64,000 nt of DNA from Methanobacteriota archaeon (GTDB lineage: Archaea; Thermoplasmatota; E2; DHVEG-1). Position numbers and translations under genes: made by a program. Position 1 is the first letter of the stretch; each line of letters opens with the position of its first letter. Of the stretch, positions 1 through 64,000 are shown piece by piece. Location: positions 192,001 through 256,000 of the forward strand of contig CAVYNH010000006.1 in NCBI GenBank assembly GCA_963769885.1. The letters run 5' to 3'. The notes under the pieces were generated by a model, which searched no databases, was not told where the DNA came from, and worked only from the letters and a program-made list of their open reading frames with translations.

Positions 1-330
1 GTATTCGCCGATGGTGCTGCTGGGGATTTCTTCGAGGCCGCTGCGGCGTATTTTTTCTTCGATGGTGTCGAGGGCGGCTTCGAGTTGGTCGGGGGTGACG
101 GGGCGTTTTTCGAGGGCCTTTTGCATACCGGTTTTGATTTTGGTGCGGTCGTATTTTTGTTTGCGTCCGTCTTTTTTGATGACGTAGAGTGGCTCCATCT
201 CGATGGCTTCGTAGGTGGTGAAGCGGCGTTGGCAGCTGAGGCATTCGCGGCGTCGTCGGATGCTGTATTTGCCGGTGTCTCGGGAGTCGGTGACTTTCGT
301 CTCTGGCGTGTTACAGTAGGGGCAGTTCAT
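1..330 (-). CDS. nrdR: Transcriptional repressor NrdR (runs off window edge)
   Basis: Manual translation MNCPYCNTPETKVTDSR..SIRRRRECLSCQRRFTTYE..VIKKDGRKQKYDRTKI: Zn-ribbon with RRRREC plus ATP-cone. Confidence 0.95.
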   Translation of the reverse strand, partial: MNCPYCNTPETKVTDSRDTGKYSIRRRRECLSCQRRFTTYEAIEMEPLYVIKKDGRKQKYDRTKIKTGMQKALEKRPVTPDQLEAALDTIEEKIRRSGLEEIPSSTIGEY

Positions 331-343
331 CCATCCTCACTCA

Positions 344-359
344 CCACAAGATGTGGTAG
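344..359. promoter_or_regulatory. NrdR box (operator) in nrdR leader
   Basis: CCACAAGATGTGGTAG matches the conserved positions of the acaCwAtATaTwGtgt consensus; about 14 nt before the nrdR ATG and downstream of a minus-strand TTATAAAA box near 404-411. Confidence 0.7.
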
Positions 360-550
360 AAAACGGTCCGTTTTTCTACCGCGGATTGTATAGCGTGTGG
401 TTTTTTTATAACTTGCGGTTTTTTCAATATTGAGGACTGTAGACTATCATCATGCTAGCTTTTTGAATGGCTGTTTGGACTGCGTTTTTTGGTACTCGAT
501 GTGGTGGATTGTCGGGGTCTTTCTTAAAGTCTCGAGGGGGGTGGCTGAAA

Positions 551-766
551 CTATTCAGCGGCTTTGTCTCAAAAGTATTCAGCCGTCCCCCGAGATCGTT
601 TTTCTCGTCTTGAAGTGGCTTCAGGAGGAACCTTTGAGTTTTGAGACAACGCCCTATTCAGCGGCTTTGTCTCGAAAGTATTCGACCTCTCCTTAGACCA
701 TTTTCCTTGTCTTGGAGATGCTTCAGGAAGAGTCTTTGAGTTTTGAGACAACGCCCTATTCAGCGG
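551..766. repeat. Diverged ~102-bp tandem repeat (2 units plus a partial) with internal inverted repeats
   Basis: ctattcagcgg at 551, 654 and 756; ttgtctc(a/g)aaa and ttttgagacaa are reverse complements. Confidence 0.8.
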
Positions 767-949
767 GGTTCCCAGGGGCCTTCATGGGATGCAAGCATGT
801 ATGCAGATGGGTGTGCAGGTGCTCTGTGTGTTAATGCATCATTCCTCAAGAAAAATATCCTGGTTTCAGACGAAGCGATTCTTTCTTAGAAATATTGAAA
901 TACTTGGTTGCGATTCGAACAGTACAAAGAACTAGGAGGTAAGTGTACC

Positions 950-1519
950 ATGAAAATCGGAAATCCGCATGAGTTAATAGGAAAAGAAGTGTACGACGCG
1001 ACCGGCCGGAGTATCGGCTGGATGGACAAGACGTGGCGGGGATGGAATGAGGAATACCCCGGGTATTTCTTTGGGATCAAGACCAATGAGTACGTCCGCA
1101 ACAACTGGTTCCGCGGTGACAACAAGCTGATCCCGATCCCCAGCGAGTACGTCCGTGAGACGGGCACCACCGTGACGCTGAACAAGACGCTGGATGACCT
1201 GTGCCGCAGCTGGAACAAGACGGTGACCTGTGGGCCGTTCACGCTACCGTTCGAGGAGCTAATCGAGAAGCCGGTCTACGACAAGTACAACAGCCGCGTC
1301 GGCACGTTCACTACGGGTGTCGAGAAGAACGGGACCTACAACAACCTCGGCTTGATCCTAGACCCGTACATCTGCGAGACCTGGCACATGCCCTACAACA
1401 CGACGGTGCCGATCGACACGCAGCACATCACCACGGTCAAGGACACGGTGACCCTGAACATCGCCCTGCACGAGCTGAAGGACTACTGGACCTGGAAACA
1501 GCGCCAGACCCAGCCGTAA
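950..1519 (+). CDS. Tandem PRC-barrel domain protein
   Basis: GGAGGT RBS before ATG 950; two motifs ELIGKEVYDATGRSIG and ELIEKPVYDKYNSRVG. Confidence 0.75.
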   Translation: MKIGNPHELIGKEVYDATGRSIGWMDKTWRGWNEEYPGYFFGIKTNEYVRNNWFRGDNKLIPIPSEYVRETGTTVTLNKTLDDLCRSWNKTVTCGPFTLPFEELIEKPVYDKYNSRVGTFTTGVEKNGTYNNLGLILDPYICETWHMPYNTTVPIDTQHITTVKDTVTLNIALHELKDYWTWKQRQTQP

Positions 1520-1550
1520 GAGATTCAGCCTCTGAATCTCCCTTTTTTTT
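1520..1550 (+). terminator. Hairpin plus T-tract terminator
   Basis: gagattcag-cct-ctgaatctc followed by T8, between convergent genes. Confidence 0.6.
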
Positions 1551-1564
1551 ATTTTTCTGTTTTT

Positions 1565-2197
1565 TTAGGTTATCTTGATTTCTTCGGCGTGGTCGACCGC
1601 TGTTTGCACAAGGGACGCGATGTCGAGTTTTTGTTCTTCGGCGTGGATGCGGTCGAGGCTGGCTCGAGTGGCGGGTTTGGGGGGGACGGCGGTGCAGCCG
1701 GTGGTGCGGACGGTGGAGAGTTCGTAGGTGCCGATGTCTTTGGCTATCTGGATGATGTCGTTTTTGTCGTAGCCGATGAGGGGGCGGAGGATCGGGATGG
1801 TGACGGCGTCTTCGATTGCTCTGAGGTTTTGGAGGGTCTGGCTGGCGACTTGGCCGAGGGATTCGCCGGTGACGATGGCCTCGGCTTGTTGTCGGCGGGC
1901 GATTTCTTGGGCGTAGCGCATCATCATGCGTTTGCAGAAGACGCAGGTGAGCTTCGGGTTGCAGTCTTGGATGTACCGTTGGAGGGCGGGCCCGTTGAGG
2001 ACGCGGTAGGCTTTGGGTGGTGAGGGGAGGAGATGGTGGAGGCGGGTGGCGACGGCGAGGAAGTTCTGGTAGTTTTGGTCGCTGTAGAAGGGCCGGTTGT
2101 CGGCGTGGACGAAAATGAGGTCTGGTGTCCAGTGGCGGATGATGTAGGCGGCGACGGGGGAGTCGATGCCGCCGGAGAGGAGGCAGACAAGTTTCAT
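1565..2197 (-). CDS. ThiI-like PP-loop sulfurtransferase (catalytic domain only, no THUMP)
   Basis: LLSGGIDSPVA, CVFCKRMM, GESLGQVASQTL, ILRPLIGYDK, third Cys in GCTAVP. Confidence 0.8.
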   Translation of the reverse strand: MKLVCLLSGGIDSPVAAYIIRHWTPDLIFVHADNRPFYSDQNYQNFLAVATRLHHLLPSPPKAYRVLNGPALQRYIQDCNPKLTCVFCKRMMMRYAQEIARRQQAEAIVTGESLGQVASQTLQNLRAIEDAVTIPILRPLIGYDKNDIIQIAKDIGTYELSTVRTTGCTAVPPKPATRASLDRIHAEEQKLDIASLVQTAVDHAEEIKIT

Positions 2198-2505
2198 GTG
2201 GTCTCGGTGGTAAGGTAGGTGAGGTAGTCGGGGAGTCCGCCGGTGATGGGGAGGGTGATGATGTCGGGGAGTTCGTAGGGGTGGAGGCTGCGGATGCGGT
2301 CGACGCAGGCCACGGCTTTGTCATCTGTGGTTTTGGCGATGAGGAGGGTTTCGGTGGCGCCTTCGACTTTGTGGTGCCAGCGGTAGATGGACTCTATTTT
2401 TGGGATGATGTTGGTGCAGGCCGCGAGTTTTTCTCTGACGATGGCGGAGGCGATGGTGCGTGCTTCTTGGAGTGAGCCTGTGGTGGTGTAGATGAGTTGG
2501 GCCAT
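2194..2505 (-). CDS. cutA: Divalent-cation tolerance protein CutA
   Basis: LAACTNIIPKIESIYRW, LHPYELP motifs. Confidence 0.92.
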   Translation of the reverse strand: MAQLIYTTTGSLQEARTIASAIVREKLAACTNIIPKIESIYRWHHKVEGATETLLIAKTTDDKAVACVDRIRSLHPYELPDIITLPITGGLPDYLTYLTTETT

Positions 2506-2509
2506 GGTC

Positions 2510-2956
2510 TCAGTGTGTTTTGTAGTGGGGGTGGTTTAATATGTTTTTTCGTGGGCGGTAGGGCGTGAGGGTGAGGGCCCGGATGGTGTTTGTGAGTTCT
2601 TTTTTTGGTCCGTGGATGAGGTGGCTGAGGCAGGCGCAGTCGCTGTTGCCGAAGTCGGGGATGAAGTCGTGGTGTTGGAGGAGGGCGGCGGCGATGCGGC
2701 ATTCTGTGAGCTTTGGGTTGGTGGTGGTGTAGGCGTGGATGGTGTGGGCGGAGGGGAGGAGGTAGTCGATGTGCCAGTGGAGCTTTTTTTCTGCTCGGAG
2801 GTGACGGGTGATGCGTTGGTCGAGGCCGTTGCGGGCGGAGCCGACGTAGACGTAGGTGGCGGTGGGGAAGTGGAGGGTCCTTTTCTTGCCGATGGGGAGC
2901 GTGAGTGGTCTGGTGAGGGTGAAGAGGAGGATGTAGGCTCCGGGTCGTGGTGGCAT
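2510..2956 (-). CDS. GIY-YIG (Uri superfamily, DUF123) nuclease
   Basis: GAYIL..YVYVGSA..RITRH..KKLHWHIDYL..FGNSDC.C.SHL. Confidence 0.85.
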   Translation of the reverse strand: MPPRPGAYILLFTLTRPLTLPIGKKRTLHFPTATYVYVGSARNGLDQRITRHLRAEKKLHWHIDYLLPSAHTIHAYTTTNPKLTECRIAAALLQHHDFIPDFGNSDCACLSHLIHGPKKELTNTIRALTLTPYRPRKNILNHPHYKTH

Positions 2957-3053
2957 TGTTGCTTGGGAGGTTTGATGGGGTTCTTTGATTTTTTGGTTCT
3001 TGTCGAAGGTGGTAAAAAGGGGGGATGAAATTTTGGGTTGGTTGGTGGTGTGA

Positions 3054-3419
3054 ATGGCGGGTCATGGTCTTGAGGTTGTGAAGGTGTCGTCTCTTGCGGA
3101 GGCGCGTGCGTTGTTGGTGGGGCTTGGGTGTGATCCGGCGGGGGTGGAGATCATGGTGCCGAAGGCGGTGCTGCGGGTGGTCCGGTTCCGTGGGGTGGTG
3201 CTGCAGGATGCGGTGATGGTGAAGCAGGATATGTTGTCGGTGGGGGGTGAGGTGGCGATCCCCCGGTATACGTACGATCGGATGGCGGAGACGGCGGATA
3301 TCCTGGTGTTTGGGACGGTGGCGCAGTTGGATGAGCTGGTGGTGAAGCTGCGGCGGCATTATCCGCGGATCCGTGGGCTGGCGGATGAGTTGTCTGCCGT
3401 CGTCTCGGGGTTCCGGTAG
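3054..3419 (+). CDS. Standalone protein resembling the N-terminal extension domain of some dihydropteroate synthases
   Basis: GCDPAGVEIMVPKA..VKQDMLSVGGEVA..ILVFGTVAQL motif. Confidence 0.55.
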   Translation: MAGHGLEVVKVSSLAEARALLVGLGCDPAGVEIMVPKAVLRVVRFRGVVLQDAVMVKQDMLSVGGEVAIPRYTYDRMAETADILVFGTVAQLDELVVKLRRHYPRIRGLADELSAVVSGFR

Positions 3420-3476
3420 GTTGCTCCTAAGATTTTTATCTGTGCTGGTGTTGTAGGTAGGTTGGGGTGACGTCAG

Positions 3477-4826
3477 TTGGAGAATCCTGTCTGCCCGTTG
3501 GAGTATCGGTATGGACGGCCGGTGTTGAAGGCGATTTTTGGGGAGTCCAGTAAGCTGCAGTATCTGTTGGATGTGGAGGCGGCGCTGGCGCGGGCGCATG
3601 CGGCGGTCGGGACGATCCCGAAGGCTGCAGCGCAGGAGATCTCGCGCAAGGCGAACACGAAATATGTGACGGCGCAGCGGGTCTCGGAGATCGAGCGAGA
3701 GACGAAGCATGACATCATGGCAGTGACCAAGGCGCTATCTGAGGCGTGCACTGGGGATGCGGGGAAGTACGTGCATCTGGGCGCGACGAGCTACGATATC
3801 GTCGACACGGCGAACGCGCTGCAGTTCGCGGCCGCGACATCTCAGATTTCTTCTCAGCTAAAAGAGTTGCGGAGGGTTCTCGTCCGTCTTGCGAAGGAGC
3901 ATCGGGACACGCTGATGCTGGGCCGGACGCACGGGCAGTCCTCGATCCCGATCACGTTTGGGCTCAAGATGGCGGTCTACGCTCTTGAGGTGGACCGGCA
4001 GCTGGAGCGGATGCATGAATGCAAGTCCCGGGTCCTCGTCGGCAAGATGAGCGGGGCGGTCGGCACCGGTGCGGCGCTGGGGAAGAACGCGCTGAAGATC
4101 CAGCAACTCGTCATGGCGGACTTGAAGCTCGGGGTTGAGGAGGGTCCGACGCAGATCGTGGACCGGGACCGGTACATCGAGCTGCTGTCGGTGTTGGCGA
4201 ATATCGCGGCGAGCATGGAGAAGTTCGGCACCGAGGTGCGGAACCTGCAGCGCTCCGAGATCGGAGAGGTCTCAGAGGCGTTCGAGGCGAAGAAGCAGGT
4301 CGGCTCGTCGACGATGCCGCAGAAGAAGAACCCGATCACGAGCGAGCAGGTCTGCGGGCTGGCGCGGGTCGTGCGCTGTTACGTGATCCCCGGATTTGAG
4401 GACGCGGTGCAGTGGCATGAGCGGGACCTGGCGAACAGCGCGGCGGAGCGGTTCATCCTGCCGCATTCCCTGATTCTGACGGATTGGATTATCACGCAGA
4501 TGATCGACGTCTTTTCGCATTTGAAGGTGAACCCGGAGCGGATGCGACAGAACCTGGAGCGGTCCCAGGGGCTGCCGATGGCGGAGGCGGCCATGAGCAG
4601 GCTCATCGAGAAAGGGATGGGCCGCGGGGACGCGCATGAGCTCCTTCGGGTCTCAGCGTTGAAGGCCTCGGAGTCCGGGGAGCAGCTGCTCGCGGTGCTG
4701 CGGCGGACGCCGAAGGTGACTGGGATGCTATCCGAAAAGGAACTGAAAGCGGCGATGGACCCCAAGAACTATCTGGGCGTCACCAGCGCGATCGTGGACA
4801 ACATCGTCAAGAAGCTCTCTCGATAG
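3477..4826 (+). CDS. purB: Adenylosuccinate lyase
   Basis: HLGATSYDI, GRTHGQ, GSSTMPQKKNP signature; TTG start after GGGGTGA. Confidence 0.95.
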   Translation: MENPVCPLEYRYGRPVLKAIFGESSKLQYLLDVEAALARAHAAVGTIPKAAAQEISRKANTKYVTAQRVSEIERETKHDIMAVTKALSEACTGDAGKYVHLGATSYDIVDTANALQFAAATSQISSQLKELRRVLVRLAKEHRDTLMLGRTHGQSSIPITFGLKMAVYALEVDRQLERMHECKSRVLVGKMSGAVGTGAALGKNALKIQQLVMADLKLGVEEGPTQIVDRDRYIELLSVLANIAASMEKFGTEVRNLQRSEIGEVSEAFEAKKQVGSSTMPQKKNPITSEQVCGLARVVRCYVIPGFEDAVQWHERDLANSAAERFILPHSLILTDWIITQMIDVFSHLKVNPERMRQNLERSQGLPMAEAAMSRLIEKGMGRGDAHELLRVSALKASESGEQLLAVLRRTPKVTGMLSEKELKAAMDPKNYLGVTSAIVDNIVKKLSR

Positions 4827-4904
4827 CGAGTCAGGAAGCCTCTCGAGTATTTCTCCTGGGAAAACGAAATGACCTTAAAGCCCATGACGGATTCCCCTGT
4901 CCAT

Positions 4905-5948
4905 ATGGATAAGCTGCAGACCCTCTGCCAGAACGCCGAAGAGATTGTCACCGTCGACGAACTGAAAACCGTCCTCCAGAAAGAGAAACCGAAGGCGTAC
5001 ATCGGCTTCGAGCCCTCAGGCACCGTCCACATCGGCTGGTCGATCTGCACCAACAAGATCAAAGACTTCCTCGCCGCCGGCTTCGACTTCACGGTCCTGC
5101 TTGCGGACTGGCACGCCTACATCAACGACAAACTCGACGGCGACCTCGACAAAATCAAGCTCTGCGGCCGCTACATGGAAGACTGCTTCGCCGCCATGGG
5201 CGTCCCCAAAGACAAGGTCCGGTTCGTCTACGCCAGCGACTACGTCAACGACCCCCGATACTGGGAGCTCGTCCTCAAGACTGCGAAAGCCACCTCCGTC
5301 GCCAGGGTCAGACGCGCCATGGACATCATGGGCCGCAGCGAAGACGAGGCCGACAAAGACCTCTCCAAACTCTTCTACCCGGCGATGCAAGTCTCCGATA
5401 TCTTCTACATGGACTTCGACGTCGCCTACGGCGGCATGGACCAACGCCACGCCCACATGCTCTGCCGCGAAGTCGCCAAAAAACTCAACCGTAAAATCCC
5501 GGTCGCCCTCCACACCCCACTCCTAAGCGGGCTGCAAGCCGGCGGCAGGATGAACCCCATCGAAGCCAAGATGAGCAAAAGCAAACCAGAGTCCATGATC
5601 TCCATCCACGACGACCCCGCAACGGTCAAGAAAAAGCTCGGCAAAGCCTTCTGCCCAGAGAAACAGACCAGCGACAACCCGATCCTCGAACTCTGCAAAT
5701 ACGTCATCTTCCCCGACCTCCACGGCGAACCGTTCATCCTGCATCGGCCGGAGAAGTTCGGCGGGGACCGCACCTTCCCCGACTACCAGTCCCTCGAAGC
5801 CGCGTACACCGAAGGACTCCACCCCCTCGACCTGAAGAACGCGACCGCGGAATACGTGAACCGAATCCTCGCGCCGGTCCACGAGTACTTCTCCCGGCAC
5901 CCCGAAAACCTCACGAAGATGCACGACCTCGGCATCATTCAATCCTAG
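4905..5948 (+). CDS. tyrS: Tyrosine--tRNA ligase (archaeal type)
   Basis: YIGFEPSG, HIGW, YPAMQVSD, GGMDQ, KMSKS; start could be 4869 or 4884. Confidence 0.95.
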   Translation: MDKLQTLCQNAEEIVTVDELKTVLQKEKPKAYIGFEPSGTVHIGWSICTNKIKDFLAAGFDFTVLLADWHAYINDKLDGDLDKIKLCGRYMEDCFAAMGVPKDKVRFVYASDYVNDPRYWELVLKTAKATSVARVRRAMDIMGRSEDEADKDLSKLFYPAMQVSDIFYMDFDVAYGGMDQRHAHMLCREVAKKLNRKIPVALHTPLLSGLQAGGRMNPIEAKMSKSKPESMISIHDDPATVKKKLGKAFCPEKQTSDNPILELCKYVIFPDLHGEPFILHRPEKFGGDRTFPDYQSLEAAYTEGLHPLDLKNATAEYVNRILAPVHEYFSRHPENLTKMHDLGIIQS

Positions 5949-5989
5949 CGGTATCGAAAAAGGGAAAAAGAAGACGAGGAACGACGACG

Positions 5990-6295
5990 TTACTTCTTCT
6001 GCTGTTGTTCCCGCAGCTTCTGCAACTCCCGCTCCGTCTGCCGCTCGACATACATCGGCCCGGCGAAGGTGCCGACGCCATGCGCCGCAAGCCCGATCCC
6101 CCACCCAATCATCGGAAAGGCCGGCCAGAAGAAGTAATTACCAGCGGTTGTACTCGTCCACCACCAGATCCCAATGAGCATAGCGTTCACGAGGATGTAG
6201 ACGACGAGATGGATGTAGAATCCGACCTTCGCCTGCGCGACCTTCTCAGCCTTACTCCGGAGCTCCTCTTCAGTAGCCGTTCTACTCACCAACAC
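5990..6295 (-). CDS. 2TM-domain membrane protein
   Basis: FYIHLVVYILVN..FFWP..GWGIGLAAH pattern. Confidence 0.8.
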   Translation of the reverse strand: MLVSRTATEEELRSKAEKVAQAKVGFYIHLVVYILVNAMLIGIWWWTSTTAGNYFFWPAFPMIGWGIGLAAHGVGTFAGPMYVERQTERELQKLREQQQKK

Positions 6296-6363
6296 CTCAA
6301 TAACGCCTCAAAACTGATAAGCGTTTGCATACCAAAGAGAAAAAAGGGGGAAAACAGCAGCCC

Positions 6364-9289
6364 TCACTTTGAGAGCTGCGGCACGTACGGGGTAAATGCA
6401 GGATCCCCGTAGAGATGGTACTCGAAGAACGACTGGAACTTGTTGTCCATCTGCGGGCTCTTGCCGGACTTCGCCATGGACGAGTACAGCTGCGCATCCA
6501 ACGACAGAATCCCGGTCGTCGTCAGCGGCGGCGACCACCAGACGTCCCACGGGCCATCCTCAGGGAGATACTGATTCCGCGCGTCCCGGAACGCAAGCCC
6601 CAGACTCGTGTTCCCCTTCTGCAGGTACCCCAGCATGTCCGCGTAAATCTTGAAGCCGAAATGCATGTCCGGATAATCTCCCTTGGCGACCGCACGCTTG
6701 TTGACCAGGTACCGATACAGCGTCTGACCGGGCAGGTCATACTTCGAGTTCTTCGGCTCTAGGTAGCCGCCCGCGATGTTCGACGATGTCGTCGCCGAAA
6801 TCATAGCGGCGACTCCCGAATGCAGGTACGCCTGGGTGATGCTCTGGGTCGGATACATCCCGTCCAGCTTGCCGCAGATGCAGCTTTCAATCCACATGAA
6901 CGACGGCCCCAATTGCATAGTCTCGACGTTACGGGGGCTGTAGCAGCCGTGGGCACCCAGCGACGTCCCCGGGCCGTACCCGAAGATGGAGACGACCTGC
7001 GCTAATATCTTGGGGAGGATGCCGTGCGGCAGGCCCAGCCCAAGGCTCGTAGTCCCGACGTCGGTCATGCTGAAGAGATGCTGGTTCCCATGGGCGTTGG
7101 CGAAGATGAGATTGGAGTCTCTCCTGGACCTCCTTGCCTCGGACGATGTCAGCGCCGATCTGCGTCCGTAGCTGCCGCGGGGAGAACAACAGTCGGTTCA
7201 GGATGTTCGCTGTTTTCATCTCCCGGATCGCCTCGTTAGAAAATCCCTGGTACGCAGCCTCGTTCTCGCGGATGTAGGTCGTGTCGTAGCCGAGGCCCTC
7301 GACGATATGCGTCATCGTCTGCCCGTTAATCACGGACGCCCCGGTGGTCAGCTTCATGGGCTCGCCGTGGCCCTTGATAATCCCGAGCATCTCACCTAGC
7401 ACCTTGTATCGGACGAGCGGCTCCTGGAAATCGTTGCCGCCGCCTAGCATCACGGCCGCCTGGTCCTTCCAGTCACCGAGGCCGTTGATGATGCGGTCGT
7501 AGAAGATGGTCCGGTCGATGAGCGCGGAGGCATCTTGGGTATCCCAGCCGGTGATGCGTCCGATGACGTTCTCCTGTTCAGGATACTTTTCTGTGGATGC
7601 GCTGTAGAGGTCCGGGGCATGGTTCGACCAGTCGCCGGGGTTTGGGTCGATGTCGGAGTAGATGAAGTCGCTGGGGATCCCGCAGCCCCAGAAGTAGCCC
7701 ATGTCCTGGATCGAGATAGGCTCGATGGAGCTGTTGTAGAGGTATTGCGGCAGCATCGTGCCGTCGCCGACCAAGGCGATGTACATGGGGCTGTTCGTGT
7801 AGTATTCTTTGAGTTCTTTGAGGGCGGCGCTGCCGCTGTCGTCGTTTGGCCCCAGATCGATCCCGGCGATGTTCGCGAGGAGGGCGTTGATCTCTTTATG
7901 GATATTGAAGACGTGCGTGTTCGATGCCTCGACGAGGCGAGGGTTCTTGCGTGGGAGTGAATATCCTGGGGAGGTCTGCCCCAGGTATAATGTGCTGTCG
8001 TTGGCAGCGAATGCGAACTCCGGTCGGCCGAAGACGAGACCCTGGTGGTAGGCGGCGAGGTACGGGGCGAGGGAGGACAACTTGGGGATCATCGGATAGC
8101 GGGAGTCGTCGAGCTTTTGGATGGTGACCTCGGCTTTCACCTGGCCGGTTTTGGAAATCACCCAGGTTGGTGAGGTCTGGATGTTGTATCGGACGCCGCC
8201 GCGGTCGTAGAGGACGCATTCGGTGTAGGTGCTGTCCTCGATGATCTTGCCGGTGGAGTCTCGGATGGCGACGCCGCCCATGTTGGTGCCGCCCGCGTAG
8301 AGCTCCATCTTTTGGAGGTTGGCGGGTTCGTCGGGGAGGTCTGGTCCGACGAAGAAGATGACGTTGTCGCCGAGGAGGTCCGCGTTCTCCGGGTTCATGT
8401 TGATGCCCTTGAATTTCACGAGGGCGTATTTGTAGTCCTGCGGGATGGGGAACGAGCCGAGCGTGAGGTTGTTGCCTTTCAGCATGCCGCCGACGGTGCT
8501 GAGGAGCATGGTGGTCGACGTGGTTTTCATGGTCTTCGGCCCGATGGTCATGTTGACTTGGGCGAGGACCCGGGGCGGATAGGCGTCGAGGGGGTTGGTG
8601 AGGACGAGGTAGTTGGTGGAGCCGAAGCGGTTGTTGATGACCGTGATCTGGGCGTCGAGGGCGTCTTCGGCGGTGGTGATGGTGTAGGGGTTGCCGACGG
8701 TCCTGATGTGGGTGCCGCAGACGATGCTTTGTTCGACGCCGAGGTCGGTGAGGGCGGAGAGGGATTGGGTGCTGTTGGGGTCGATGATGATGATGGGGAT
8801 GCTGAGGTAGGCGGCGATGGGGGCGGCGAGGACGCCGAGTTCGTAGCCTTGCTGGGAGTCTTCGATGAGGAGGGCGGCTTTGCTGTGCTGCCAGTAGCGT
8901 TGGGCGAGGTCAAGGGACCATTGTTCGGGGGTCTTGGTGTCGTCGATGATGAGGTCGACGGGGATCTTGATCTGGTCGTTGATGATGCGGACGACGTCTT
9001 CAGAGGGCGAGGTGAGGTTCTCTACATAAAGGGGGACGATGGTCTGGGTGCCAGTGGCATCGTAGTGGACGGCGAGGGGGGTGCCGATGAGGGGGTAGAA
9101 CTGGTTTTGGTTGGAGACGGTGATGGCGGTGGGGGTGGTGTTTTTTAGTTGGCCGGTGATGGTGCTGAAGGAGTCGATGCTGATGTTTTTTCCGGAGGCT
9201 TTCATGGGGATGTAGGTGTAGATGCCGATGGAGGCGATGATGAGGACGATGACTCCGGCTATCACTATGAGCTTGTCGTTTTTCTTCAT
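6364..9289 (-). CDS. Membrane-anchored C25 (gingipain-like) cysteine peptidase; apparent frameshift at about 7120
   Basis: N-terminal TM; YIALVGD, PSDFIYSD, IGRITG; after the frameshift SNLIFANAHG, WIESC, YHLYGDP; joins ORFs 6929..9304 and 6364..7068. Confidence 0.7.
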
Positions 9290-9455
9290 TATTATCGCCA
9301 TCACTGGTTGAGATTGTGTTTTAAAAACATATTCCTATCTTTCTATATAATATTTTCCTTTTATATATTATTGTTCGGTGGGGTGGTGTTGGTGGGTTGG
9401 TGTTGGGAATGTTTAATAACGGTGATTTCCATTACCCGGGTTTGAGGACGAGTTT

Positions 9456-9824
9456 ATGGCGGATGAACAGCAGCTTTCCCCTCAGTTGCAGGATCAGATT
9501 TCTCGGTTGCAGCAGACGCGTGCGCAGGTGCAGATGTTGGCCCAGCAGCGGCAGCAGGTTGAGCTTCAGCTCCGTGAGGTGGAGGAGGCCTTGAAGGAGG
9601 TTGAGGCGGCGGGGGAGAAGACGCCGATCTACAAGAGCATCGGCGCGATCTTGGTGAAGGCGAAGGGGAAGGCTGAGGTGAAGAAGGAGCTGGAGGGGAC
9701 GAAGGAGTCGCTGCAGCTGCGCAAGACGACGCTGGAGAAGCAGGAGGGGCGGAGTCGGGAGAAGCTGACGGAGCTGCAGAGCAAGGTGGAGCAGGGGCTG
9801 AAGCTGGCTGGTCAGGGTGAATAG
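9456..9824 (+). CDS. pfdB: Prefoldin subunit beta
   Basis: Coiled coil, IYKSIGAILVK hairpin, 122 aa. Confidence 0.92.
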   Translation: MADEQQLSPQLQDQISRLQQTRAQVQMLAQQRQQVELQLREVEEALKEVEAAGEKTPIYKSIGAILVKAKGKAEVKKELEGTKESLQLRKTTLEKQEGRSREKLTELQSKVEQGLKLAGQGE

Positions 9825-10186
9825 TGCCGCTTGGGAAGATCTATTCGGTCTACAGTGATCTGCGGACGCGGAAGGGCGCGCTGTTTTTCTTCGTCCTCGG
9901 CGGGATTCTCCTTATATTGACGGTGTTGCAGTTTGTGTTTCATGTGTTTTCCTCGTCGGAGGAGTTGGCTGGGATTCTGCTGGCGTTGACGATGCTGTTT
10001 CTGGGGGGCGGGGCGATCTTTTATTTCTTCTCCCGGATGTTCGGGAGGCTGGCGGAGATCGCGGCGGAGGTCGAGAGCGATGAGTCGCTGCGGGATGATG
10101 AAGATGAGACGGAGGAGCGCCAGGAGTTGCTGGCTCCCGAGTCGGAGCAGAAGCAGCCTGATCAGAAAACGTCAGAGTTAAAGTAA
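9824..10186 (+). CDS. Hypothetical membrane protein (2 TM, acidic tail)
   Basis: GTG start overlapping the pfdB stop; two hydrophobic segments. Confidence 0.65.
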   Translation: MPLGKIYSVYSDLRTRKGALFFFVLGGILLILTVLQFVFHVFSSSEELAGILLALTMLFLGGGAIFYFFSRMFGRLAEIAAEVESDESLRDDEDETEERQELLAPESEQKQPDQKTSELK

Positions 10187-10194
10187 GGCTTTTT

Positions 10195-11082
10195 TTAGGT
10201 GCCGAAGCGCCGTTTGCGGTTCTGGTAGGTGCGGATGGCTTCGAGGAAGTCGCGTTTCTGGAAGGCGGGCCAGTAGACGTCGGAGAAGTAGAGCTCGGAG
10301 TAGGCGAGCTGCCAGAGGAGGAAGTTGGAGACGCGTTCCTCTCCTGAGGTGCGGAGGATGAGGTCGGGGTCGGGGATGCCGGTGGTGTAGAGGTAGGAGC
10401 TGACGGTGTCCTGGCTGATGCGGGGGATGTCGAGTTTGCCGTCTTTGACGTCGGTGGCGATGAGCTTGATGGCGTTGATGATCTCCTCGCGGCCGCCGTA
10501 GGCGAGGGCGATGTTGAAGAGGTATTTGTCGTAGTGTTTGGTGAGGTCCATGATTTCCTGGGCGGCTTGTTGGAGTTCGGGGGGGAGGGCGTCGAGATGG
10601 CCGAGGATGCGGATGCGGATCTGGTATTGGTGGATGCGGGAGTCCTCCTTGGCTTTGGTGAGTTCTTCTTTGAAGAGGCGCATGAGGGTTTGGACTTCGT
10701 CGGTGCTGCGTTTGAAGTTCTCGGTGGAGAAGGCGTAGATGGTGAGGACTGGGATGTCGAGGAGGAAGCACCAGTCGAGGACGTCCTCGATTTTTTTGCT
10801 GCCGATGATGTGGCCGGCTTCGGCGGTGATGCCGACTTCTTGGGCGAAGCGTCGGTTGCCGTCCATGATGATGGCGACGTGGCGGGGGACGGGGTCTGCT
10901 TTGACGTCTCGGATGAGCTGGTCGTCTCTGAACTGATCGATTTTTTTGTGGAAGAACGTATAGAGGGAGGAGCGGTAGACGGCGGTGAGGATGCGTCGTC
11001 CGGTGGTGCTTTCGAGGGCGTAGCGTTCGAGGTCGTCGATTTTTTTTCCCGCTAGGGATTTCAGTGATGATCGTCTCGGTAT
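10195..11082 (-). CDS. uppS: Polyprenyl (undecaprenyl) diphosphate synthase; probable ATA start
   Basis: PRHVAIIMDGNRR, YAFSTENFKR, AYGGREEI, DPDLILRTSGEERVSNFLLWQ; the frame stays open upstream of the Met at 10866 to ATA at 11082. Confidence 0.9.
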   Translation of the reverse strand: MPRRSSLKSLAGKKIDDLERYALESTTGRRILTAVYRSSLYTFFHKKIDQFRDDQLIRDVKADPVPRHVAIIMDGNRRFAQEVGITAEAGHIIGSKKIEDVLDWCFLLDIPVLTIYAFSTENFKRSTDEVQTLMRLFKEELTKAKEDSRIHQYQIRIRILGHLDALPPELQQAAQEIMDLTKHYDKYLFNIALAYGGREEIINAIKLIATDVKDGKLDIPRISQDTVSSYLYTTGIPDPDLILRTSGEERVSNFLLWQLAYSELYFSDVYWPAFQKRDFLEAIRTYQNRKRRFGT

Positions 11083-11201
11083 GGTCTAAGCCCCCGGTAG
11101 TCTGATTTTCTTCCTGGTATAAATAGGTTCATGTGGCTTCTCTTGGAGGGAAAAGGCTGACGAGAGCCGGAAGCGGGTGTCGTCCAGCTTAAAGACCGGG
11201 G

Positions 11202-11864
11202 TCATTGTTCTGTGGCGCCGGTCTCGATGGCTTCGATGGTCTCCAGGATCTCCTGGCGGGTGGGGCCGTCGAGTCCTTTGACGAGGAGGATCTGGCGGAG
11301 GAGCGGGAGGGCGTCCTTGTTTTGTTGTTTGGTGAAGTTGTAGATGAAGTCTCCGAGGTTGAACCAGCCGTGGTATCGGGCTGGGCGTTGGAGGTAGTCG
11401 GTGACGATGCCTTTCATGTAGTCGTAGGGGACTTGTCCGGGGATGCCGGTGAGGGCGCCGACCATGTAGGAGTTGTATTCCTCGTTGTCGAACTGGTCTT
11501 TGAGGGCGTCGAGGAGGGGTTGGATGGCGGGGGTGCCGATGTCTTGGAGGGTGAACATGGCTTCTTCGCAGGCGAGGGTGTCGTCGGATTCGCGGCAGAG
11601 CATGCCGATGAGGGCGGGGATGGCCTGGGGGTCTTTGGTCTGGTGGAAGATGCGGAGGGCGTAGTAGCAGCTCCAGGTGAAGTCGTGGTCGAGGAGCGGG
11701 CTGAGGGCGGTGGTCGCAGCGGGGCCGAGGCGGGTGAGCGCGGTGACTGCGTCTTGGACGACGGGCCAGATCTCGGATTCTTCCTTGTCGAGGTAGTCGC
11801 CTGCGTCTACGTTTTTGAGAGCGGTGATGTAGCGGTTGATCTCCTCTGTTTGTTGGTCTTGCAT
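11202..11864 (-). CDS. HEAT/PBS-lyase repeat protein
   Basis: Repeats ALTRLGPAATTALSPLL, DPQAIPALI, LQDIGTPAIQPLLDAL. Confidence 0.7.
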   Translation of the reverse strand: MQDQQTEEINRYITALKNVDAGDYLDKEESEIWPVVQDAVTALTRLGPAATTALSPLLDHDFTWSCYYALRIFHQTKDPQAIPALIGMLCRESDDTLACEEAMFTLQDIGTPAIQPLLDALKDQFDNEEYNSYMVGALTGIPGQVPYDYMKGIVTDYLQRPARYHGWFNLGDFIYNFTKQQNKDALPLLRQILLVKGLDGPTRQEILETIEAIETGATEQ

Positions 11865-11915
11865 TAAGGTTTCTCCTCAGGTCGGTGAATAGGCGTGGTT
11901 TTACTTAAAACTTGT

Positions 11916-13082
11916 TCAGCCCGGCTGGGGGCGGCGTTCCTTGACCCAGAGGAGCATGATGGCGGAGGCGACGGTGAGGGCAAGGGAGAGGATGAAGGGG
12001 GTGATCGGTCCGACCGTGTCCCAGAGGATGCCGGCGGCGAGCGAGGCGGGGAGGGCGCAGACGCCGATGACGAGCTGGAAGGCACCGAGGCTGCTGGCGC
12101 GGTACTGGGCAGGGGCGATCTCGGAGACGAGGGTGCGTTGGACGGGTTCGATGGCGGCGCGGTGCAGGCCGTAGAGGACGAAGGTGAAGAGGATGGCCCA
12201 GTAGGTCTGTAGGAAGATGAAGATGAGGCAGAGGAGTCCCCAGAAGCCGTAGGAGAGGAGGAGGACGTTCTTGCGGCCGATTTTGTCGGCGAGTCTGCCG
12301 AAGGGGTAGGAGAAGAGGGCGGCGAAGACGGTGAAGATGAGGTAGAGGATGGGGACGGTGAGGATGGGGAAGCCGGCGCGGCTGGCGAAGATGAGGAGGA
12401 AGGAGTAGCTGAAGCTGGCGAGGGCGAAGAGGGCGCTGAGGATGAGGAAGAGTCTGAAGTTGCGGTCGATGTCTTTAAGGGTGAATCCTTTGAAGATCCG
12501 CTGTCCGGATGCCCGTTTTTCTTTGATGACAAAGAATACGAGAAGGATAGCGATGACGCTGGGGATGGCGGCGAGGAGGAAGATGCTGCGGTAGGTCCAG
12601 CCTAGGAAGCTGAGGAGGGCGAGGCAGAGGAGGATGCCGCCGACGGCGCCGAGGTTGTCCATCGCACGGAGGATGCCGAAGTGTTTGCCGCGGTTCTCGT
12701 CGGTGGAGGCGTCGGCGATCATGGCGTCCCTGGGTGCGCCGCGCATCTTGCCGGCGCGGTCGAGGATGCGGAAGGGGATGACTTGCGGCCAGGCGGTGGT
12801 GAGGGCGTAGCCGATGCGGGAGGCGGAGCCGAAGAGGTAGCCGGTCCAGACGAAGACTTTGCGTCGGTGGAGGCGGTCGGCGGCGTAGCCGCTGGCGGCC
12901 TGGGAGAGGCTGACGAGGGCGTCGCCGAGGCCGTCGATGAAGCCGAGGATCTCCATGTTGGCGCCCAGCGTGATGGTGAGGAAGAGGGGCCAGACGGGGT
13001 AGATCATGTCGGAGCCGAAGTCGTTGAGGAAGGAGGCGGCGGCGAAGGTTCGGACTGTTTTTTTGTCTTCCTGGTCTGGCAT
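11916..13082 (-). CDS. MFS transporter
   Basis: About 12 TM; GYAADRLHRRK and GRLADKIGRKN motif A. Confidence 0.92.
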   Translation of the reverse strand: MPDQEDKKTVRTFAAASFLNDFGSDMIYPVWPLFLTITLGANMEILGFIDGLGDALVSLSQAASGYAADRLHRRKVFVWTGYLFGSASRIGYALTTAWPQVIPFRILDRAGKMRGAPRDAMIADASTDENRGKHFGILRAMDNLGAVGGILLCLALLSFLGWTYRSIFLLAAIPSVIAILLVFFVIKEKRASGQRIFKGFTLKDIDRNFRLFLILSALFALASFSYSFLLIFASRAGFPILTVPILYLIFTVFAALFSYPFGRLADKIGRKNVLLLSYGFWGLLCLIFIFLQTYWAILFTFVLYGLHRAAIEPVQRTLVSEIAPAQYRASSLGAFQLVIGVCALPASLAAGILWDTVGPITPFILSLALTVASAIMLLWVKERRPQPG

Positions 13083-13200
13083 GGGTCCGGGTTCGGAATC
13101 CTGGTCTTTTCATTTAAACGTATCCAGGGGGTTCGACGGCTTTCTTTCGGAATCGAATTTATATAAGGCTTTGTCGTATATTTTCTTTGGATTGGTTTGG

Positions 13201-14802
13201 ATGGTTTCGGGTCGTGGTTGCGTTGGGCGCGGGGGTTTTGCGGTTTTTCTTGTGTTGTTGATGGTGTTTCCGATGGTTTCTTGGGCTGGGTCGGAGACAG
13301 TGGTGGAGAAGGATGGTGGTCTTTTGGATTCTGCATGGCCGATGTTCCACCACGATCTCAAACACACCGGACGAAGCCCGTATGCCCCGGCAATAAGCAA
13401 TTGGTATGTGGTAAAATGGAAATTTAAAATGTACGGATACACGACCAGTTCTTCACCAGCAATAGACAAAAATGGAACCATTTATGTCGGCTCGTTTAGA
13501 GACGGACTTTTCGCTTTATATCCAAATGGGACGCCGAAATGGCAGGCCGACATCGGACAGGTTTTATCTTCCCCAGCCATTGGAGACGACGGAACCATTT
13601 ACGTCGGCAACGATGGTGGCCGACTTTACGCCTTTAACCCCAACGGCACAATACGATGGGATATCCTCTTAGGAGCCGGATGGGCCTATTCCTCTCCCGC
13701 TATCGGTTTAAACGGCATCATCTATACCGCCACCACAGACGAATACTCATTATTTGCGATCTACCCGAATGGCACCATCAAATGGAGATTTCAAGTCGCC
13801 ACTGGTCCTATCTATTCCTCCCCGGCGATAGCAGACGACGGCACCATCTACATCGGCTCCAACGATGACTACCTCTATGCCGTAAACCCCAACGGAACGC
13901 TTAAATGGAAATTTAAAGCCACTTGGTGTATACAAAACCCGCCGAGCATCGATGACAACTGCAACATCTACTTCGGCTCCTGGGACGGATACCTCTACAG
14001 CCTCAGACCCAATGGTACTCTTAGATGGAAGTATTGGATAGGCTCAAATGAAGCGTCCCCTGCCATCGCCGCTGACGGCACAATCATCACCGGGTCGGCT
14101 GACATCTTCGCGTTTTCCCCGAACGGCTCCCTGAAATGGAGATTCCAAGGAGTCGGCGGAGACATCCTGGGTTCACCAGTCATCGACGCCAACGGGATTA
14201 TCTATGCCCCCTCTGGCCATAACGACTTCTTCGCCATTAACCCGAACGGGACTCTCCGCTGGCGGTTCGTCATAGCAAATTGCGGCATCCAATCCACCCC
14301 TGCCATTGCACAAGATGGCACCATATACATAACCGGTGGTTTTGAAGCATCTGGAGCTAACCCAGATTATTCATACCTCTACGCCTTGGGATGCATCAAT
14401 GATACCCAGCCCAGCACGCCAACCATCACTGGAACCGAGAACGGCCACGTCCGCCGGACCTACGACTACACCATCACCGCCATCGACCCGGACAACGACA
14501 CCCTCCAGTATTACATCGACTGGGGCGACGGAACCTTCACGAATTGGACCACCCCAACACCCTCCGGACATTCTATTACGCAATCTCACACCTGGAAAAA
14601 ACGCGGAACCTACACCGTCAAAGCCAAAGCCCGGGACCAATACCTCTGGGAGACCGACTGGGCCACCCTCACCGTCAAAATGCCCTACGAACCACCACGA
14701 TTCCCCATCCTCCACTGGCTCCTCGACCGCTTCCCCAACGCCTTCCCATTCCTCCGACATCTCCTCCAGAACCTACCACAATATAACAATCCCTACAGTT
14801 AA
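13201..14802 (+). CDS. Secreted PQQ-like beta-propeller repeat protein with PKD domain and amphipathic C-terminal tail
   Basis: Signal peptide; repeats SSPAI..DGTIYVGS..LYA.NPNGTLKW; YYIDWGDG..SHTW..GTYTVKAKARD. Confidence 0.85.
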   Translation: MVSGRGCVGRGGFAVFLVLLMVFPMVSWAGSETVVEKDGGLLDSAWPMFHHDLKHTGRSPYAPAISNWYVVKWKFKMYGYTTSSSPAIDKNGTIYVGSFRDGLFALYPNGTPKWQADIGQVLSSPAIGDDGTIYVGNDGGRLYAFNPNGTIRWDILLGAGWAYSSPAIGLNGIIYTATTDEYSLFAIYPNGTIKWRFQVATGPIYSSPAIADDGTIYIGSNDDYLYAVNPNGTLKWKFKATWCIQNPPSIDDNCNIYFGSWDGYLYSLRPNGTLRWKYWIGSNEASPAIAADGTIITGSADIFAFSPNGSLKWRFQGVGGDILGSPVIDANGIIYAPSGHNDFFAINPNGTLRWRFVIANCGIQSTPAIAQDGTIYITGGFEASGANPDYSYLYALGCINDTQPSTPTITGTENGHVRRTYDYTITAIDPDNDTLQYYIDWGDGTFTNWTTPTPSGHSITQSHTWKKRGTYTVKAKARDQYLWETDWATLTVKMPYEPPRFPILHWLLDRFPNAFPFLRHLLQNLPQYNNPYS

Positions 14803-14888
14803 AAAGCGGTTTAACACAAAACTCCTTTTAAAAACACCATACAATTAAATACTGAAATCCTTATTAAGAACTAAGGGGGAAATGAATA

Positions 14889-15587
14889 ATGACAGCACAT
14901 CATTCACTCATGAAGCTGCTCGCCCTCGCTGGGGCCACCATCCTCGCCTTCTCCAGCCTAAGCCTCACCTGCGCCAACGCCTCACCAACCGACAACAGCC
15001 CACCGTACGCCCCGACCATCACCGGCCCGTCCTTCGCGATGCCGGGCAAGCCCGTCCCCGTCACCTTCTGCGCTGTCGACCCGGACAACGACACCCTCAT
15101 GATCTACGTCGAATGGGGCGGAGAAAACAACTCAGACTTCTCAGATTGGTACCCCGCCCCCTCCGGCGTCCCCATCACCGTCAACCACACCTGGAACTAC
15201 ACCGGCGTCTTCACGACTAGGGCAAAAGCCAAAGACCCCTACGGCGCCCAAAGCCCCTGGTCCAAACCCTACAACATCACCATCCTCCCCGTTGAAATCA
15301 ACATCTCGTTCCTCGGCCGCTTCACCGTCACCGTCAAGAACATCGGCACCCAGAACATCACGAACCTGACCACCGCCATCACCTTCGACGGCGGCATCCT
15401 TCACCGCCACCATACGCGTAGCGCAACGAGTCAGATTCTATTACCCGGAGAAACCCAGACTGTATCCATGCTGCTCTTCGGCTGGGGCTCCTTCATGCTC
15501 ACCGTCTCAGTTAAAGCCAACGAATTCAACGAGGTCACATTCACAGTCACTGGTAAAATCTTCTTCTTCTTTATCATAATCCCCTGA
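14889..15587 (+). CDS. Secreted PKD-domain protein with C-terminal Ig-like module
   Basis: Signal peptide; NSPPYAPTITGP..DPDND..NHTW..AKAKDPYGAQSPWS. Confidence 0.75.
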   Translation: MTAHHSLMKLLALAGATILAFSSLSLTCANASPTDNSPPYAPTITGPSFAMPGKPVPVTFCAVDPDNDTLMIYVEWGGENNSDFSDWYPAPSGVPITVNHTWNYTGVFTTRAKAKDPYGAQSPWSKPYNITILPVEINISFLGRFTVTVKNIGTQNITNLTTAITFDGGILHRHHTRSATSQILLPGETQTVSMLLFGWGSFMLTVSVKANEFNEVTFTVTGKIFFFFIIIP

Positions 15588-15661
15588 CCACTCGGCATTC
15601 GATAAGGAGGAACGAAACACCTTATAAGGGAGACCATGATTCCAGGAGCCGGGTAGCAACT

Positions 15662-16381
15662 ATGACCACCACCGTCGAGGTCACCAACCTCGTCAAAAAC
15701 TACGGAGCCTTCCAAGCCCTCAAAGGCATCACCTTCAAAATCGACGAAGGCGAAATCTTCGGCCTCATCGGCCCCAACGGCGCAGGCAAAACCACCGCCC
15801 TGCGCGTCCTCGCCACCCTCCTCACCCTCAACGGCGGCACCGCCACCATCCTCGGCCACGACCTCGTCAAAGACGCAGCCGAAATCCGCAAACACATCAG
15901 CTACCTCCCCGAGGACGCGGGCGCATACAAGACCCTCACCGGACGCGCCTACCTCCAGTTCATCGCCAACTTCTTCGAAGCCCACCACGCCAGAGACATG
16001 GTCACCCGCGGCATCGAGATCGCGGACCTCGGCGCCCGCATCGACGACCGCGTCGACACCTACAGCAAAGGCATGATGCGCCGCCTCCTCGTCGGCCGCG
16101 CCCTCATGACCAACCCCAAACTCGCGATCCTCGACGAGCCCACCACCGGCCTCGACGTCCTCAACGCCCAAGAAATCCGCAAACTCATCAAAACCACGGC
16201 AGAACACGGCACCACCGTCCTCCTATCATCCCACAACATGCTCGAAGTCGAATACCTCTGCGACCGCATCGCCCTCATCGCAGACGGCAAAATCATCGAA
16301 GAAGGCAACCCCACCGGCCTCATGAAAAAACACAACGCCAGAAACATCGAAGAAGTCTTCACCAAGGTGGTGCACCAATGA
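15662..16381 (+). CDS. ABC transporter ATP-binding protein (NatA-like)
   Basis: GPNGAGKTT, YSKGM, ILDEPT, SSH. Confidence 0.92.
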   Translation: MTTTVEVTNLVKNYGAFQALKGITFKIDEGEIFGLIGPNGAGKTTALRVLATLLTLNGGTATILGHDLVKDAAEIRKHISYLPEDAGAYKTLTGRAYLQFIANFFEAHHARDMVTRGIEIADLGARIDDRVDTYSKGMMRRLLVGRALMTNPKLAILDEPTTGLDVLNAQEIRKLIKTTAEHGTTVLLSSHNMLEVEYLCDRIALIADGKIIEEGNPTGLMKKHNARNIEEVFTKVVHQ

Positions 16382-17664
16382 GCGGACTGACCAACATCCT
16401 CAAAAAAGAAATCAGAGAACTCCTCACCATCCAGACCTTCCTCCCAATCATCCTCATCGCCCTCATCTTCGGCAGCATGGGCAACAGCATCCAAGGAATC
16501 ACAGAACAGGCAAAGACACCACCCATCATCGGCCTCATCAACGAAGACACCGGCAGCCTCGGCAACATCACAGCCAGCGTCCTCCACTCCGCAGCCAAAG
16601 TCGTCTACAACGGCACCACCGACGCCGACAAACCAGCCGGACTCGCCACCATACAACAGAAAAACGGGGCAGCCCTCATCGTCATCCCCAGCAACTTCAC
16701 CGCCGACATCCAAGCCAACAAACCCGGCAGCCTCCAGGTCTACTGGATCATGAAAGGCGCCGGCCTCTTCGACACCATCCCCAGCACTAGCGTCGACTAC
16801 ATCATCACCGCCGCCAACACCCAAATCTCCAAAACCCTCATCACCACCAACCAAAGCATCAACGCCACCGTCGTCCTCACCCCCACCACCCGCATCGAAA
16901 CCACCTACTTCAAGAACCGCGAATTCACCGGACTCTCCCCCAACGCCATCACCAGCATCCTGTCCTCACAATCCATGCTCATCCCCATCGTCATGATGAT
17001 GATCATCATCATGGCCGGCAGCCTCGTCATCACCAGCATGGCCTTCGAAAAAGAAAACAAGACCCTCGAAACCCTCCTCACCCTCCCCGTCAAACGCACC
17101 AGCATCGTCACCGGCAAGATCGCGGCCGCCGCCTTCATCGGCCTCATCCTCGCCATCATCTACATGGTAGGCATGAACTACTATTTCGCCGGCTTTCAAT
17201 CTATAGGCGGCACCAGCATCAGCAGCTACGGCCTCACCCCCACCACCCAAGACTACCTCGTCATCGGCGTCTCCCTCTTCATCACCCTCATCGCCGGCCT
17301 CGCCCTCTGCATGCTCCTCGGCTCCTTCGCCAAGAACTACAAGAGCGCCCAGACCCTCACCTTCCCCATCACCATGCTCGCCCTCGTCCCCATGTTCCTC
17401 ACCATGTTCTTCGACTTCGACACCCTTCCCCCAGCGCTGCAGGTCCTCACCTTCGCGATCCCCTTCAGCCACCCCATGATGGCCCCCCGCCTCCTCATGT
17501 TCCACGACTACACCCTCGTCGCCGCCGGCCTCCTCTACGTCACCGTCTTCGCCGTCGTCACCATCAGCATCGTCGTCTGGGTCTTCAAAACCGACCGACT
17601 CCTCACCGGCAGCACCAGCAAATGGGCCAAAGCACTCAAACTCAGACGAAGACGACCCTCCTAA
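16378..17664 (+). CDS. ABC-2 permease (NatB-like)
   Basis: EKENKTLETLLTLPVKR..GK motif; multiple TM; overlaps the ATPase stop. Confidence 0.88.
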   Translation: MSGLTNILKKEIRELLTIQTFLPIILIALIFGSMGNSIQGITEQAKTPPIIGLINEDTGSLGNITASVLHSAAKVVYNGTTDADKPAGLATIQQKNGAALIVIPSNFTADIQANKPGSLQVYWIMKGAGLFDTIPSTSVDYIITAANTQISKTLITTNQSINATVVLTPTTRIETTYFKNREFTGLSPNAITSILSSQSMLIPIVMMMIIIMAGSLVITSMAFEKENKTLETLLTLPVKRTSIVTGKIAAAAFIGLILAIIYMVGMNYYFAGFQSIGGTSISSYGLTPTTQDYLVIGVSLFITLIAGLALCMLLGSFAKNYKSAQTLTFPITMLALVPMFLTMFFDFDTLPPALQVLTFAIPFSHPMMAPRLLMFHDYTLVAAGLLYVTVFAVVTISIVVWVFKTDRLLTGSTSKWAKALKLRRRRPS

Positions 17665-17754
17665 AAAAACCCACCCGACCCCTGCCCTCTCCCGTCATCT
17701 AACACAAATATATTAATAGCCACGCCTCTATTATAATCCAAGGGGGACACGACA

Positions 17755-19650
17755 GTGAACCACCACAACCACCACGAGCACTCTCGCATCTGGAAATACC
17801 TACTCTCCTGGAAAGGCCTCGGCTTCCACCTCGCCGGCATCGCCGCAATCCTGTGGTTCCTCCTGCGCAGCGGCACCAACCCAAAACGCCTCACCTACCC
17901 CTGCCAACAAGCCAGCCTCACCATCGCCACCGGCTACATCACCTTCTGGAGCTGCCTCCTCGCCGGCCTCCTCATCTGGATCAAAACCGCCCGCACCCGC
18001 ACCACCAAAACCATCCCCACCATCATCGCCGCCTGCCTCATGGCCTCCACCGTCACCACCGCCGTCCTCGCCACCCTCCCCACCATCACAAACCCCGTCG
18101 ACACCGGATCCTGGACCCCAATCCCAAAACAACCCATCGGCACCCCCGCCGGCATCAACCCCGGCCGCGTCGCCTGGGTCTGGGACCCCAACGCCACCCC
18201 CCAAAACCTCACCGGCTACTGGTGGGAACAACAAAACAACAACCAAACCGTCCTCGACACCATGTTCACCCAAGGCGTCTGCAAAGTCACCGGCGCACCA
18301 AACGCCACCGCCGCCTGGGACGCCCTCTTCCACGACTTCAACCAACGACACGGCAACGGCAACATCGGCTACCAACCAGGCGAAAAAATCGCCATCAAAA
18401 TCAACCTCAACAACGCCTGGGCGTCCACCGACCCCTACACCCACGAAGACAACGACCGCGACGCCAGCCCCTACGTCGTCAAAGCACTCCTCAGACAACT
18501 CGTCAACACCGTTGGCGTCAACCAAGACGACATCACCGTCTTCGACGCCTCACGACCCATGCCTAACTGCTTCTACAACCGCGTCATCTACCAACAATAC
18601 CCTGCAGACCCCCTCATCGAAGAATTCAACGCCGTCCACTTCGTCGACTCCACCGGCGGCGCCACCGGACGAGAAAAGGCGCAAGCCAGCACCACCACCG
18701 TCTACATCTTCAACGGCACCGGACTCCCGCGGACACTGCCCACCCAAGCCGCCGATACCAAATACCTCTTCGACATGCCCCTCCTCAAGCGCCACCCCAT
18801 CAACATGGGCGTCACCCTCTCCGGCAAAAACCTCTATGGCTCCTTCATCGAACCCGTCAGCGACATCCACCCAGACCACTACAACTCCCTGATCATGGGC
18901 AACCCCGCCCCCGCCACCGCCCTCCTCGCAGACGAGGACCTCGGCCAAAAAATGCTTCTCTTCATCGGCGACGGCATCTTCGCCACCAAAGTCGACCACG
19001 CCACCATCGCCAAATTCCTGATGTACCCCTTCAACAACGACTGGACCAACAGCCTCTTCTTCTCCCAAGACCCCATCGCGATGGATTCTGTGATGTATGA
19101 TTTCCTGTTCACCGAGGGCACCAACCCCTGCGAAGGCTCACAGAACTACCTTCACCAGGCAGCCCTGCCCCCCGCCAACCTCTACGACCCGGAGAACGAC
19201 GGCGTCTACCTCAACCACAGCATCGGCGTCCATGAGCATTGGGACACCAACGTCAGCATCTTCTCCCCGGACCGCTACAGCGGCCCCACAGGAGGAGGCA
19301 TCGACTTCCAGCCAATCAACGACGGAGCCCCCCAGCCCTCCGTCGTCATCACCCGACCCCAGGAGAACCACGCCTACTTCTTCGGCAAAGAGAAGACGCC
19401 CTTCCCATTCACCTTCATCCTCGGGAAGTACACCGTAGAAGCACAGATGAACGGCAACTACACGTCAGTGGAGAAAATCGAGTTCTACGTCGACGGCACA
19501 CTCCGCAGTACCGATACAGTAGCACCCTATACCTGGCTCTGGAGTTCCCTATCTCTACGCCGCCATACCCTTCAAGTGATCGCGTCCTACACCGTTGAGG
19601 GAAACCCCTACAATTCCACGGCCGCCTTACGGGTATGGAAGCTGCTCTAA
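17755..19650 (+). CDS. DUF362-domain exported protein with C-terminal Ig-like (Big) domain
   Basis: WFLLR..YPCQ N-terminal motif plus TM; GEKIAIKINLN, LKRH..GVTLSGKN, SQDPIAMDSV; EFYVDG..APYTWLW. Confidence 0.75.
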   Translation: MNHHNHHEHSRIWKYLLSWKGLGFHLAGIAAILWFLLRSGTNPKRLTYPCQQASLTIATGYITFWSCLLAGLLIWIKTARTRTTKTIPTIIAACLMASTVTTAVLATLPTITNPVDTGSWTPIPKQPIGTPAGINPGRVAWVWDPNATPQNLTGYWWEQQNNNQTVLDTMFTQGVCKVTGAPNATAAWDALFHDFNQRHGNGNIGYQPGEKIAIKINLNNAWASTDPYTHEDNDRDASPYVVKALLRQLVNTVGVNQDDITVFDASRPMPNCFYNRVIYQQYPADPLIEEFNAVHFVDSTGGATGREKAQASTTTVYIFNGTGLPRTLPTQAADTKYLFDMPLLKRHPINMGVTLSGKNLYGSFIEPVSDIHPDHYNSLIMGNPAPATALLADEDLGQKMLLFIGDGIFATKVDHATIAKFLMYPFNNDWTNSLFFSQDPIAMDSVMYDFLFTEGTNPCEGSQNYLHQAALPPANLYDPENDGVYLNHSIGVHEHWDTNVSIFSPDRYSGPTGGGIDFQPINDGAPQPSVVITRPQENHAYFFGKEKTPFPFTFILGKYTVEAQMNGNYTSVEKIEFYVDGTLRSTDTVAPYTWLWSSLSLRRHTLQVIASYTVEGNPYNSTAALRVWKLL

Positions 19651-19721
19651 GACACGTTTCCTTCGTTATATCCTTCAAAACTGTTCTCCAGAAGACAATA
19701 TTTTTTCCGAATGAAGAGGAG

Positions 19722-19796
<75 letters not shown>

Positions 19797-19815
19797 AATC
19801 AGTAAAGGAGGGGAG

Positions 19816-19903
19816 CGCTGAGGAGGAGATTTGAACTCCTGCCCCCCTTGCGGAGGACCGGCTCTCAAGGCCGGCGCAGTGGGCCGAACTTTGCTACCTC
19901 AGC
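19816..19903 (-). tRNA. tRNA-Ser (UGA)
   Basis: GCTGAGG/CCTCAGC acceptor stem, CCGGC-CTTGAGA-GCCGG, long variable arm, G discriminator. Confidence 0.93.
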
Positions 19904-20007
19904 AGGACCTCGTTTTTTCCTTTCTCTCATGGGTTAAACCAAAAACGGTATAAAAAGAGTGGTACAAGAGTGGGGGAAAGAGAAGGAGGAGACAAGATGG
20001 TTCTCGT

Positions 20008-20322
20008 CTATGATTTGAGGACGATCTCGATGTGCACGCCGTCCGGGACTGAAATCCGCATCAGCTGGCGGAGCGCCCGGTCGCTGGCATCGAGGTCGAT
20101 GAGGCGCTTGTGCACCCGCATCTCCCAGTGGTCGATGGTCTCCGTACCCTCGCCATCGGGTGACTTGCGGCAGGGGACGCGCAGGCGTTTGGTCGGGAGC
20201 GGCACCGGTCCTTTCAGGGCGACGCCGGTCTTCTCTGCGATCATCTTGATTTGTGAGCAGACTTCGTCAAGCTTCTTTGCTTCCGTGCTGGTGAGTGAGA
20301 TTCGCGCTTTTTGTGCTGGCAT
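20008..20322 (-). CDS. rpsJ: 30S ribosomal protein S10 (uS10)
   Basis: [27 protein letters not shown]. Confidence 0.97.
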
Positions 20323-20378
20323 GGTCCGGTACCTCAGGATCGTTTCAAAGAAAGGGGATAGAAAGCGAAGTATGTGTC

Positions 20379-21662
20379 CTACTTCGCTGCCTCGACTTCA
20401 AGACAGACGCCGGCGGCGACGGTCTGGCCCATGTCGCGGATGGCGAACCGGCCAAGCTGTGGGATCTTCTTGGACGGTTCGATGACCATGGGTCGGGTCG
20501 GGACGATCTTGACGATTGCGGCGTCCCCGGTCTTGATGAAGTCAGGGTTCTCCTCTTTGACTTGTCCAGTTTTGGGATCGAGTTTCTTTTGTATTTCTTC
20601 GAAGCGGCACGCGACCTGTGCGGTGTAGCAGTGGAAAACAGGCGTGTACCCCTTGGTGATGACGGATGGGTGGTTCAGGACCATGATCTGCGCGGTGAAG
20701 GATTTTGCGACGGTCGGCGGGTCGTTGGGCGGGCCTGCGACGTCACCACGGCGGATCTGGTTCTTGTCGACACCTCGGACGTTGACCCCGACGTTGTCGC
20801 CGGGCATGCCCTGGGCGATCTGCTCGTGATGCATCTCGATGGTCTTGACCTCGCCGGTGACCCCGCCGGGCTTCATGCTGGGCTTGAAGATGATCTGCTG
20901 CCCGGGCTTCATGATGCCGCATTCAATCTTGCCGACCGGGACGGTGCCGACTCCCTTGATGGAGTAGACGTCCTGGATGGGCCAGCGGAGTGGGAGGTTC
21001 ACGGGCTTCTCAGGAACAGTGAAATTGTCGATTGCAGCGAGGATGGTCGGGCCGGTCCACCAGGTGAGCTTGGCCTTGTCCTTGATGTTGTCGCCGATGA
21101 AGGCGGAGACGGGGAGGAACTGGAGCTGCTCGTCCTTGTAGCCGACGCTCTTGGCGAGCTGGTGGACGTCGTTCTTGACCTGCTCATAGCGGGCCTTGTC
21201 GTAGGGCGGGGTGGTCGCGTCCATCTGGTTGATGGCGACGATCATCTGCTTGACGCCGAGGGTTCTGGCCAGGAACATGTGCTCCTTGGTCTGGGCCATG
21301 ACGCCGTGCTGGGCGGCGACGACGAGGATGGCAGCGTCCGCCTGGGACGTGCCGGTGATCATGTTCTTGACGAAGTCACGGTGGCCGGGGGCGTCGATGA
21401 TCGTGATGTAGTACTTGTTGGTGTCGAACCGCTTATGCGCGACATCAATCGTGACACCGCGTTCGCGTTCTTCCTTGAGTTGGTCGAAGATCCAGGCGAG
21501 CGCAAAGCTTTCTTTTCCCTTGGCTTTCGCCTCTTCTCTGAATTTCTCGACCATGTGAGCCGGGAACTGGCCGGTATCTAGGAGAATCCGACCGACGAGT
21601 GTAGACTTCCCGTGATCAACGTGACCAATAATTACCAGGTTCAGGTGTGGTTTCTCTGCCAT
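20379..21662 (-). CDS. tuf: Translation elongation factor EF-1alpha
   Basis: [40 protein letters not shown]. Confidence 0.98.
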
Positions 21663-21813
21663 AGTCTCTTTTACCTCCGACGTAGGTAGTTTTTGCCTAG
21701 TATTTTAGGTTTATCCCTAACTTCGGATGCTTTCTAGGTTTGATAGCGTATAGCCTTCTTGTTTATAAGGTTTACCTCGGAGAATTTCCAGAAGAAAATC
21801 GTGGAAAAAAAAG

Positions 21814-23203
21814 TCAGCGGGAAAGGTCGTGGATGACGGTCTCGACGATGGCTTTGTATTGACGTGTGAGCGCCTCGGCTTTGGGCTTGGTTTTTGCTTG
21901 GACGTAGACGCGGAAAATCGGCTCGGTGCCGGACGGGCGCATGAGCACCCAGCCGTCGCGGACGAAGAGTTTGACGCCGTCGGTGCGGTCGACGCCGGTG
22001 ACGTCCGGGTTGCCCTTGACGCGTTGGACGATGGCGTCCATGACCGCCTGTTTTTTGTCGTGGGGGCAGGGCATCTTGGATTTGTTCACCTCGTACTTCG
22101 GGATGGTGGCAATCAGGGAGGATAATGGCTGTTTTTCTTTCGTGAGGATCTCCAAGACCATGGCTAGGCTCATCGCGGAGTCCCGGCAGTACCTGGAGCT
22201 GGGGGAAGATGAGGCCGCCGTTCTCTTCGCCGCCGAAGATGGCTTGCCGTTCCATCATGACGCGGGCGACGATGGGGCTGCCGACCGCGGTGTAGACGAC
22301 CTGGCCGCCGTTTTCTTTGATGACATCTTCGAAGCAGGTGGAGGTGGTAACGGGAGTGACGGCGATGCCGCCATGTGCCTGTTTGGTGAGGTAGCGTCCG
22401 GCGAGGGCGAGGCTTTGGTCGCCCCAGACGTAGGTGCCGTGCTCGTCGACGAAGATGGCGCGGTCCGCGTCTCCGTCCTGGGCGATGCCGAAGTCCGCGT
22501 CGTGCTCAGGGACGGCTTTTATCAGGGCGCTGAGGTTGTCAGGAATCGGCTCACTGTTGCGTCCGGGGAAGGTGCCGTCGGGTTCGCAGAAGAGGGGGGT
22601 GAAGGTGCAGCCGAGTTTCTTGAGCAGGATGGGGGTGACGAGGCTGCCTGCGCCGTTGCCGCAGTCGAGGACGATATGATATTTCTTTTTCTTGATGGCG
22701 GCGACATCGACGCATTTGAGGATGCCGTTGATGTAGAGGGCGATGGCGCCGTCCCAGGTGCTGAGGGCGCCGACGTTCTTCCAGTCTGCTAACTTGTAGG
22801 CTTGTGTGAAGTAGAGGTCTTCGATGGCGTTTTCGACGTCTTTGGAGAACTCGGTGCCGTCGGCGGCGACGCCTTTGATGCCGTTGAACTGTGGGGGGTT
22901 GTGGGAGGCGGTGATGATGACGCCGGAGTCGTAGCCTTGCTCACGAACGGTGTACTGCAGGGTGGGGGTGGGGACGAGGCTGACGTCGGTGACGTCGCAG
23001 CCGGTGGCGAGCAGGCCGGCGCTGATGGCGGTTTTGAGCATGGTGTTGGAGAGTCGGGCGTCGGTGCCAATCGCGACTTTAGGCCGGGTTTTTTGCTGCC
23101 GGAGGAGTGTGCCCCAGGCTTTGCCGATGCCTAAGGCGAGGTCGGTGTTCATGTCTTCGTTGACGACGCCGCGGATGCCGTTGGTGCCGAAGAGTTTGGA
23201 CAT
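21814..23203 (-). CDS. glmM: Phosphoglucosamine mutase/phosphohexomutase; apparent frameshift at about 22192
   Basis: FGTNGIRG, TASHNP, DGDADR, GGEENGG; +1 shift restores QYCRDSAMS..RPSGTEP. Confidence 0.88.
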
Positions 23204-23247
23204 AGGGGGGATTCTCCTTTATGAAATATTTTGATTTTTCTTGGTTT

Positions 23248-24276
23248 TTATTCTTCGAGGACGTTGCCGATCTGCTTGGCGGGGTAGCCTGGCGGGATGG
23301 GCTGGGTCCAGACGATGGCGTTGGAGAGCCTGGTGTTGGGCTGGATGGTCTCATGGTCGCCGACGGCGACGTCTTCGAGGATTGCACCGTCGCCGATGTG
23401 GCAGCCTTCGCCGAGGACGCTGCGGCGGATGGTGGTCTGGGCGCCGATGATGGCGTCGTTGAAGACGACGGAGGAGTCGACGAAAGCCTTGGCTCCGACG
23501 GTGACATGGTTTCCGAGGCAGGATGCGGTGAGCGTGCCTTTGTTTATGGTGTGTGCTCCGGTGAGGTTCTGCTGGTGGTGTTGTTTGAGGAGTTGTTGGT
23601 TGACGTCAAGGTAGCTGCTGATGCGGCCGACGTCGATCCAGTAGCCTTGGAATTGGTAGCCGTAGAAGCGGTCAGTGTCGCGGATGATCTGGGGGAAGAT
23701 CTCTTTTTCCATGCTGATGAGGCGGCCGGGTGGGATGTAGTCCAGGACTGTTTTTTCGAGGAGGTAGGCGCCGGCGTTGATAAGGTTGCTGGGGGCGTCT
23801 TGTGGCTTGGGTTTTTCGACGAACTTGGTGATTTTTTTGTCCGGGGTGAGTGCGACGACGCCGTATTCGGAGACGTGGTCGACGGGCCAGAGGGAGATTG
23901 AGGCGACGGCGTTGTTTTTTTCGTGGAAGCGGAGCATGTGTTCGAGGTTGATGGAGGCGATGATGTCGGCGTTGAGGACGAAGAAGCGGCCGGTGAGGTA
24001 GTGGTCGGCGAATCTGACGGCGCCGCCGGTGCCGAGGGGCTGGGGCTCCTGGTTGACGATGATGGTTTGTGGGAGGTGGAGGGCGTCGATGGCGGCTTGG
24101 ATTTGGTCGCGGCGGTAGTTGACGGCGAGGATGACGGTGTCGACTTCTGGGGGGAGGCTGTGGAGGATGTAGGTGATCATGGGTTTGTTGAGGATGGGGA
24201 GTAGGGGTTTGGCTCGGGTGAAGGTGAAGGGACGCAGGCGGGTGCCGAAGCCTCCGGCGAGGATGATGGCCTCCAT
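23248..24276 (-). CDS. NDP-sugar synthase (nucleotidyltransferase with hexapeptide repeats)
   Basis: ILAGGFGTRLRP..KPLLP, FVEKP, WIDVG. Confidence 0.92.
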   Translation of the reverse strand: MEAIILAGGFGTRLRPFTFTRAKPLLPILNKPMITYILHSLPPEVDTVILAVNYRRDQIQAAIDALHLPQTIIVNQEPQPLGTGGAVRFADHYLTGRFFVLNADIIASINLEHMLRFHEKNNAVASISLWPVDHVSEYGVVALTPDKKITKFVEKPKPQDAPSNLINAGAYLLEKTVLDYIPPGRLISMEKEIFPQIIRDTDRFYGYQFQGYWIDVGRISSYLDVNQQLLKQHHQQNLTGAHTINKGTLTASCLGNHVTVGAKAFVDSSVVFNDAIIGAQTTIRRSVLGEGCHIGDGAILEDVAVGDHETIQPNTRLSNAIVWTQPIPPGYPAKQIGNVLEE

Positions 24277-24434
24277 AGTGTTCTCCTCAGGGATGTTGGT
24301 GTGGTTGCTGGTGTGCTAAAACGCGGGTTCTTTTAATAGTTACCGTTCAGGTTCCTTGGTTGTTCTAGGATGGCGGTAGGCAAAGTTTTATATTCTGAGG
24401 GAAAATAATTACCAATGCTTAGGGAGGCTTGCAG

Positions 24435-25301
24435 ATGAAGTTGCGTGTGAAGCGGAACGTGACCGTGCTTGGGTCGGTGTTCTTGATGGTCTGTGTGGTG
24501 CTGCCGTCGGTGGGCGCCGGCTTGATTGCGACGAAAGCGGATGCTTCGCGCGGGCGGGCTGGGGCGCCGACGGCGTCCAGTACGGGGGTGTTTTGGGGAC
24601 TGATCTTCGCGGTCGGGTACTATTATAACCATCCTGATAAGAACCGTCCGGAGATGATTAATGCCTCGAATAGCTTGCAGGCGACGCTGTTGGATTCGTC
24701 GAACTGGCAGCCGGATCATATCCATCTGGTGCAAGGTAGCGAGGCGACAGGGAAGCGGCTGATGCAGGAGCTGCGGTGGCTAGCGAAGAACTCGCAGCCA
24801 GGGGATTACGTCTTGGTGTACATCACGACGCATGGGGCGCAGATGCGTCTCAATGGGCGGCCGTTGGATCTGCCACCGAAGGACGAGCCGGATGGGATGG
24901 ATGAGTTCCTGATGATGTACAACGGGTTCGACAAGTGGTATTCCATCGTGTGGGATGACCCGTTGAACCTCTGCCTGAGTGCCATCAAGTGCCAGGGGCT
25001 GTGTTTGATTGTCGACAGCTGCTTCAGCGGCGGGTTCAACGACCGGCCGCTGCCGTCCTCGGGTCAGCAGCGGGTCGTGCTGATGTCCTGTGCGGAGAAT
25101 GAGGAGTCGTACGGCACTTCTTTCTCTGATTCCCTGATCACGGGGTTCCAGGGCTGGGCGGATTGGGTACTCTTCGGCGGGAACGGTGACGGCGTCGTCA
25201 CCGCGGAGGAAGCCTTTGGGTTTGCCCAATACTTTGTCTCAGGGCAGACGCCGACGATTGCGGATTACTCCAGCGCTGAGTTTCCAGTGACGTACGTCTG
25301 A
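24435..25301 (+). CDS. Secreted caspase-family (clan CD) peptidase
   Basis: Signal peptide; YITTHG and IVDSCFSGGF dyad; NGDGVVTAEEAF. Confidence 0.82.
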   Translation: MKLRVKRNVTVLGSVFLMVCVVLPSVGAGLIATKADASRGRAGAPTASSTGVFWGLIFAVGYYYNHPDKNRPEMINASNSLQATLLDSSNWQPDHIHLVQGSEATGKRLMQELRWLAKNSQPGDYVLVYITTHGAQMRLNGRPLDLPPKDEPDGMDEFLMMYNGFDKWYSIVWDDPLNLCLSAIKCQGLCLIVDSCFSGGFNDRPLPSSGQQRVVLMSCAENEESYGTSFSDSLITGFQGWADWVLFGGNGDGVVTAEEAFGFAQYFVSGQTPTIADYSSAEFPVTYV

Positions 25302-25415
25302 CGCCTTGACGGGGGCGCTGCCCCTCTGGTTTCTTCGGTTTCTTGGTGGGAAAACTATTAATTGGATTGTTTCATTCAGGAACGCACAAGGCCCCTCTTG
25401 GGGGTTGTGGTCATC

Positions 25416-25489
25416 GGGCTCGTGGTCTAGTTGGTTATGACGTCTCCTTGACACGGAGGAGGTCTTGAGTTCGAATCTCAACGAGCCCA
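25416..25489 (+). tRNA. tRNA-Val (GAC)
   Basis: GGGCTCG/CGAGCCC acceptor stem, TCTCC-TTGACAC-GGAGG, TTGAG-TTCGAAT-CTCAA. Confidence 0.95.
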
Positions 25490-25621
25490 CTCCACTTCTT
25501 CTTATCTCATCCTCCTAGTGGGCATTTAACGCATTCAATCCATGAAGAGAAAACAGAATAAATTACCAGATGAATGTGAGATAGTAGGGAACAATAGGAA
25601 AAAAGAGCGGCGAAAGAAGAG

Positions 25622-25900
25622 ATGGTCGAAGATTATAATATTGAAAAAGACAAGGACATAAGAGCCTCATCTGTCCAAGGAGGAAAAATCATTGGGGAAA
25701 AATTATCATTATTCTCCTTTGTCATCGGGATACCATTGTTAATCATCGGATTGTTCTCGCTTTTTTTCATGATGTGCGGTCCTGGAGTACCTGTGAATAC
25801 GGCTGTACTCATCGCATCTCTACTAGTCTTTGTGATAGGCTTGTTATTGACGATTGGCGGAATCACAATTAAAAAGAGCAGGACGCGAGAGAGGGCTTGA
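25622..25900 (+). CDS. Small 2-TM membrane protein (AT-rich, inside tRNA islet)
   Basis: 92-aa ORF with two hydrophobic helices; low GC. Confidence 0.65.
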   Translation: MVEDYNIEKDKDIRASSVQGGKIIGEKLSLFSFVIGIPLLIIGLFSLFFMMCGPGVPVNTAVLIASLLVFVIGLLLTIGGITIKKSRTRERA

Positions 25901-25925
25901 GTTCGGATCCCAACGAGCCCACTCC
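25891..25925 (+). repeat. Degenerate direct repeat of the tRNA-Val 3' end (att-like)
   Basis: gagggcttgagttcggatcccaacgagcccactcc versus tRNA gaggtcttgagttcgaatctcaacgagcccactcc (3 mismatches). Confidence 0.85.
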
Positions 25926-26031
25926 GCTCATTCTGCATCTCTGCTTCTCGACGCTGCTTCCTGCCCAAACGCCTGTTTCTCGTCTAAAATTATATATATT
26001 ATAGAGTGATTATAAAATAGAACGTGACGTT

Positions 26032-27633
26032 ATGGCCGATAGCAGCAGAAAAAAACGTGAGATGGCCATCGGGATGGCCCTTCTTTTATTGCTCGTGAGT
26101 GGAGGGGTTACTTCGGGCTCAGCGACGGCATCGAACCCAGCCGGGGGCCGCGCCATAGCAAAAGGGGGGAGTCCTGGGAGCTTTTTAACCATGTATGACT
26201 TCAATGGGACGACGCCCCCGTCTTCAGGCCAGAGGGCATGCCACCGGTTAGGGGTGCAGCATCCCGGCCGCGGACCGCCGACGTCCGGGCCAGAGCTCGA
26301 CAACCTGACGGAGTTCAGCACACCGGAGTACACCAGTATCTCCCGGCTCGACGGGAACCGGGTAAACACATTTTCTGAAGAGGGGCGGCCGCTCCAGTTT
26401 TTCCAGTTCATGATCAAGGAGAACGTCTCAGAGATCCGGAATCTGAAAATAGCCTGGTACGGACATGCCAGCGACCGCTCCGCCTATCTCTACATCTGGA
26501 ACTTCAAGGATTCTGACTGGGAATTGGTCGGCGTCAACAGGTTCGTGACATCGGATGAGCAAATATCCAAGACCTACATCAGCGACATCTCCGATTACAT
26601 CAACAGCACATGCGGACGTCTGTACCTAGTCGTCATCCCCAAAACCATCGCAATCTTCAGTCAGCGCATTGACACGGATTACGTCCAGGTACTGGTCGGC
26701 AACCCGAGCACAATAACGCTGCAGGACGACGCCTACCACCACCACAACGAGACGACGTATGTAGAATGGTGGTTCTTCCAAGTCATCAACGTCACCCAGG
26801 ACCTCCAATTCTACATCGGCTACTATGTCCTGAACCCACGGAACGGGTTCGCCCTGATCTCCATCGGAGTCTTCGAAAAAAACGAAAGCTACCAGATCCA
26901 GAAGCTGTATCCCTCCTCAGCCTTCCAAGCGTCTCATGAAAGACCGGACGTCAGGCTAGGGGATTCCTCCCTCACCGCCGCAAGCGAGAACACCTTTCTC
27001 GTCAACGGCAGCATCAGAAATATACGGCACAGTATGACCTGGAACCTGGTGTTCGAGCGGACTGCACCTCCGTTTGATTTCCTCGAGTCCGCAGGGGAGA
27101 CGCAGTACCTCTGCTACCTCCCAGGAGCCTGGGTGAATGGGACGATAAAACTAGACAATGTCTCCTATTCGCTGGGCGGGTCCTACGGCTACCATGACCA
27201 CAACTGGGGAGGCGAACCGTACCTCCCCTGCCAGTGGACGTGGGCAGACGCCTGCCGGCCGGAGGACGCCTTCGCGCTCGCCATGGAGCAGGTCGAGCAT
27301 CTCACCTGGCATACACAGAATCTTTTTGTGGCATTCGAAGGTATCGTGACGTCTTTTGAGGACGTCCAGACAACGTACAAGGATTTCCGATTTGACGTCC
27401 ACCGATCGCTGCCGCTGTTCACGTGGTATCCTGTAACCCGGCAAGTCCATGCAGTAAACAAAGAGGGATATGCAATAGATTTCACAGCAGAGGTCCAGAA
27501 GAACATCCCCCTGTACTTCGGATATCCCCGCGTCTTGAACGAACAGATATCCCTGTTCCGAGGATCGTTGTCGAAGGATGGAGCCCCGATCTATACTTTT
27601 AAAGTACTAGGGTTCACTGATTATACGAGTTAA
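26032..27633 (+). CDS. Secreted protein with C-terminal CrtC/AttH/tocopherol-cyclase-like domain
   Basis: Signal peptide; YVEWWFF and GYHDHNWG motifs. Confidence 0.65.
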   Translation: MADSSRKKREMAIGMALLLLLVSGGVTSGSATASNPAGGRAIAKGGSPGSFLTMYDFNGTTPPSSGQRACHRLGVQHPGRGPPTSGPELDNLTEFSTPEYTSISRLDGNRVNTFSEEGRPLQFFQFMIKENVSEIRNLKIAWYGHASDRSAYLYIWNFKDSDWELVGVNRFVTSDEQISKTYISDISDYINSTCGRLYLVVIPKTIAIFSQRIDTDYVQVLVGNPSTITLQDDAYHHHNETTYVEWWFFQVINVTQDLQFYIGYYVLNPRNGFALISIGVFEKNESYQIQKLYPSSAFQASHERPDVRLGDSSLTAASENTFLVNGSIRNIRHSMTWNLVFERTAPPFDFLESAGETQYLCYLPGAWVNGTIKLDNVSYSLGGSYGYHDHNWGGEPYLPCQWTWADACRPEDAFALAMEQVEHLTWHTQNLFVAFEGIVTSFEDVQTTYKDFRFDVHRSLPLFTWYPVTRQVHAVNKEGYAIDFTAEVQKNIPLYFGYPRVLNEQISLFRGSLSKDGAPIYTFKVLGFTDYTS

Positions 27634-27731
27634 TCAAGGATCCGACGTATGATTTTCTCTTTTCTACCGACCTTCGAGTCGGATACGTTCATCATACTAT
27701 AAGCAGGCGAGGAGCAGGATGATACCGATGA

Positions 27732-28154
27732 TTATACCGTAGGTCTGACGATGCCGCAGCTGGGACAACGTTCGTCATGTACGCAGAGGACGCCCCCGCA
27801 CTTTGGGCAGTGCCACCGCACTTCTTCATTCTGGATGAACCGCCTCATGCCATCGCGCTTTATTGCGCTAAGGTTCCGGATCACGCTTTCATGGTACCTC
27901 GTCTGATACCGCTGGTTCAAGTGTTGTAATCGGCCGCAGGGGAATTCCTCGCATTCGAAGCAGAACTGAAATGAATTTTTTCTAAGGTTCTTGCACCGTC
28001 TGATTTTGCATTGCGACCGCGTCTTCGGCTTCTTTTCTCGATCGTCTCGGCAGCCACGACAGGGGTTCTTTTCCCGAAGATAGGCTCGGCAGACGCGGCA
28101 GTCGATTCCGCAGGGAGCGACCAGTCTCGTGGAGAAACTATTTTTTGACGTCAT
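27732..28154 (-). CDS. DUF3795 Cys-rich protein
   Basis: APCGIDCRVC..CRGCR..CKIRRC..FCFECEEFPC..CPKCGG..CPSC. Confidence 0.85.
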   Translation of the reverse strand: MTSKNSFSTRLVAPCGIDCRVCRAYLREKNPCRGCRDDREKKPKTRSQCKIRRCKNLRKNSFQFCFECEEFPCGRLQHLNQRYQTRYHESVIRNLSAIKRDGMRRFIQNEEVRWHCPKCGGVLCVHDERCPSCGIVRPTV

Positions 28155-29404
28155 GAGTGAATCCTCTTGCTTGGTGGTCGTGATGGCGCACGACTTGGGA
28201 GCAAGACCAGGCGAAGGATCGATATGAGGCGACCACCCATGGCAGTGGGTCATCCCGGGAGAATGTGGCGTAGACGTTATCAGGGCGGTATGCGGAAAAC
28301 CAGTCTTTTATGGAAAGTGTTCCGTGGCGTAGGCCTGAGAGCCCTGAGAGGAGATCCTCAGCCCCGAACACCCAGCGCAGAGAGGCGTCGTCATGCGGAG
28401 TGGAGGCTGGGAGCGGCTTGCCGAGGGCATCGAGGTACGCCAGGTGCGCATGGCTGCAGCCGAGGCGCGCCGGGAAGCTGTTCTGCATCCAGAGCCGCGG
28501 GTTAATCTCGATGAGCTTCATGTGCCCGTCGCGTGGATCTCGACGGAACTCGACATCGACGATCCCATGATATTGTAGGGGATGAAGCAGGGAGGTCGTC
28601 ATCTGCTCGAGCGAAGGCTCCTGGGCCTGTCGAAGGCAGCAGCCGTTGCCGAAATCCAACGGCCATTCCCGGACCCGTTCGTAGACGAAGGCGCCGTGCA
28701 CACCACCGTTCTTGTCGTAGTAGGCGTTGAACCCGTGCATGGCCGCGGCGGTCCCTGGGATAATCTCCTGGGCGATCATGGCATGGCCTTTCTCGGCGGC
28801 CTTGCCGACCTGTTCGATGAACTGCTTTGGGTCGGAGGCGAGGAAGCCCTTGGTGGGAAAATCGAGGCGAAACCGTGTGGGGTACCGGGGCTTGAGGATG
28901 CAGGGGTAGGAAATCTCCTTGCTCGCGACGGTGAGGTCGCTGCCGGGGTCGATAATCAATGTAACGGGGTGGGGAATGTGGTACTGCTCGAGGAGGCGGG
29001 CGAGTGATTGCTTGTCGATGAGGCGGTCAAGGAGTCTCATAGGAAGGTGAGGTGAAGTGGTAGTACGGGGCGAGGTCATCCTGATGTTTAGCCAGGAGGA
29101 GTGCTTCGGTGTCACCCGTGGGGAACAGAACGCCTTTGCAGGGGAGCTGGCGTCCGAGGTCGGCAAGGAACCGGATGTAGGCGTCTGGGGATTTGGTGTG
29201 GTCTGATGCGACCAGGCCGAGGGCGTACTTGGAGTAGAAGGAGGATTGTTTTCGGGCGTCGATGATGAGGGTGGGGAGGTGATGGGGGGCGAGGCTGTGG
29301 ACGACGCCGAGGTTGGAGGTGGAGTAGGCGCCGAGGATGATGGCAGATGGGGTGTGCTCGTCGAAGGTTTGGAGGTAGCGGGCTAGCGGTTGGACAGGCG
29401 TCAT
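28138..29404 (-). CDS. ATP-grasp carboxylate-amine ligase (D-aspartate ligase-like); apparent frameshift at about 29032
   Basis: LGVVHSL, VLFPTGD, YPCILKP, QEIIPG, VEFRRDPRDG..LIEINPR, FSRDDPLP. Confidence 0.78.
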
Positions 29405-29532
29405 CCCCTTTTTATAGGGAGGAAACATGAGGGGCAGGGTATTTGAGTCTTTAGGTTCTTGCGAGGCCGTGGATGGTCGAAGGGTGGAAAGGGATAAATA
29501 TCGGGTGCGCCCATCAAACTCGTGGGGCGCGT

Positions 29533-30778
29533 ATGCGGTTGTTGAAGGCTGGGTCGCTCGTCGTGATCGGTGTTCTGCTTGTCTCGGCGTCATCCAGCAT
29601 GGTAGTTTCCTCGACGCCGGGTCTGCTGGGATGCGCGCCTGCCCATGTCATCGAGGGCGTCCCATACATCGCCCAGACCGGCCGGATTTACTGTTACTAC
29701 GCCTGCCTCGCCATGGTCCTCAACTTCATGGGGTTGAACACCTCGCTGGACGAGATTCTGTTTTTCGGCGGTGTGGGCTACGCCCATGCTTGCGATAATG
29801 GCAGCCGGCTCCCAAGTCCAAGGGTGTATTCCACGGACGTGCTCGGGTACTTCGGCGTGCAGGAGAGCCAGTGGTACGCGGGGATCCCCGATCCTCCGTC
29901 CGAGGAGAACTGGACTGCCTTTTGCATTCGGTTCCAGGAGAACATCACGAACGATCGTCCTGTGTTGGTCATCGTGGATCCGTTCTCCCTGCCGTCCCTT
30001 CGGGGGCAGTATGCCGTCGGCGATCGTATCTGGAGCGGCCTGTTTTCCTCTGGCATCCACGTCATCCTTCTCATCGGCTACGACTCAGCGAATGAGAGCG
30101 TCTGCTATCAGGATCCGAACGCGGGCTACTACGGCTCGTCGCGGTTCGGCGACCATGCCTGGATGACCTTCTCTGAACTGAGGACAGCCACTGAAAGCAG
30201 CATCGTCCCCTATTACGAGATTGGGACATTCACCCAAGTGTCCCCGGCACCTCCGCGAGCGGAAGCGGCGGCATTAGCGTTGCAACACAACCACGAGTTG
30301 CTGAACGGCTCCCGGCCGTACAGCGGCATCAATGCAACGAAGCAGCTCTGTCAATGGTACATCTGCTGAGAACAGGTCGGAAACGATTACGCTGTACGGG
30401 CAGCAGGGGGGCCCACGTCAACATGTTCTGCTCGTTCGATTCCTTCACCTGCTGTTGTCGGTCCTACGACCGTTGAAGCCCAACGTCTTCGACCTCCTTT
30501 CTCTTGCGCCTCACGATCCCTTCAAGGAGATTGCGGTGGGGAAGAATCATGTCGCTGACTACCTCGGCGCCGCCACTTTTCTTGCCTGGGGCGCCAATGA
30601 ATCGCGGTTGCTCCGCGACGAGGCACGACTTTGGGAGGACCTGTCGCAGCGCTACGAGGTGTTCCTCCTCGGGGGCGGCTTTGTCCGGGACCCATTATCA
30701 GAAAACATAATGGAGACGATGGAGAATCGGATGCATCAGGTGCTCGAGGCTGAACAGACCATCCTCGACAACGATTAA
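29533..30778 (+). CDS. Secreted C39-like/papain-fold peptidase-domain protein; apparent frameshift at about 30361
   Basis: GVPYIAQ..YCYYACLAMVL, HVILLIGYD..YQDP. Confidence 0.68.
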
Positions 30779-30832
30779 GCTCGTTTTTTCTTCCGTAAGA
30801 AAAATGGAAAAATAGAAAAAAAGGGGGGATCG

Positions 30833-32689
30833 TCACTCGAGCTGGACGTTCTTGATGAAGCAGAGCATGATGGACGCGGTCGCGTTGCGTTGGAAGACCT
30901 CGCCCATGGTCTCGAGCCGGACGTTGATCGTCGCTGGGCCGAACCCCAGGATGAACTTCGTCTCGAGCGTGTCACAGTAGTTGACGTTCAGCCGCTGGTT
31001 CTCCGCGGTGGTCTTGCGGCCGAGGAGAACGAGGCCCTTGAGGGTGATGCTCCAGTTCAGGTCGGACACGTTCATCGTCCCGATGTTCTTGATGCCGACC
31101 ATGAGCCGCGTTTTACCTGGTAGGATGCTCGAAATCGTCAGCACGGGGAGTTCATGAATGGCGATGACATGAGGCGCCGTCCATGCTGACTCAGATCCCA
31201 CTTCGTCTTTTGCCTTTGCTCGGATATTATAGGCGCCTTCTATCATCCAGGCGTGGGAGCTGTTGCAGGAGCTTCCGGATTGGTACGGCCCGAGCCATGC
31301 GCTGAGGTTCCCGTCGCCCCAGTCGAACCGGAAGAAGATCGCCTGCCCAGCGGGGTCTGTGGCGCTGGTGGTGAACGTGGCCGGCCGCCCGGTGATTCCT
31401 TCATCGGGCCCCTGGGGGACGCTGACGTTCTCCGGTGGGGGGTCAGAGACCCACAGGGTGATCCGTTCCCCGATGTTGTCGGGGTAATCATCGTACTGGG
31501 GGCTCTCCGTTTGGGTATCATGCTCGACGGCGTAGTCAAAGGCCTCGCGGAAGCTGATGACGCCATCGCTGTTGTTGTCGGCGTTCACGGCGACGCCGTA
31601 GGCGTCCTCCCATTTCATAGCCGCAGTCCAGTGGAACACGTATTCATCATAGTAATACGGGTAGGGCAGCATCGCATACGAAGATTCATCATAGCGGCAG
31701 GCGGAGGATGCGACGACAGGGCCGGGCGGGACAACGACGTTATCGATGAATCCACCCGAGTAGCAGGGCTCGAAGGTGCAGAGGATCTCGACGTTATCGG
31801 GGAACAAGGCGAGGAGTTCAGCGAAATGATCGTCAGAGAGCTCCTCATGGTTCCAGAGGTTCTCATAGGTGCTCAGCCCGCCATCGGTCCCGCCGTGGTC
31901 CGTGGTGAAGATAAAGAGTTTTTCGCCGCCCGAGAAGTTCGCGGCGAGGTTGGTGAAGACAGCGTTCACGGTGGAGAGAAGACAGGCGTACATGATGTCG
32001 GCGTCGCCGTCCGCGTCGAGGTCAGGGTTCGAGTTCTGGCCGTTGGACTGGTCAGGGGTTGGGTCCAAGCCGTCGGAGCAGAGGGTGATGATATTCTCGT
32101 CGGCGTACCCGTAGACCTCGGTGAGGGTGATGTAGATGTTGGAAAGGTCGTCCCAGTATCGGATGTGGTTGTTGCTTGAGTCGTACCCGCCATTCATGAG
32201 GATCACCCATCGGTTGTCACGGCCTGAGGTTGCGGGCGCGGTTCCAGGGTGCGTCTGGGGGCGGATGTTGCGTGCGGATAGGAAGCCCTGCATGAAGGGG
32301 GTGTCGATGGCGTGGTAGTCCTTGAAATTCTCCGGCGGGCTGTTGGCGTCAAACACCGTAATCTTCGTTGTGGATGCTGAGTAGTAGACGTACTGGACGG
32401 GGTGGAAGAGGTTCCGCTGTGGGGAGAGGTCGAGGTAGAGGACGTACCCGGGTCCAGGGACGTCATAGACGTGTTCTCTTGTTCCCATGATGCTGTCGCC
32501 TTTGGAGACTGGTCCCCAGACGTAGGCGAGGATCTGGTCGTCCGTATGCGACAGTCGGGCGAGAATGGTATGGGCGACGGCCTGGACGTTGGGCTGCGCG
32601 GCCACAGTGGGAAGGATGGCCGGGTAGGATGCCAGGAGCAGGGTGGCAGCTAAGAGTAGTGCGGTTGGGATTGTGTTCTTCTTCATCAT
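30833..32689 (-). CDS. Secreted C13 (legumain)/caspase-like peptidase with PKD and C-terminal Ig-like module
   Basis: N.IRYWDD, FTTDHGG, FEPCYSGGF, FDWGDG..AKAKDEVGSESAW. Confidence 0.82.
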   Translation of the reverse strand: MMKKNTIPTALLLAATLLLASYPAILPTVAAQPNVQAVAHTILARLSHTDDQILAYVWGPVSKGDSIMGTREHVYDVPGPGYVLYLDLSPQRNLFHPVQYVYYSASTTKITVFDANSPPENFKDYHAIDTPFMQGFLSARNIRPQTHPGTAPATSGRDNRWVILMNGGYDSSNNHIRYWDDLSNIYITLTEVYGYADENIITLCSDGLDPTPDQSNGQNSNPDLDADGDADIMYACLLSTVNAVFTNLAANFSGGEKLFIFTTDHGGTDGGLSTYENLWNHEELSDDHFAELLALFPDNVEILCTFEPCYSGGFIDNVVVPPGPVVASSACRYDESSYAMLPYPYYYDEYVFHWTAAMKWEDAYGVAVNADNNSDGVISFREAFDYAVEHDTQTESPQYDDYPDNIGERITLWVSDPPPENVSVPQGPDEGITGRPATFTTSATDPAGQAIFFRFDWGDGNLSAWLGPYQSGSSCNSSHAWMIEGAYNIRAKAKDEVGSESAWTAPHVIAIHELPVLTISSILPGKTRLMVGIKNIGTMNVSDLNWSITLKGLVLLGRKTTAENQRLNVNYCDTLETKFILGFGPATINVRLETMGEVFQRNATASIMLCFIKNVQLE

Positions 32690-32951
32690 CTAGGTTGAAC
32701 CCCCTCGGTAAGAATCTAATGCCAAATCCTCTTAATTAATATATTGATTGTGATAATTATACTCTGCCTCGGCCTGGAGGGGAGAGGGGCTTCCCTTTGA
32801 GGCAGGGGAAACGTCATGACGGGTACTCTGAAGGGGGGCGTTCTGGCTCGAAATTGATAGGATGAGGCATGGCCGCCGGCTTTGGTTATCTTTTTCACGG
32901 CGTTATCTTTTTTAAGCTCATGGATGATTCATTTTATCGGATGCGAGTGCA

Positions 32952-33380
32952 ATGACGACGCCGTATACGCCCATTCTCTTGGTCGAGGACAACCCGTCTG
33001 ATGAGCAGCGGGTGCTGCAGGCCTTCGACCGCAACGACATGGCGCATCTCGTCCACGTCGCCAGGGACGGCGCCGAGGCGCTCGAGTACCTCTTCGGCGC
33101 GCAGGACGGCAGCATCCTGCGGACTCCACCGCCGCGGCTCATCCTCCTCGACCTGCGGCTCCCGCGGGTCCCTGGGCTTGAGGTCCTGCGACGGATCCGC
33201 GCGCACCCAGAAGGAAAAAACCTCTTCGTCATTGTCTTCACCGTCTCCCGCGAGGAACAGGACCGGGTCGAGGCGACGCGGCTAGGCGCGGACGCCTTCA
33301 TCAACAAACCCGTCGACCTCAGAGAATTCCCCAAGACCATGGAAAAAATCGGCCTGACCTGGCTGATCAGCACCCAATAA
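32952..33380 (+). CDS. Standalone response regulator receiver (Rcp1-like)
   Basis: ILLVEDN, LILLDLRLP, FTVS, FINKP. Confidence 0.9.
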   Translation: MTTPYTPILLVEDNPSDEQRVLQAFDRNDMAHLVHVARDGAEALEYLFGAQDGSILRTPPPRLILLDLRLPRVPGLEVLRRIRAHPEGKNLFVIVFTVSREEQDRVEATRLGADAFINKPVDLREFPKTMEKIGLTWLISTQ

Positions 33381-33404
33381 ACCCGAACACAACGCCGATG
33401 GACG

Positions 33405-33704
33405 TCAGGACTGCTTCTTGATGAACGGCCAGACGTCCTCCGCCGTCTTCGCGTTATCCACCATGCTCCGGCGTTCCTTCCACCAGTCCGTCGCCTCGAT
33501 GTCCTGGCGGCACTTCTCCAACTTCTCCTTCGCCTGATTGATCTCCACGATCTTCTGCATCGAATGCAAGGTATACTCCATGTACACCATCACGTCGCAG
33601 AGCAGGTCCATGTCCGTGGCGAGCTCCGGGTTGATCATACTCCGGATCTCCTCGCCCACAAACTCAAGAGAAAACGCGGGGAACTTCTTACTCATCAAAC
33701 CCAT
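33405..33704 (-). CDS. Hypothetical protein
   Basis: GGAGGT RBS upstream; 99-aa helical ORF with gene-like codon usage. Confidence 0.6.
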   Translation of the reverse strand: MGLMSKKFPAFSLEFVGEEIRSMINPELATDMDLLCDVMVYMEYTLHSMQKIVEINQAKEKLEKCRQDIEATDWWKERRSMVDNAKTAEDVWPFIKKQS

Positions 33705-33894
33705 GCACGCAGACCTCCACCACACCTAACCACATCGTTCTATATAAGACCTCCCACAACCCCGAGAAAAACCTAATAACCACGCCATGAGATAGGAACC
33801 CCGCATGATGAGCGAACCTTCGCTGAACAACCCCAACACTTCGTTGTGATGATGACGATCTTGAGTGCTGAATTCATCATGCACTACTTTTCTT

Positions 33895-34342
33895 TTAGAT
33901 ATGCGGCGCCAGCATCTCCGCGACCTTCTCAAAAAAATGCCGATCCTCACCCGTGAACGCATCCACCATATCCGAATCCACATCGATCTCCCCAATCACC
34001 ACGCCCTCGCGGAAGATCGGCACCACGATCTCCGAGCGCGTCGACACAAAACACGACAGATACCGTAGGTCATGACGTACATCTGACACCACCTCCGTCT
34101 TCCCAGACTTCGCCGCCGCCCCACAAATCCCAATCCCCAACGGGATCCGCGTATGCTCCGTCGCCTGCGGCCCTACCCACGGGCCCAACACCAGCATCCC
34201 CTCCCGCACCACATACACCCCCACCCATGAGTACCTGGGGGAACCACCGTACCAACGCTGCCACCACGTCCCGGACTGCCTCCGGCTCATCACGCGTTAA
34301 TAACACCTGAATTTGGTTGATCGCCTCATCCCGCCTCACCAC
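33895..34342 (-). CDS. GAF-domain free methionine-(R)-sulfoxide reductase-like protein; apparent frameshift at about 34239
   Basis: YSWVGVY..LGPWVG..RIPLGIGICG..YLSC..TRSEIVVP..GEIDVDS; N-terminus in the adjacent frame across a C5 run. Confidence 0.8.
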
Positions 34343-34355
34343 ACATCCCTCCTCT

Positions 34356-35594
34356 TCATGCCTTAAACTCCAACAAGCTCGCCTGACGATCCCCTGGCAC
34401 CGCTACTGACGCTGCCTCTGGCTCTGCCTCAGTCGGCAGCTCAATCGAGCCGTACTGCCCGCCGCCTCCTGGGATAATCCGCACCTTATGCTCACGGAAC
34501 AGCTGGATCGCATCCGCAATCGCCGGCGACGTCACCCGCCGGATCCTCCCCAGGTCCCCATCAACCAGCACTGAAATCTCGTCCCCAAACTCCGTGATGA
34601 GCTCCTCCCAACGTCTCGAAACGGTCTGGCTGAACGGTGTCCGCTGCCCCACCGCCTTCGTGATGATCTCTGCCAACGGGATCAGATGAAGATACGGCGG
34701 CCGATGGTCCGGATGCAACGGCGCCTCACGGGTCGCAATCTGCGCGACCCGATCCCGCACCCCCTTCTTGATCCGCTTCCCGCAGCGGCAGCGCCACCGC
34801 CGTCGTTCTGCTTCCACCAGCGAATAGTGCGTGAAGCAAGAGATGCACGCGGACTCGTTGTACTTCCCCTCTTGCGGCGGCAGCCCGACGTTCAACACCG
34901 GACGATTCCCCCCGGTCCGCAGGATCGCCTTGCGCAGCTCCGCAAACGTCGCCTCACCCACCTCGAACCGCGTGAACTCCCGGGCGAGACGCACCGGGTG
35001 AGGACTATGACTATCCGAGTTCGTCAGGAACGTCAGCCGATGCAGCTCATCGATCGTGTCCGCATAATCCGTGTCCGCGCTCAACCCCAACTCAACAAAC
35101 GACACATACCCCGCAGCGTCCCCATAACAATCCGTCAGGCTGTCGTGGTATGCGTACATCGACGTCCACGGCGTGAAGGCATGCGCCGGCCCGATGAGCG
35201 CCTCCACGTCCTTGGCGAGTAACGCAAGCTCCGTGCCGCCTAGGGCAATGTTCGGCCGACCGTCCGTCTCCAGATTCTTCGAGAACCCTGAAACCCGCTC
35301 CTTGAACGTCTCTACCGTGGAGAGACTGGGGAAATACAAGAGGTGATGAACCCTGTGCATGTCCTCGACTTCTGTGCTGAGGACGAAACGGGTCCCGTTC
35401 CGCTCGAACGTCCCGTCGTCAATCCGTGTGCAGCTCCGAATCTGCTCAAGCCATCCCCCATGTAGGCAGTCGCCGGTCGCCACCATCTGGATGCCCTTCC
35501 GGGGCGCCTCACGCGACAACGTCTCCAGATCCATTGAGTCGCTCGTCGCCGCGGAATACCGGGAATGGATATGCAGGTCCGCGTTGATCAACAT
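34356..35594 (-). CDS. PHP-family TIGR00375 protein, endonuclease Q-like
   Basis: ADLHIHSRYS, PAHAFTPW, ELGLSAD, NSDSHS, GKYN..C..C..C.CG..KGV.DR, PGGGGQYG. Confidence 0.85.
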   Translation of the reverse strand: MLINADLHIHSRYSAATSDSMDLETLSREAPRKGIQMVATGDCLHGGWLEQIRSCTRIDDGTFERNGTRFVLSTEVEDMHRVHHLLYFPSLSTVETFKERVSGFSKNLETDGRPNIALGGTELALLAKDVEALIGPAHAFTPWTSMYAYHDSLTDCYGDAAGYVSFVELGLSADTDYADTIDELHRLTFLTNSDSHSPHPVRLAREFTRFEVGEATFAELRKAILRTGGNRPVLNVGLPPQEGKYNESACISCFTHYSLVEAERRRWRCRCGKRIKKGVRDRVAQIATREAPLHPDHRPPYLHLIPLAEIITKAVGQRTPFSQTVSRRWEELITEFGDEISVLVDGDLGRIRRVTSPAIADAIQLFREHKVRIIPGGGGQYGSIELPTEAEPEAASVAVPGDRQASLLEFKA

Positions 35595-35604
35595 CAGGTC
35601 GCCC

Positions 35605-37335
35605 CTATGGCTTCGGCTTCTCAGGCTCCGTCGGGACCGCTGCCCGGCCTCGCGACGAGGGATGAGCATGCTCCTCGTAGAACGTGTCCTTCACCGCGAT
35701 CTCTACCATCCCGGCGATGAAGAAGATGATACTCGCGAAAACCAACAGGTAGACGCCCCAGCCCATCTGCCAGGACACCATCATCGTGCTGCCTGGGACG
35801 TCCGGCACGGCCATCGCTATCGACCCCTGGAACGGCGCCTGAGAAATCGCAGTCAACGTCTGTGCCATCGGCGCCTTCGCCTCAGACACAGTCACCGGCA
35901 CCAGCCCCGCAAGCTGCCCGAGGACCACCGTAAAGATCAAGATCAGGATGAGCGGGAACAACAGTCGGATTCCCCGGCCGACATACCGCACGCCGAGTTT
36001 CCGGCTCCGAGAGATTCCAATCGTCCCCAGAACCAGGAGCACCGTGCCAATCAACACGATGTAGGCGAAAGGCATGACCAGCGAACCCAGCGACACCGGC
36101 CCCTGCCCCGACGGGAAGGTCGCCTGCAGTCCATTGAACGCATCGATCGTCAACAGCTTATCAAGGACGATCTCCTGACCAGCCACCGAGAATCGACCCG
36201 AGACCGTGTACCAGGGGAAGAACACCGCCAGCACCGTGAGCACCAAACCAACGATGCACAGGATGTTACTGATACTGTGTATGTTCGCCCCATCGATATA
36301 CAGCATGGAGAAAATCCTCGGCCCGAGGCCTGTGCGACGATGGCGCCGCACGACAGCAACAGCCAAGAACAACAGGGCGACGAGCGTGAACAAGACCAAG
36401 AAGATTAAGAAATTATAGACGAACCATTCCGCGATGAACAACGGCTGCTGCGCCTGCAACAGATTCGCCCCCCAGGCGAGCGGGTCCTGCCACATCTGCC
36501 CGCCCTCACGGAACATCGGGCCCTCTGGCCCTGCTTCTCCGAGGAGCGCCGCCTGGACCGCATCAGATTGGTTGCCGCCGATCCAGCCCCAGTTCCCAGC
36601 ATACGAGAGCCACGACTGATTCTCCAAGACCGTGAGCGTATAGCCATCAGGCTGCAGCACCAGTCCGTTCGCCCCCACCGAATCAGACGCGACCCCCAGC
36701 TTCCCGGAGAACGACCGCAGATACGAGGCATGGCTGCCCCGGGCAATGTAGACCTTCATGTGGTCGCCCTCGTGCTCGACCAATGACCACGGCGCCCGCT
36801 GACCCTGATTATGCTGACTGTACATCACCTGTGACGGCACACCGCTTTGGACGACAACCTGTGCCATCTCCCAGTCCGCCTCATGGCGATTCAACTCACC
36901 GGGGTTGAAGACATAGAAGAACCAGTACTGGATGACGGTCCCCTGCGGAAGGGTGTCGACCCGGGCATAGACAGTGTAGCCCAGAAAAGCACGGTTGGCC
37001 TCATAGGCCTGCACAATACCATCGTCCGACACAGTCCCCAGCTGGTTATCCAGAAAATACTTCTGCGCAGAATTGTTATACGAGCCGAGCGACTCTGGCG
37101 ACGGCGAGGCGTTCACCAACACCGGCCCCGTGTCCGTCGACCGGTACAGCTGCGAATGCTGAACATAATACGCGACATCAACAGGATAACACGTCTCACC
37201 CTGCTCAAAATACAGGACCGGCGCAAACCGGCTCGCGAGAGCCTCGTCCTCCGTGGACGCTCCCAACGCCCCAGAAGCCCCAATAATCAGGATACCGATA
37301 AGCCCCAGAGATAGAACAATCGCTCTTCTTCTCAC
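35605..37335 (-). CDS. Vps62-like extracellular domain membrane protein
   Basis: FAPVLYF, IQYWFFYVFN..HEADWE, YSQH, VYIARGSHASY, WG..GPEGP; C-terminal TMs. Confidence 0.7.
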   Translation of the reverse strand: MRRRAIVLSLGLIGILIIGASGALGASTEDEALASRFAPVLYFEQGETCYPVDVAYYVQHSQLYRSTDTGPVLVNASPSPESLGSYNNSAQKYFLDNQLGTVSDDGIVQAYEANRAFLGYTVYARVDTLPQGTVIQYWFFYVFNPGELNRHEADWEMAQVVVQSGVPSQVMYSQHNQGQRAPWSLVEHEGDHMKVYIARGSHASYLRSFSGKLGVASDSVGANGLVLQPDGYTLTVLENQSWLSYAGNWGWIGGNQSDAVQAALLGEAGPEGPMFREGGQMWQDPLAWGANLLQAQQPLFIAEWFVYNFLIFLVLFTLVALLFLAVAVVRRHRRTGLGPRIFSMLYIDGANIHSISNILCIVGLVLTVLAVFFPWYTVSGRFSVAGQEIVLDKLLTIDAFNGLQATFPSGQGPVSLGSLVMPFAYIVLIGTVLLVLGTIGISRSRKLGVRYVGRGIRLLFPLILILIFTVVLGQLAGLVPVTVSEAKAPMAQTLTAISQAPFQGSIAMAVPDVPGSTMMVSWQMGWGVYLLVFASIIFFIAGMVEIAVKDTFYEEHAHPSSRGRAAVPTEPEKPKP

Positions 37336-37413
37336 GCTAAACCACTCCCCACACCGTATCAAAAAAGGATATCATCTCGCGGCTTTTCAACCCTTCGAAG
37401 GAGACAGGGGGGT

Positions 37414-37833
37414 CTACACGGGTAGCTGCGCCGGCGAAATCCGACTGATCGACACCTCAGTCGCCAGCCCCGACTGCATCAGCGTACGGCGGATCTCCTC
37501 ATCCGGGAACGGACAGCGCGACCGGTCCGCGATGATATGCCACCGCGCCGCCTTCCCACGAGCAAAACTCTTCGACTCCGTCATAATCAGATCCAGGTTC
37601 ATCTTCGCGATCACGCTCGCCGCCTTCGCAAGACTGCCCGGCGCATCCGAAAACTCCACCTCGATCCGAATCAAATTCGCCGGCTGACCAGCGATCGGAC
37701 TGAGCACCAACGCATTGATCTTCTCGTCAAGACTCAGCAATAATTCATCGCCATCCTTCAACTGCAACGCCTCGCGAAACTCCGTCGGAATCACGAGCCT
37801 ACCGCGGTTATCAATCCTCAGAATCGTATTCAT
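37414..37833 (-). CDS. AbrB/MazE/SpoVT DNA-binding protein fused to an ACT domain
   Basis: RIDNRGRLVIPTEFREALQL..DAPGSLAKAASVIA. Confidence 0.82.
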   Translation of the reverse strand: MNTILRIDNRGRLVIPTEFREALQLKDGDELLLSLDEKINALVLSPIAGQPANLIRIEVEFSDAPGSLAKAASVIAKMNLDLIMTESKSFARGKAARWHIIADRSRCPFPDEEIRRTLMQSGLATEVSISRISPAQLPV

Positions 37834-38026
37834 CACAAACCCCCCAATGGGAACACTGTGGGCATCGCCGCCAGAGTATATAAACATACCCACAAAAAAC
37901 AGGAGAAAAACCACCCTAAAAACCATAACCTTTATTAGCCATGGAATCATATGAGTTCTCCGAGAAAAACACGACGGGAGCATGGGATGTCCTAGCTACA
38001 AAACAACCATCGCAGATACTCCATAG

Positions 38027-41267
<3,241 letters not shown>

Positions 41268-41287
41268 ACCAGTTTTGAGGAGACACC

Positions 41288-44167
41288 ATGCCAGAAGAAC
41301 AACAAGACGCAAGGGATTTCAACCAAGACATCAACGCGGAGATGAAACGCGCCTTCATCGACTACGCCATGAGCGTCATCATGAGCCGCGCCCTCCCCGA
41401 CGTCCGCGACGGACTCAAACCCGTCCACCGCCGCATCCTCTACGCGATGAACGAGATGGGGCTCACATTCGAAAAGCCGTACAAGAAGTCTGCAAGCGTG
41501 GTTGGCGAGGTTCTCGGCAAGTACCACCCCCACGGCGACCAGGCCATCTACGATTCTCTCGTTCGCATGGCGCAGGACTTTTCCCTTAGGTATCCGCTTG
41601 TCTCTGGCCACGGAAATTTCGGATCGGTCGACGGTGACAGCGCAGCGGCTATGAGATATACAGAAACAAAAGTTGCAAAAATAACTAAACTAATGTTACA
41701 AGATATAGATAAAGAAACTGTTGAATGGCGTGACAACTATGATGGCTCATTAAAAGAGCCGAAAGTTCTACCTGCAGTCATTCCAAACCTGCTTTTAAAT
41801 GGTTCCTCAGGAATCGCTGTCGGCATGGCGACCAACATTCCACCCCACAACCTCAACGAGGTCGTTGACGGCACCATCCGCCTCATCGACCAGCCTGAGA
41901 CCTCCACCACGGAGCTCATGGAAATCATCAAAGGACCAGACTTCCCCACCGGCGGCATCATCTACGGCCGCGGCGGCATCCTCTCCGCCTACTCCACCGG
42001 ACGCGGCCCCGTCATCGTCCGCGCCAAGACCAGCATCGAGGAAGGAGAGACCAAGAACAAGATCATCGTCCACGAACTCCCCTACATGGTCAACAAGGCG
42101 ACCCTCCTGCAGCGGATCGCCGAGCTCGTCAAAGAAAAGAAAATCGAAGGCATTTCGGACCTCCGCGACGAAAGCGACCGCGACGGCATGCGCATCGTCA
42201 TCGAGCTGAAACGCGACGCCATCGAAGACGTCGTCCTCAACCAGCTCTACGAGCACACCGAGATGCAGTCCTCCTTCGGCATCCTCAACCTCGCCATCGT
42301 CCAAGGAGAACCCCGCGTCCTCACCCTCAAAGAAATCCTGCAATACTTCATCGAGTACCGCATCGAGATCATCACCCGCCGGACGACCTACGACCTCAAG
42401 AAGGCCAAGGAACGGATGCACATCCTCGAAGGCCTCATGATCGCGGTCAAGAACATCGACGAGGTCATCGCCATCATCCGCAAGAGCAAGGAAGCCGAAG
42501 AGGCAAAGACCAAACTCATGGCCCGCTTCAGACTCTCGGAGATCCAGGCCAAGGCAATCCTTGAGATGCGGCTACAGAAACTCACCGGCATGGAAATCGA
42601 GGCTCTCAAGAAAGAGCATACCGAGACCAAGGCCCTCATCGAACAGCTCGAGGACCTGCTCCACGACAAAGCGAAGATCCTCACGGAGATTAAACGCGAG
42701 CTCCTCGAACTCAAGGAGAAGTTCGGCGACGACCGGCGCACCCAAATCGTCGAGGGCGAGGCCGGCATCGACATCGAAGACCTCATCCCCAAGCAGGAGG
42801 TCGTCGTCACCATCACCAAGGACGGCTACATCAAGCGCATCCCCACCGAAACCTACCGCACCCAGCACCGCGGTGGCAAAGGCCTCATCGGCATCCGGCC
42901 CAAGGAGGAGGACTACGTCGTCGACTGCTTCATCACCCACTCCCACGACTACCTCATGTTCTTCACGAACCACGGCCGCGTCTACTGGCTCAAGGCCTAC
43001 AAGATCCCGGAGGCGGACCGCCACGCCAAGGGCAAGGCCATCATCAACCTCCTCCCCCGCCTCGAAGAAGGAGAGAAGGTCGAGACCGCGCTGCCCATCC
43101 ATGAGTTCGACGACAAGCACTACCTCATCTTCGCCACCAAACGCGGCACCATCAAAAAAACCGAGCTCTCCCAGTACAGTAACATCCGCGTCAACGGCAT
43201 CCGCGCCATCAACCTCGAGGAGGGCGACGAGCTCATCAACATCGAACTCTCGGATGGCAATAGGACCGTGATGATCGCGACCGCGAAAGGCCAGGCCTGC
43301 CGGTTCAGCGAGAAGGAGATCCGGCCGATGGGCCGCGCGACCTACGGCGTCATCGGCATCCGCTTGAAAGACAAGAAGGACTCCGTCGTCGCCATGACGG
43401 TCACCGACATGACCGGCTCCCTGCTCACGATCACGGAGAACGGGTTCGGGAAACGCTCACCCATCGACGAGTACCGGTTCACCCATCGCGGGAGCCACGG
43501 CGTCCGGACCATCATCACCAACGATCGGAACGGCAACGTCGTCTTCGTCAGCCAGGTCACCGACGACAACGAACTCATCATCACCACCGAGCAAGGCATG
43601 ACCGTCCGCATCCCCGTCAAAGACATCCGAGAGCAGGGGCGCAACACCCAAGGCGTGCGCATCATGCGGCTTAACGACAGTGACAAGGTCGTTTCCGTCA
43701 CCAAAACCATCTCGGTCTCTGAGAACGGGACTCCCTGCGCCTCGGACGAGAATGGTCTGCCGCCGTCACCACAGCCCGCTGTTATCACGCCGCCGGGTAC
43801 CCGTGCTGAGCCTCTACCGCGTGCGGAACCAGCACGAGAGCCTTCAGAGGAAGCTGAGGAAGCACCGCCCAAGAGACAACCAGTCCGTAGGCGCACGAAA
43901 AAGAAGCGGGCTGCGTTGAAGGCCGCACCTAAGAAGAAGGCCTCGAAGACAGTTCGGGTGAAGCCAAAGCCTAAGCCGAAGACTAGAAAGAAGCCGACGA
44001 AAAAACCGGTGCGGGCGAAGGCGAAGCCAAAGCCGAAACCAAAAGTAACCAAGAAGCGAATCCGGCCGGGTGCGAAGAAGAAGGCGAAGGTCGTCGCCAA
44101 GAAGAAAGCGAAGACGGTGAGGGCAAAAAAGAAAATCGTTGTGAAGAAGGCCAAGAAGAAACGCTGA
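41288..44167 (+). CDS. gyrA: DNA gyrase subunit A with Lys-rich C-terminal tail
   Basis: [22 protein letters not shown], GyrA-box QHRGGKG, pinwheel repeats. Confidence 0.96.
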
Positions 44168-44270
44168 ACGGTATGACTCGGGACGGCGGCTTCTGGTTTT
44201 GGGCCTGGCACCGTCTTTTTTGGTGCCTGGTCGAATACATCTGAGTCAGTCCTTATAAACCTCCCGCGAG

Positions 44271-45383
44271 ATGCCCAGGCCTGTGAGAAGCCCGCGCATC
44301 CCCCTCTTTGAATGGCTCCGGACCTCAGCTCCGAAAACCAAGTACCCCCTCGGCTTCAGCAACATCACCGGCGTCTCGTATGAGGAGTACCTCAGCCTCA
44401 CCGGGTTCACGATCCCCAGGGACTTCGACCTCGGCCTTGACCACCCCTACGGCGCCGCGCCGCTGACCGAGGCCCTCGCCGCGAAATACCACTGCGCCCA
44501 GGAGAACATCGTGACGACCTCCGGGGGCACCGAGGCCAACTACCTTGTCTTCTCCTCCCTGCTCTCACCCGGAGACGAGGTGATCATCGAACAACCCTGT
44601 TACGGGCCGCTCTGGCTGACGCCGCAGGCGCTCGGCGCCCGGGTCGTCCCCTGGCCGCGTCGGTTCGAAGCTAAATATCAGCTTGACCTTGATCTCCTGC
44701 CAAAGCTGATCTCGAAGCGGACGAAACTGATCGTCCTGACGAATCTGCACAACCCTAGCGGGGTGCTCCTCCCTCGGGCGACGCTGCAGCGGGTCGCCGA
44801 CCTCGCCAGCCTCCATGGTTTCTTCGTCCTCGTCGATGAGATCTTCCTGGATGGCGCGCTGTCGCCGCAGCCGTCGGCCTTCGGCCTGCCGAACACCCTG
44901 GTCACCTCGAGCATGAGCAAGGTTTTTGGGCTTGGCGGCTTGCGGACGGGATGGATCATCGCCCCGGAACATGTCGCGCTTCAATGCCAGGCGACCAAAT
45001 CCCATACCACCGGGGCATCCTCTGGGCTCTCGGAAACGCTCAATGCCTATGTCCTCTCAAAAGCCCAGGATGCACTCCTTGAACGGTTCCGGAAGCGAAC
45101 GCACGAAAACCTAGATGTCGTCAGAGAATGGGTGAGGACAAACCCCGATCTCCTCGAATGGGTCGAGCCCTTCGGAGGGACTATCTGCTTCCCTCGTTAC
45201 CATCTAAAAATTTCATCTCAGCAGCTCTGCACGCAGATGCTCGACTCCTGCGGCGTCCTGCTCGCGCCCGGGGAGCATTTCTTTCAAGATGGTCACGTAC
45301 GCCTCGGGTATGGCATCGACACCGCCCTCCTGAAGCAGGGGCTTCGTCTGTGCACAGAGCATTTTAGGCCAATGAAAAAATAG
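44271..45383 (+). CDS. PLP-dependent aminotransferase class I/II
   Basis: TNLHNPSG, VDEIF, SSMSKVFGLGGLRTGW. Confidence 0.9.
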   Translation: MPRPVRSPRIPLFEWLRTSAPKTKYPLGFSNITGVSYEEYLSLTGFTIPRDFDLGLDHPYGAAPLTEALAAKYHCAQENIVTTSGGTEANYLVFSSLLSPGDEVIIEQPCYGPLWLTPQALGARVVPWPRRFEAKYQLDLDLLPKLISKRTKLIVLTNLHNPSGVLLPRATLQRVADLASLHGFFVLVDEIFLDGALSPQPSAFGLPNTLVTSSMSKVFGLGGLRTGWIIAPEHVALQCQATKSHTTGASSGLSETLNAYVLSKAQDALLERFRKRTHENLDVVREWVRTNPDLLEWVEPFGGTICFPRYHLKISSQQLCTQMLDSCGVLLAPGEHFFQDGHVRLGYGIDTALLKQGLRLCTEHFRPMKK

Positions 45384-45584
45384 CGGCTACGCAGAAAAAA
45401 AGACTGTGTTGAAAAAACGTGCACTATGAATATCATTGTGTGGTTCGAAAAGTAAACCATTGAAAGCGATGTAAGTGTTCCTCAGGATGAAAATGCGGCG
45501 GGTTTCACCTGTTTTTTCTCCTTGGGCGCTAGCTTTTTATAAGATGAACTTCTTACTCTGCTAAAAAATCAGGTGAGGAAAATC

Positions 45585-46223
45585 ATGGAAAGTCCGAAAT
45601 TGCATAACGCGAAACTCTTAGGAGGCATTGGTTCCATCCTAATGCTGTTACTGCCAGTCCCTGCGGCAGGATGGCTTCTTGCCTTGGTAGGCTTTATCCT
45701 CGTCCTCGTCGCCGTGAAATACCTAGCAGACGAGCTCAAAGACCACAACATCTTTACCAACTACCTGTTCTCTTTCATTATCGTTATCATAGGTGCCGCC
45801 CTCTTTGCCATCATCGCCGTCTTCAGTTTCTTATCCACGATCGCCGGAACGAACTGGCAGACGTTCCAGAACCTGACATCGCCCCAGCAGGTCTTCACTC
45901 AGCTCCAATCGTCAGGGCTTCTAACGTTCATCGGCACGCTGCTCATCGCCCTCGCGGTGCTCTGGATCGTCCTAATTGTCTCCGCGATTTTCCTGCGGAA
46001 AAGTTTTAATAAGATCGCCGGCGACACCGGAACCCATCTGTTTCATACCACTGGTTTGCTGTACCTTATTGGAGCTGCGACAACCATCGTTTTCGGGATA
46101 GGGCTCATCATCATCTTCATCGCGTATATCTTACAAATCGTCGCGTTCTTCTCGCTGCCGGATACGCTGCATGCGGCCGCACCTGTGGCTCCGCCGCCAG
46201 TTGCGCCCCCGATGCAGCCATAA
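45585..46223 (+). CDS. DUF996 membrane protein
   Basis: AKLLGGIGSIL..LFHTTGLLY.IGA..IVAFFSLP; AGGTGA RBS. Confidence 0.8.
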   Translation: MESPKLHNAKLLGGIGSILMLLLPVPAAGWLLALVGFILVLVAVKYLADELKDHNIFTNYLFSFIIVIIGAALFAIIAVFSFLSTIAGTNWQTFQNLTSPQQVFTQLQSSGLLTFIGTLLIALAVLWIVLIVSAIFLRKSFNKIAGDTGTHLFHTTGLLYLIGAATTIVFGIGLIIIFIAYILQIVAFFSLPDTLHAAAPVAPPPVAPPMQP

Positions 46224-46260
46224 AATAATTCCGTTCTTTTTTCCTCTTTTTTTCTATTTT

Positions 46261-47541
46261 TTATCCGATGTATTGTCCGATGCGTTCGATGCCTTCAATG
46301 ATTTTCTCAGGGGTCCGGCAGAGCGGGCCGTAGGAGAATCGGATGCCGTGCGCCATGCTGGGGCCGAAGCCGGCTCCGGGGATGACGAGCACGCCTTTTT
46401 CCCGGAGGAGACGGTCGACGAAGGCGAACGGCTCTTCCGTTCCGGGGATGGGGGAGCACGTATAGAGTCCGCCGTCGGGAGTGAGCCGGGGCCAGCCGAG
46501 GTGGCGGTCCATAGCATTCAGCAGGATGCCTGCGGTCTTCTCGTAGAGTCGTCTCGTGGACTCGATATAGGATTTGAGGGTGTGGTCGGCGAGGGTCTCT
46601 TCGAGGAAGCGTGCGGTAGCCATACTGTGCATGGTGTCTGGTGAGAGCAAGGTGGATTCATTGATTTTCTCCAGGCCGGCAATGACGCGGGGGTCTGCTT
46701 CGGCCCAGCCGAGGCGCCGTCCGAGGCTGGAGAGCCACTTGGAATTCGAATGGATGGAGATCACTTTGGGATGATCTTGTGGTGACCAGGAGAAGCAGGG
46801 GGGCATGTCGCCGAACCAGAGGGCCTTGTAGGCGAAGTCGAGGATGAGGTATCGGTCGTGGTCTGCGAGGATCTGTTCGGCTTTGGTGAGGAAGGAGGCT
46901 GGGGGGATTTGGCTGGTGGGGTTGTCGGGGACGGTGGCGACCAGGGCCTTGGCTTTTGGGTTTGTTTTTAAAATTTGGTCAAGGATGGCAAGGGTCTGAT
47001 CGGGGTCGGGGAGGTATTGCCAGGAATGTGAATTGAGTGCCGGTAGGAAGGCCCATTTTCCTTGGGGGAGGGCGCAGTGGACGGCGTTGAAGTAGTTTGC
47101 GTAGGCGGGGTCGAGGAAGAGGATGGTGTCGCCGGGGTCGGCGAGGGTGCGGAGGGTGTCGTGGAAGAGTTGGGTGGAGGACTGTCCGATGAGGATGTGG
47201 TCGGGGGTGAGGTCAGGAACATGGTAGATGGTGTGTTCGAAGGTGCTGAGTTGTTGTCTGAGGTGGTGGCTGCCTTTGATGGCGCTGTAGCGGCCGCTGT
47301 GGTGGAAGAGGGTGTCGTCGGTGATGATGTTATGGTAGGCGTCTTGGAGTTGTGGCGGGGCGGTGTGGTCGCACCAGCCGCCGCCGAAGGAGATGACCTC
47401 GGATGGTGTGAGGCCGAGGGCGGTGAGGTGGTCGTCTTCGGTCATTTTCATGATGGTCTGGATGGGGCTGAGGCCGTGGAGGGTGGTCTGGACGAGGGTG
47501 GAGAGCGGGGGCGTGTAGGTTTTTTTCGGGTGTGCGGCCAT
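46261..47541 (-). CDS. PLP-dependent aminotransferase class I/II
   Basis: VISFGGG, PDNPT, DFAY, SNSKWLSSLGRRLGW. Confidence 0.88.
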   Translation of the reverse strand: MAAHPKKTYTPPLSTLVQTTLHGLSPIQTIMKMTEDDHLTALGLTPSEVISFGGGWCDHTAPPQLQDAYHNIITDDTLFHHSGRYSAIKGSHHLRQQLSTFEHTIYHVPDLTPDHILIGQSSTQLFHDTLRTLADPGDTILFLDPAYANYFNAVHCALPQGKWAFLPALNSHSWQYLPDPDQTLAILDQILKTNPKAKALVATVPDNPTSQIPPASFLTKAEQILADHDRYLILDFAYKALWFGDMPPCFSWSPQDHPKVISIHSNSKWLSSLGRRLGWAEADPRVIAGLEKINESTLLSPDTMHSMATARFLEETLADHTLKSYIESTRRLYEKTAGILLNAMDRHLGWPRLTPDGGLYTCSPIPGTEEPFAFVDRLLREKGVLVIPGAGFGPSMAHGIRFSYGPLCRTPEKIIEGIERIGQYIG

Positions 47542-47606
47542 ACCTGGTGATACCTGGCTTCGCGTTCTTTAAGATTATGGAGTCTTGGGAGAATGAGGTG
47601 GCGGTG

Positions 47607-49709
47607 CTATTCTTTGACCTTGGAGTCGTTTGTATTATTAATACGTTGATAATGTGGCGCCGGTGGTGGGGTCGTCTGGGAGGTGGCCGGGGGCGTGTTG
47701 TTTTTCTTTTTTTTGGGGCAGTCGGGGTTGAGGCAGAGGTCCCATGGTCGTTTGCCTTTTTGGATGATGCGGACCATGGGGTGGCCGCAGGTGTCGCATT
47801 GGGTTTTGGTGATGATGAGGCCGCCGTTTTGGGGCAGGGAGTAGGTTTTGGTGCAGGTGGGGTAGCCGGTGCAGCCGACGAAGCGTTTGCGGTTGCGGCT
47901 GATGCGGACGACGAGGTCTTTGCCGCAGGTGGGGCAGGGGCCGACGGTGTTTTGCTCTTTGACGGCGCTGCGGATGTTGTTTTTGATTTTTTCTTTTTCG
48001 GGTTCGAGGTCTTTCATGACGTTGGTGAGCATCTCGCGGGATTCTTGGACCGTGGCGGTGAGGGTTTTGCGGCCTTCGGCGATCTCGTTCATGTCGGTCT
48101 CGAGCTGGGCGGTCATCTTGGGGGTGGTGACGTGGGCGTCAGTGAGGGCGTCGACGACGGCGAAGGCGGTGGCGGTGGGGATAGGCGGGGAGCCGGTGAC
48201 GTATTTGCGGCTGTAGAGTTTGCTGAGGATCTCGTGGCGGGTGGATTTGGTGCCGAGGGCGAGTTGTTCCATCTTGGCGATGAGAGAGCCTTGGCTGTAG
48301 CGCTGGGGTGGCTTGGTGTGGTCTTCTTTGATGGTGATCTTGGTGACGGTGAGGTGTTCGCCTTGGGTGAGTTTGGGGAGGTCTTTGCGTTTTTCTTTGA
48401 TGTAGGTGTAGATGGTTTTCCAGTTGGCTTCGATGAGGCGGTAGCCGCTGGCGGTGAAGGGTTGGCCTTGGATGTCGATCTTGGCGTGGGTGGTTTCGCT
48501 GATGGTGTCTTTGGCGAGGGTGGCGAGGAAGCGTCGGACGATGAGTTCGTAGATCTGTGTCTGGTCGTGGGTGAGTTTTTTTTCGGTGGGGACGTCGACG
48601 GGGTGGATGGGGGGGTGGTCGGTGCTTTGGAGTTTGCCGCGGGTGGGGTAGTTGCGGCCGTTGGTCAGCACGATGTTGACTTCTCTTGAGAACGCGGAGT
48701 TCTTGAGTTTCTGCAGGATCGCGCTGATGTTGAGTGACGGTGGATACACGGTGTTGTCGGTGCGTGGGTACGAGGTCAATCCTAGGAGGTAGAGTTCCTC
48801 TGCTACCGACATGGCTTTGGCGGCGGGAAAACCGAGATACGAAGCTGCTTGGAGGAAGGAGGTCGTGTTGAAAGGAGAGGGGGGAAGCTCGTTGTGGGTT
48901 TTGATGTCCAAGGTTGTGACGGTGGCGGTTTTGGCGTCTTTTATCTTGTCGTAGACTTCGGTTATTTGTGGGTGATCCCAGAAGATCTCGGTCTCGTGCA
49001 AGGCTTCGAAGGGTTTCTCGTCGTGCAGCTTGGCGATGAGCTGCCAGTACGGCTTGGGTTTGAACTCCTTGATCTCTTTCTCCCGCTCTACGAGCAACGC
49101 GAGCGTGGGCGACTGGACGCGGCCGATGGAGAGGAAGTCCTTGCCGAGGCGCCGGGAGGTCAGGGACATGAACCGGGTGAGGACCGCGCCCCAGACCAGG
49201 TCGATGACTTGTCGGGCCTCGCCGGCGTTGGAGAGGTTGCAGTCGACGTCGGTGAGGTTGTCGAACGCGGTGTTGATCTCGAAGGGTGTGATGGCGCTGA
49301 ACCGCGCGCGCTTCACCTCAGAGATGTTGGGGTTGTACTCGCGGAGGAGGTTGACGACCTCCATGCCGATGAGCTCGCCTTCGCGGTCGAAGTCGGTCGC
49401 GACGATGATCGAGGGCGCCTCCTTCACCAATGTTTTGAGCGCGGAGGCGATCTCCTTCTCGGTGACGGTCTTGCAGGGGTCGACGGTGATGAGCTCGCTA
49501 GGTTCGATCTTGGTCCATTGGTTGAAGCCCGCAGGGTAATCTAGCGAGATGATGTGGCCTTTGAGGCCGATGACGGCCCAAGGCTCGTCATGGCGCGTGA
49601 ACTCGTAAACCGGGATTCTGCCGTGGTGCGTGCTTTTGACCTTTCCTCCGGAGAGGATGTAGGCGATGCGCCGTGCGGCGATCTGCTTTTCGCTTATGAC
49701 GAGTTTCAT
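47607..49709 (-). CDS. topA: DNA topoisomerase I (type IA) with Zn ribbons
   Basis: VISEK, ATDFDREGE, SIGRVQSPTL, SYPRTD, LGTKSTR, C-terminal CxxC ribbons. Confidence 0.95.
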   Translation of the reverse strand: MKLVISEKQIAARRIAYILSGGKVKSTHHGRIPVYEFTRHDEPWAVIGLKGHIISLDYPAGFNQWTKIEPSELITVDPCKTVTEKEIASALKTLVKEAPSIIVATDFDREGELIGMEVVNLLREYNPNISEVKRARFSAITPFEINTAFDNLTDVDCNLSNAGEARQVIDLVWGAVLTRFMSLTSRRLGKDFLSIGRVQSPTLALLVEREKEIKEFKPKPYWQLIAKLHDEKPFEALHETEIFWDHPQITEVYDKIKDAKTATVTTLDIKTHNELPPSPFNTTSFLQAASYLGFPAAKAMSVAEELYLLGLTSYPRTDNTVYPPSLNISAILQKLKNSAFSREVNIVLTNGRNYPTRGKLQSTDHPPIHPVDVPTEKKLTHDQTQIYELIVRRFLATLAKDTISETTHAKIDIQGQPFTASGYRLIEANWKTIYTYIKEKRKDLPKLTQGEHLTVTKITIKEDHTKPPQRYSQGSLIAKMEQLALGTKSTRHEILSKLYSRKYVTGSPPIPTATAFAVVDALTDAHVTTPKMTAQLETDMNEIAEGRKTLTATVQESREMLTNVMKDLEPEKEKIKNNIRSAVKEQNTVGPCPTCGKDLVVRISRNRKRFVGCTGYPTCTKTYSLPQNGGLIITKTQCDTCGHPMVRIIQKGKRPWDLCLNPDCPKKKKNNTPPATSQTTPPPAPHYQRINNTNDSKVKE

Positions 49710-49854
49710 GAATTGCCCCAAGGCTTGTGAGATTGCCTACATGAAATGACCCTATAATATATTTACGCTGATCAACCGCGGAGGGGCTTCCCTTCTGTTG
49801 GAACTCGGGGGTTCAAACTATTTATACGGAAATAAGATGTCCCATGACACGAGT

Positions 49855-50313
49855 ATGAAAGTCCATATTATCCTGGGGTCGAAGTCTGATATGCCCGTGG
49901 CCGAGAAGGCGCAGAAGCTCCTGTCCGACTTCAAGGTCGCGTATGAGACCACGGTCGCCTCCGCGCATCGCACCCCTGAGTACGTCCAGAAGATCGTCAC
50001 CCATAGTGATGCTGATTTGTTCATCGGCGTCGCCGGGCTCGCCGCCGCGCTCCCTGGAATCATCGCCGCGCACACCACCAAGCCGGTCATCGGCATCCCG
50101 GTCAGCGGCAAGGTCAACCTCGACGCGATCCTTTCCATCATCCAGATGCCGCCCGGCGTCCCCGTCGCGGCCGTCGGCCTGGACCGCGGCGACAACGCCG
50201 CCCTCCTCGCCATCGAAATCCTCGCGATGACCAATAAGACGCTGCAGAAAAAACTCAACGATTACCGAGAGAAGATGAAGACAGAGATCATCGCCTCCAA
50301 CCGTGGTGCCTGA
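49855..50313 (+). CDS. purE: N5-CAIR mutase / AIR carboxylase
   Basis: [23 protein letters not shown]. Confidence 0.95.
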
Positions 50314-51260
50314 TGTTCAACCCTGAGAAGTTCATCCAGACTGCCGTCGAGGACCTCAAAACCAAGATTCACGGCAAGGCCCTCATCGCGTTCTCCGGCG
50401 GCGTCGACAGCACCGTCTGCGCCGCGCTCGTCCACAAGGCCATCAGCAAAGACCTCATCGCCGTCCACGTCGACACCGGGTACATGCGCAAGGACGAGTC
50501 CAAGTTCGTCGTTGACATGATGAAGGCTATGGGGCTCAACACCCGGTTCGTGGACGCCAGCGACGAATACTACAAGGCCCTCGCCGACGTCGAGGACCCG
50601 GAGAGGAAACGCAAGATCATTGGGGAGAAGTTCATCCATATCTTCGAACGCGTCGCCAAGCAAGAACACGTCACCTACCTCGTCCAGGGGACCATCGCCC
50701 CGGACTGGATCGAGTCCGGCGGCGCCCTCCGTGATACCATCAAGAGCCACCACAACGTGGGCGGCCTCCCAAAAAAGATGCATCTGACGCTGGTCGAACC
50801 CCTCCGCGATTTGTATAAGGACGAGGTCCGCAAGGTCGCCCGAGTCCTCAACGTCCCGGTCGCTGAACGACAGCCGTTCCCTGGGCCCGGCCTCGCCATC
50901 CGCATCATCGGCGCCGCGACCAAGGAACGCGCCGACATCGTCAGAGAAGCCTGCGACATCGTCGAAAAAGAGATCGAGACCGCGGTCGCTCAAGGCCAGA
51001 TGGAGATGCCCTGGCAGTACTTCGCCGTCCTCATCCCGATTAAGACGGTGGGCGTGCACGGCGACAAGCGCGCCTACGGCTACACCATCGCGGTCCGCAG
51101 CGTCCAGAGCATTGACGCCATGACCGCGGCCTACAGCGACATGCCCCATGAGGTCCTCGACCGGATCTCACGGAAGATCACGAACACCATGGGCGCCAAG
51201 GTCAACCGGATCGTCTACGACATCACCAACAAGCCGCCGGGGACCGTGGAGTGGGAATGA
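50313..51260 (+). CDS. guaAB: GMP synthase subunit B (ATP pyrophosphatase)
   Basis: SGGVDS, IKSHHNVGGLP, RQPFPGPGL, KPPGTVEWE. Confidence 0.95.
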   Translation: MFNPEKFIQTAVEDLKTKIHGKALIAFSGGVDSTVCAALVHKAISKDLIAVHVDTGYMRKDESKFVVDMMKAMGLNTRFVDASDEYYKALADVEDPERKRKIIGEKFIHIFERVAKQEHVTYLVQGTIAPDWIESGGALRDTIKSHHNVGGLPKKMHLTLVEPLRDLYKDEVRKVARVLNVPVAERQPFPGPGLAIRIIGAATKERADIVREACDIVEKEIETAVAQGQMEMPWQYFAVLIPIKTVGVHGDKRAYGYTIAVRSVQSIDAMTAAYSDMPHEVLDRISRKITNTMGAKVNRIVYDITNKPPGTVEWE

Positions 51261-51826
51261 AGATCTATGTCATCGACAACGGAGGCCAATGGACGCACCG
51301 TGAGTGGCGGACGCTCCGCGACCTCGAGGTCGACACCAAGATCGTCCCAAACACCACCCCTTATGCTGAACTCCAAAAAGACGGGATTCATGGCTTGGTT
51401 CTATCTGGCGGCGCGCCCCGCATCGGCCTCGACAGCCCGCTCGGCAACTGCGCCGAATACCTCGAAAAAGCCAAATTCCCAATCTTAGGGATTTGCGCGG
51501 GGCATCAGTTCATGGCCCGCTTCTATGGCGGCGAGGTCAAGCCCTCCGTCGTCCCGGAGTTCGGCAAAATCGAACTCACCATCATCAAAGATGACCACTT
51601 GTTCGCCGGCGTGCCTCGGAAATCCATCGTCTGGGAATCCCACAACGACGAGGTCACCAGGATGCCCGCCTGCTTCACCCGCCTCGCCGAAAGCGAGACT
51701 TGCAAGATCCAAGCGATGCGCCACAAGGAGAAACCGTTCTACGGCCTGCAGTTCCACCCCGAGGTCGAACACACCGAGTACGGTGAACAGATCTTCCAGA
51801 ATTTCATCAAGCTCTGCAAAAAATAA
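51257..51826 (+). CDS. guaAA: GMP synthase subunit A (glutamine amidotransferase)
   Basis: PILGICAGHQ, SHNDEV, QFHPEV. Confidence 0.95.
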   Translation: MKIYVIDNGGQWTHREWRTLRDLEVDTKIVPNTTPYAELQKDGIHGLVLSGGAPRIGLDSPLGNCAEYLEKAKFPILGICAGHQFMARFYGGEVKPSVVPEFGKIELTIIKDDHLFAGVPRKSIVWESHNDEVTRMPACFTRLAESETCKIQAMRHKEKPFYGLQFHPEVEHTEYGEQIFQNFIKLCKK

Positions 51827-51832
51827 AATCTC

Positions 51833-52348
51833 TTATTCCTGTTTTTTCGTCGAGGCACGCGCGATGACGTGGTAGAAGTACTCCAGGACGATGATGACGA
51901 CGAGCATGATGACCGTCGCCGCCACCATGAACACGAAGACGTAGATGAGCGCGATGGACCCCAAGTTCTGCACGAACCAGGGGACCTCTACCACGGTCAT
52001 GATCGCCGCGACGATAAGGGACACGATAATCTCCGCCCGCCAGCTCCGAGGCTTCGGCTCCAGCGTCTCCGCCGGCTCCTTTGTATGCTCCAACAGGTCG
52101 ACCACCCTCGCATCTGGTTTCTCCTCCTCCGTCTCCGGGATCGGGGCTGAGCGGGACTGCCGGAGACCCTCCAAGAACTTCTCGTACTCCCCCTCGGTAT
52201 CAAAGAGAAGCGGCTGCCCTTGGTACCCGCAGTTCCGGCACTGCATCTTCCACGAGGTCACCCCATAGATGATGCCGGCCTTCAACTGGCCCATGAAAAT
52301 TTCTTGACTGCCGCACCGCGGACACGCCTTGATCGTCACAAGACACAC
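51833..52348 (-). CDS. Zn-ribbon membrane protein
   Basis: CPRCGS..CRNCGYQG plus two C-terminal TMs. Confidence 0.7.
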   Translation of the reverse strand: MCLVTIKACPRCGSQEIFMGQLKAGIIYGVTSWKMQCRNCGYQGQPLLFDTEGEYEKFLEGLRQSRSAPIPETEEEKPDARVVDLLEHTKEPAETLEPKPRSWRAEIIVSLIVAAIMTVVEVPWFVQNLGSIALIYVFVFMVAATVIMLVVIIVLEYFYHVIARASTKKQE

Positions 52349-52386
52349 CGTCCTATGGATAAAAGAAATTCCGGAGTCTTACTTAA

Positions 52387-52947
52387 TCATTTCCATGGCT
52401 TATATAACGCATGCTTAATCTGAAGCGAATCCAATATTTTACCGACGACGAAATCAACCAAGTCATTTACCGACTTAGGTTTGTGATAGAACGCGGGCAT
52501 CGCCGGCAGGACCACCACCCCCGCCTCCTTCGCGAGCAGCAGATTCCGAATCCCCGGCAGATCCAGCGGCGTCTCCCGAATAACAAGAATAAGCTTCCTT
52601 CCCTCCTTCAACTGGCAGCTCGCCGCCCGCGCCGTCAACGTATCCTCGAACCCGTGCGCCACTGCCGACAACGTCTTCATACTGCATGGCGCGACCACCA
52701 TCGCATCCAACGGGAACGTCCCGCTCGACGGCCCCGCCCACAAATCCGCGTTCTCATACACCTTGGAGACGAGCCTCTCCACAGCCCTCACCGTGTATTT
52801 CGTCTCGTACTCCAGGATCGGCCCCGCCGACTCCGACACGATCAAAAAAACCTCATGCTTACCCTTAACGAGCTCTTCGACCAACCGCACCCCATAGATG
52901 CTCCCAGAAGCACCCGTGATGCTCACCAACACCCGCACCGCCTTCAC
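52387..52947 (-). CDS. ubiX: Flavin prenyltransferase
   Basis: ITGASG, APCSMKTL, LKEGR..RETP, PAFYHKP. Confidence 0.93.
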   Translation of the reverse strand: MKAVRVLVSITGASGSIYGVRLVEELVKGKHEVFLIVSESAGPILEYETKYTVRAVERLVSKVYENADLWAGPSSGTFPLDAMVVAPCSMKTLSAVAHGFEDTLTARAASCQLKEGRKLILVIRETPLDLPGIRNLLLAKEAGVVVLPAMPAFYHKPKSVNDLVDFVVGKILDSLQIKHALYKPWK

Positions 52948-53684
52948 ACCTCCGAAATCGCTTTGATAATCTGCGGCAGCCGCTGCCGGAAATCCGACGA
53001 CGCCTCCAACGCAGACCCCGTCACCACAATATCAGCCCCAGCCTCGGCCTTCTCCCGCGCCATCCCCGCATCTCGGATCCCCCCACCGACCAACACCGGA
53101 ATCTCCGCCTCCTTCTTCACCGCCTGAATCATCCTATCAGACACCGGAAACGTCGCCCCCGACCCTGCCTCCAAATAAAACAACCGCATCCCCAGATACT
53201 GCGCGGCCAACGCAAACCCCACCGCCGTCTGCACATCATCCTTCCTGACAAGATCAACCTCACCCACCCGACCCACCGTCATCCCCGGCTCCACAATCAC
53301 ATACCCCATCGAAATCGGCTCCACCCCCGACTTCTTCACAAACAACGCGCCCTTCACATGCTCCCGAACCACAAACTCCAACCGCCGAGAATTCATCAAA
53401 CTCATAAAAAACACCGCATCCGCATGCCGACTCAGAAACTTCGCACCAGAAGGAAACAAAATAACAGGCAACCGACACCGCTCCTTAATCGCTAGCACCG
53501 TCGCATCCACCTGCGCCTGCGACGACAACGTCGACCCCCCCACCATCACCGCAAAACTCCCCACCGACTCCACAAACGCCGCAATCTCCCCCGCCTTCTC
53601 CGGCGCCTGCTTATCCGGATCAATCAACGAAAAATGAAGATGACGACGCCTACACTGCGCCACAATCCGTTCTCCAAGCCCCAT
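52944..53684 (-). CDS. Geranylgeranylglyceryl phosphate synthase
   Basis: LIDPDK, MVGGST, FYLEAGSGA, VGGGIR. Confidence 0.93.
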   Translation of the reverse strand: MGLGERIVAQCRRRHLHFSLIDPDKQAPEKAGEIAAFVESVGSFAVMVGGSTLSSQAQVDATVLAIKERCRLPVILFPSGAKFLSRHADAVFFMSLMNSRRLEFVVREHVKGALFVKKSGVEPISMGYVIVEPGMTVGRVGEVDLVRKDDVQTAVGFALAAQYLGMRLFYLEAGSGATFPVSDRMIQAVKKEAEIPVLVGGGIRDAGMAREKAEAGADIVVTGSALEASSDFRQRLPQIIKAISEV

Positions 53685-53714
53685 ACACACCAGCCAGGAG
53701 GCAGACCCCGCTAT

Positions 53715-54506
53715 TTATGCCTTTGCCCCACGAACCAACTCACGAACCACCGACTCCGAACACCCCGCCACCACACTCGACCGCTCACCCACCGAAAACC
53801 CCATATCCAACTCCTCACCCGTCACCGTCCGCACCACCCCCCCAGCCTCACGCACAATCAACGTCCCCGCCGCGATATCCCACACCCGCATCCGCGGCTG
53901 CCCCACCAGATAAAAATCCAACGCCCCACTCGCCACCAGACACAACTCCAGCGACGCCGCCCCCAACGACCGATGATTCTGCTGCAAGGCAATCAACGCC
54001 GCCTGTGCCGTCGCACTCCGCCCCAACACAATCGACGACACCATATCCTTCGACGGGACATCGCACGCCCGAATAGGAACCCCGTTCAGAAACGCCCCCT
54101 TCCCCGCCTCCGCCATAAACACATCCCCTGTCGGGATGTTCTTCACCACTCCCAAGAAGCAGTCGCTGATCCGCGACCGGCCCACCGCCAGCGAAACCGA
54201 GAAAAAAGGGATGCCCCGGTACGCGTTCCGCGTCCCATCCACCGGATCCAACACAAACGTATATTCCCCGCCCATCTCCACAACCCCCGCCTCTTCACTA
54301 CAGAGATTAACGGGATGCTTGGATTTACGGAGAATCCGCAACGCCACATCCTCCGCAGCCTTGTCGATGTAGGTCGTCGGCGTCCCATCGGACCCAATCC
54401 CGATTTGTTTCCCGAACTGGGAGAAATGCTGCCGCTGCTCACGACGGACCCGCGTCGTAATCTGATTCACGACCTTCAAGGCAAGCTGACGGATCGCCTC
54501 ATCCAT
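53715..54506 (-). CDS. Inositol monophosphatase / FBPase family protein
   Basis: SEE, VLDPVDGT, RSLGAASL, WDIAAG. Confidence 0.9.
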   Translation of the reverse strand: MDEAIRQLALKVVNQITTRVRREQRQHFSQFGKQIGIGSDGTPTTYIDKAAEDVALRILRKSKHPVNLCSEEAGVVEMGGEYTFVLDPVDGTRNAYRGIPFFSVSLAVGRSRISDCFLGVVKNIPTGDVFMAEAGKGAFLNGVPIRACDVPSKDMVSSIVLGRSATAQAALIALQQNHRSLGAASLELCLVASGALDFYLVGQPRMRVWDIAAGTLIVREAGGVVRTVTGEELDMGFSVGERSSVVAGCSESVVRELVRGAKA

Positions 54507-55809
54507 TCTCCTCGCCTCTAGATCCCGTTGCTTTCTTATCGATGCAGATGCCGATACCAGGTGAAGCCACGAGTTCCCCTTTATCGATGAGCTGCTCTCC
54601 CCTCAGAAAGACGGCCTGGGGGAAGACCGCTGCCCAGCCGTCAAAGGCACTCCAGCCGCACCGCGAATGTAATCGCTCGGCTCTGATCTTTCTGATATCC
54701 TTGAGGTCGACCACGATGATGTCCGCATCCCGGCCGACCTTCAACCGCCCCTTCTGTAATCCTGCGAGGTCCGCAGGTTGTTCACAGAGCATCGACAAAA
54801 GGAGCCCGAGATTGAGCCGATGCTGGCTGACCAGGGCGAGAAGCAGCGGATACATGGTCTCGACTCCAGGCATGCCGGACGGCGCCGCCTCGAAGTCGGT
54901 GTCTTTCTCCTCAAGGGTATGCGGCGCATGGTCCGATTCGAAGACGTCGATGTGGCCTTGGGTGGTCGCATTCCAAAGAGCCTCCCGGTCTGGAGGCGTC
55001 CTCAACGGCGGGTTGACCTTATCCCACGTCGGATGCCTCCCATCGACCGAGGCGTCTACGAAAAGATGGTGGGGGGTGACACCGACGCTGACATAGGGGG
55101 GATGAGCGGAAACCGCTTCAAGACCTTTACGCGAGGAGACATGGCAGATGTGAATTGGAGTGCTAATCTCTGTGTCCAAGATATGGCTGATTGCTTTTTC
55201 TTCGCATTCGGAGGGTTGTCGTCGGTTATGGTCAGAGAGGTTCGTTTCGGGACCTTTATTTTTTTGGAGACAGTATTCGTCCTCTGCGTGGATCAGGGTC
55301 CGCGCGTGAGTTGGTTTTACAGCTTGGAGTGCGTCTGAGAGCCTTGTTTGTGGGAGTGCGCCAGCGTTGGTGCTGCTGCCGAGGAAGATCTTGAAGCCCG
55401 CGCATTCCCTGGCGAGGGCGGGGATTTGGGGGATGTTATCTGCGGTGATGGCGGCGTAGAGGCCGAAGTCGACGAGGCTGCGTGACTGTGCGAGGCGCCG
55501 TTTCTCCCGTAGGGCGGAAAGGGTCGAGGTGAAGGGGCGGGTGTTGGGCATGTCGAAGACGGTGGTGATGCCGCCGTATGCGGCCGCGGTCGACCCAGTT
55601 TGGAAGTCTTCTTTTTGTGGGAAGCCGGGGTCACGGAAGTGGACGTGGGTGTCGATGCCGCCGGGGAGAAGGAGGAGGGCACCGAAGTCGCGGTGGGTGT
55701 CGGCGGTGAGGGTTTTTTTCAGGGCGGCGATTTTTCCGTCGGTGATTCCGATAGTGATGGGTTCGAAGACGCTGTTGTGGAGGATGCGGCCTTCAATGCT
55801 GAGGTCCAT
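54499..55809 (-). CDS. pyrC: Dihydroorotase
   Basis: PGGIDTHVHFRDPG, DMPNT, KVNPPLR, SDHAPH. Confidence 0.88.
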   Translation of the reverse strand: MDLSIEGRILHNSVFEPITIGITDGKIAALKKTLTADTHRDFGALLLLPGGIDTHVHFRDPGFPQKEDFQTGSTAAAYGGITTVFDMPNTRPFTSTLSALREKRRLAQSRSLVDFGLYAAITADNIPQIPALARECAGFKIFLGSSTNAGALPQTRLSDALQAVKPTHARTLIHAEDEYCLQKNKGPETNLSDHNRRQPSECEEKAISHILDTEISTPIHICHVSSRKGLEAVSAHPPYVSVGVTPHHLFVDASVDGRHPTWDKVNPPLRTPPDREALWNATTQGHIDVFESDHAPHTLEEKDTDFEAAPSGMPGVETMYPLLLALVSQHRLNLGLLLSMLCEQPADLAGLQKGRLKVGRDADIIVVDLKDIRKIRAERLHSRCGWSAFDGWAAVFPQAVFLRGEQLIDKGELVASPGIGICIDKKATGSRGEENG

Positions 55810-56401
55810 TCAGATGCTTCTCCTGGATGGTCCCGTGGGGAGTCTGTTCGGTGAAGATCTGGCCGGTGAAGGTGTAAATCTTGGTCTGCGGCATGACCCA
55901 GGCGTCGGCGGTGAGGCCTGCCTTCATGCAGGCGTAGCCGAGGTAGGTTTCGATGTCCCAGTGTTCTTCGACGGGGACTTGGGGGAGGAGGAGTCCTTTG
56001 TAGAAGCCTTGTTCGATGATGAGGCCGTCGCGGCCGATGCGGATCTTGGCGGGAATCTCTGGGGGCGTGGAGGTCTTGAGCGGGCGGGGGTTGGAGAGGA
56101 TGGTGACCTCGACGATGATATGGTCGAGTTCGTTTGCGCGGAGCGGGGGGAAGCGGGGGTCATGGGTGACGGAGTGGGCTGCCTCTTCGAGGGCGTTTTT
56201 GAGTGTGAGGTCGGGGTAGGGGATGCCGATGCAGCCGCGGAGGTCGTGGGCGGGGTAGGTGTGGAGGGTGACGAAGACGCCGTGTTTTTCGTCGAAGTGC
56301 TTTCCGAGGGTGATGGTGGTCGGTGGGCGGTGTCCGACGGTGCTGGTGACGATCTGGCGGGCGTAGTGGACGGCGGTGGTTCCTTCAGCGTCGGTGAGCA
56401 T
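55793..56401 (-). CDS. AMMECR1-domain protein
   Basis: GVFVTL..LRGCIG..DPRF..GLLLPQV..CMKAGL. Confidence 0.92.
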   Translation of the reverse strand: MLTDAEGTTAVHYARQIVTSTVGHRPPTTITLGKHFDEKHGVFVTLHTYPAHDLRGCIGIPYPDLTLKNALEEAAHSVTHDPRFPPLRANELDHIIVEVTILSNPRPLKTSTPPEIPAKIRIGRDGLIIEQGFYKGLLLPQVPVEEHWDIETYLGYACMKAGLTADAWVMPQTKIYTFTGQIFTEQTPHGTIQEKHLNGPQH

Positions 56402-56472
56402 GGCGTGTGCTGTACGGTGAAGGGGAATAAAAAATGTTGGGTGAGGCGTGGTGTCCTCACCAGGGGGTAGGG

Positions 56473-59400
56473 TTATTGTACCCGTGCCATCAGGATGTTG
56501 AAGGTCAGCTGGGGGACGTCGGCCTTGACGTCGAGGTGGAGGGCGGTGGCGTTGCGGTAGGTGATATTCTCGTTGCCCTCGCGGAGGGTTGAGATCGCGG
56601 TGACATTGTAGGCGCCGGGGGCGAGCTCGATGTGGTAGATGCCGGTGGCGTTGGCGGTGGCGACTGCGCGGATGGCGGTGTTGTTGACGGACCCGTCTGG
56701 CTGGAAGGTGATGGTGGTGTTCTTGATGTTGTGGGTGGAGTCCGCGGTGGTGCCGGTGACGGTGATGGAGACCTTCGTGAGGGCGATGTTGTAGGTGACG
56801 GGTGCCTGGCCGGGTGCGATGGCGAGCTTGCTGGTGTAGGTGTAGACGAGCGTGCTGCCCTGTTGGTTCCTGACGGTGACGTTGTAGGCGCCGGGCTGGA
56901 GCTGGGTGGTGTAGCTGCCGTTCTGATCCGAGGTCGTGGTCTTTTGGACGGCGGTGTTGTTTTCCACGTTGGCGGTGGGGGTGAAGCTGATGCTGATGCT
57001 GCCGACGCCGGTGCCGTTGTGTGTGGCTTTGCCTTTGATAGTGATGGGGGCGTACTCCAGGGAGATGTTCATCTTGAGGGTGACGTTCTCTTTGAGGGTC
57101 ACGGGTTCTTCGCTGACGTATTGCAGGGCGCCGGTGGTGGTGTTGCGGAGGGATGCGTTGATGGTGTATTTGCCGGGGACGAGTACGGTGAAGCTGTACT
57201 GGCCGGTGGCGTCGGTGGTGAGGTGGCGTGAGGGGACCTGGGCGCCGCTGAGGGTGGTGTAGTAGAGGGTGACGTTGACGTTGGGGGTTGCTTCTCCGAG
57301 GTCGACTTGGCTGTTGTCGTTCTTGTCGGTGTAGATGATGCCGTTGATGCCTGCGGGTTTGGGTTTGGAGACGTTATGCCAGAAGGCCGGGCTTTGGCGG
57401 GTGGCGGGTTCGACGTTGACGGCGCTGGTGTTGAGGGTGTAGCCGTCTTGGATGGCGGAGATGTTGTACTTGCTGGGCGGCAGGCTGGGGAAGTGGTATC
57501 GGCCGTTGGCGTCGGTGCTGGCGTCGTTGGTTCTGCCGAAGAACAAGTCGTCGAGGTGGACGGTGATGTTGGCGAGGGGGGTGTCGACGCCGGGGTCGTA
57601 GCTGCCGTTGTTGTTGGTGTCGGTGTAGACGTAGCCGGTGAGGTTGGAGTTGTTGATGTTGATGGTGTAGTTGCGGTGGTAGTTGGTGCCGGGGGTGCGC
57701 ATGCCTTCGGCGTCGGTGATGGGGCTGTAGAGGCTGTTGTTGGTGTCGTTGAGTCGGAAGCGGTTGAGGAGGAGTTCGTCGCCGGGGTAGGTCATGATGA
57801 CGGCGACGTTGCCGCCGGGGGCGAGGGTGCTGAAGGTGCCGTTCTGGTCGGTGTAGACGTTGTCGTGGGGGAAGCCGTAGTTGTCGAGGATGATGACGTG
57901 GACGTAGGGCATGGGGGCGCCGGTGGCGTCGCGGACAGTGCCGTTGAGGAAGGCGCCTTCGTAGTACTTGGCGATGACGACGGCGCTTTTCCCGCCGCCG
58001 TAGTAGGGGTAGGGGGAGACGTACTCGGTGGAGAAGTGGAGCATGGCGTAGGTGGGGAGCTGCTGGTTGGGGGTCTGGAGGTTGCCTTGGGCGTCCTGGG
58101 TGGCCGGCATGCCGATGTAGGTCTTGTAGAACATGGTGTTGAAGTAGTCTTGTTTGTAGACGGTGGTGGTGCCGGTGATCTGGATGCGGTTGCGGACCTG
58201 GGAGGTCATGTTGTTGATCTCTTGGGCGCTCCAGGTCTGTTCTTGGCCGGGGGTGTTGTCGGCGTTGAGCTGGTAGCCGGTGTATTTGACCTGTATGAAG
58301 GCGTCTTCGGGGTCGGCGAGCTGGTGTCCGGTGCTGCGGAGGGCGTAGAGGGTGTTGCTTTTGTCGGCGAGGAAGGCGAAGATGTTGAAGATCTGTTCGT
58401 CGTAGCCTTCAACGCCGTAGTAGCGGATGCTTTTGCCGGTGCTGTTCTGGATGTCGTGGTAGAACCAGGTGATCTGGTCGTCGGTGAGGCTGTCGTTGAG
58501 CATCTGGGCGGCGTCGAGGTAGACGGCGTTCTCGGGCCATTGGCTGCCGACGCGGACGTGTTGACTGAGGTTTTTGTCGTATTGGGCACCGATGGGGGCG
58601 TTGTAGGAGGGGGAGGACTTGGGGTCCTGGACCCATTGGATGAGTTTGCTGGCGTTGGTTGTGGTGGTGCCGTTGGCGGTCGTGTTGAGGTATTTGTTGA
58701 GGGTGTTGACGACGGGCTGCGTGAGGTGTCCGCCGTGCGTCTGGCTGTTGGCGAGCAGGAGGCGGGTGATCCAGACGGCGACGCCTTCTTTTTCGCTGAG
58801 GGCGGTATGGAAGTTGGCCGCGGCGGGGATGCCGTCCTGGAAGTTGTCGGCGACCGTGGGGTGTCCGCCGACCGCGACTTCATAGAACCCGTAGTCCCAC
58901 CAGGAGATGTACGCGGGCCTGTCGGCGGGGGAGAGGTTCGTGTCTTGTTGGCGGAGCCAGTCGTAGGCGCCGACCCAGTATTGTTCCTTGTAGGAGCTGG
59001 AGCCGAAGGCGCCGGTGAAGTTCTGGCCGAAGACGTCGGTTTTAAGGTTGCTGGTGCCGTTCTTGGTGATGGCTGAGGGGACGGCCGCGTCGAGGGCGAG
59101 GAAGGCGTTGGGGACGAGGATGACGAAGACGATGAAGAAGGCCCCGATGATGTGGGTGATCTTGACGCCACGGCGTAGCCCGCGGAAACCACCGCCGGCG
59201 TTCTGGATGTTCTTGATCATCTTTTTGTAGTCGAACTTGTCGATGATGAACCAGATAATCATGCCGGCGAGGAGGGCGATGACGGGGACCATGTCGTTGA
59301 GGAACCGGCCGGCGGTGGAGGTGAGCCAGAGCTGGACGACGAAGAGGGTAAGGATAAACATGTAGTCACGGCGGTCCCGGTGCTGGATGAACTTCCAGAT

Positions 59401-60687
59401 GAGGAGGATGAAGCCGAACCAGGCGAGCCAGTAGACCGCGGGACCGTACGACATGACGGTCCTGCTGATGTTATAGGTGCCTGCCTCGGCGATGGTCAGG
59501 GAGACTTTGTTGCCGTAGATTCCGGTGCCGTACAGGATGTTGGAGATCCGGCCCAGGGGGGCGAGGAAGTTGGGGATCTGTGAGGGGAATGCCCGAACGA
59601 CGTAGAGGAGTCCTGCCGTGAGTCCGCCGAAGATGGCGATGAGTGGGATGGTGATGATCCAGGGGATGTTCTTCCATTTGAAGGCGAGGCAGGCGAGGCC
59701 GAAGATGGTGACGCCGGCGGCGAGGAAGAACGGGAGGGTGAACAGGCCGAGGGGCGTGGTACTGCTGAGCCGGACGACGGGGTAGGAGACGAGGACAGCG
59801 GTGAACATCATCAATGCAGAGCTTTGGACGAACTGGACGCTGGTTTTCTTCAGGACGAGGTCGATGATGAGCTGGACGACGATGTAGACGGCGAGGACCG
59901 CGTAGAGGAACTCGGCCTCGGTCCAGACCATGGAGAGGGCGGCGAGCGGGACGCCTGCGAGGACGCCGTAGAGGATGGAGCGGATGCGGTCGGTCTCTTT
60001 GATGCTTTTGATGAAGAAGGCGAAGGTGAGGACGTACAGCAGGAGGTTCAGGGAGTCGTGGTCGAAGAGGGCGAAGGCGGAGCCGTGGCCGGAGCTGATC
60101 TCGATGGGGATGATGGCGATGAGCAGGGCGGCGATGATGCCTTCTTTGCGTCCGAAGAGCATCTTCCCTATATAGTACACCGGGAAGACGAGGAGGGCGC
60201 CGAAGAGGGCGGGGACGAACTGCATGGCGAAGCCTAATGCGTCAGTGGGGCTCATGAAGGGGAGGAGGAGTTTGCTGAAGCTGATGGCGGACATGACCAG
60301 GAGTGGGGCACGACCGCCGGTGACGCCGAGCGGGTAGTTCAGCAGCGGGTCATTGGTGTAGTAGTAGGGGAATTTGCCGGTTGCTGATGTCTGTTGTACT
60401 AGTCTCATGTTGTAGTACGGGTCGGGGCCGGAGAGGTAGTATTTGGTGGTGAGGTCGGTCCCCTGGGGGTTGATGTTGGCGTTGGAGACGATGTTGAAGT
60501 AGCTGTTGAAGAAGAGGACGAGGAAGAAGGTGGCGATGAGGGTCACGCTAATCCAGAGGTTCTTGCGGGCTTTGATGCTGGCGAAGGAGAACCGGCGTCT
60601 CTCTGGTGCCGTTTCCTGGTGCGCTGGCTGGCTGACGGTGGTTTGCGTGGACGTGGTTTGCGTGGTTTGCTGTGCGCGCTTCCGCAT
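56473..60687 (-). CDS. aglB: Oligosaccharyltransferase AglB (STT3) with long C-terminal Ig/carboxypeptidase-regulatory-like repeats
   Basis: DPYY, FDHD, TIAE, SWWDYG, many TMs; repeats G.VYTD.NNNG.YD.G..TDANGRY.F. Confidence 0.9.
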   Translation of the reverse strand: MRKRAQQTTQTTSTQTTVSQPAHQETAPERRRFSFASIKARKNLWISVTLIATFFLVLFFNSYFNIVSNANINPQGTDLTTKYYLSGPDPYYNMRLVQQTSATGKFPYYYTNDPLLNYPLGVTGGRAPLLVMSAISFSKLLLPFMSPTDALGFAMQFVPALFGALLVFPVYYIGKMLFGRKEGIIAALLIAIIPIEISSGHGSAFALFDHDSLNLLLYVLTFAFFIKSIKETDRIRSILYGVLAGVPLAALSMVWTEAEFLYAVLAVYIVVQLIIDLVLKKTSVQFVQSSALMMFTAVLVSYPVVRLSSTTPLGLFTLPFFLAAGVTIFGLACLAFKWKNIPWIITIPLIAIFGGLTAGLLYVVRAFPSQIPNFLAPLGRISNILYGTGIYGNKVSLTIAEAGTYNISRTVMSYGPAVYWLAWFGFILLIWKFIQHRDRRDYMFILTLFVVQLWLTSTAGRFLNDMVPVIALLAGMIIWFIIDKFDYKKMIKNIQNAGGGFRGLRRGVKITHIIGAFFIVFVILVPNAFLALDAAVPSAITKNGTSNLKTDVFGQNFTGAFGSSSYKEQYWVGAYDWLRQQDTNLSPADRPAYISWWDYGFYEVAVGGHPTVADNFQDGIPAAANFHTALSEKEGVAVWITRLLLANSQTHGGHLTQPVVNTLNKYLNTTANGTTTTNASKLIQWVQDPKSSPSYNAPIGAQYDKNLSQHVRVGSQWPENAVYLDAAQMLNDSLTDDQITWFYHDIQNSTGKSIRYYGVEGYDEQIFNIFAFLADKSNTLYALRSTGHQLADPEDAFIQVKYTGYQLNADNTPGQEQTWSAQEINNMTSQVRNRIQITGTTTVYKQDYFNTMFYKTYIGMPATQDAQGNLQTPNQQLPTYAMLHFSTEYVSPYPYYGGGKSAVVIAKYYEGAFLNGTVRDATGAPMPYVHVIILDNYGFPHDNVYTDQNGTFSTLAPGGNVAVIMTYPGDELLLNRFRLNDTNNSLYSPITDAEGMRTPGTNYHRNYTININNSNLTGYVYTDTNNNGSYDPGVDTPLANITVHLDDLFFGRTNDASTDANGRYHFPSLPPSKYNISAIQDGYTLNTSAVNVEPATRQSPAFWHNVSKPKPAGINGIIYTDKNDNSQVDLGEATPNVNVTLYYTTLSGAQVPSRHLTTDATGQYSFTVLVPGKYTINASLRNTTTGALQYVSEEPVTLKENVTLKMNISLEYAPITIKGKATHNGTGVGSISISFTPTANVENNTAVQKTTTSDQNGSYTTQLQPGAYNVTVRNQQGSTLVYTYTSKLAIAPGQAPVTYNIALTKVSITVTGTTADSTHNIKNTTITFQPDGSVNNTAIRAVATANATGIYHIELAPGAYNVTAISTLREGNENITYRNATALHLDVKADVPQLTFNILMARVQ

Positions 60688-60771
60688 GGAGTCTCACCTT
60701 GAATTGGATACACCGTAAAACCATGGCCTTATAAATACCTTATCTCTGGTCTATCTGGAGAAGAGCGTGGT

Positions 60772-61632
60772 TTAGGCGAGGTGGACGTGCAGTGCGGCGA
60801 TGCTGGGGGCGACGCTGACCTTGCTAAACTCGCTTTCTATCGTGTTGGTGGCGATGATTTCGTTGACGCCCGCGGCCGTGAGCTTCTCCTTGGCTTGTCC
60901 GGCGAAGAGGCCGTGGGTGCAGGCGACGTAGACGTGCTTGGCGCCCTGGTGTTTGAGTTCTTTGATGGAGGTGGCCATGGTGCCGCCGGTGGAGATGATG
61001 TCGTCGAGGATCGCGACGGTCTTGCCCTGGACGTCCAGACTCTTGGGATGTATCTTCACCGTGTTGCCGTCGATGCGGGTCTTTTCGAGGTAGTCGCTGG
61101 GGATGCCCATGAGGCGGGCGGCTTCTTCTGCGCGGTCTTTTGCGCCCATGTCCGGGGCGAGGACGAGGTCGATGTCTTTCCCTTTGAGGTATTCCGCGAT
61201 TTGGGGGACGGCGCTGCAGCTGCGGGCCGGGGTCGTGAAGAAGTCCAGGAGTTGTTCCTTGTGGGGGTCGACGGTGATGACGTCGTCGGCGTGGACGCTG
61301 ATGTGCTCGGCCATGGCGCGGGCGCTGATGGCCTCGCCGTCCTCGAATTTCTTGTCTTGGCGGCTGTAGCCGAAGTAGGGGAGGATGACGCTGATTTTCT
61401 TGGCGCCGGCCTCGCAGACGGCGTCCTGCATGATGAGCAGCTCGATGATCTTGGAGTCGGGGTACGCGGTCTGGACGATGAGGACGTCCTGGCCTTCGAT
61501 GGGTTCTTCGATGCGGACGTAGAACTCGTCGTCCGGGAAGCGCTTGAAGGTGGTTTTCAACAACGGTTGGTTTAAAAGTTCGGATAACTCGGCGGCGATG
61601 GACGTCGCGGATGTGCCCCCAAGGATGAACAT
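60772..61632 (-). CDS. prs: Ribose-phosphate pyrophosphokinase
   Basis: FPDDEFYVR, YSRQDK, APDMGA, DDIISTGGT, ACTHG. Confidence 0.95.
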   Translation of the reverse strand: MFILGGTSATSIAAELSELLNQPLLKTTFKRFPDDEFYVRIEEPIEGQDVLIVQTAYPDSKIIELLIMQDAVCEAGAKKISVILPYFGYSRQDKKFEDGEAISARAMAEHISVHADDVITVDPHKEQLLDFFTTPARSCSAVPQIAEYLKGKDIDLVLAPDMGAKDRAEEAARLMGIPSDYLEKTRIDGNTVKIHPKSLDVQGKTVAILDDIISTGGTMATSIKELKHQGAKHVYVACTHGLFAGQAKEKLTAAGVNEIIATNTIESEFSKVSVAPSIAALHVHLA

Positions 61633-61764
61633 AACTCCGGCCCTGGGGAGTCGTAAACATTCGCGTCCTTTTCAGGGTTTCGTTATGAGAAAGAAGGAGG
61701 AACTTGGGGTTTTCGTCCTTAGTATTAAATAGGGAGTCGTGCAATAGGTCTACGGGGCTCTGGC

Positions 61765-63357
61765 ATGGGTAGTTTCAAGGAATTGCGGATTCATCTGTGG
61801 AGGATCGTCGCCCTTTGCATCATCATGATTGTTTTGGATCCGATTACGTTCTCTGGTTTGGCTGAGCCAAAGGTATTAAAAAATGAAAGTGGTGGCCTCT
61901 TGGATTCTGCGTGGCCTATGTACTGCCACGATGTCAAGCATACAGGGAGAAGCCCGTATGCCCCCGCTGGTAATTGGCGTGTTGAAAAATGGCATTTTCA
62001 ATTGAATTGGGGCATTACAAGATGCTCTCCAGCTCTTGATAAAAATGGCACTCTTTATGTTGGATCAACGAATGAAGATTATTTCTATGCGCTATATTCG
62101 AATGGGACAGAAAAATGGAGATTGCCTATAGGCAGTGTTCAATCCTCACCGGCAATCGGTGAAAATGGCATTATATATGTTGGTTCTGATTCCGGTCGAC
62201 TTTATGCGATCTTCCCTAATGGTACAATCAAGTGGTGGGTTTCAGTTGGACAAGGATGGGCGTGTTCATCCCCTGTCATTGATACCAATGGAATCATTTA
62301 TTGTGCCTCAGTCATAGGCAGCAGACTGGTCGCATTCTATCCAAACGGGACCATCAAATGGTCCTTCTCTGCTCAATCCTACATCTACAATGATCCAGCG
62401 ATTGGCGATGACGGAACCATCTACATTGGCTCCAATGATGGGTATCTCTACGCCCTCTACTCGAATGGTACTTTGCGATGGAAGTTCTATGGTGGCGGGC
62501 AATTGGGCGTCGCCTCTGCCTCCATCGCCGATGACGGAACAATTTACGTTGGAAGCACCGGAGGCTATCTACATGCCCTTGCTCCAAATGGGACTCTCAA
62601 ATGGAAGGTATACACCGGCTGGATTGGTGGCTCGACCCCGGCAATCGCAGAAGATGGCACCATCTACGTTGGCGACCAAGACAATCATCTACTTTATAGC
62701 ATCGCTCCGAATGGAACCATCAACTGGTCATTTAAAACCAGAGGAGACATCATGTCCTCATCGGCCATTGACTCCCACGGGAACATCTACTGCTCCTCAG
62801 GTGATGGTAACCTCTATGCCTTCAATAAAAATGGTAGCCTCCGTTGGACGTTTCCTGTCGCTAATCTAGGAATCGAATCCTCACCAGTTATCGCTGCTGA
62901 TGGTACTATTTATATTTCTGGTCGTTTCGAACCCTCAGGTTCCAATCCAAGCCACTCGCTACTATATGCACTCGGATCAATTAACGACACCCAACCAACC
63001 GTCCCGACCATCACCGGCACCGAGAACGGCCACGTTCGCCGGACCTACGAATACACTATCACCGCCACCGACCTGGACAACGACACCCTCAGCTACTACG
63101 TGGACTGGGGCGACGGTACCACCACCAACTGGACCGGCCCCACACCCTCCGGTCAGAGCATCATCCAATCCCACACCTGGCACAAGCGCGGCACCTACAC
63201 CGTCAAAGCCAAGGCACGGGACCAATACCTCTGGGAGACCGACTGGGCCACCCTCACCATCAAAATGCCCTATGAACCACCACGCTTCCCAATCCTCCAC
63301 TGGCTCCTCAACCGTTTCCCCGACGCTTTCCCCCTGCTCCACAAACTCCTCGGGTAA
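61765..63357 (+). CDS. Secreted PQQ-like beta-propeller plus PKD protein (paralog of 13201..14802)
   Basis: GGLLDSAWPM..HD.KHTGRSPYAP, propeller repeats, PKD, tail PRFPILHWLLNRFPDAFPLLHKLLG. Confidence 0.85.
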   Translation: MGSFKELRIHLWRIVALCIIMIVLDPITFSGLAEPKVLKNESGGLLDSAWPMYCHDVKHTGRSPYAPAGNWRVEKWHFQLNWGITRCSPALDKNGTLYVGSTNEDYFYALYSNGTEKWRLPIGSVQSSPAIGENGIIYVGSDSGRLYAIFPNGTIKWWVSVGQGWACSSPVIDTNGIIYCASVIGSRLVAFYPNGTIKWSFSAQSYIYNDPAIGDDGTIYIGSNDGYLYALYSNGTLRWKFYGGGQLGVASASIADDGTIYVGSTGGYLHALAPNGTLKWKVYTGWIGGSTPAIAEDGTIYVGDQDNHLLYSIAPNGTINWSFKTRGDIMSSSAIDSHGNIYCSSGDGNLYAFNKNGSLRWTFPVANLGIESSPVIAADGTIYISGRFEPSGSNPSHSLLYALGSINDTQPTVPTITGTENGHVRRTYEYTITATDLDNDTLSYYVDWGDGTTTNWTGPTPSGQSIIQSHTWHKRGTYTVKAKARDQYLWETDWATLTIKMPYEPPRFPILHWLLNRFPDAFPLLHKLLG

Positions 63358-63405
63358 GCAAAGTTTTTAAAAGGGAGACCGGTTAATTTGCCCTGAGTGG
63401 ATGCG

Positions 63406-64000
63406 ATGCGAAAGTACACCCTATCGGTTATCGTCCTAAGCCTCACCCTCCTTCTCCTCCTCCCTAATCCAATCACCACCGCCGACACCCCCACTAGCCT
63501 CGTCGACGCCACCATCACCGCCGCGTACCAAAACGCCACGAGCCTCCACGTCACCGCCGCTATGCTCGTCCATCGCATCGACAACATCTTCGGCACCACC
63601 TACACCCAAACCGACATCGACCACCTCACCAACCCCGACGACCTCGGCGCCATCAAACTCAGACTCCACGACAGCCTCACCACCCAACTCCAACACACCT
63701 TCCCCAACGCCTTGATCACCCCCGAAGGCCGCCCCGTCTACGCCACCCCCTACTTCACCGACGACCTCACCATCACCCTCACCACCCAATACTTCGACAC
63801 CACCATCACCAACATCACCACCCTGATCACAGGCCTCCTCGACAGCGGCACCGACATCACATACCACTACACCCTCACCAGCACCCCAGGCTGGAACAGC
63901 ACCTACCTCTTCACCATCCCCCCAGCCCTCACCCTCACCACCGCCACCACCACCCGTCTCTCCCCGGATAACCGCCAAGTCACCTGGATCGCCAACAACA
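63406..64000 (+). CDS. Secreted hypothetical protein (runs off window edge)
   Basis: Manual translation MRKYTLSVIVLSLTLLLLLPNPITTADTPTSLVDATIT.., Thr-rich, no stop noticed before the window end. Confidence 0.7.
   Translation, partial: MRKYTLSVIVLSLTLLLLLPNPITTADTPTSLVDATITAAYQNATSLHVTAAMLVHRIDNIFGTTYTQTDIDHLTNPDDLGAIKLRLHDSLTTQLQHTFPNALITPEGRPVYATPYFTDDLTITLTTQYFDTTITNITTLITGLLDSGTDITYHYTLTSTPGWNSTYLFTIPPALTLTTATTTRLSPDNRQVTWIANN

Follow-up and report, generated by a model that had tools for sequence, protein, structure and literature searches.

Kilobase-scale keto/amino strand-skew blocks across an archaeal genome: a possible footprint of NucS-filtered recombination

Silent positions on one strand of the genome of a wetland archaeon (Thermoplasmata, SM1-50/M11B2D family; assembly GCA_963769885.1) alternate between about 90% G/T and about 90% C/A every few kb across the whole genome. 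At four-fold-degenerate sites the skew of G+T versus C+A reaches +/-0.9-1.0. The field has a quasi-period of about 12-13 kb, and its SD drops to 0.03 at the 50 kb scale. These blocks were first noticed in a preliminary description of a 64,000-nucleotide stretch (the window; contig CAVYNH010000006.1, positions 192,001 to 256,000), and are confirmed as real, genome-wide and no assembly artefact. We infer, tentatively, that the field is the long-term footprint of recombination heteroduplex filtered by NucS, a strand-biased gene conversion that would be GRINS-like but single-copy and genome-wide.

Composition counts returned the reported sign for all ten blocks listed for the window. G/T blocks there have G+T of 0.64-0.71, GC skew of +0.30 to +0.47 and TA skew of +0.17 to +0.34, and C/A blocks have G+T of 0.31-0.41 and GC skew of -0.17 to -0.48. 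Across the window 1-kb GC skew has an SD of 0.26, compared with 0.147 (maximum 0.154) for the same proteins re-encoded with genome-wide codon usage. The preliminary description held that skew follows the physical strand, and this was borne out: third-position GC skew is +0.75 and +0.77 in ORF 3054 and pfdB (+) and -0.86 and -0.78 in their minus-strand neighbours, AbrB (-) and gyrB (+) have a C/A-rich plus strand in common, and GGGPS/IMPase are opposite in skew to pyrC/AglB. The flip noted near 13340 does fall inside a gene (13201-14802, +), where G+T per 60 nt runs 47, 50, 43, then 20.

The field was also said to reach the proteins, and the T/N/I fraction is indeed 0.09 in GGGPS versus 0.23-0.26 in the ABC permease, DUF362 protein and AglB. 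Genome-wide, and also relative to orthologues, Val is two-fold higher and Thr two-fold lower in G/T than in C/A coding zones. Protein composition thus moves with the field, as selection on codons, amino acids or DNA structure would have it; but the effect is strongest at four-fold sites and extends to intergenic DNA, and orthologues in other genera take either sign. An assembly artefact is already refuted by the agreement of independent assemblies: contigs from a ~96% strain and from a 99.9% identical assembly bridge the switches at 46, 54.6 and 33 kb, which are not chimeric, and a species at ~84% amino-acid identity has the same profile. Selection or artefact is scarcely credible as the source of the skew.

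Gene strand accounts for little of the pattern. Genes were called with a Markov model made in this analysis (about 80% coding), and gene strand explained 21% of the variance (R2 0.21). The earlier proposal that a strand-specific mutational process acts locally and without regard to gene strand is supported. Damage or repair coupled to transcription, antisense transcription included, is on this evidence very improbable as what sets the skew. Coding strands are on average C/A-rich (mean -0.25), and downstream-only kernels fit far better than those directed against transcription (20653 versus 13050). However, the sign is not set by gene strand, about a third of genes have a G/T-rich coding strand (up to +0.9), skew carries on unbroken through junctions of divergent and of convergent genes (r 0.72-0.75), tandem gaps have similar weights for the two directions of transcription, and conservation is unrelated. 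The codon baseline was tuned by cross-validation, a first version having over-removed coding-strand C excess, and the size of the transcription term is uncertain because the optimum is shallow. The reported location of maxima near promoters stood in part: with the first baseline divergent starts were enriched about two-fold, but the enrichment was weak after correction, and the strong peaks at 53.5, 57.6 and 48.1 kb fall inside genes.

G/T-to-C/A flips fall preferentially at junctions with strain- or species-variable gene content, and on oriC. When adjacency was scored by sister-species synteny, divergent gaps had a mean step of 1.11 where adjacency is broken versus 0.16 where it is conserved (p 9e-4), and tandem gaps 0.51 versus -0.20 (p 6e-5). 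Regression of step on synteny break gave +0.73 (t 5.0), with gap length without effect. The break effect is present next to both 5' (+0.46) and 3' (+0.39) gene ends, convergent breaks have no effect, and a transcription-orientation term of ~0.55 persists. At ~0.45 logit per side the break effect is small beside the field SD of 1.2. When compositionally foreign islands stood in for variable loci, the effect was weak and confined to the neighbourhood of 5' ends.

In the window, the flips at 4.8, 13.1-13.3, 49.8 and 62 kb coincide with strain-level gene-content breaks. The first G/T-rich block (1600-4700, +) peaks at ~3.0 kb across a divergent promoter and forms the left arm of the purB-tyrS variable slot. 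It flips to C/A in the gap between purB and a class I tRNA-synthetase gene (tyrS-like, PF00579; 4826-4905, gap weight 2.07), where additional genes are present in the ~96% strain and in the sister species. This region lies in a tract of 7-10% divergence from strain SRR29366192/204 (3300-5950), with same-direction keto/amino runs of 32:8, then 18:46. The ensuing C/A-rich block (4900-7000, +) returns gradually to G/T inside a peptidase C25 gene (7000-8000), and a G/T-rich block then covers genes of both strands (8000-13340, +; four-fold skew up to +1.0). The abrupt flip at ~13340 falls within a variable cassette slot (13127-15600; gap weight 2.40, D 2.48), at whose edge strain and species alignments end (13125-13127). 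Beyond it, a C/A-rich block spans the ABC ATPase/permease and DUF362 protein genes (14400-19600, +; four-fold skew to -1.0).

A G/T-rich block then rises gradually to a peak at ~24.2 kb (20000-25200, +) and steps to neutral at a tRNA-containing non-coding island (25301-26190). The flip to C/A at a divergent gap (32686-33400) has its adjacency intact in the 97% strain and broken in the sister species. The C/A-rich block that follows (33400-43500, +; peaks ~34, 38 and 42.5 kb) is weaker than the others from 33.7 to 43.5 kb and is interrupted by the gyrB intein, over which it is neutral (~39.3-40 kb). The next G/T-rich block (45900-49700, +) coincides with a tract 4-9% divergent from the close strain and forms the left arm of the 49.8 kb junction; here, in the topA/purE divergent gap (49709-49855), skew flips to C/A and the close strain carries different DNA, a DDE transposase among it. 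The C/A-rich block to its right (50000-54500, +) is deepest at ~53.5 kb in GGGPS, whose coding strand is G/T-rich, and has the same sign in relatives G001 and G022 and, weakly, in G008 and G004. It returns gradually to G/T inside pyrC (54500-55400, bridged by one independent contig), a G/T-rich block extends over AglB (55200-61560, +), and a variable region (61560-63405) holds the flip to the last C/A-rich block, which starts at 63000-64000 (+).

NucS/EndoMS cuts G:T, G:G and T:T and hardly C:C, A:C or A:A (PMC4838380, PMC6159521). Working site by site in vivo, it clears these mispairs from the incoming strand and favours the template, a repair direction shown only in a mycobacterium (PMC11551744). 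In the reading we favour, double-stranded DNA from relatives would replace variable cassettes ends-out, and 3' tails would invade the conserved flanks (minus strand to the left, plus strand to the right) and pair there as kb-long heteroduplex. Because NucS rejects G:G, G:T and T:T but passes C:C, A:C and A:A, donor G/T alleles on the invading strand would be rejected and only C/A alleles delivered. Over repeated rounds, and regardless of gene direction, the plus strand would become G/T-rich on the left flank and C/A-rich on the right, with gradual returns inside conserved blocks. Steps lie at synteny breaks and divergent tracts adjoin them, but circular shifts gave no significant relation between divergence and |skew| (p 0.23).

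The field is described best by one-directional tracts of ~4-5 kb, with the C/A-rich strand running 5'->3' away from certain intergenic junctions. In cross-validation, independent left and right half-kernels reached 24787 of 26569, and tied (22078), opposite-polarity (22115) and 2 kb-shifted (22138) kernels were poorer. In 72-73% of cases neighbouring peaks are of opposite sign, which rejects independent, randomly oriented point sources. The main rival, close to the dispersed initiation first suggested for the window, is largely one-directional synthesis (by initiation, R-loop priming or strand displacement) running ~4-5 kb from AT-rich gaps and oriC, the nascent strand drifting to C/A, possibly via a NucS filter, and variable loci being a consequence or correlate; we consider it rather unlikely. 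In its favour, the ORB-bearing oriC, just right of the window, lies on a G/T-to-C/A step (S +2.0 to -0.8; D 2.7) here, and also does so in G001, flanked to left and right by co-oriented genes; this is a single site, in about the top 5% of intergenic steps. The step stands at a conserved adjacency, is unpredicted by NucS-filtered heteroduplex and counts against it. Haloferax ori3 has the same third-position polarity (PMC12999951).

Replichore skew is absent, the mean field of 50-120 kb blocks to either side of oriC staying within +/-0.25, which dispersed synthesis would accommodate; nor is the sign constant per replichore, as under a single origin. Tracts running with transcription, and those at AT-rich gaps, have higher weights, and a fork-competition model, although a worse fit than one-way tracts, still reaches 79% of the ceiling and prefers the same polarity. 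Against such synthesis, left and right tract weights at a gap are nearly uncorrelated (r 0.11, versus 0.66 recovered in a bidirectional simulation), so that the steps are not the symmetric bidirectional ones of N-domains, and conserved divergent promoters are almost stepless, the steps following variable gene content instead. Conservation, a proxy for expression, is unrelated. Rates in neutral zones are well below the mean of the two strand-specific rates, indicating that the process does not act everywhere. The motif search proposed for switch points and maxima, with contiguous and gapped k-mers, found only composition echoes or AT-rich promoter words, and no repeats marking the field were found. 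Besides oriC, ORB-like words occur at a few gaps at most (11 intergenic near-matches, z 3.3 with oriC counted in), leaving the other steps without ORB or motif. Overall, the preliminary interpretation is partly supported.

Strain comparison yielded two distinct haplotypes in all, since strain contigs represent one haplotype or are identical to this genome, and the outgroup is saturated. SNPs relative to the close strain form a mosaic of densities (variance 120, mean 11), and each of the three tracts with the highest divergence adjoins a variable junction. Differences from the 96%-identical strain fall in same-direction keto/amino runs, with direction clustering for keto/amino (z 5.1) and not for purine or GC direction; such runs could also arise from local field shifts under any mechanism. 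Tracts of high and of low divergence did not differ in A/C share. Extreme zones have half the C>T and 5-12x the T>C, G>A and G>C at similar total divergence (0.073 versus 0.060), and base shares are C 0.885, A 0.07, G 0.02 and T 0.02. This transversion asymmetry fits a filter that covers G:G, but C is favoured over A ~3x beyond the prediction from NucS specificity, which counts against the heteroduplex reading.

Substitution direction also bears on a damage-based alternative, in which 5'->3' resection sets out from breaks or nicks at variable junctions, and deamination of C and A together with bypass of abasic sites makes the exposed 3' tails G/T-rich, like the mitochondrial heavy strand. The observed polarity is that of 3' tails at the gap, the G/T strand has raised C>T and A>G, break-prone sites that are also rearrangement-prone would match the synteny breaks, and an Mre11-like gene is present. 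We nevertheless judge it improbable: the 9% purines on the C/A strand are beyond the reach of transitions alone, UDG and EndoV are present, Y-family polymerase and NurA were not found in the five genomes searched, and the association with nucS is left unexplained.

That association comes from relatives. NucS in this genome is intact, keeps its catalytic motif and is the sole mismatch endonuclease found, MutS giving no family match over cut-off; its gene adjoins cdc6/oriC. DprA likewise gave no family match over cut-off. Median field strength was 0.17 in relatives with nucS (n=16) and 0.05 in those without a match (n=12; naive p 1e-4, with non-independent kin, incomplete genomes and unequal samples). 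All 12 relatives without a good nucS match lie at or below 0.15, and six nucS genomes and G005 at 0.23-0.48. Strong fields, scattered on the tree, appear to occur only in nucS-bearing relatives among those compared, and many nucS relatives are flat. Skewed and flat relatives did not differ in gene content for Cdc6, MCM, PolD, PolB, TopoVI, RNase HII, RadA, Fen1, Mre11, UDG or EndoV, and HhH-GPD glycosylases were present in 5/5 genomes checked. Histone was not found in the five genomes searched. No DNA-uptake route was identified, which counts against the NucS-heteroduplex reading. Phage phiC31 has no end skew and so offered no calibration of polarity.

Several known systems share parts of this pattern. 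GC-biased gene conversion is a fixation bias from recombination and mismatch repair that overrides protein preferences, and the process proposed here would be alike in this; its bias differs in being keto versus amino and set by the invading strand, which would yield strand skew and not GC content. Replication skews, in bacterial replichores, mammalian N-domains and yeast origins, extend over 100 kb to Mb; they likewise form a sawtooth with abrupt steps, a step at oriC and partial gene co-orientation, but here half-periods are ~5 kb, amplitude is near saturation, step sides are independent and polarity is opposite to that of bacteria. Animal mitochondria have a heavy/light-strand asymmetry with one strand G/T-rich and near-saturating silent-site bias, as here, whereas the archaeal sign alternates hundreds of times per chromosome and needs transversion asymmetry.

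GRINS (PMC8256042), duplicated regions of >500 bp and about 1 kb long, resemble the field closely: both have intense GC and TA skews that take either sign, correlate positively and are greatest at third positions, with abrupt changes and the same amino-acid shifts. GRINS are defined by >80% identity over >500 bp elsewhere in the cluster or genome and by mean |GC| and |TA| skew >0.15 in 150-nt windows, the two skews being correlated. The genome-wide means here are 0.22 and 0.19 (r 0.57, 150-nt windows), with the third-position maximum and keto/amino amino-acid shifts. Unlike GRINS, none of the 8268 strongly skewed bins (and none in the window) lies in duplicates, and the field covers single-copy core genes genome-wide. 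GRINS have been linked to gene conversion, and their richest host, Streptomyces, uses NucS (PMC11109965). The mispair specificity of NucS splits exactly along the keto/amino line of the field, whereas its role in the literature is the lowering of replication transitions (PMC4838380, PMC6159521, PMC11551744). Our search of the open literature found no paper tying NucS to heteroduplex-driven compositional domains.

A near-saturating bias that flips every few kb, with Val doubled and Thr halved between zones, contrasts with the conclusion of a 2026 survey that archaea have little strand-specific mutation (PMC12999951). Our analysis points to NucS-filtered recombination as an undescribed source of strand bias. 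The wider claim is possible but doubtful: that strand-dependent conversion by NucS/EndoMS on kb heteroduplex rewrites silent sites and amino acids chromosome-wide, making skew a map of historical recombination arms, and that the same rule explains GRINS and other keto/amino patches in NucS-bearing microbes. If heteroduplex filtering by NucS is correct, the skews of GRINS, so far unexplained, would gain a concrete mechanism, biased gene conversion would have a second axis, and recombination geometry would be readable from a single genome. If dispersed synthesis is correct instead, the field would indicate that the chromosome is replicated from starts spaced about 10 kb apart. Either way, codon-usage, dN/dS, binning and phylogenetic analyses of these lineages are distorted by the field.

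The window (C6:192001-256000) comes from a 2.09-Mb genome in 7 contigs. By GyrA the relatives of this genome belong to the Thermoplasmata, SM1-50 and M11B2D among them; we place these in the DHVEG-1/MBG-D group. The sequence occurs in wetland and sediment metagenomes. All ten of the blocks in which a preliminary description saw + strand G/T or C/A enrichment have the sign it gave them. Genome-wide, skew in 1-kb windows had an SD of 0.24 for GC and 0.18 for TA (GC-TA r +0.78), with an autocorrelation trough at 5-6 kb, a spectral peak at ~12.8 kb and an SD that fell to 0.03 at 50 kb. Four-fold sites reached a skew of +/-0.9-1.0. This alternating field was independent of gene direction, as had been proposed: gene strand gave an R2 of only 0.21, + strand skew correlated across divergent, convergent and tandem junctions (r 0.72-0.87), and intergenic DNA tracked the field (GC skew -0.34 to +0.36). 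The suggestion that skew reaches the proteins also held, since Val was two-fold up and Thr two-fold down in G/T coding zones, also when compared with orthologues.

Independent contigs span the switches, which are thus not chimeric joins or assembly junctions, and the profile is retained in a species whose proteins are 84% identical. The sister species G001 matched the source genome with r 0.64 over 234 orthologues. Four family relatives (G014, G015, G020 and G022) have their own fields, and the others are nearly flat. The field is therefore real and inherited, and its strength varies within the family. At a single marker gene (loci L179, L181, L186 and L185), four-fold keto skew was +0.74 in G020, +0.64 in G014, -0.53 in G042 and -0.35 in G088, and ~0 in most SM1-50-genus genomes; at this gene, sign and strength are lineage-specific.

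We compared gene adjacency over 684 kb of the sister species. The G/T-to-C/A step at divergent gaps was 1.11 where adjacency was broken and 0.16 where it was conserved; the values at tandem gaps were 0.51 and -0.20, and at convergent gaps broken adjacency had no effect. Regression of step on broken adjacency gave +0.73 (t 5.0), and the effect was present beside 5' and 3' gene ends alike. Under it lies a transcription-orientation term of ~0.55, which may be partly residual codon baseline. The window flips at 4.8, 13.1-13.3, 49.8 and 62 kb are sites of different DNA in a ~96% identical strain (SRR29366192/204), and the flip at 33 kb is variable at the species level only. The purB-tyrS gap (window 4826-4905) is a swap slot, empty in the source genome and occupied by NosD/beta-helix surface-protein genes in both the close strain and the sister species. 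Secreted PQQ-repeat/PKD/FG-GAP proteins occupy another swap slot, window 13127-15600, which has a paralogous cassette at 270-272 kb of the same contig, C6. In the close strain a DDE transposase gene (L216:6714-7556) lies right of topA, in the position of purE in the source genome.

A latent + strand field was estimated from every degenerate third position. It climbed within genes (+0.3 logit/kb; 216 significant rises vs 83 falls) and fell at intergenic gaps. Divergent gaps were enriched in G/T-to-C/A crossings (26% vs 6%) and avoided by return crossings. Gap-centred kernels, with G/T to the left of the gap and C/A to its right, beat random positions and the opposite polarity in cross-validation, although the linear model does not separate sources located at gaps from in-gene sources that end at gaps. 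The fitted kernel had a ramp of ~1 kb and a plateau until 3.5 kb, and was over by 5-7 kb. When the left and right sides were allowed to vary independently, the fit improved to 24787, compared with 22078 for tied sides and a ceiling of 26569. The weights of the two sides were uncorrelated (0.11), whereas tied-kernel simulations gave 0.66 and no gain in fit. A stochastic fork-competition model reached a fit of 20989. The units are therefore one-directional tracts of 4-5 kb, with the C/A strand running 5'->3' away from the gap. No motif sought at switch points and maxima marked peaks or steps, and no duplication of skewed DNA was found.

Four-fold divergence from the close strain was 0.073 in extreme zones and 0.060 in neutral zones. 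If pairwise balance is assumed, T>C (~5x), G>A (~6x), G>C (~12x) and A>C (~5x) were raised on the C/A strand relative to the neutral rate, and C>T (0.45x) and A>G (0.7x) were lowered. The neutral-zone spectrum was not a 50:50 mixture of the two strand spectra, which argues that the process is local. The extreme C/A strand is C 0.885, A 0.07, G 0.02 and T 0.02; with transitions only, half of the bases would still be purines, so deamination would be insufficient. SNP density was mosaic, and the most divergent tracts (3.3-5.9, 15-16 and 45.9-49.7 kb of the window) adjoin variable junctions. Keto/amino differences clustered in same-direction runs (autocorrelation z 5.1); the direction of purine and of GC differences showed no such clustering.

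In the family nucS is present, and MutS gave no match; the NucS aligns to solved EndoMS structures and retains the nuclease motif. EndoMS prefers G/T, G/G and T/T, and C/C, A/C and A/A are little affected (PMC4838380; PMC6159521). In Mycobacterium smegmatis, an incoming oligonucleotide has its G/T, G/G and T/T mispairs rejected in patches of 5-6 bp, and its other mispairs pass (PMC11551744). Any strand newly paired with a template would therefore be able to deliver C/A alleles but not G/T alleles. In an ends-out replacement of a variable cassette by donor dsDNA, the minus strand would invade left of the cassette and the plus strand right of it; such strand-specific invasion would give the observed step, with independent arms and gene direction irrelevant. 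The field, its geometry, its anchoring, the substitution spectrum and the association with nucS were observed. For the source archaeon we infer the heteroduplex origin, the donor route and the direction of repair, and tentatively, with a little less than even confidence, favour NucS-filtered recombination as the most likely mechanism. Median field strength was 0.17 in relatives with nucS vs 0.05 in those without, kin that are not independent; many nucS relatives are flat, and nucS is insufficient for a strong field. This model does not account for those flat relatives, the transcription term, the excess of C over A or the step at oriC.

The canonical oriC (C6:261743-261925) lies about 5.8 kb beyond the right end of the window. 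It is upstream of cdc6, and nucS follows cdc6 immediately. An ORB, GTTCCAGTGGAAA (C6:261901), and a second, degenerate ORB flank an AT-rich element. Across oriC the field drops from +2.0 to -0.8, and the inverted ORBs of the sister species (L058:13092 and 13250) sit on the same step. A Haloferax origin is reported to have the same inverted third-position polarity (PMC12999951). In six other family genomes the neighbourhood of cdc6 contained no ORB at up to one mismatch. A replichore-scale offset around oriC was absent. The preliminary description had suggested dispersed initiation sites. The main rival, in which NucS filters error-prone nascent strands begun at gaps and oriC, would place a source at this step. 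We consider this rival rather unlikely, and it could coexist with NucS-filtered recombination.

Several genes are split in the source genome: a second cdc6 (C7:394333-395515) and PolD DP2 (C3:45323-48815), both divided between reading frames, which are long open frames in the relatives checked, and a peptidase C25 gene (window 6364-9289) and window 27732-29040, by comparison with strain contigs. Indel errors in the assembly are therefore likely. The main PolB (C6:605458-608328), which has the motif A DVGAMYP, matches Pfam DNA_pol_B weakly across the whole order (E about 1e-7), and clear matches to the exonuclease and to motif C are missing from a second, PolB2-like gene (C3:58950-61214). The gyrB gene (window 38051-40552) contains a low-GC, unskewed intein at about residues 435-630; the sister species has a gyrB short enough for the intein to be absent, and long gyrA frames in several relatives suggest inteins there. 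Five family genomes have both gyrase and TopoVI and gave no match to histone, NurA or Y-family polymerase. Three tRNA genes (window 19722-19903 and 25416-25489) were the only Rfam matches in the window.

The field resembles GRINS (PMC8256042) in its signature and probable link to gene conversion, but differs in the absence of the duplication that defines them. It is like N-domains in shape, but is not bidirectional. Keto/amino skew as such is already known, though still without explanation; our searches of the open literature turned up neither a Thermoplasmata field of this kind nor skew driven by NucS. The field runs counter to the generalisation that archaea have little strand-specific mutation (PMC12999951), and in this archaeon it is real, strong and out of the ordinary.
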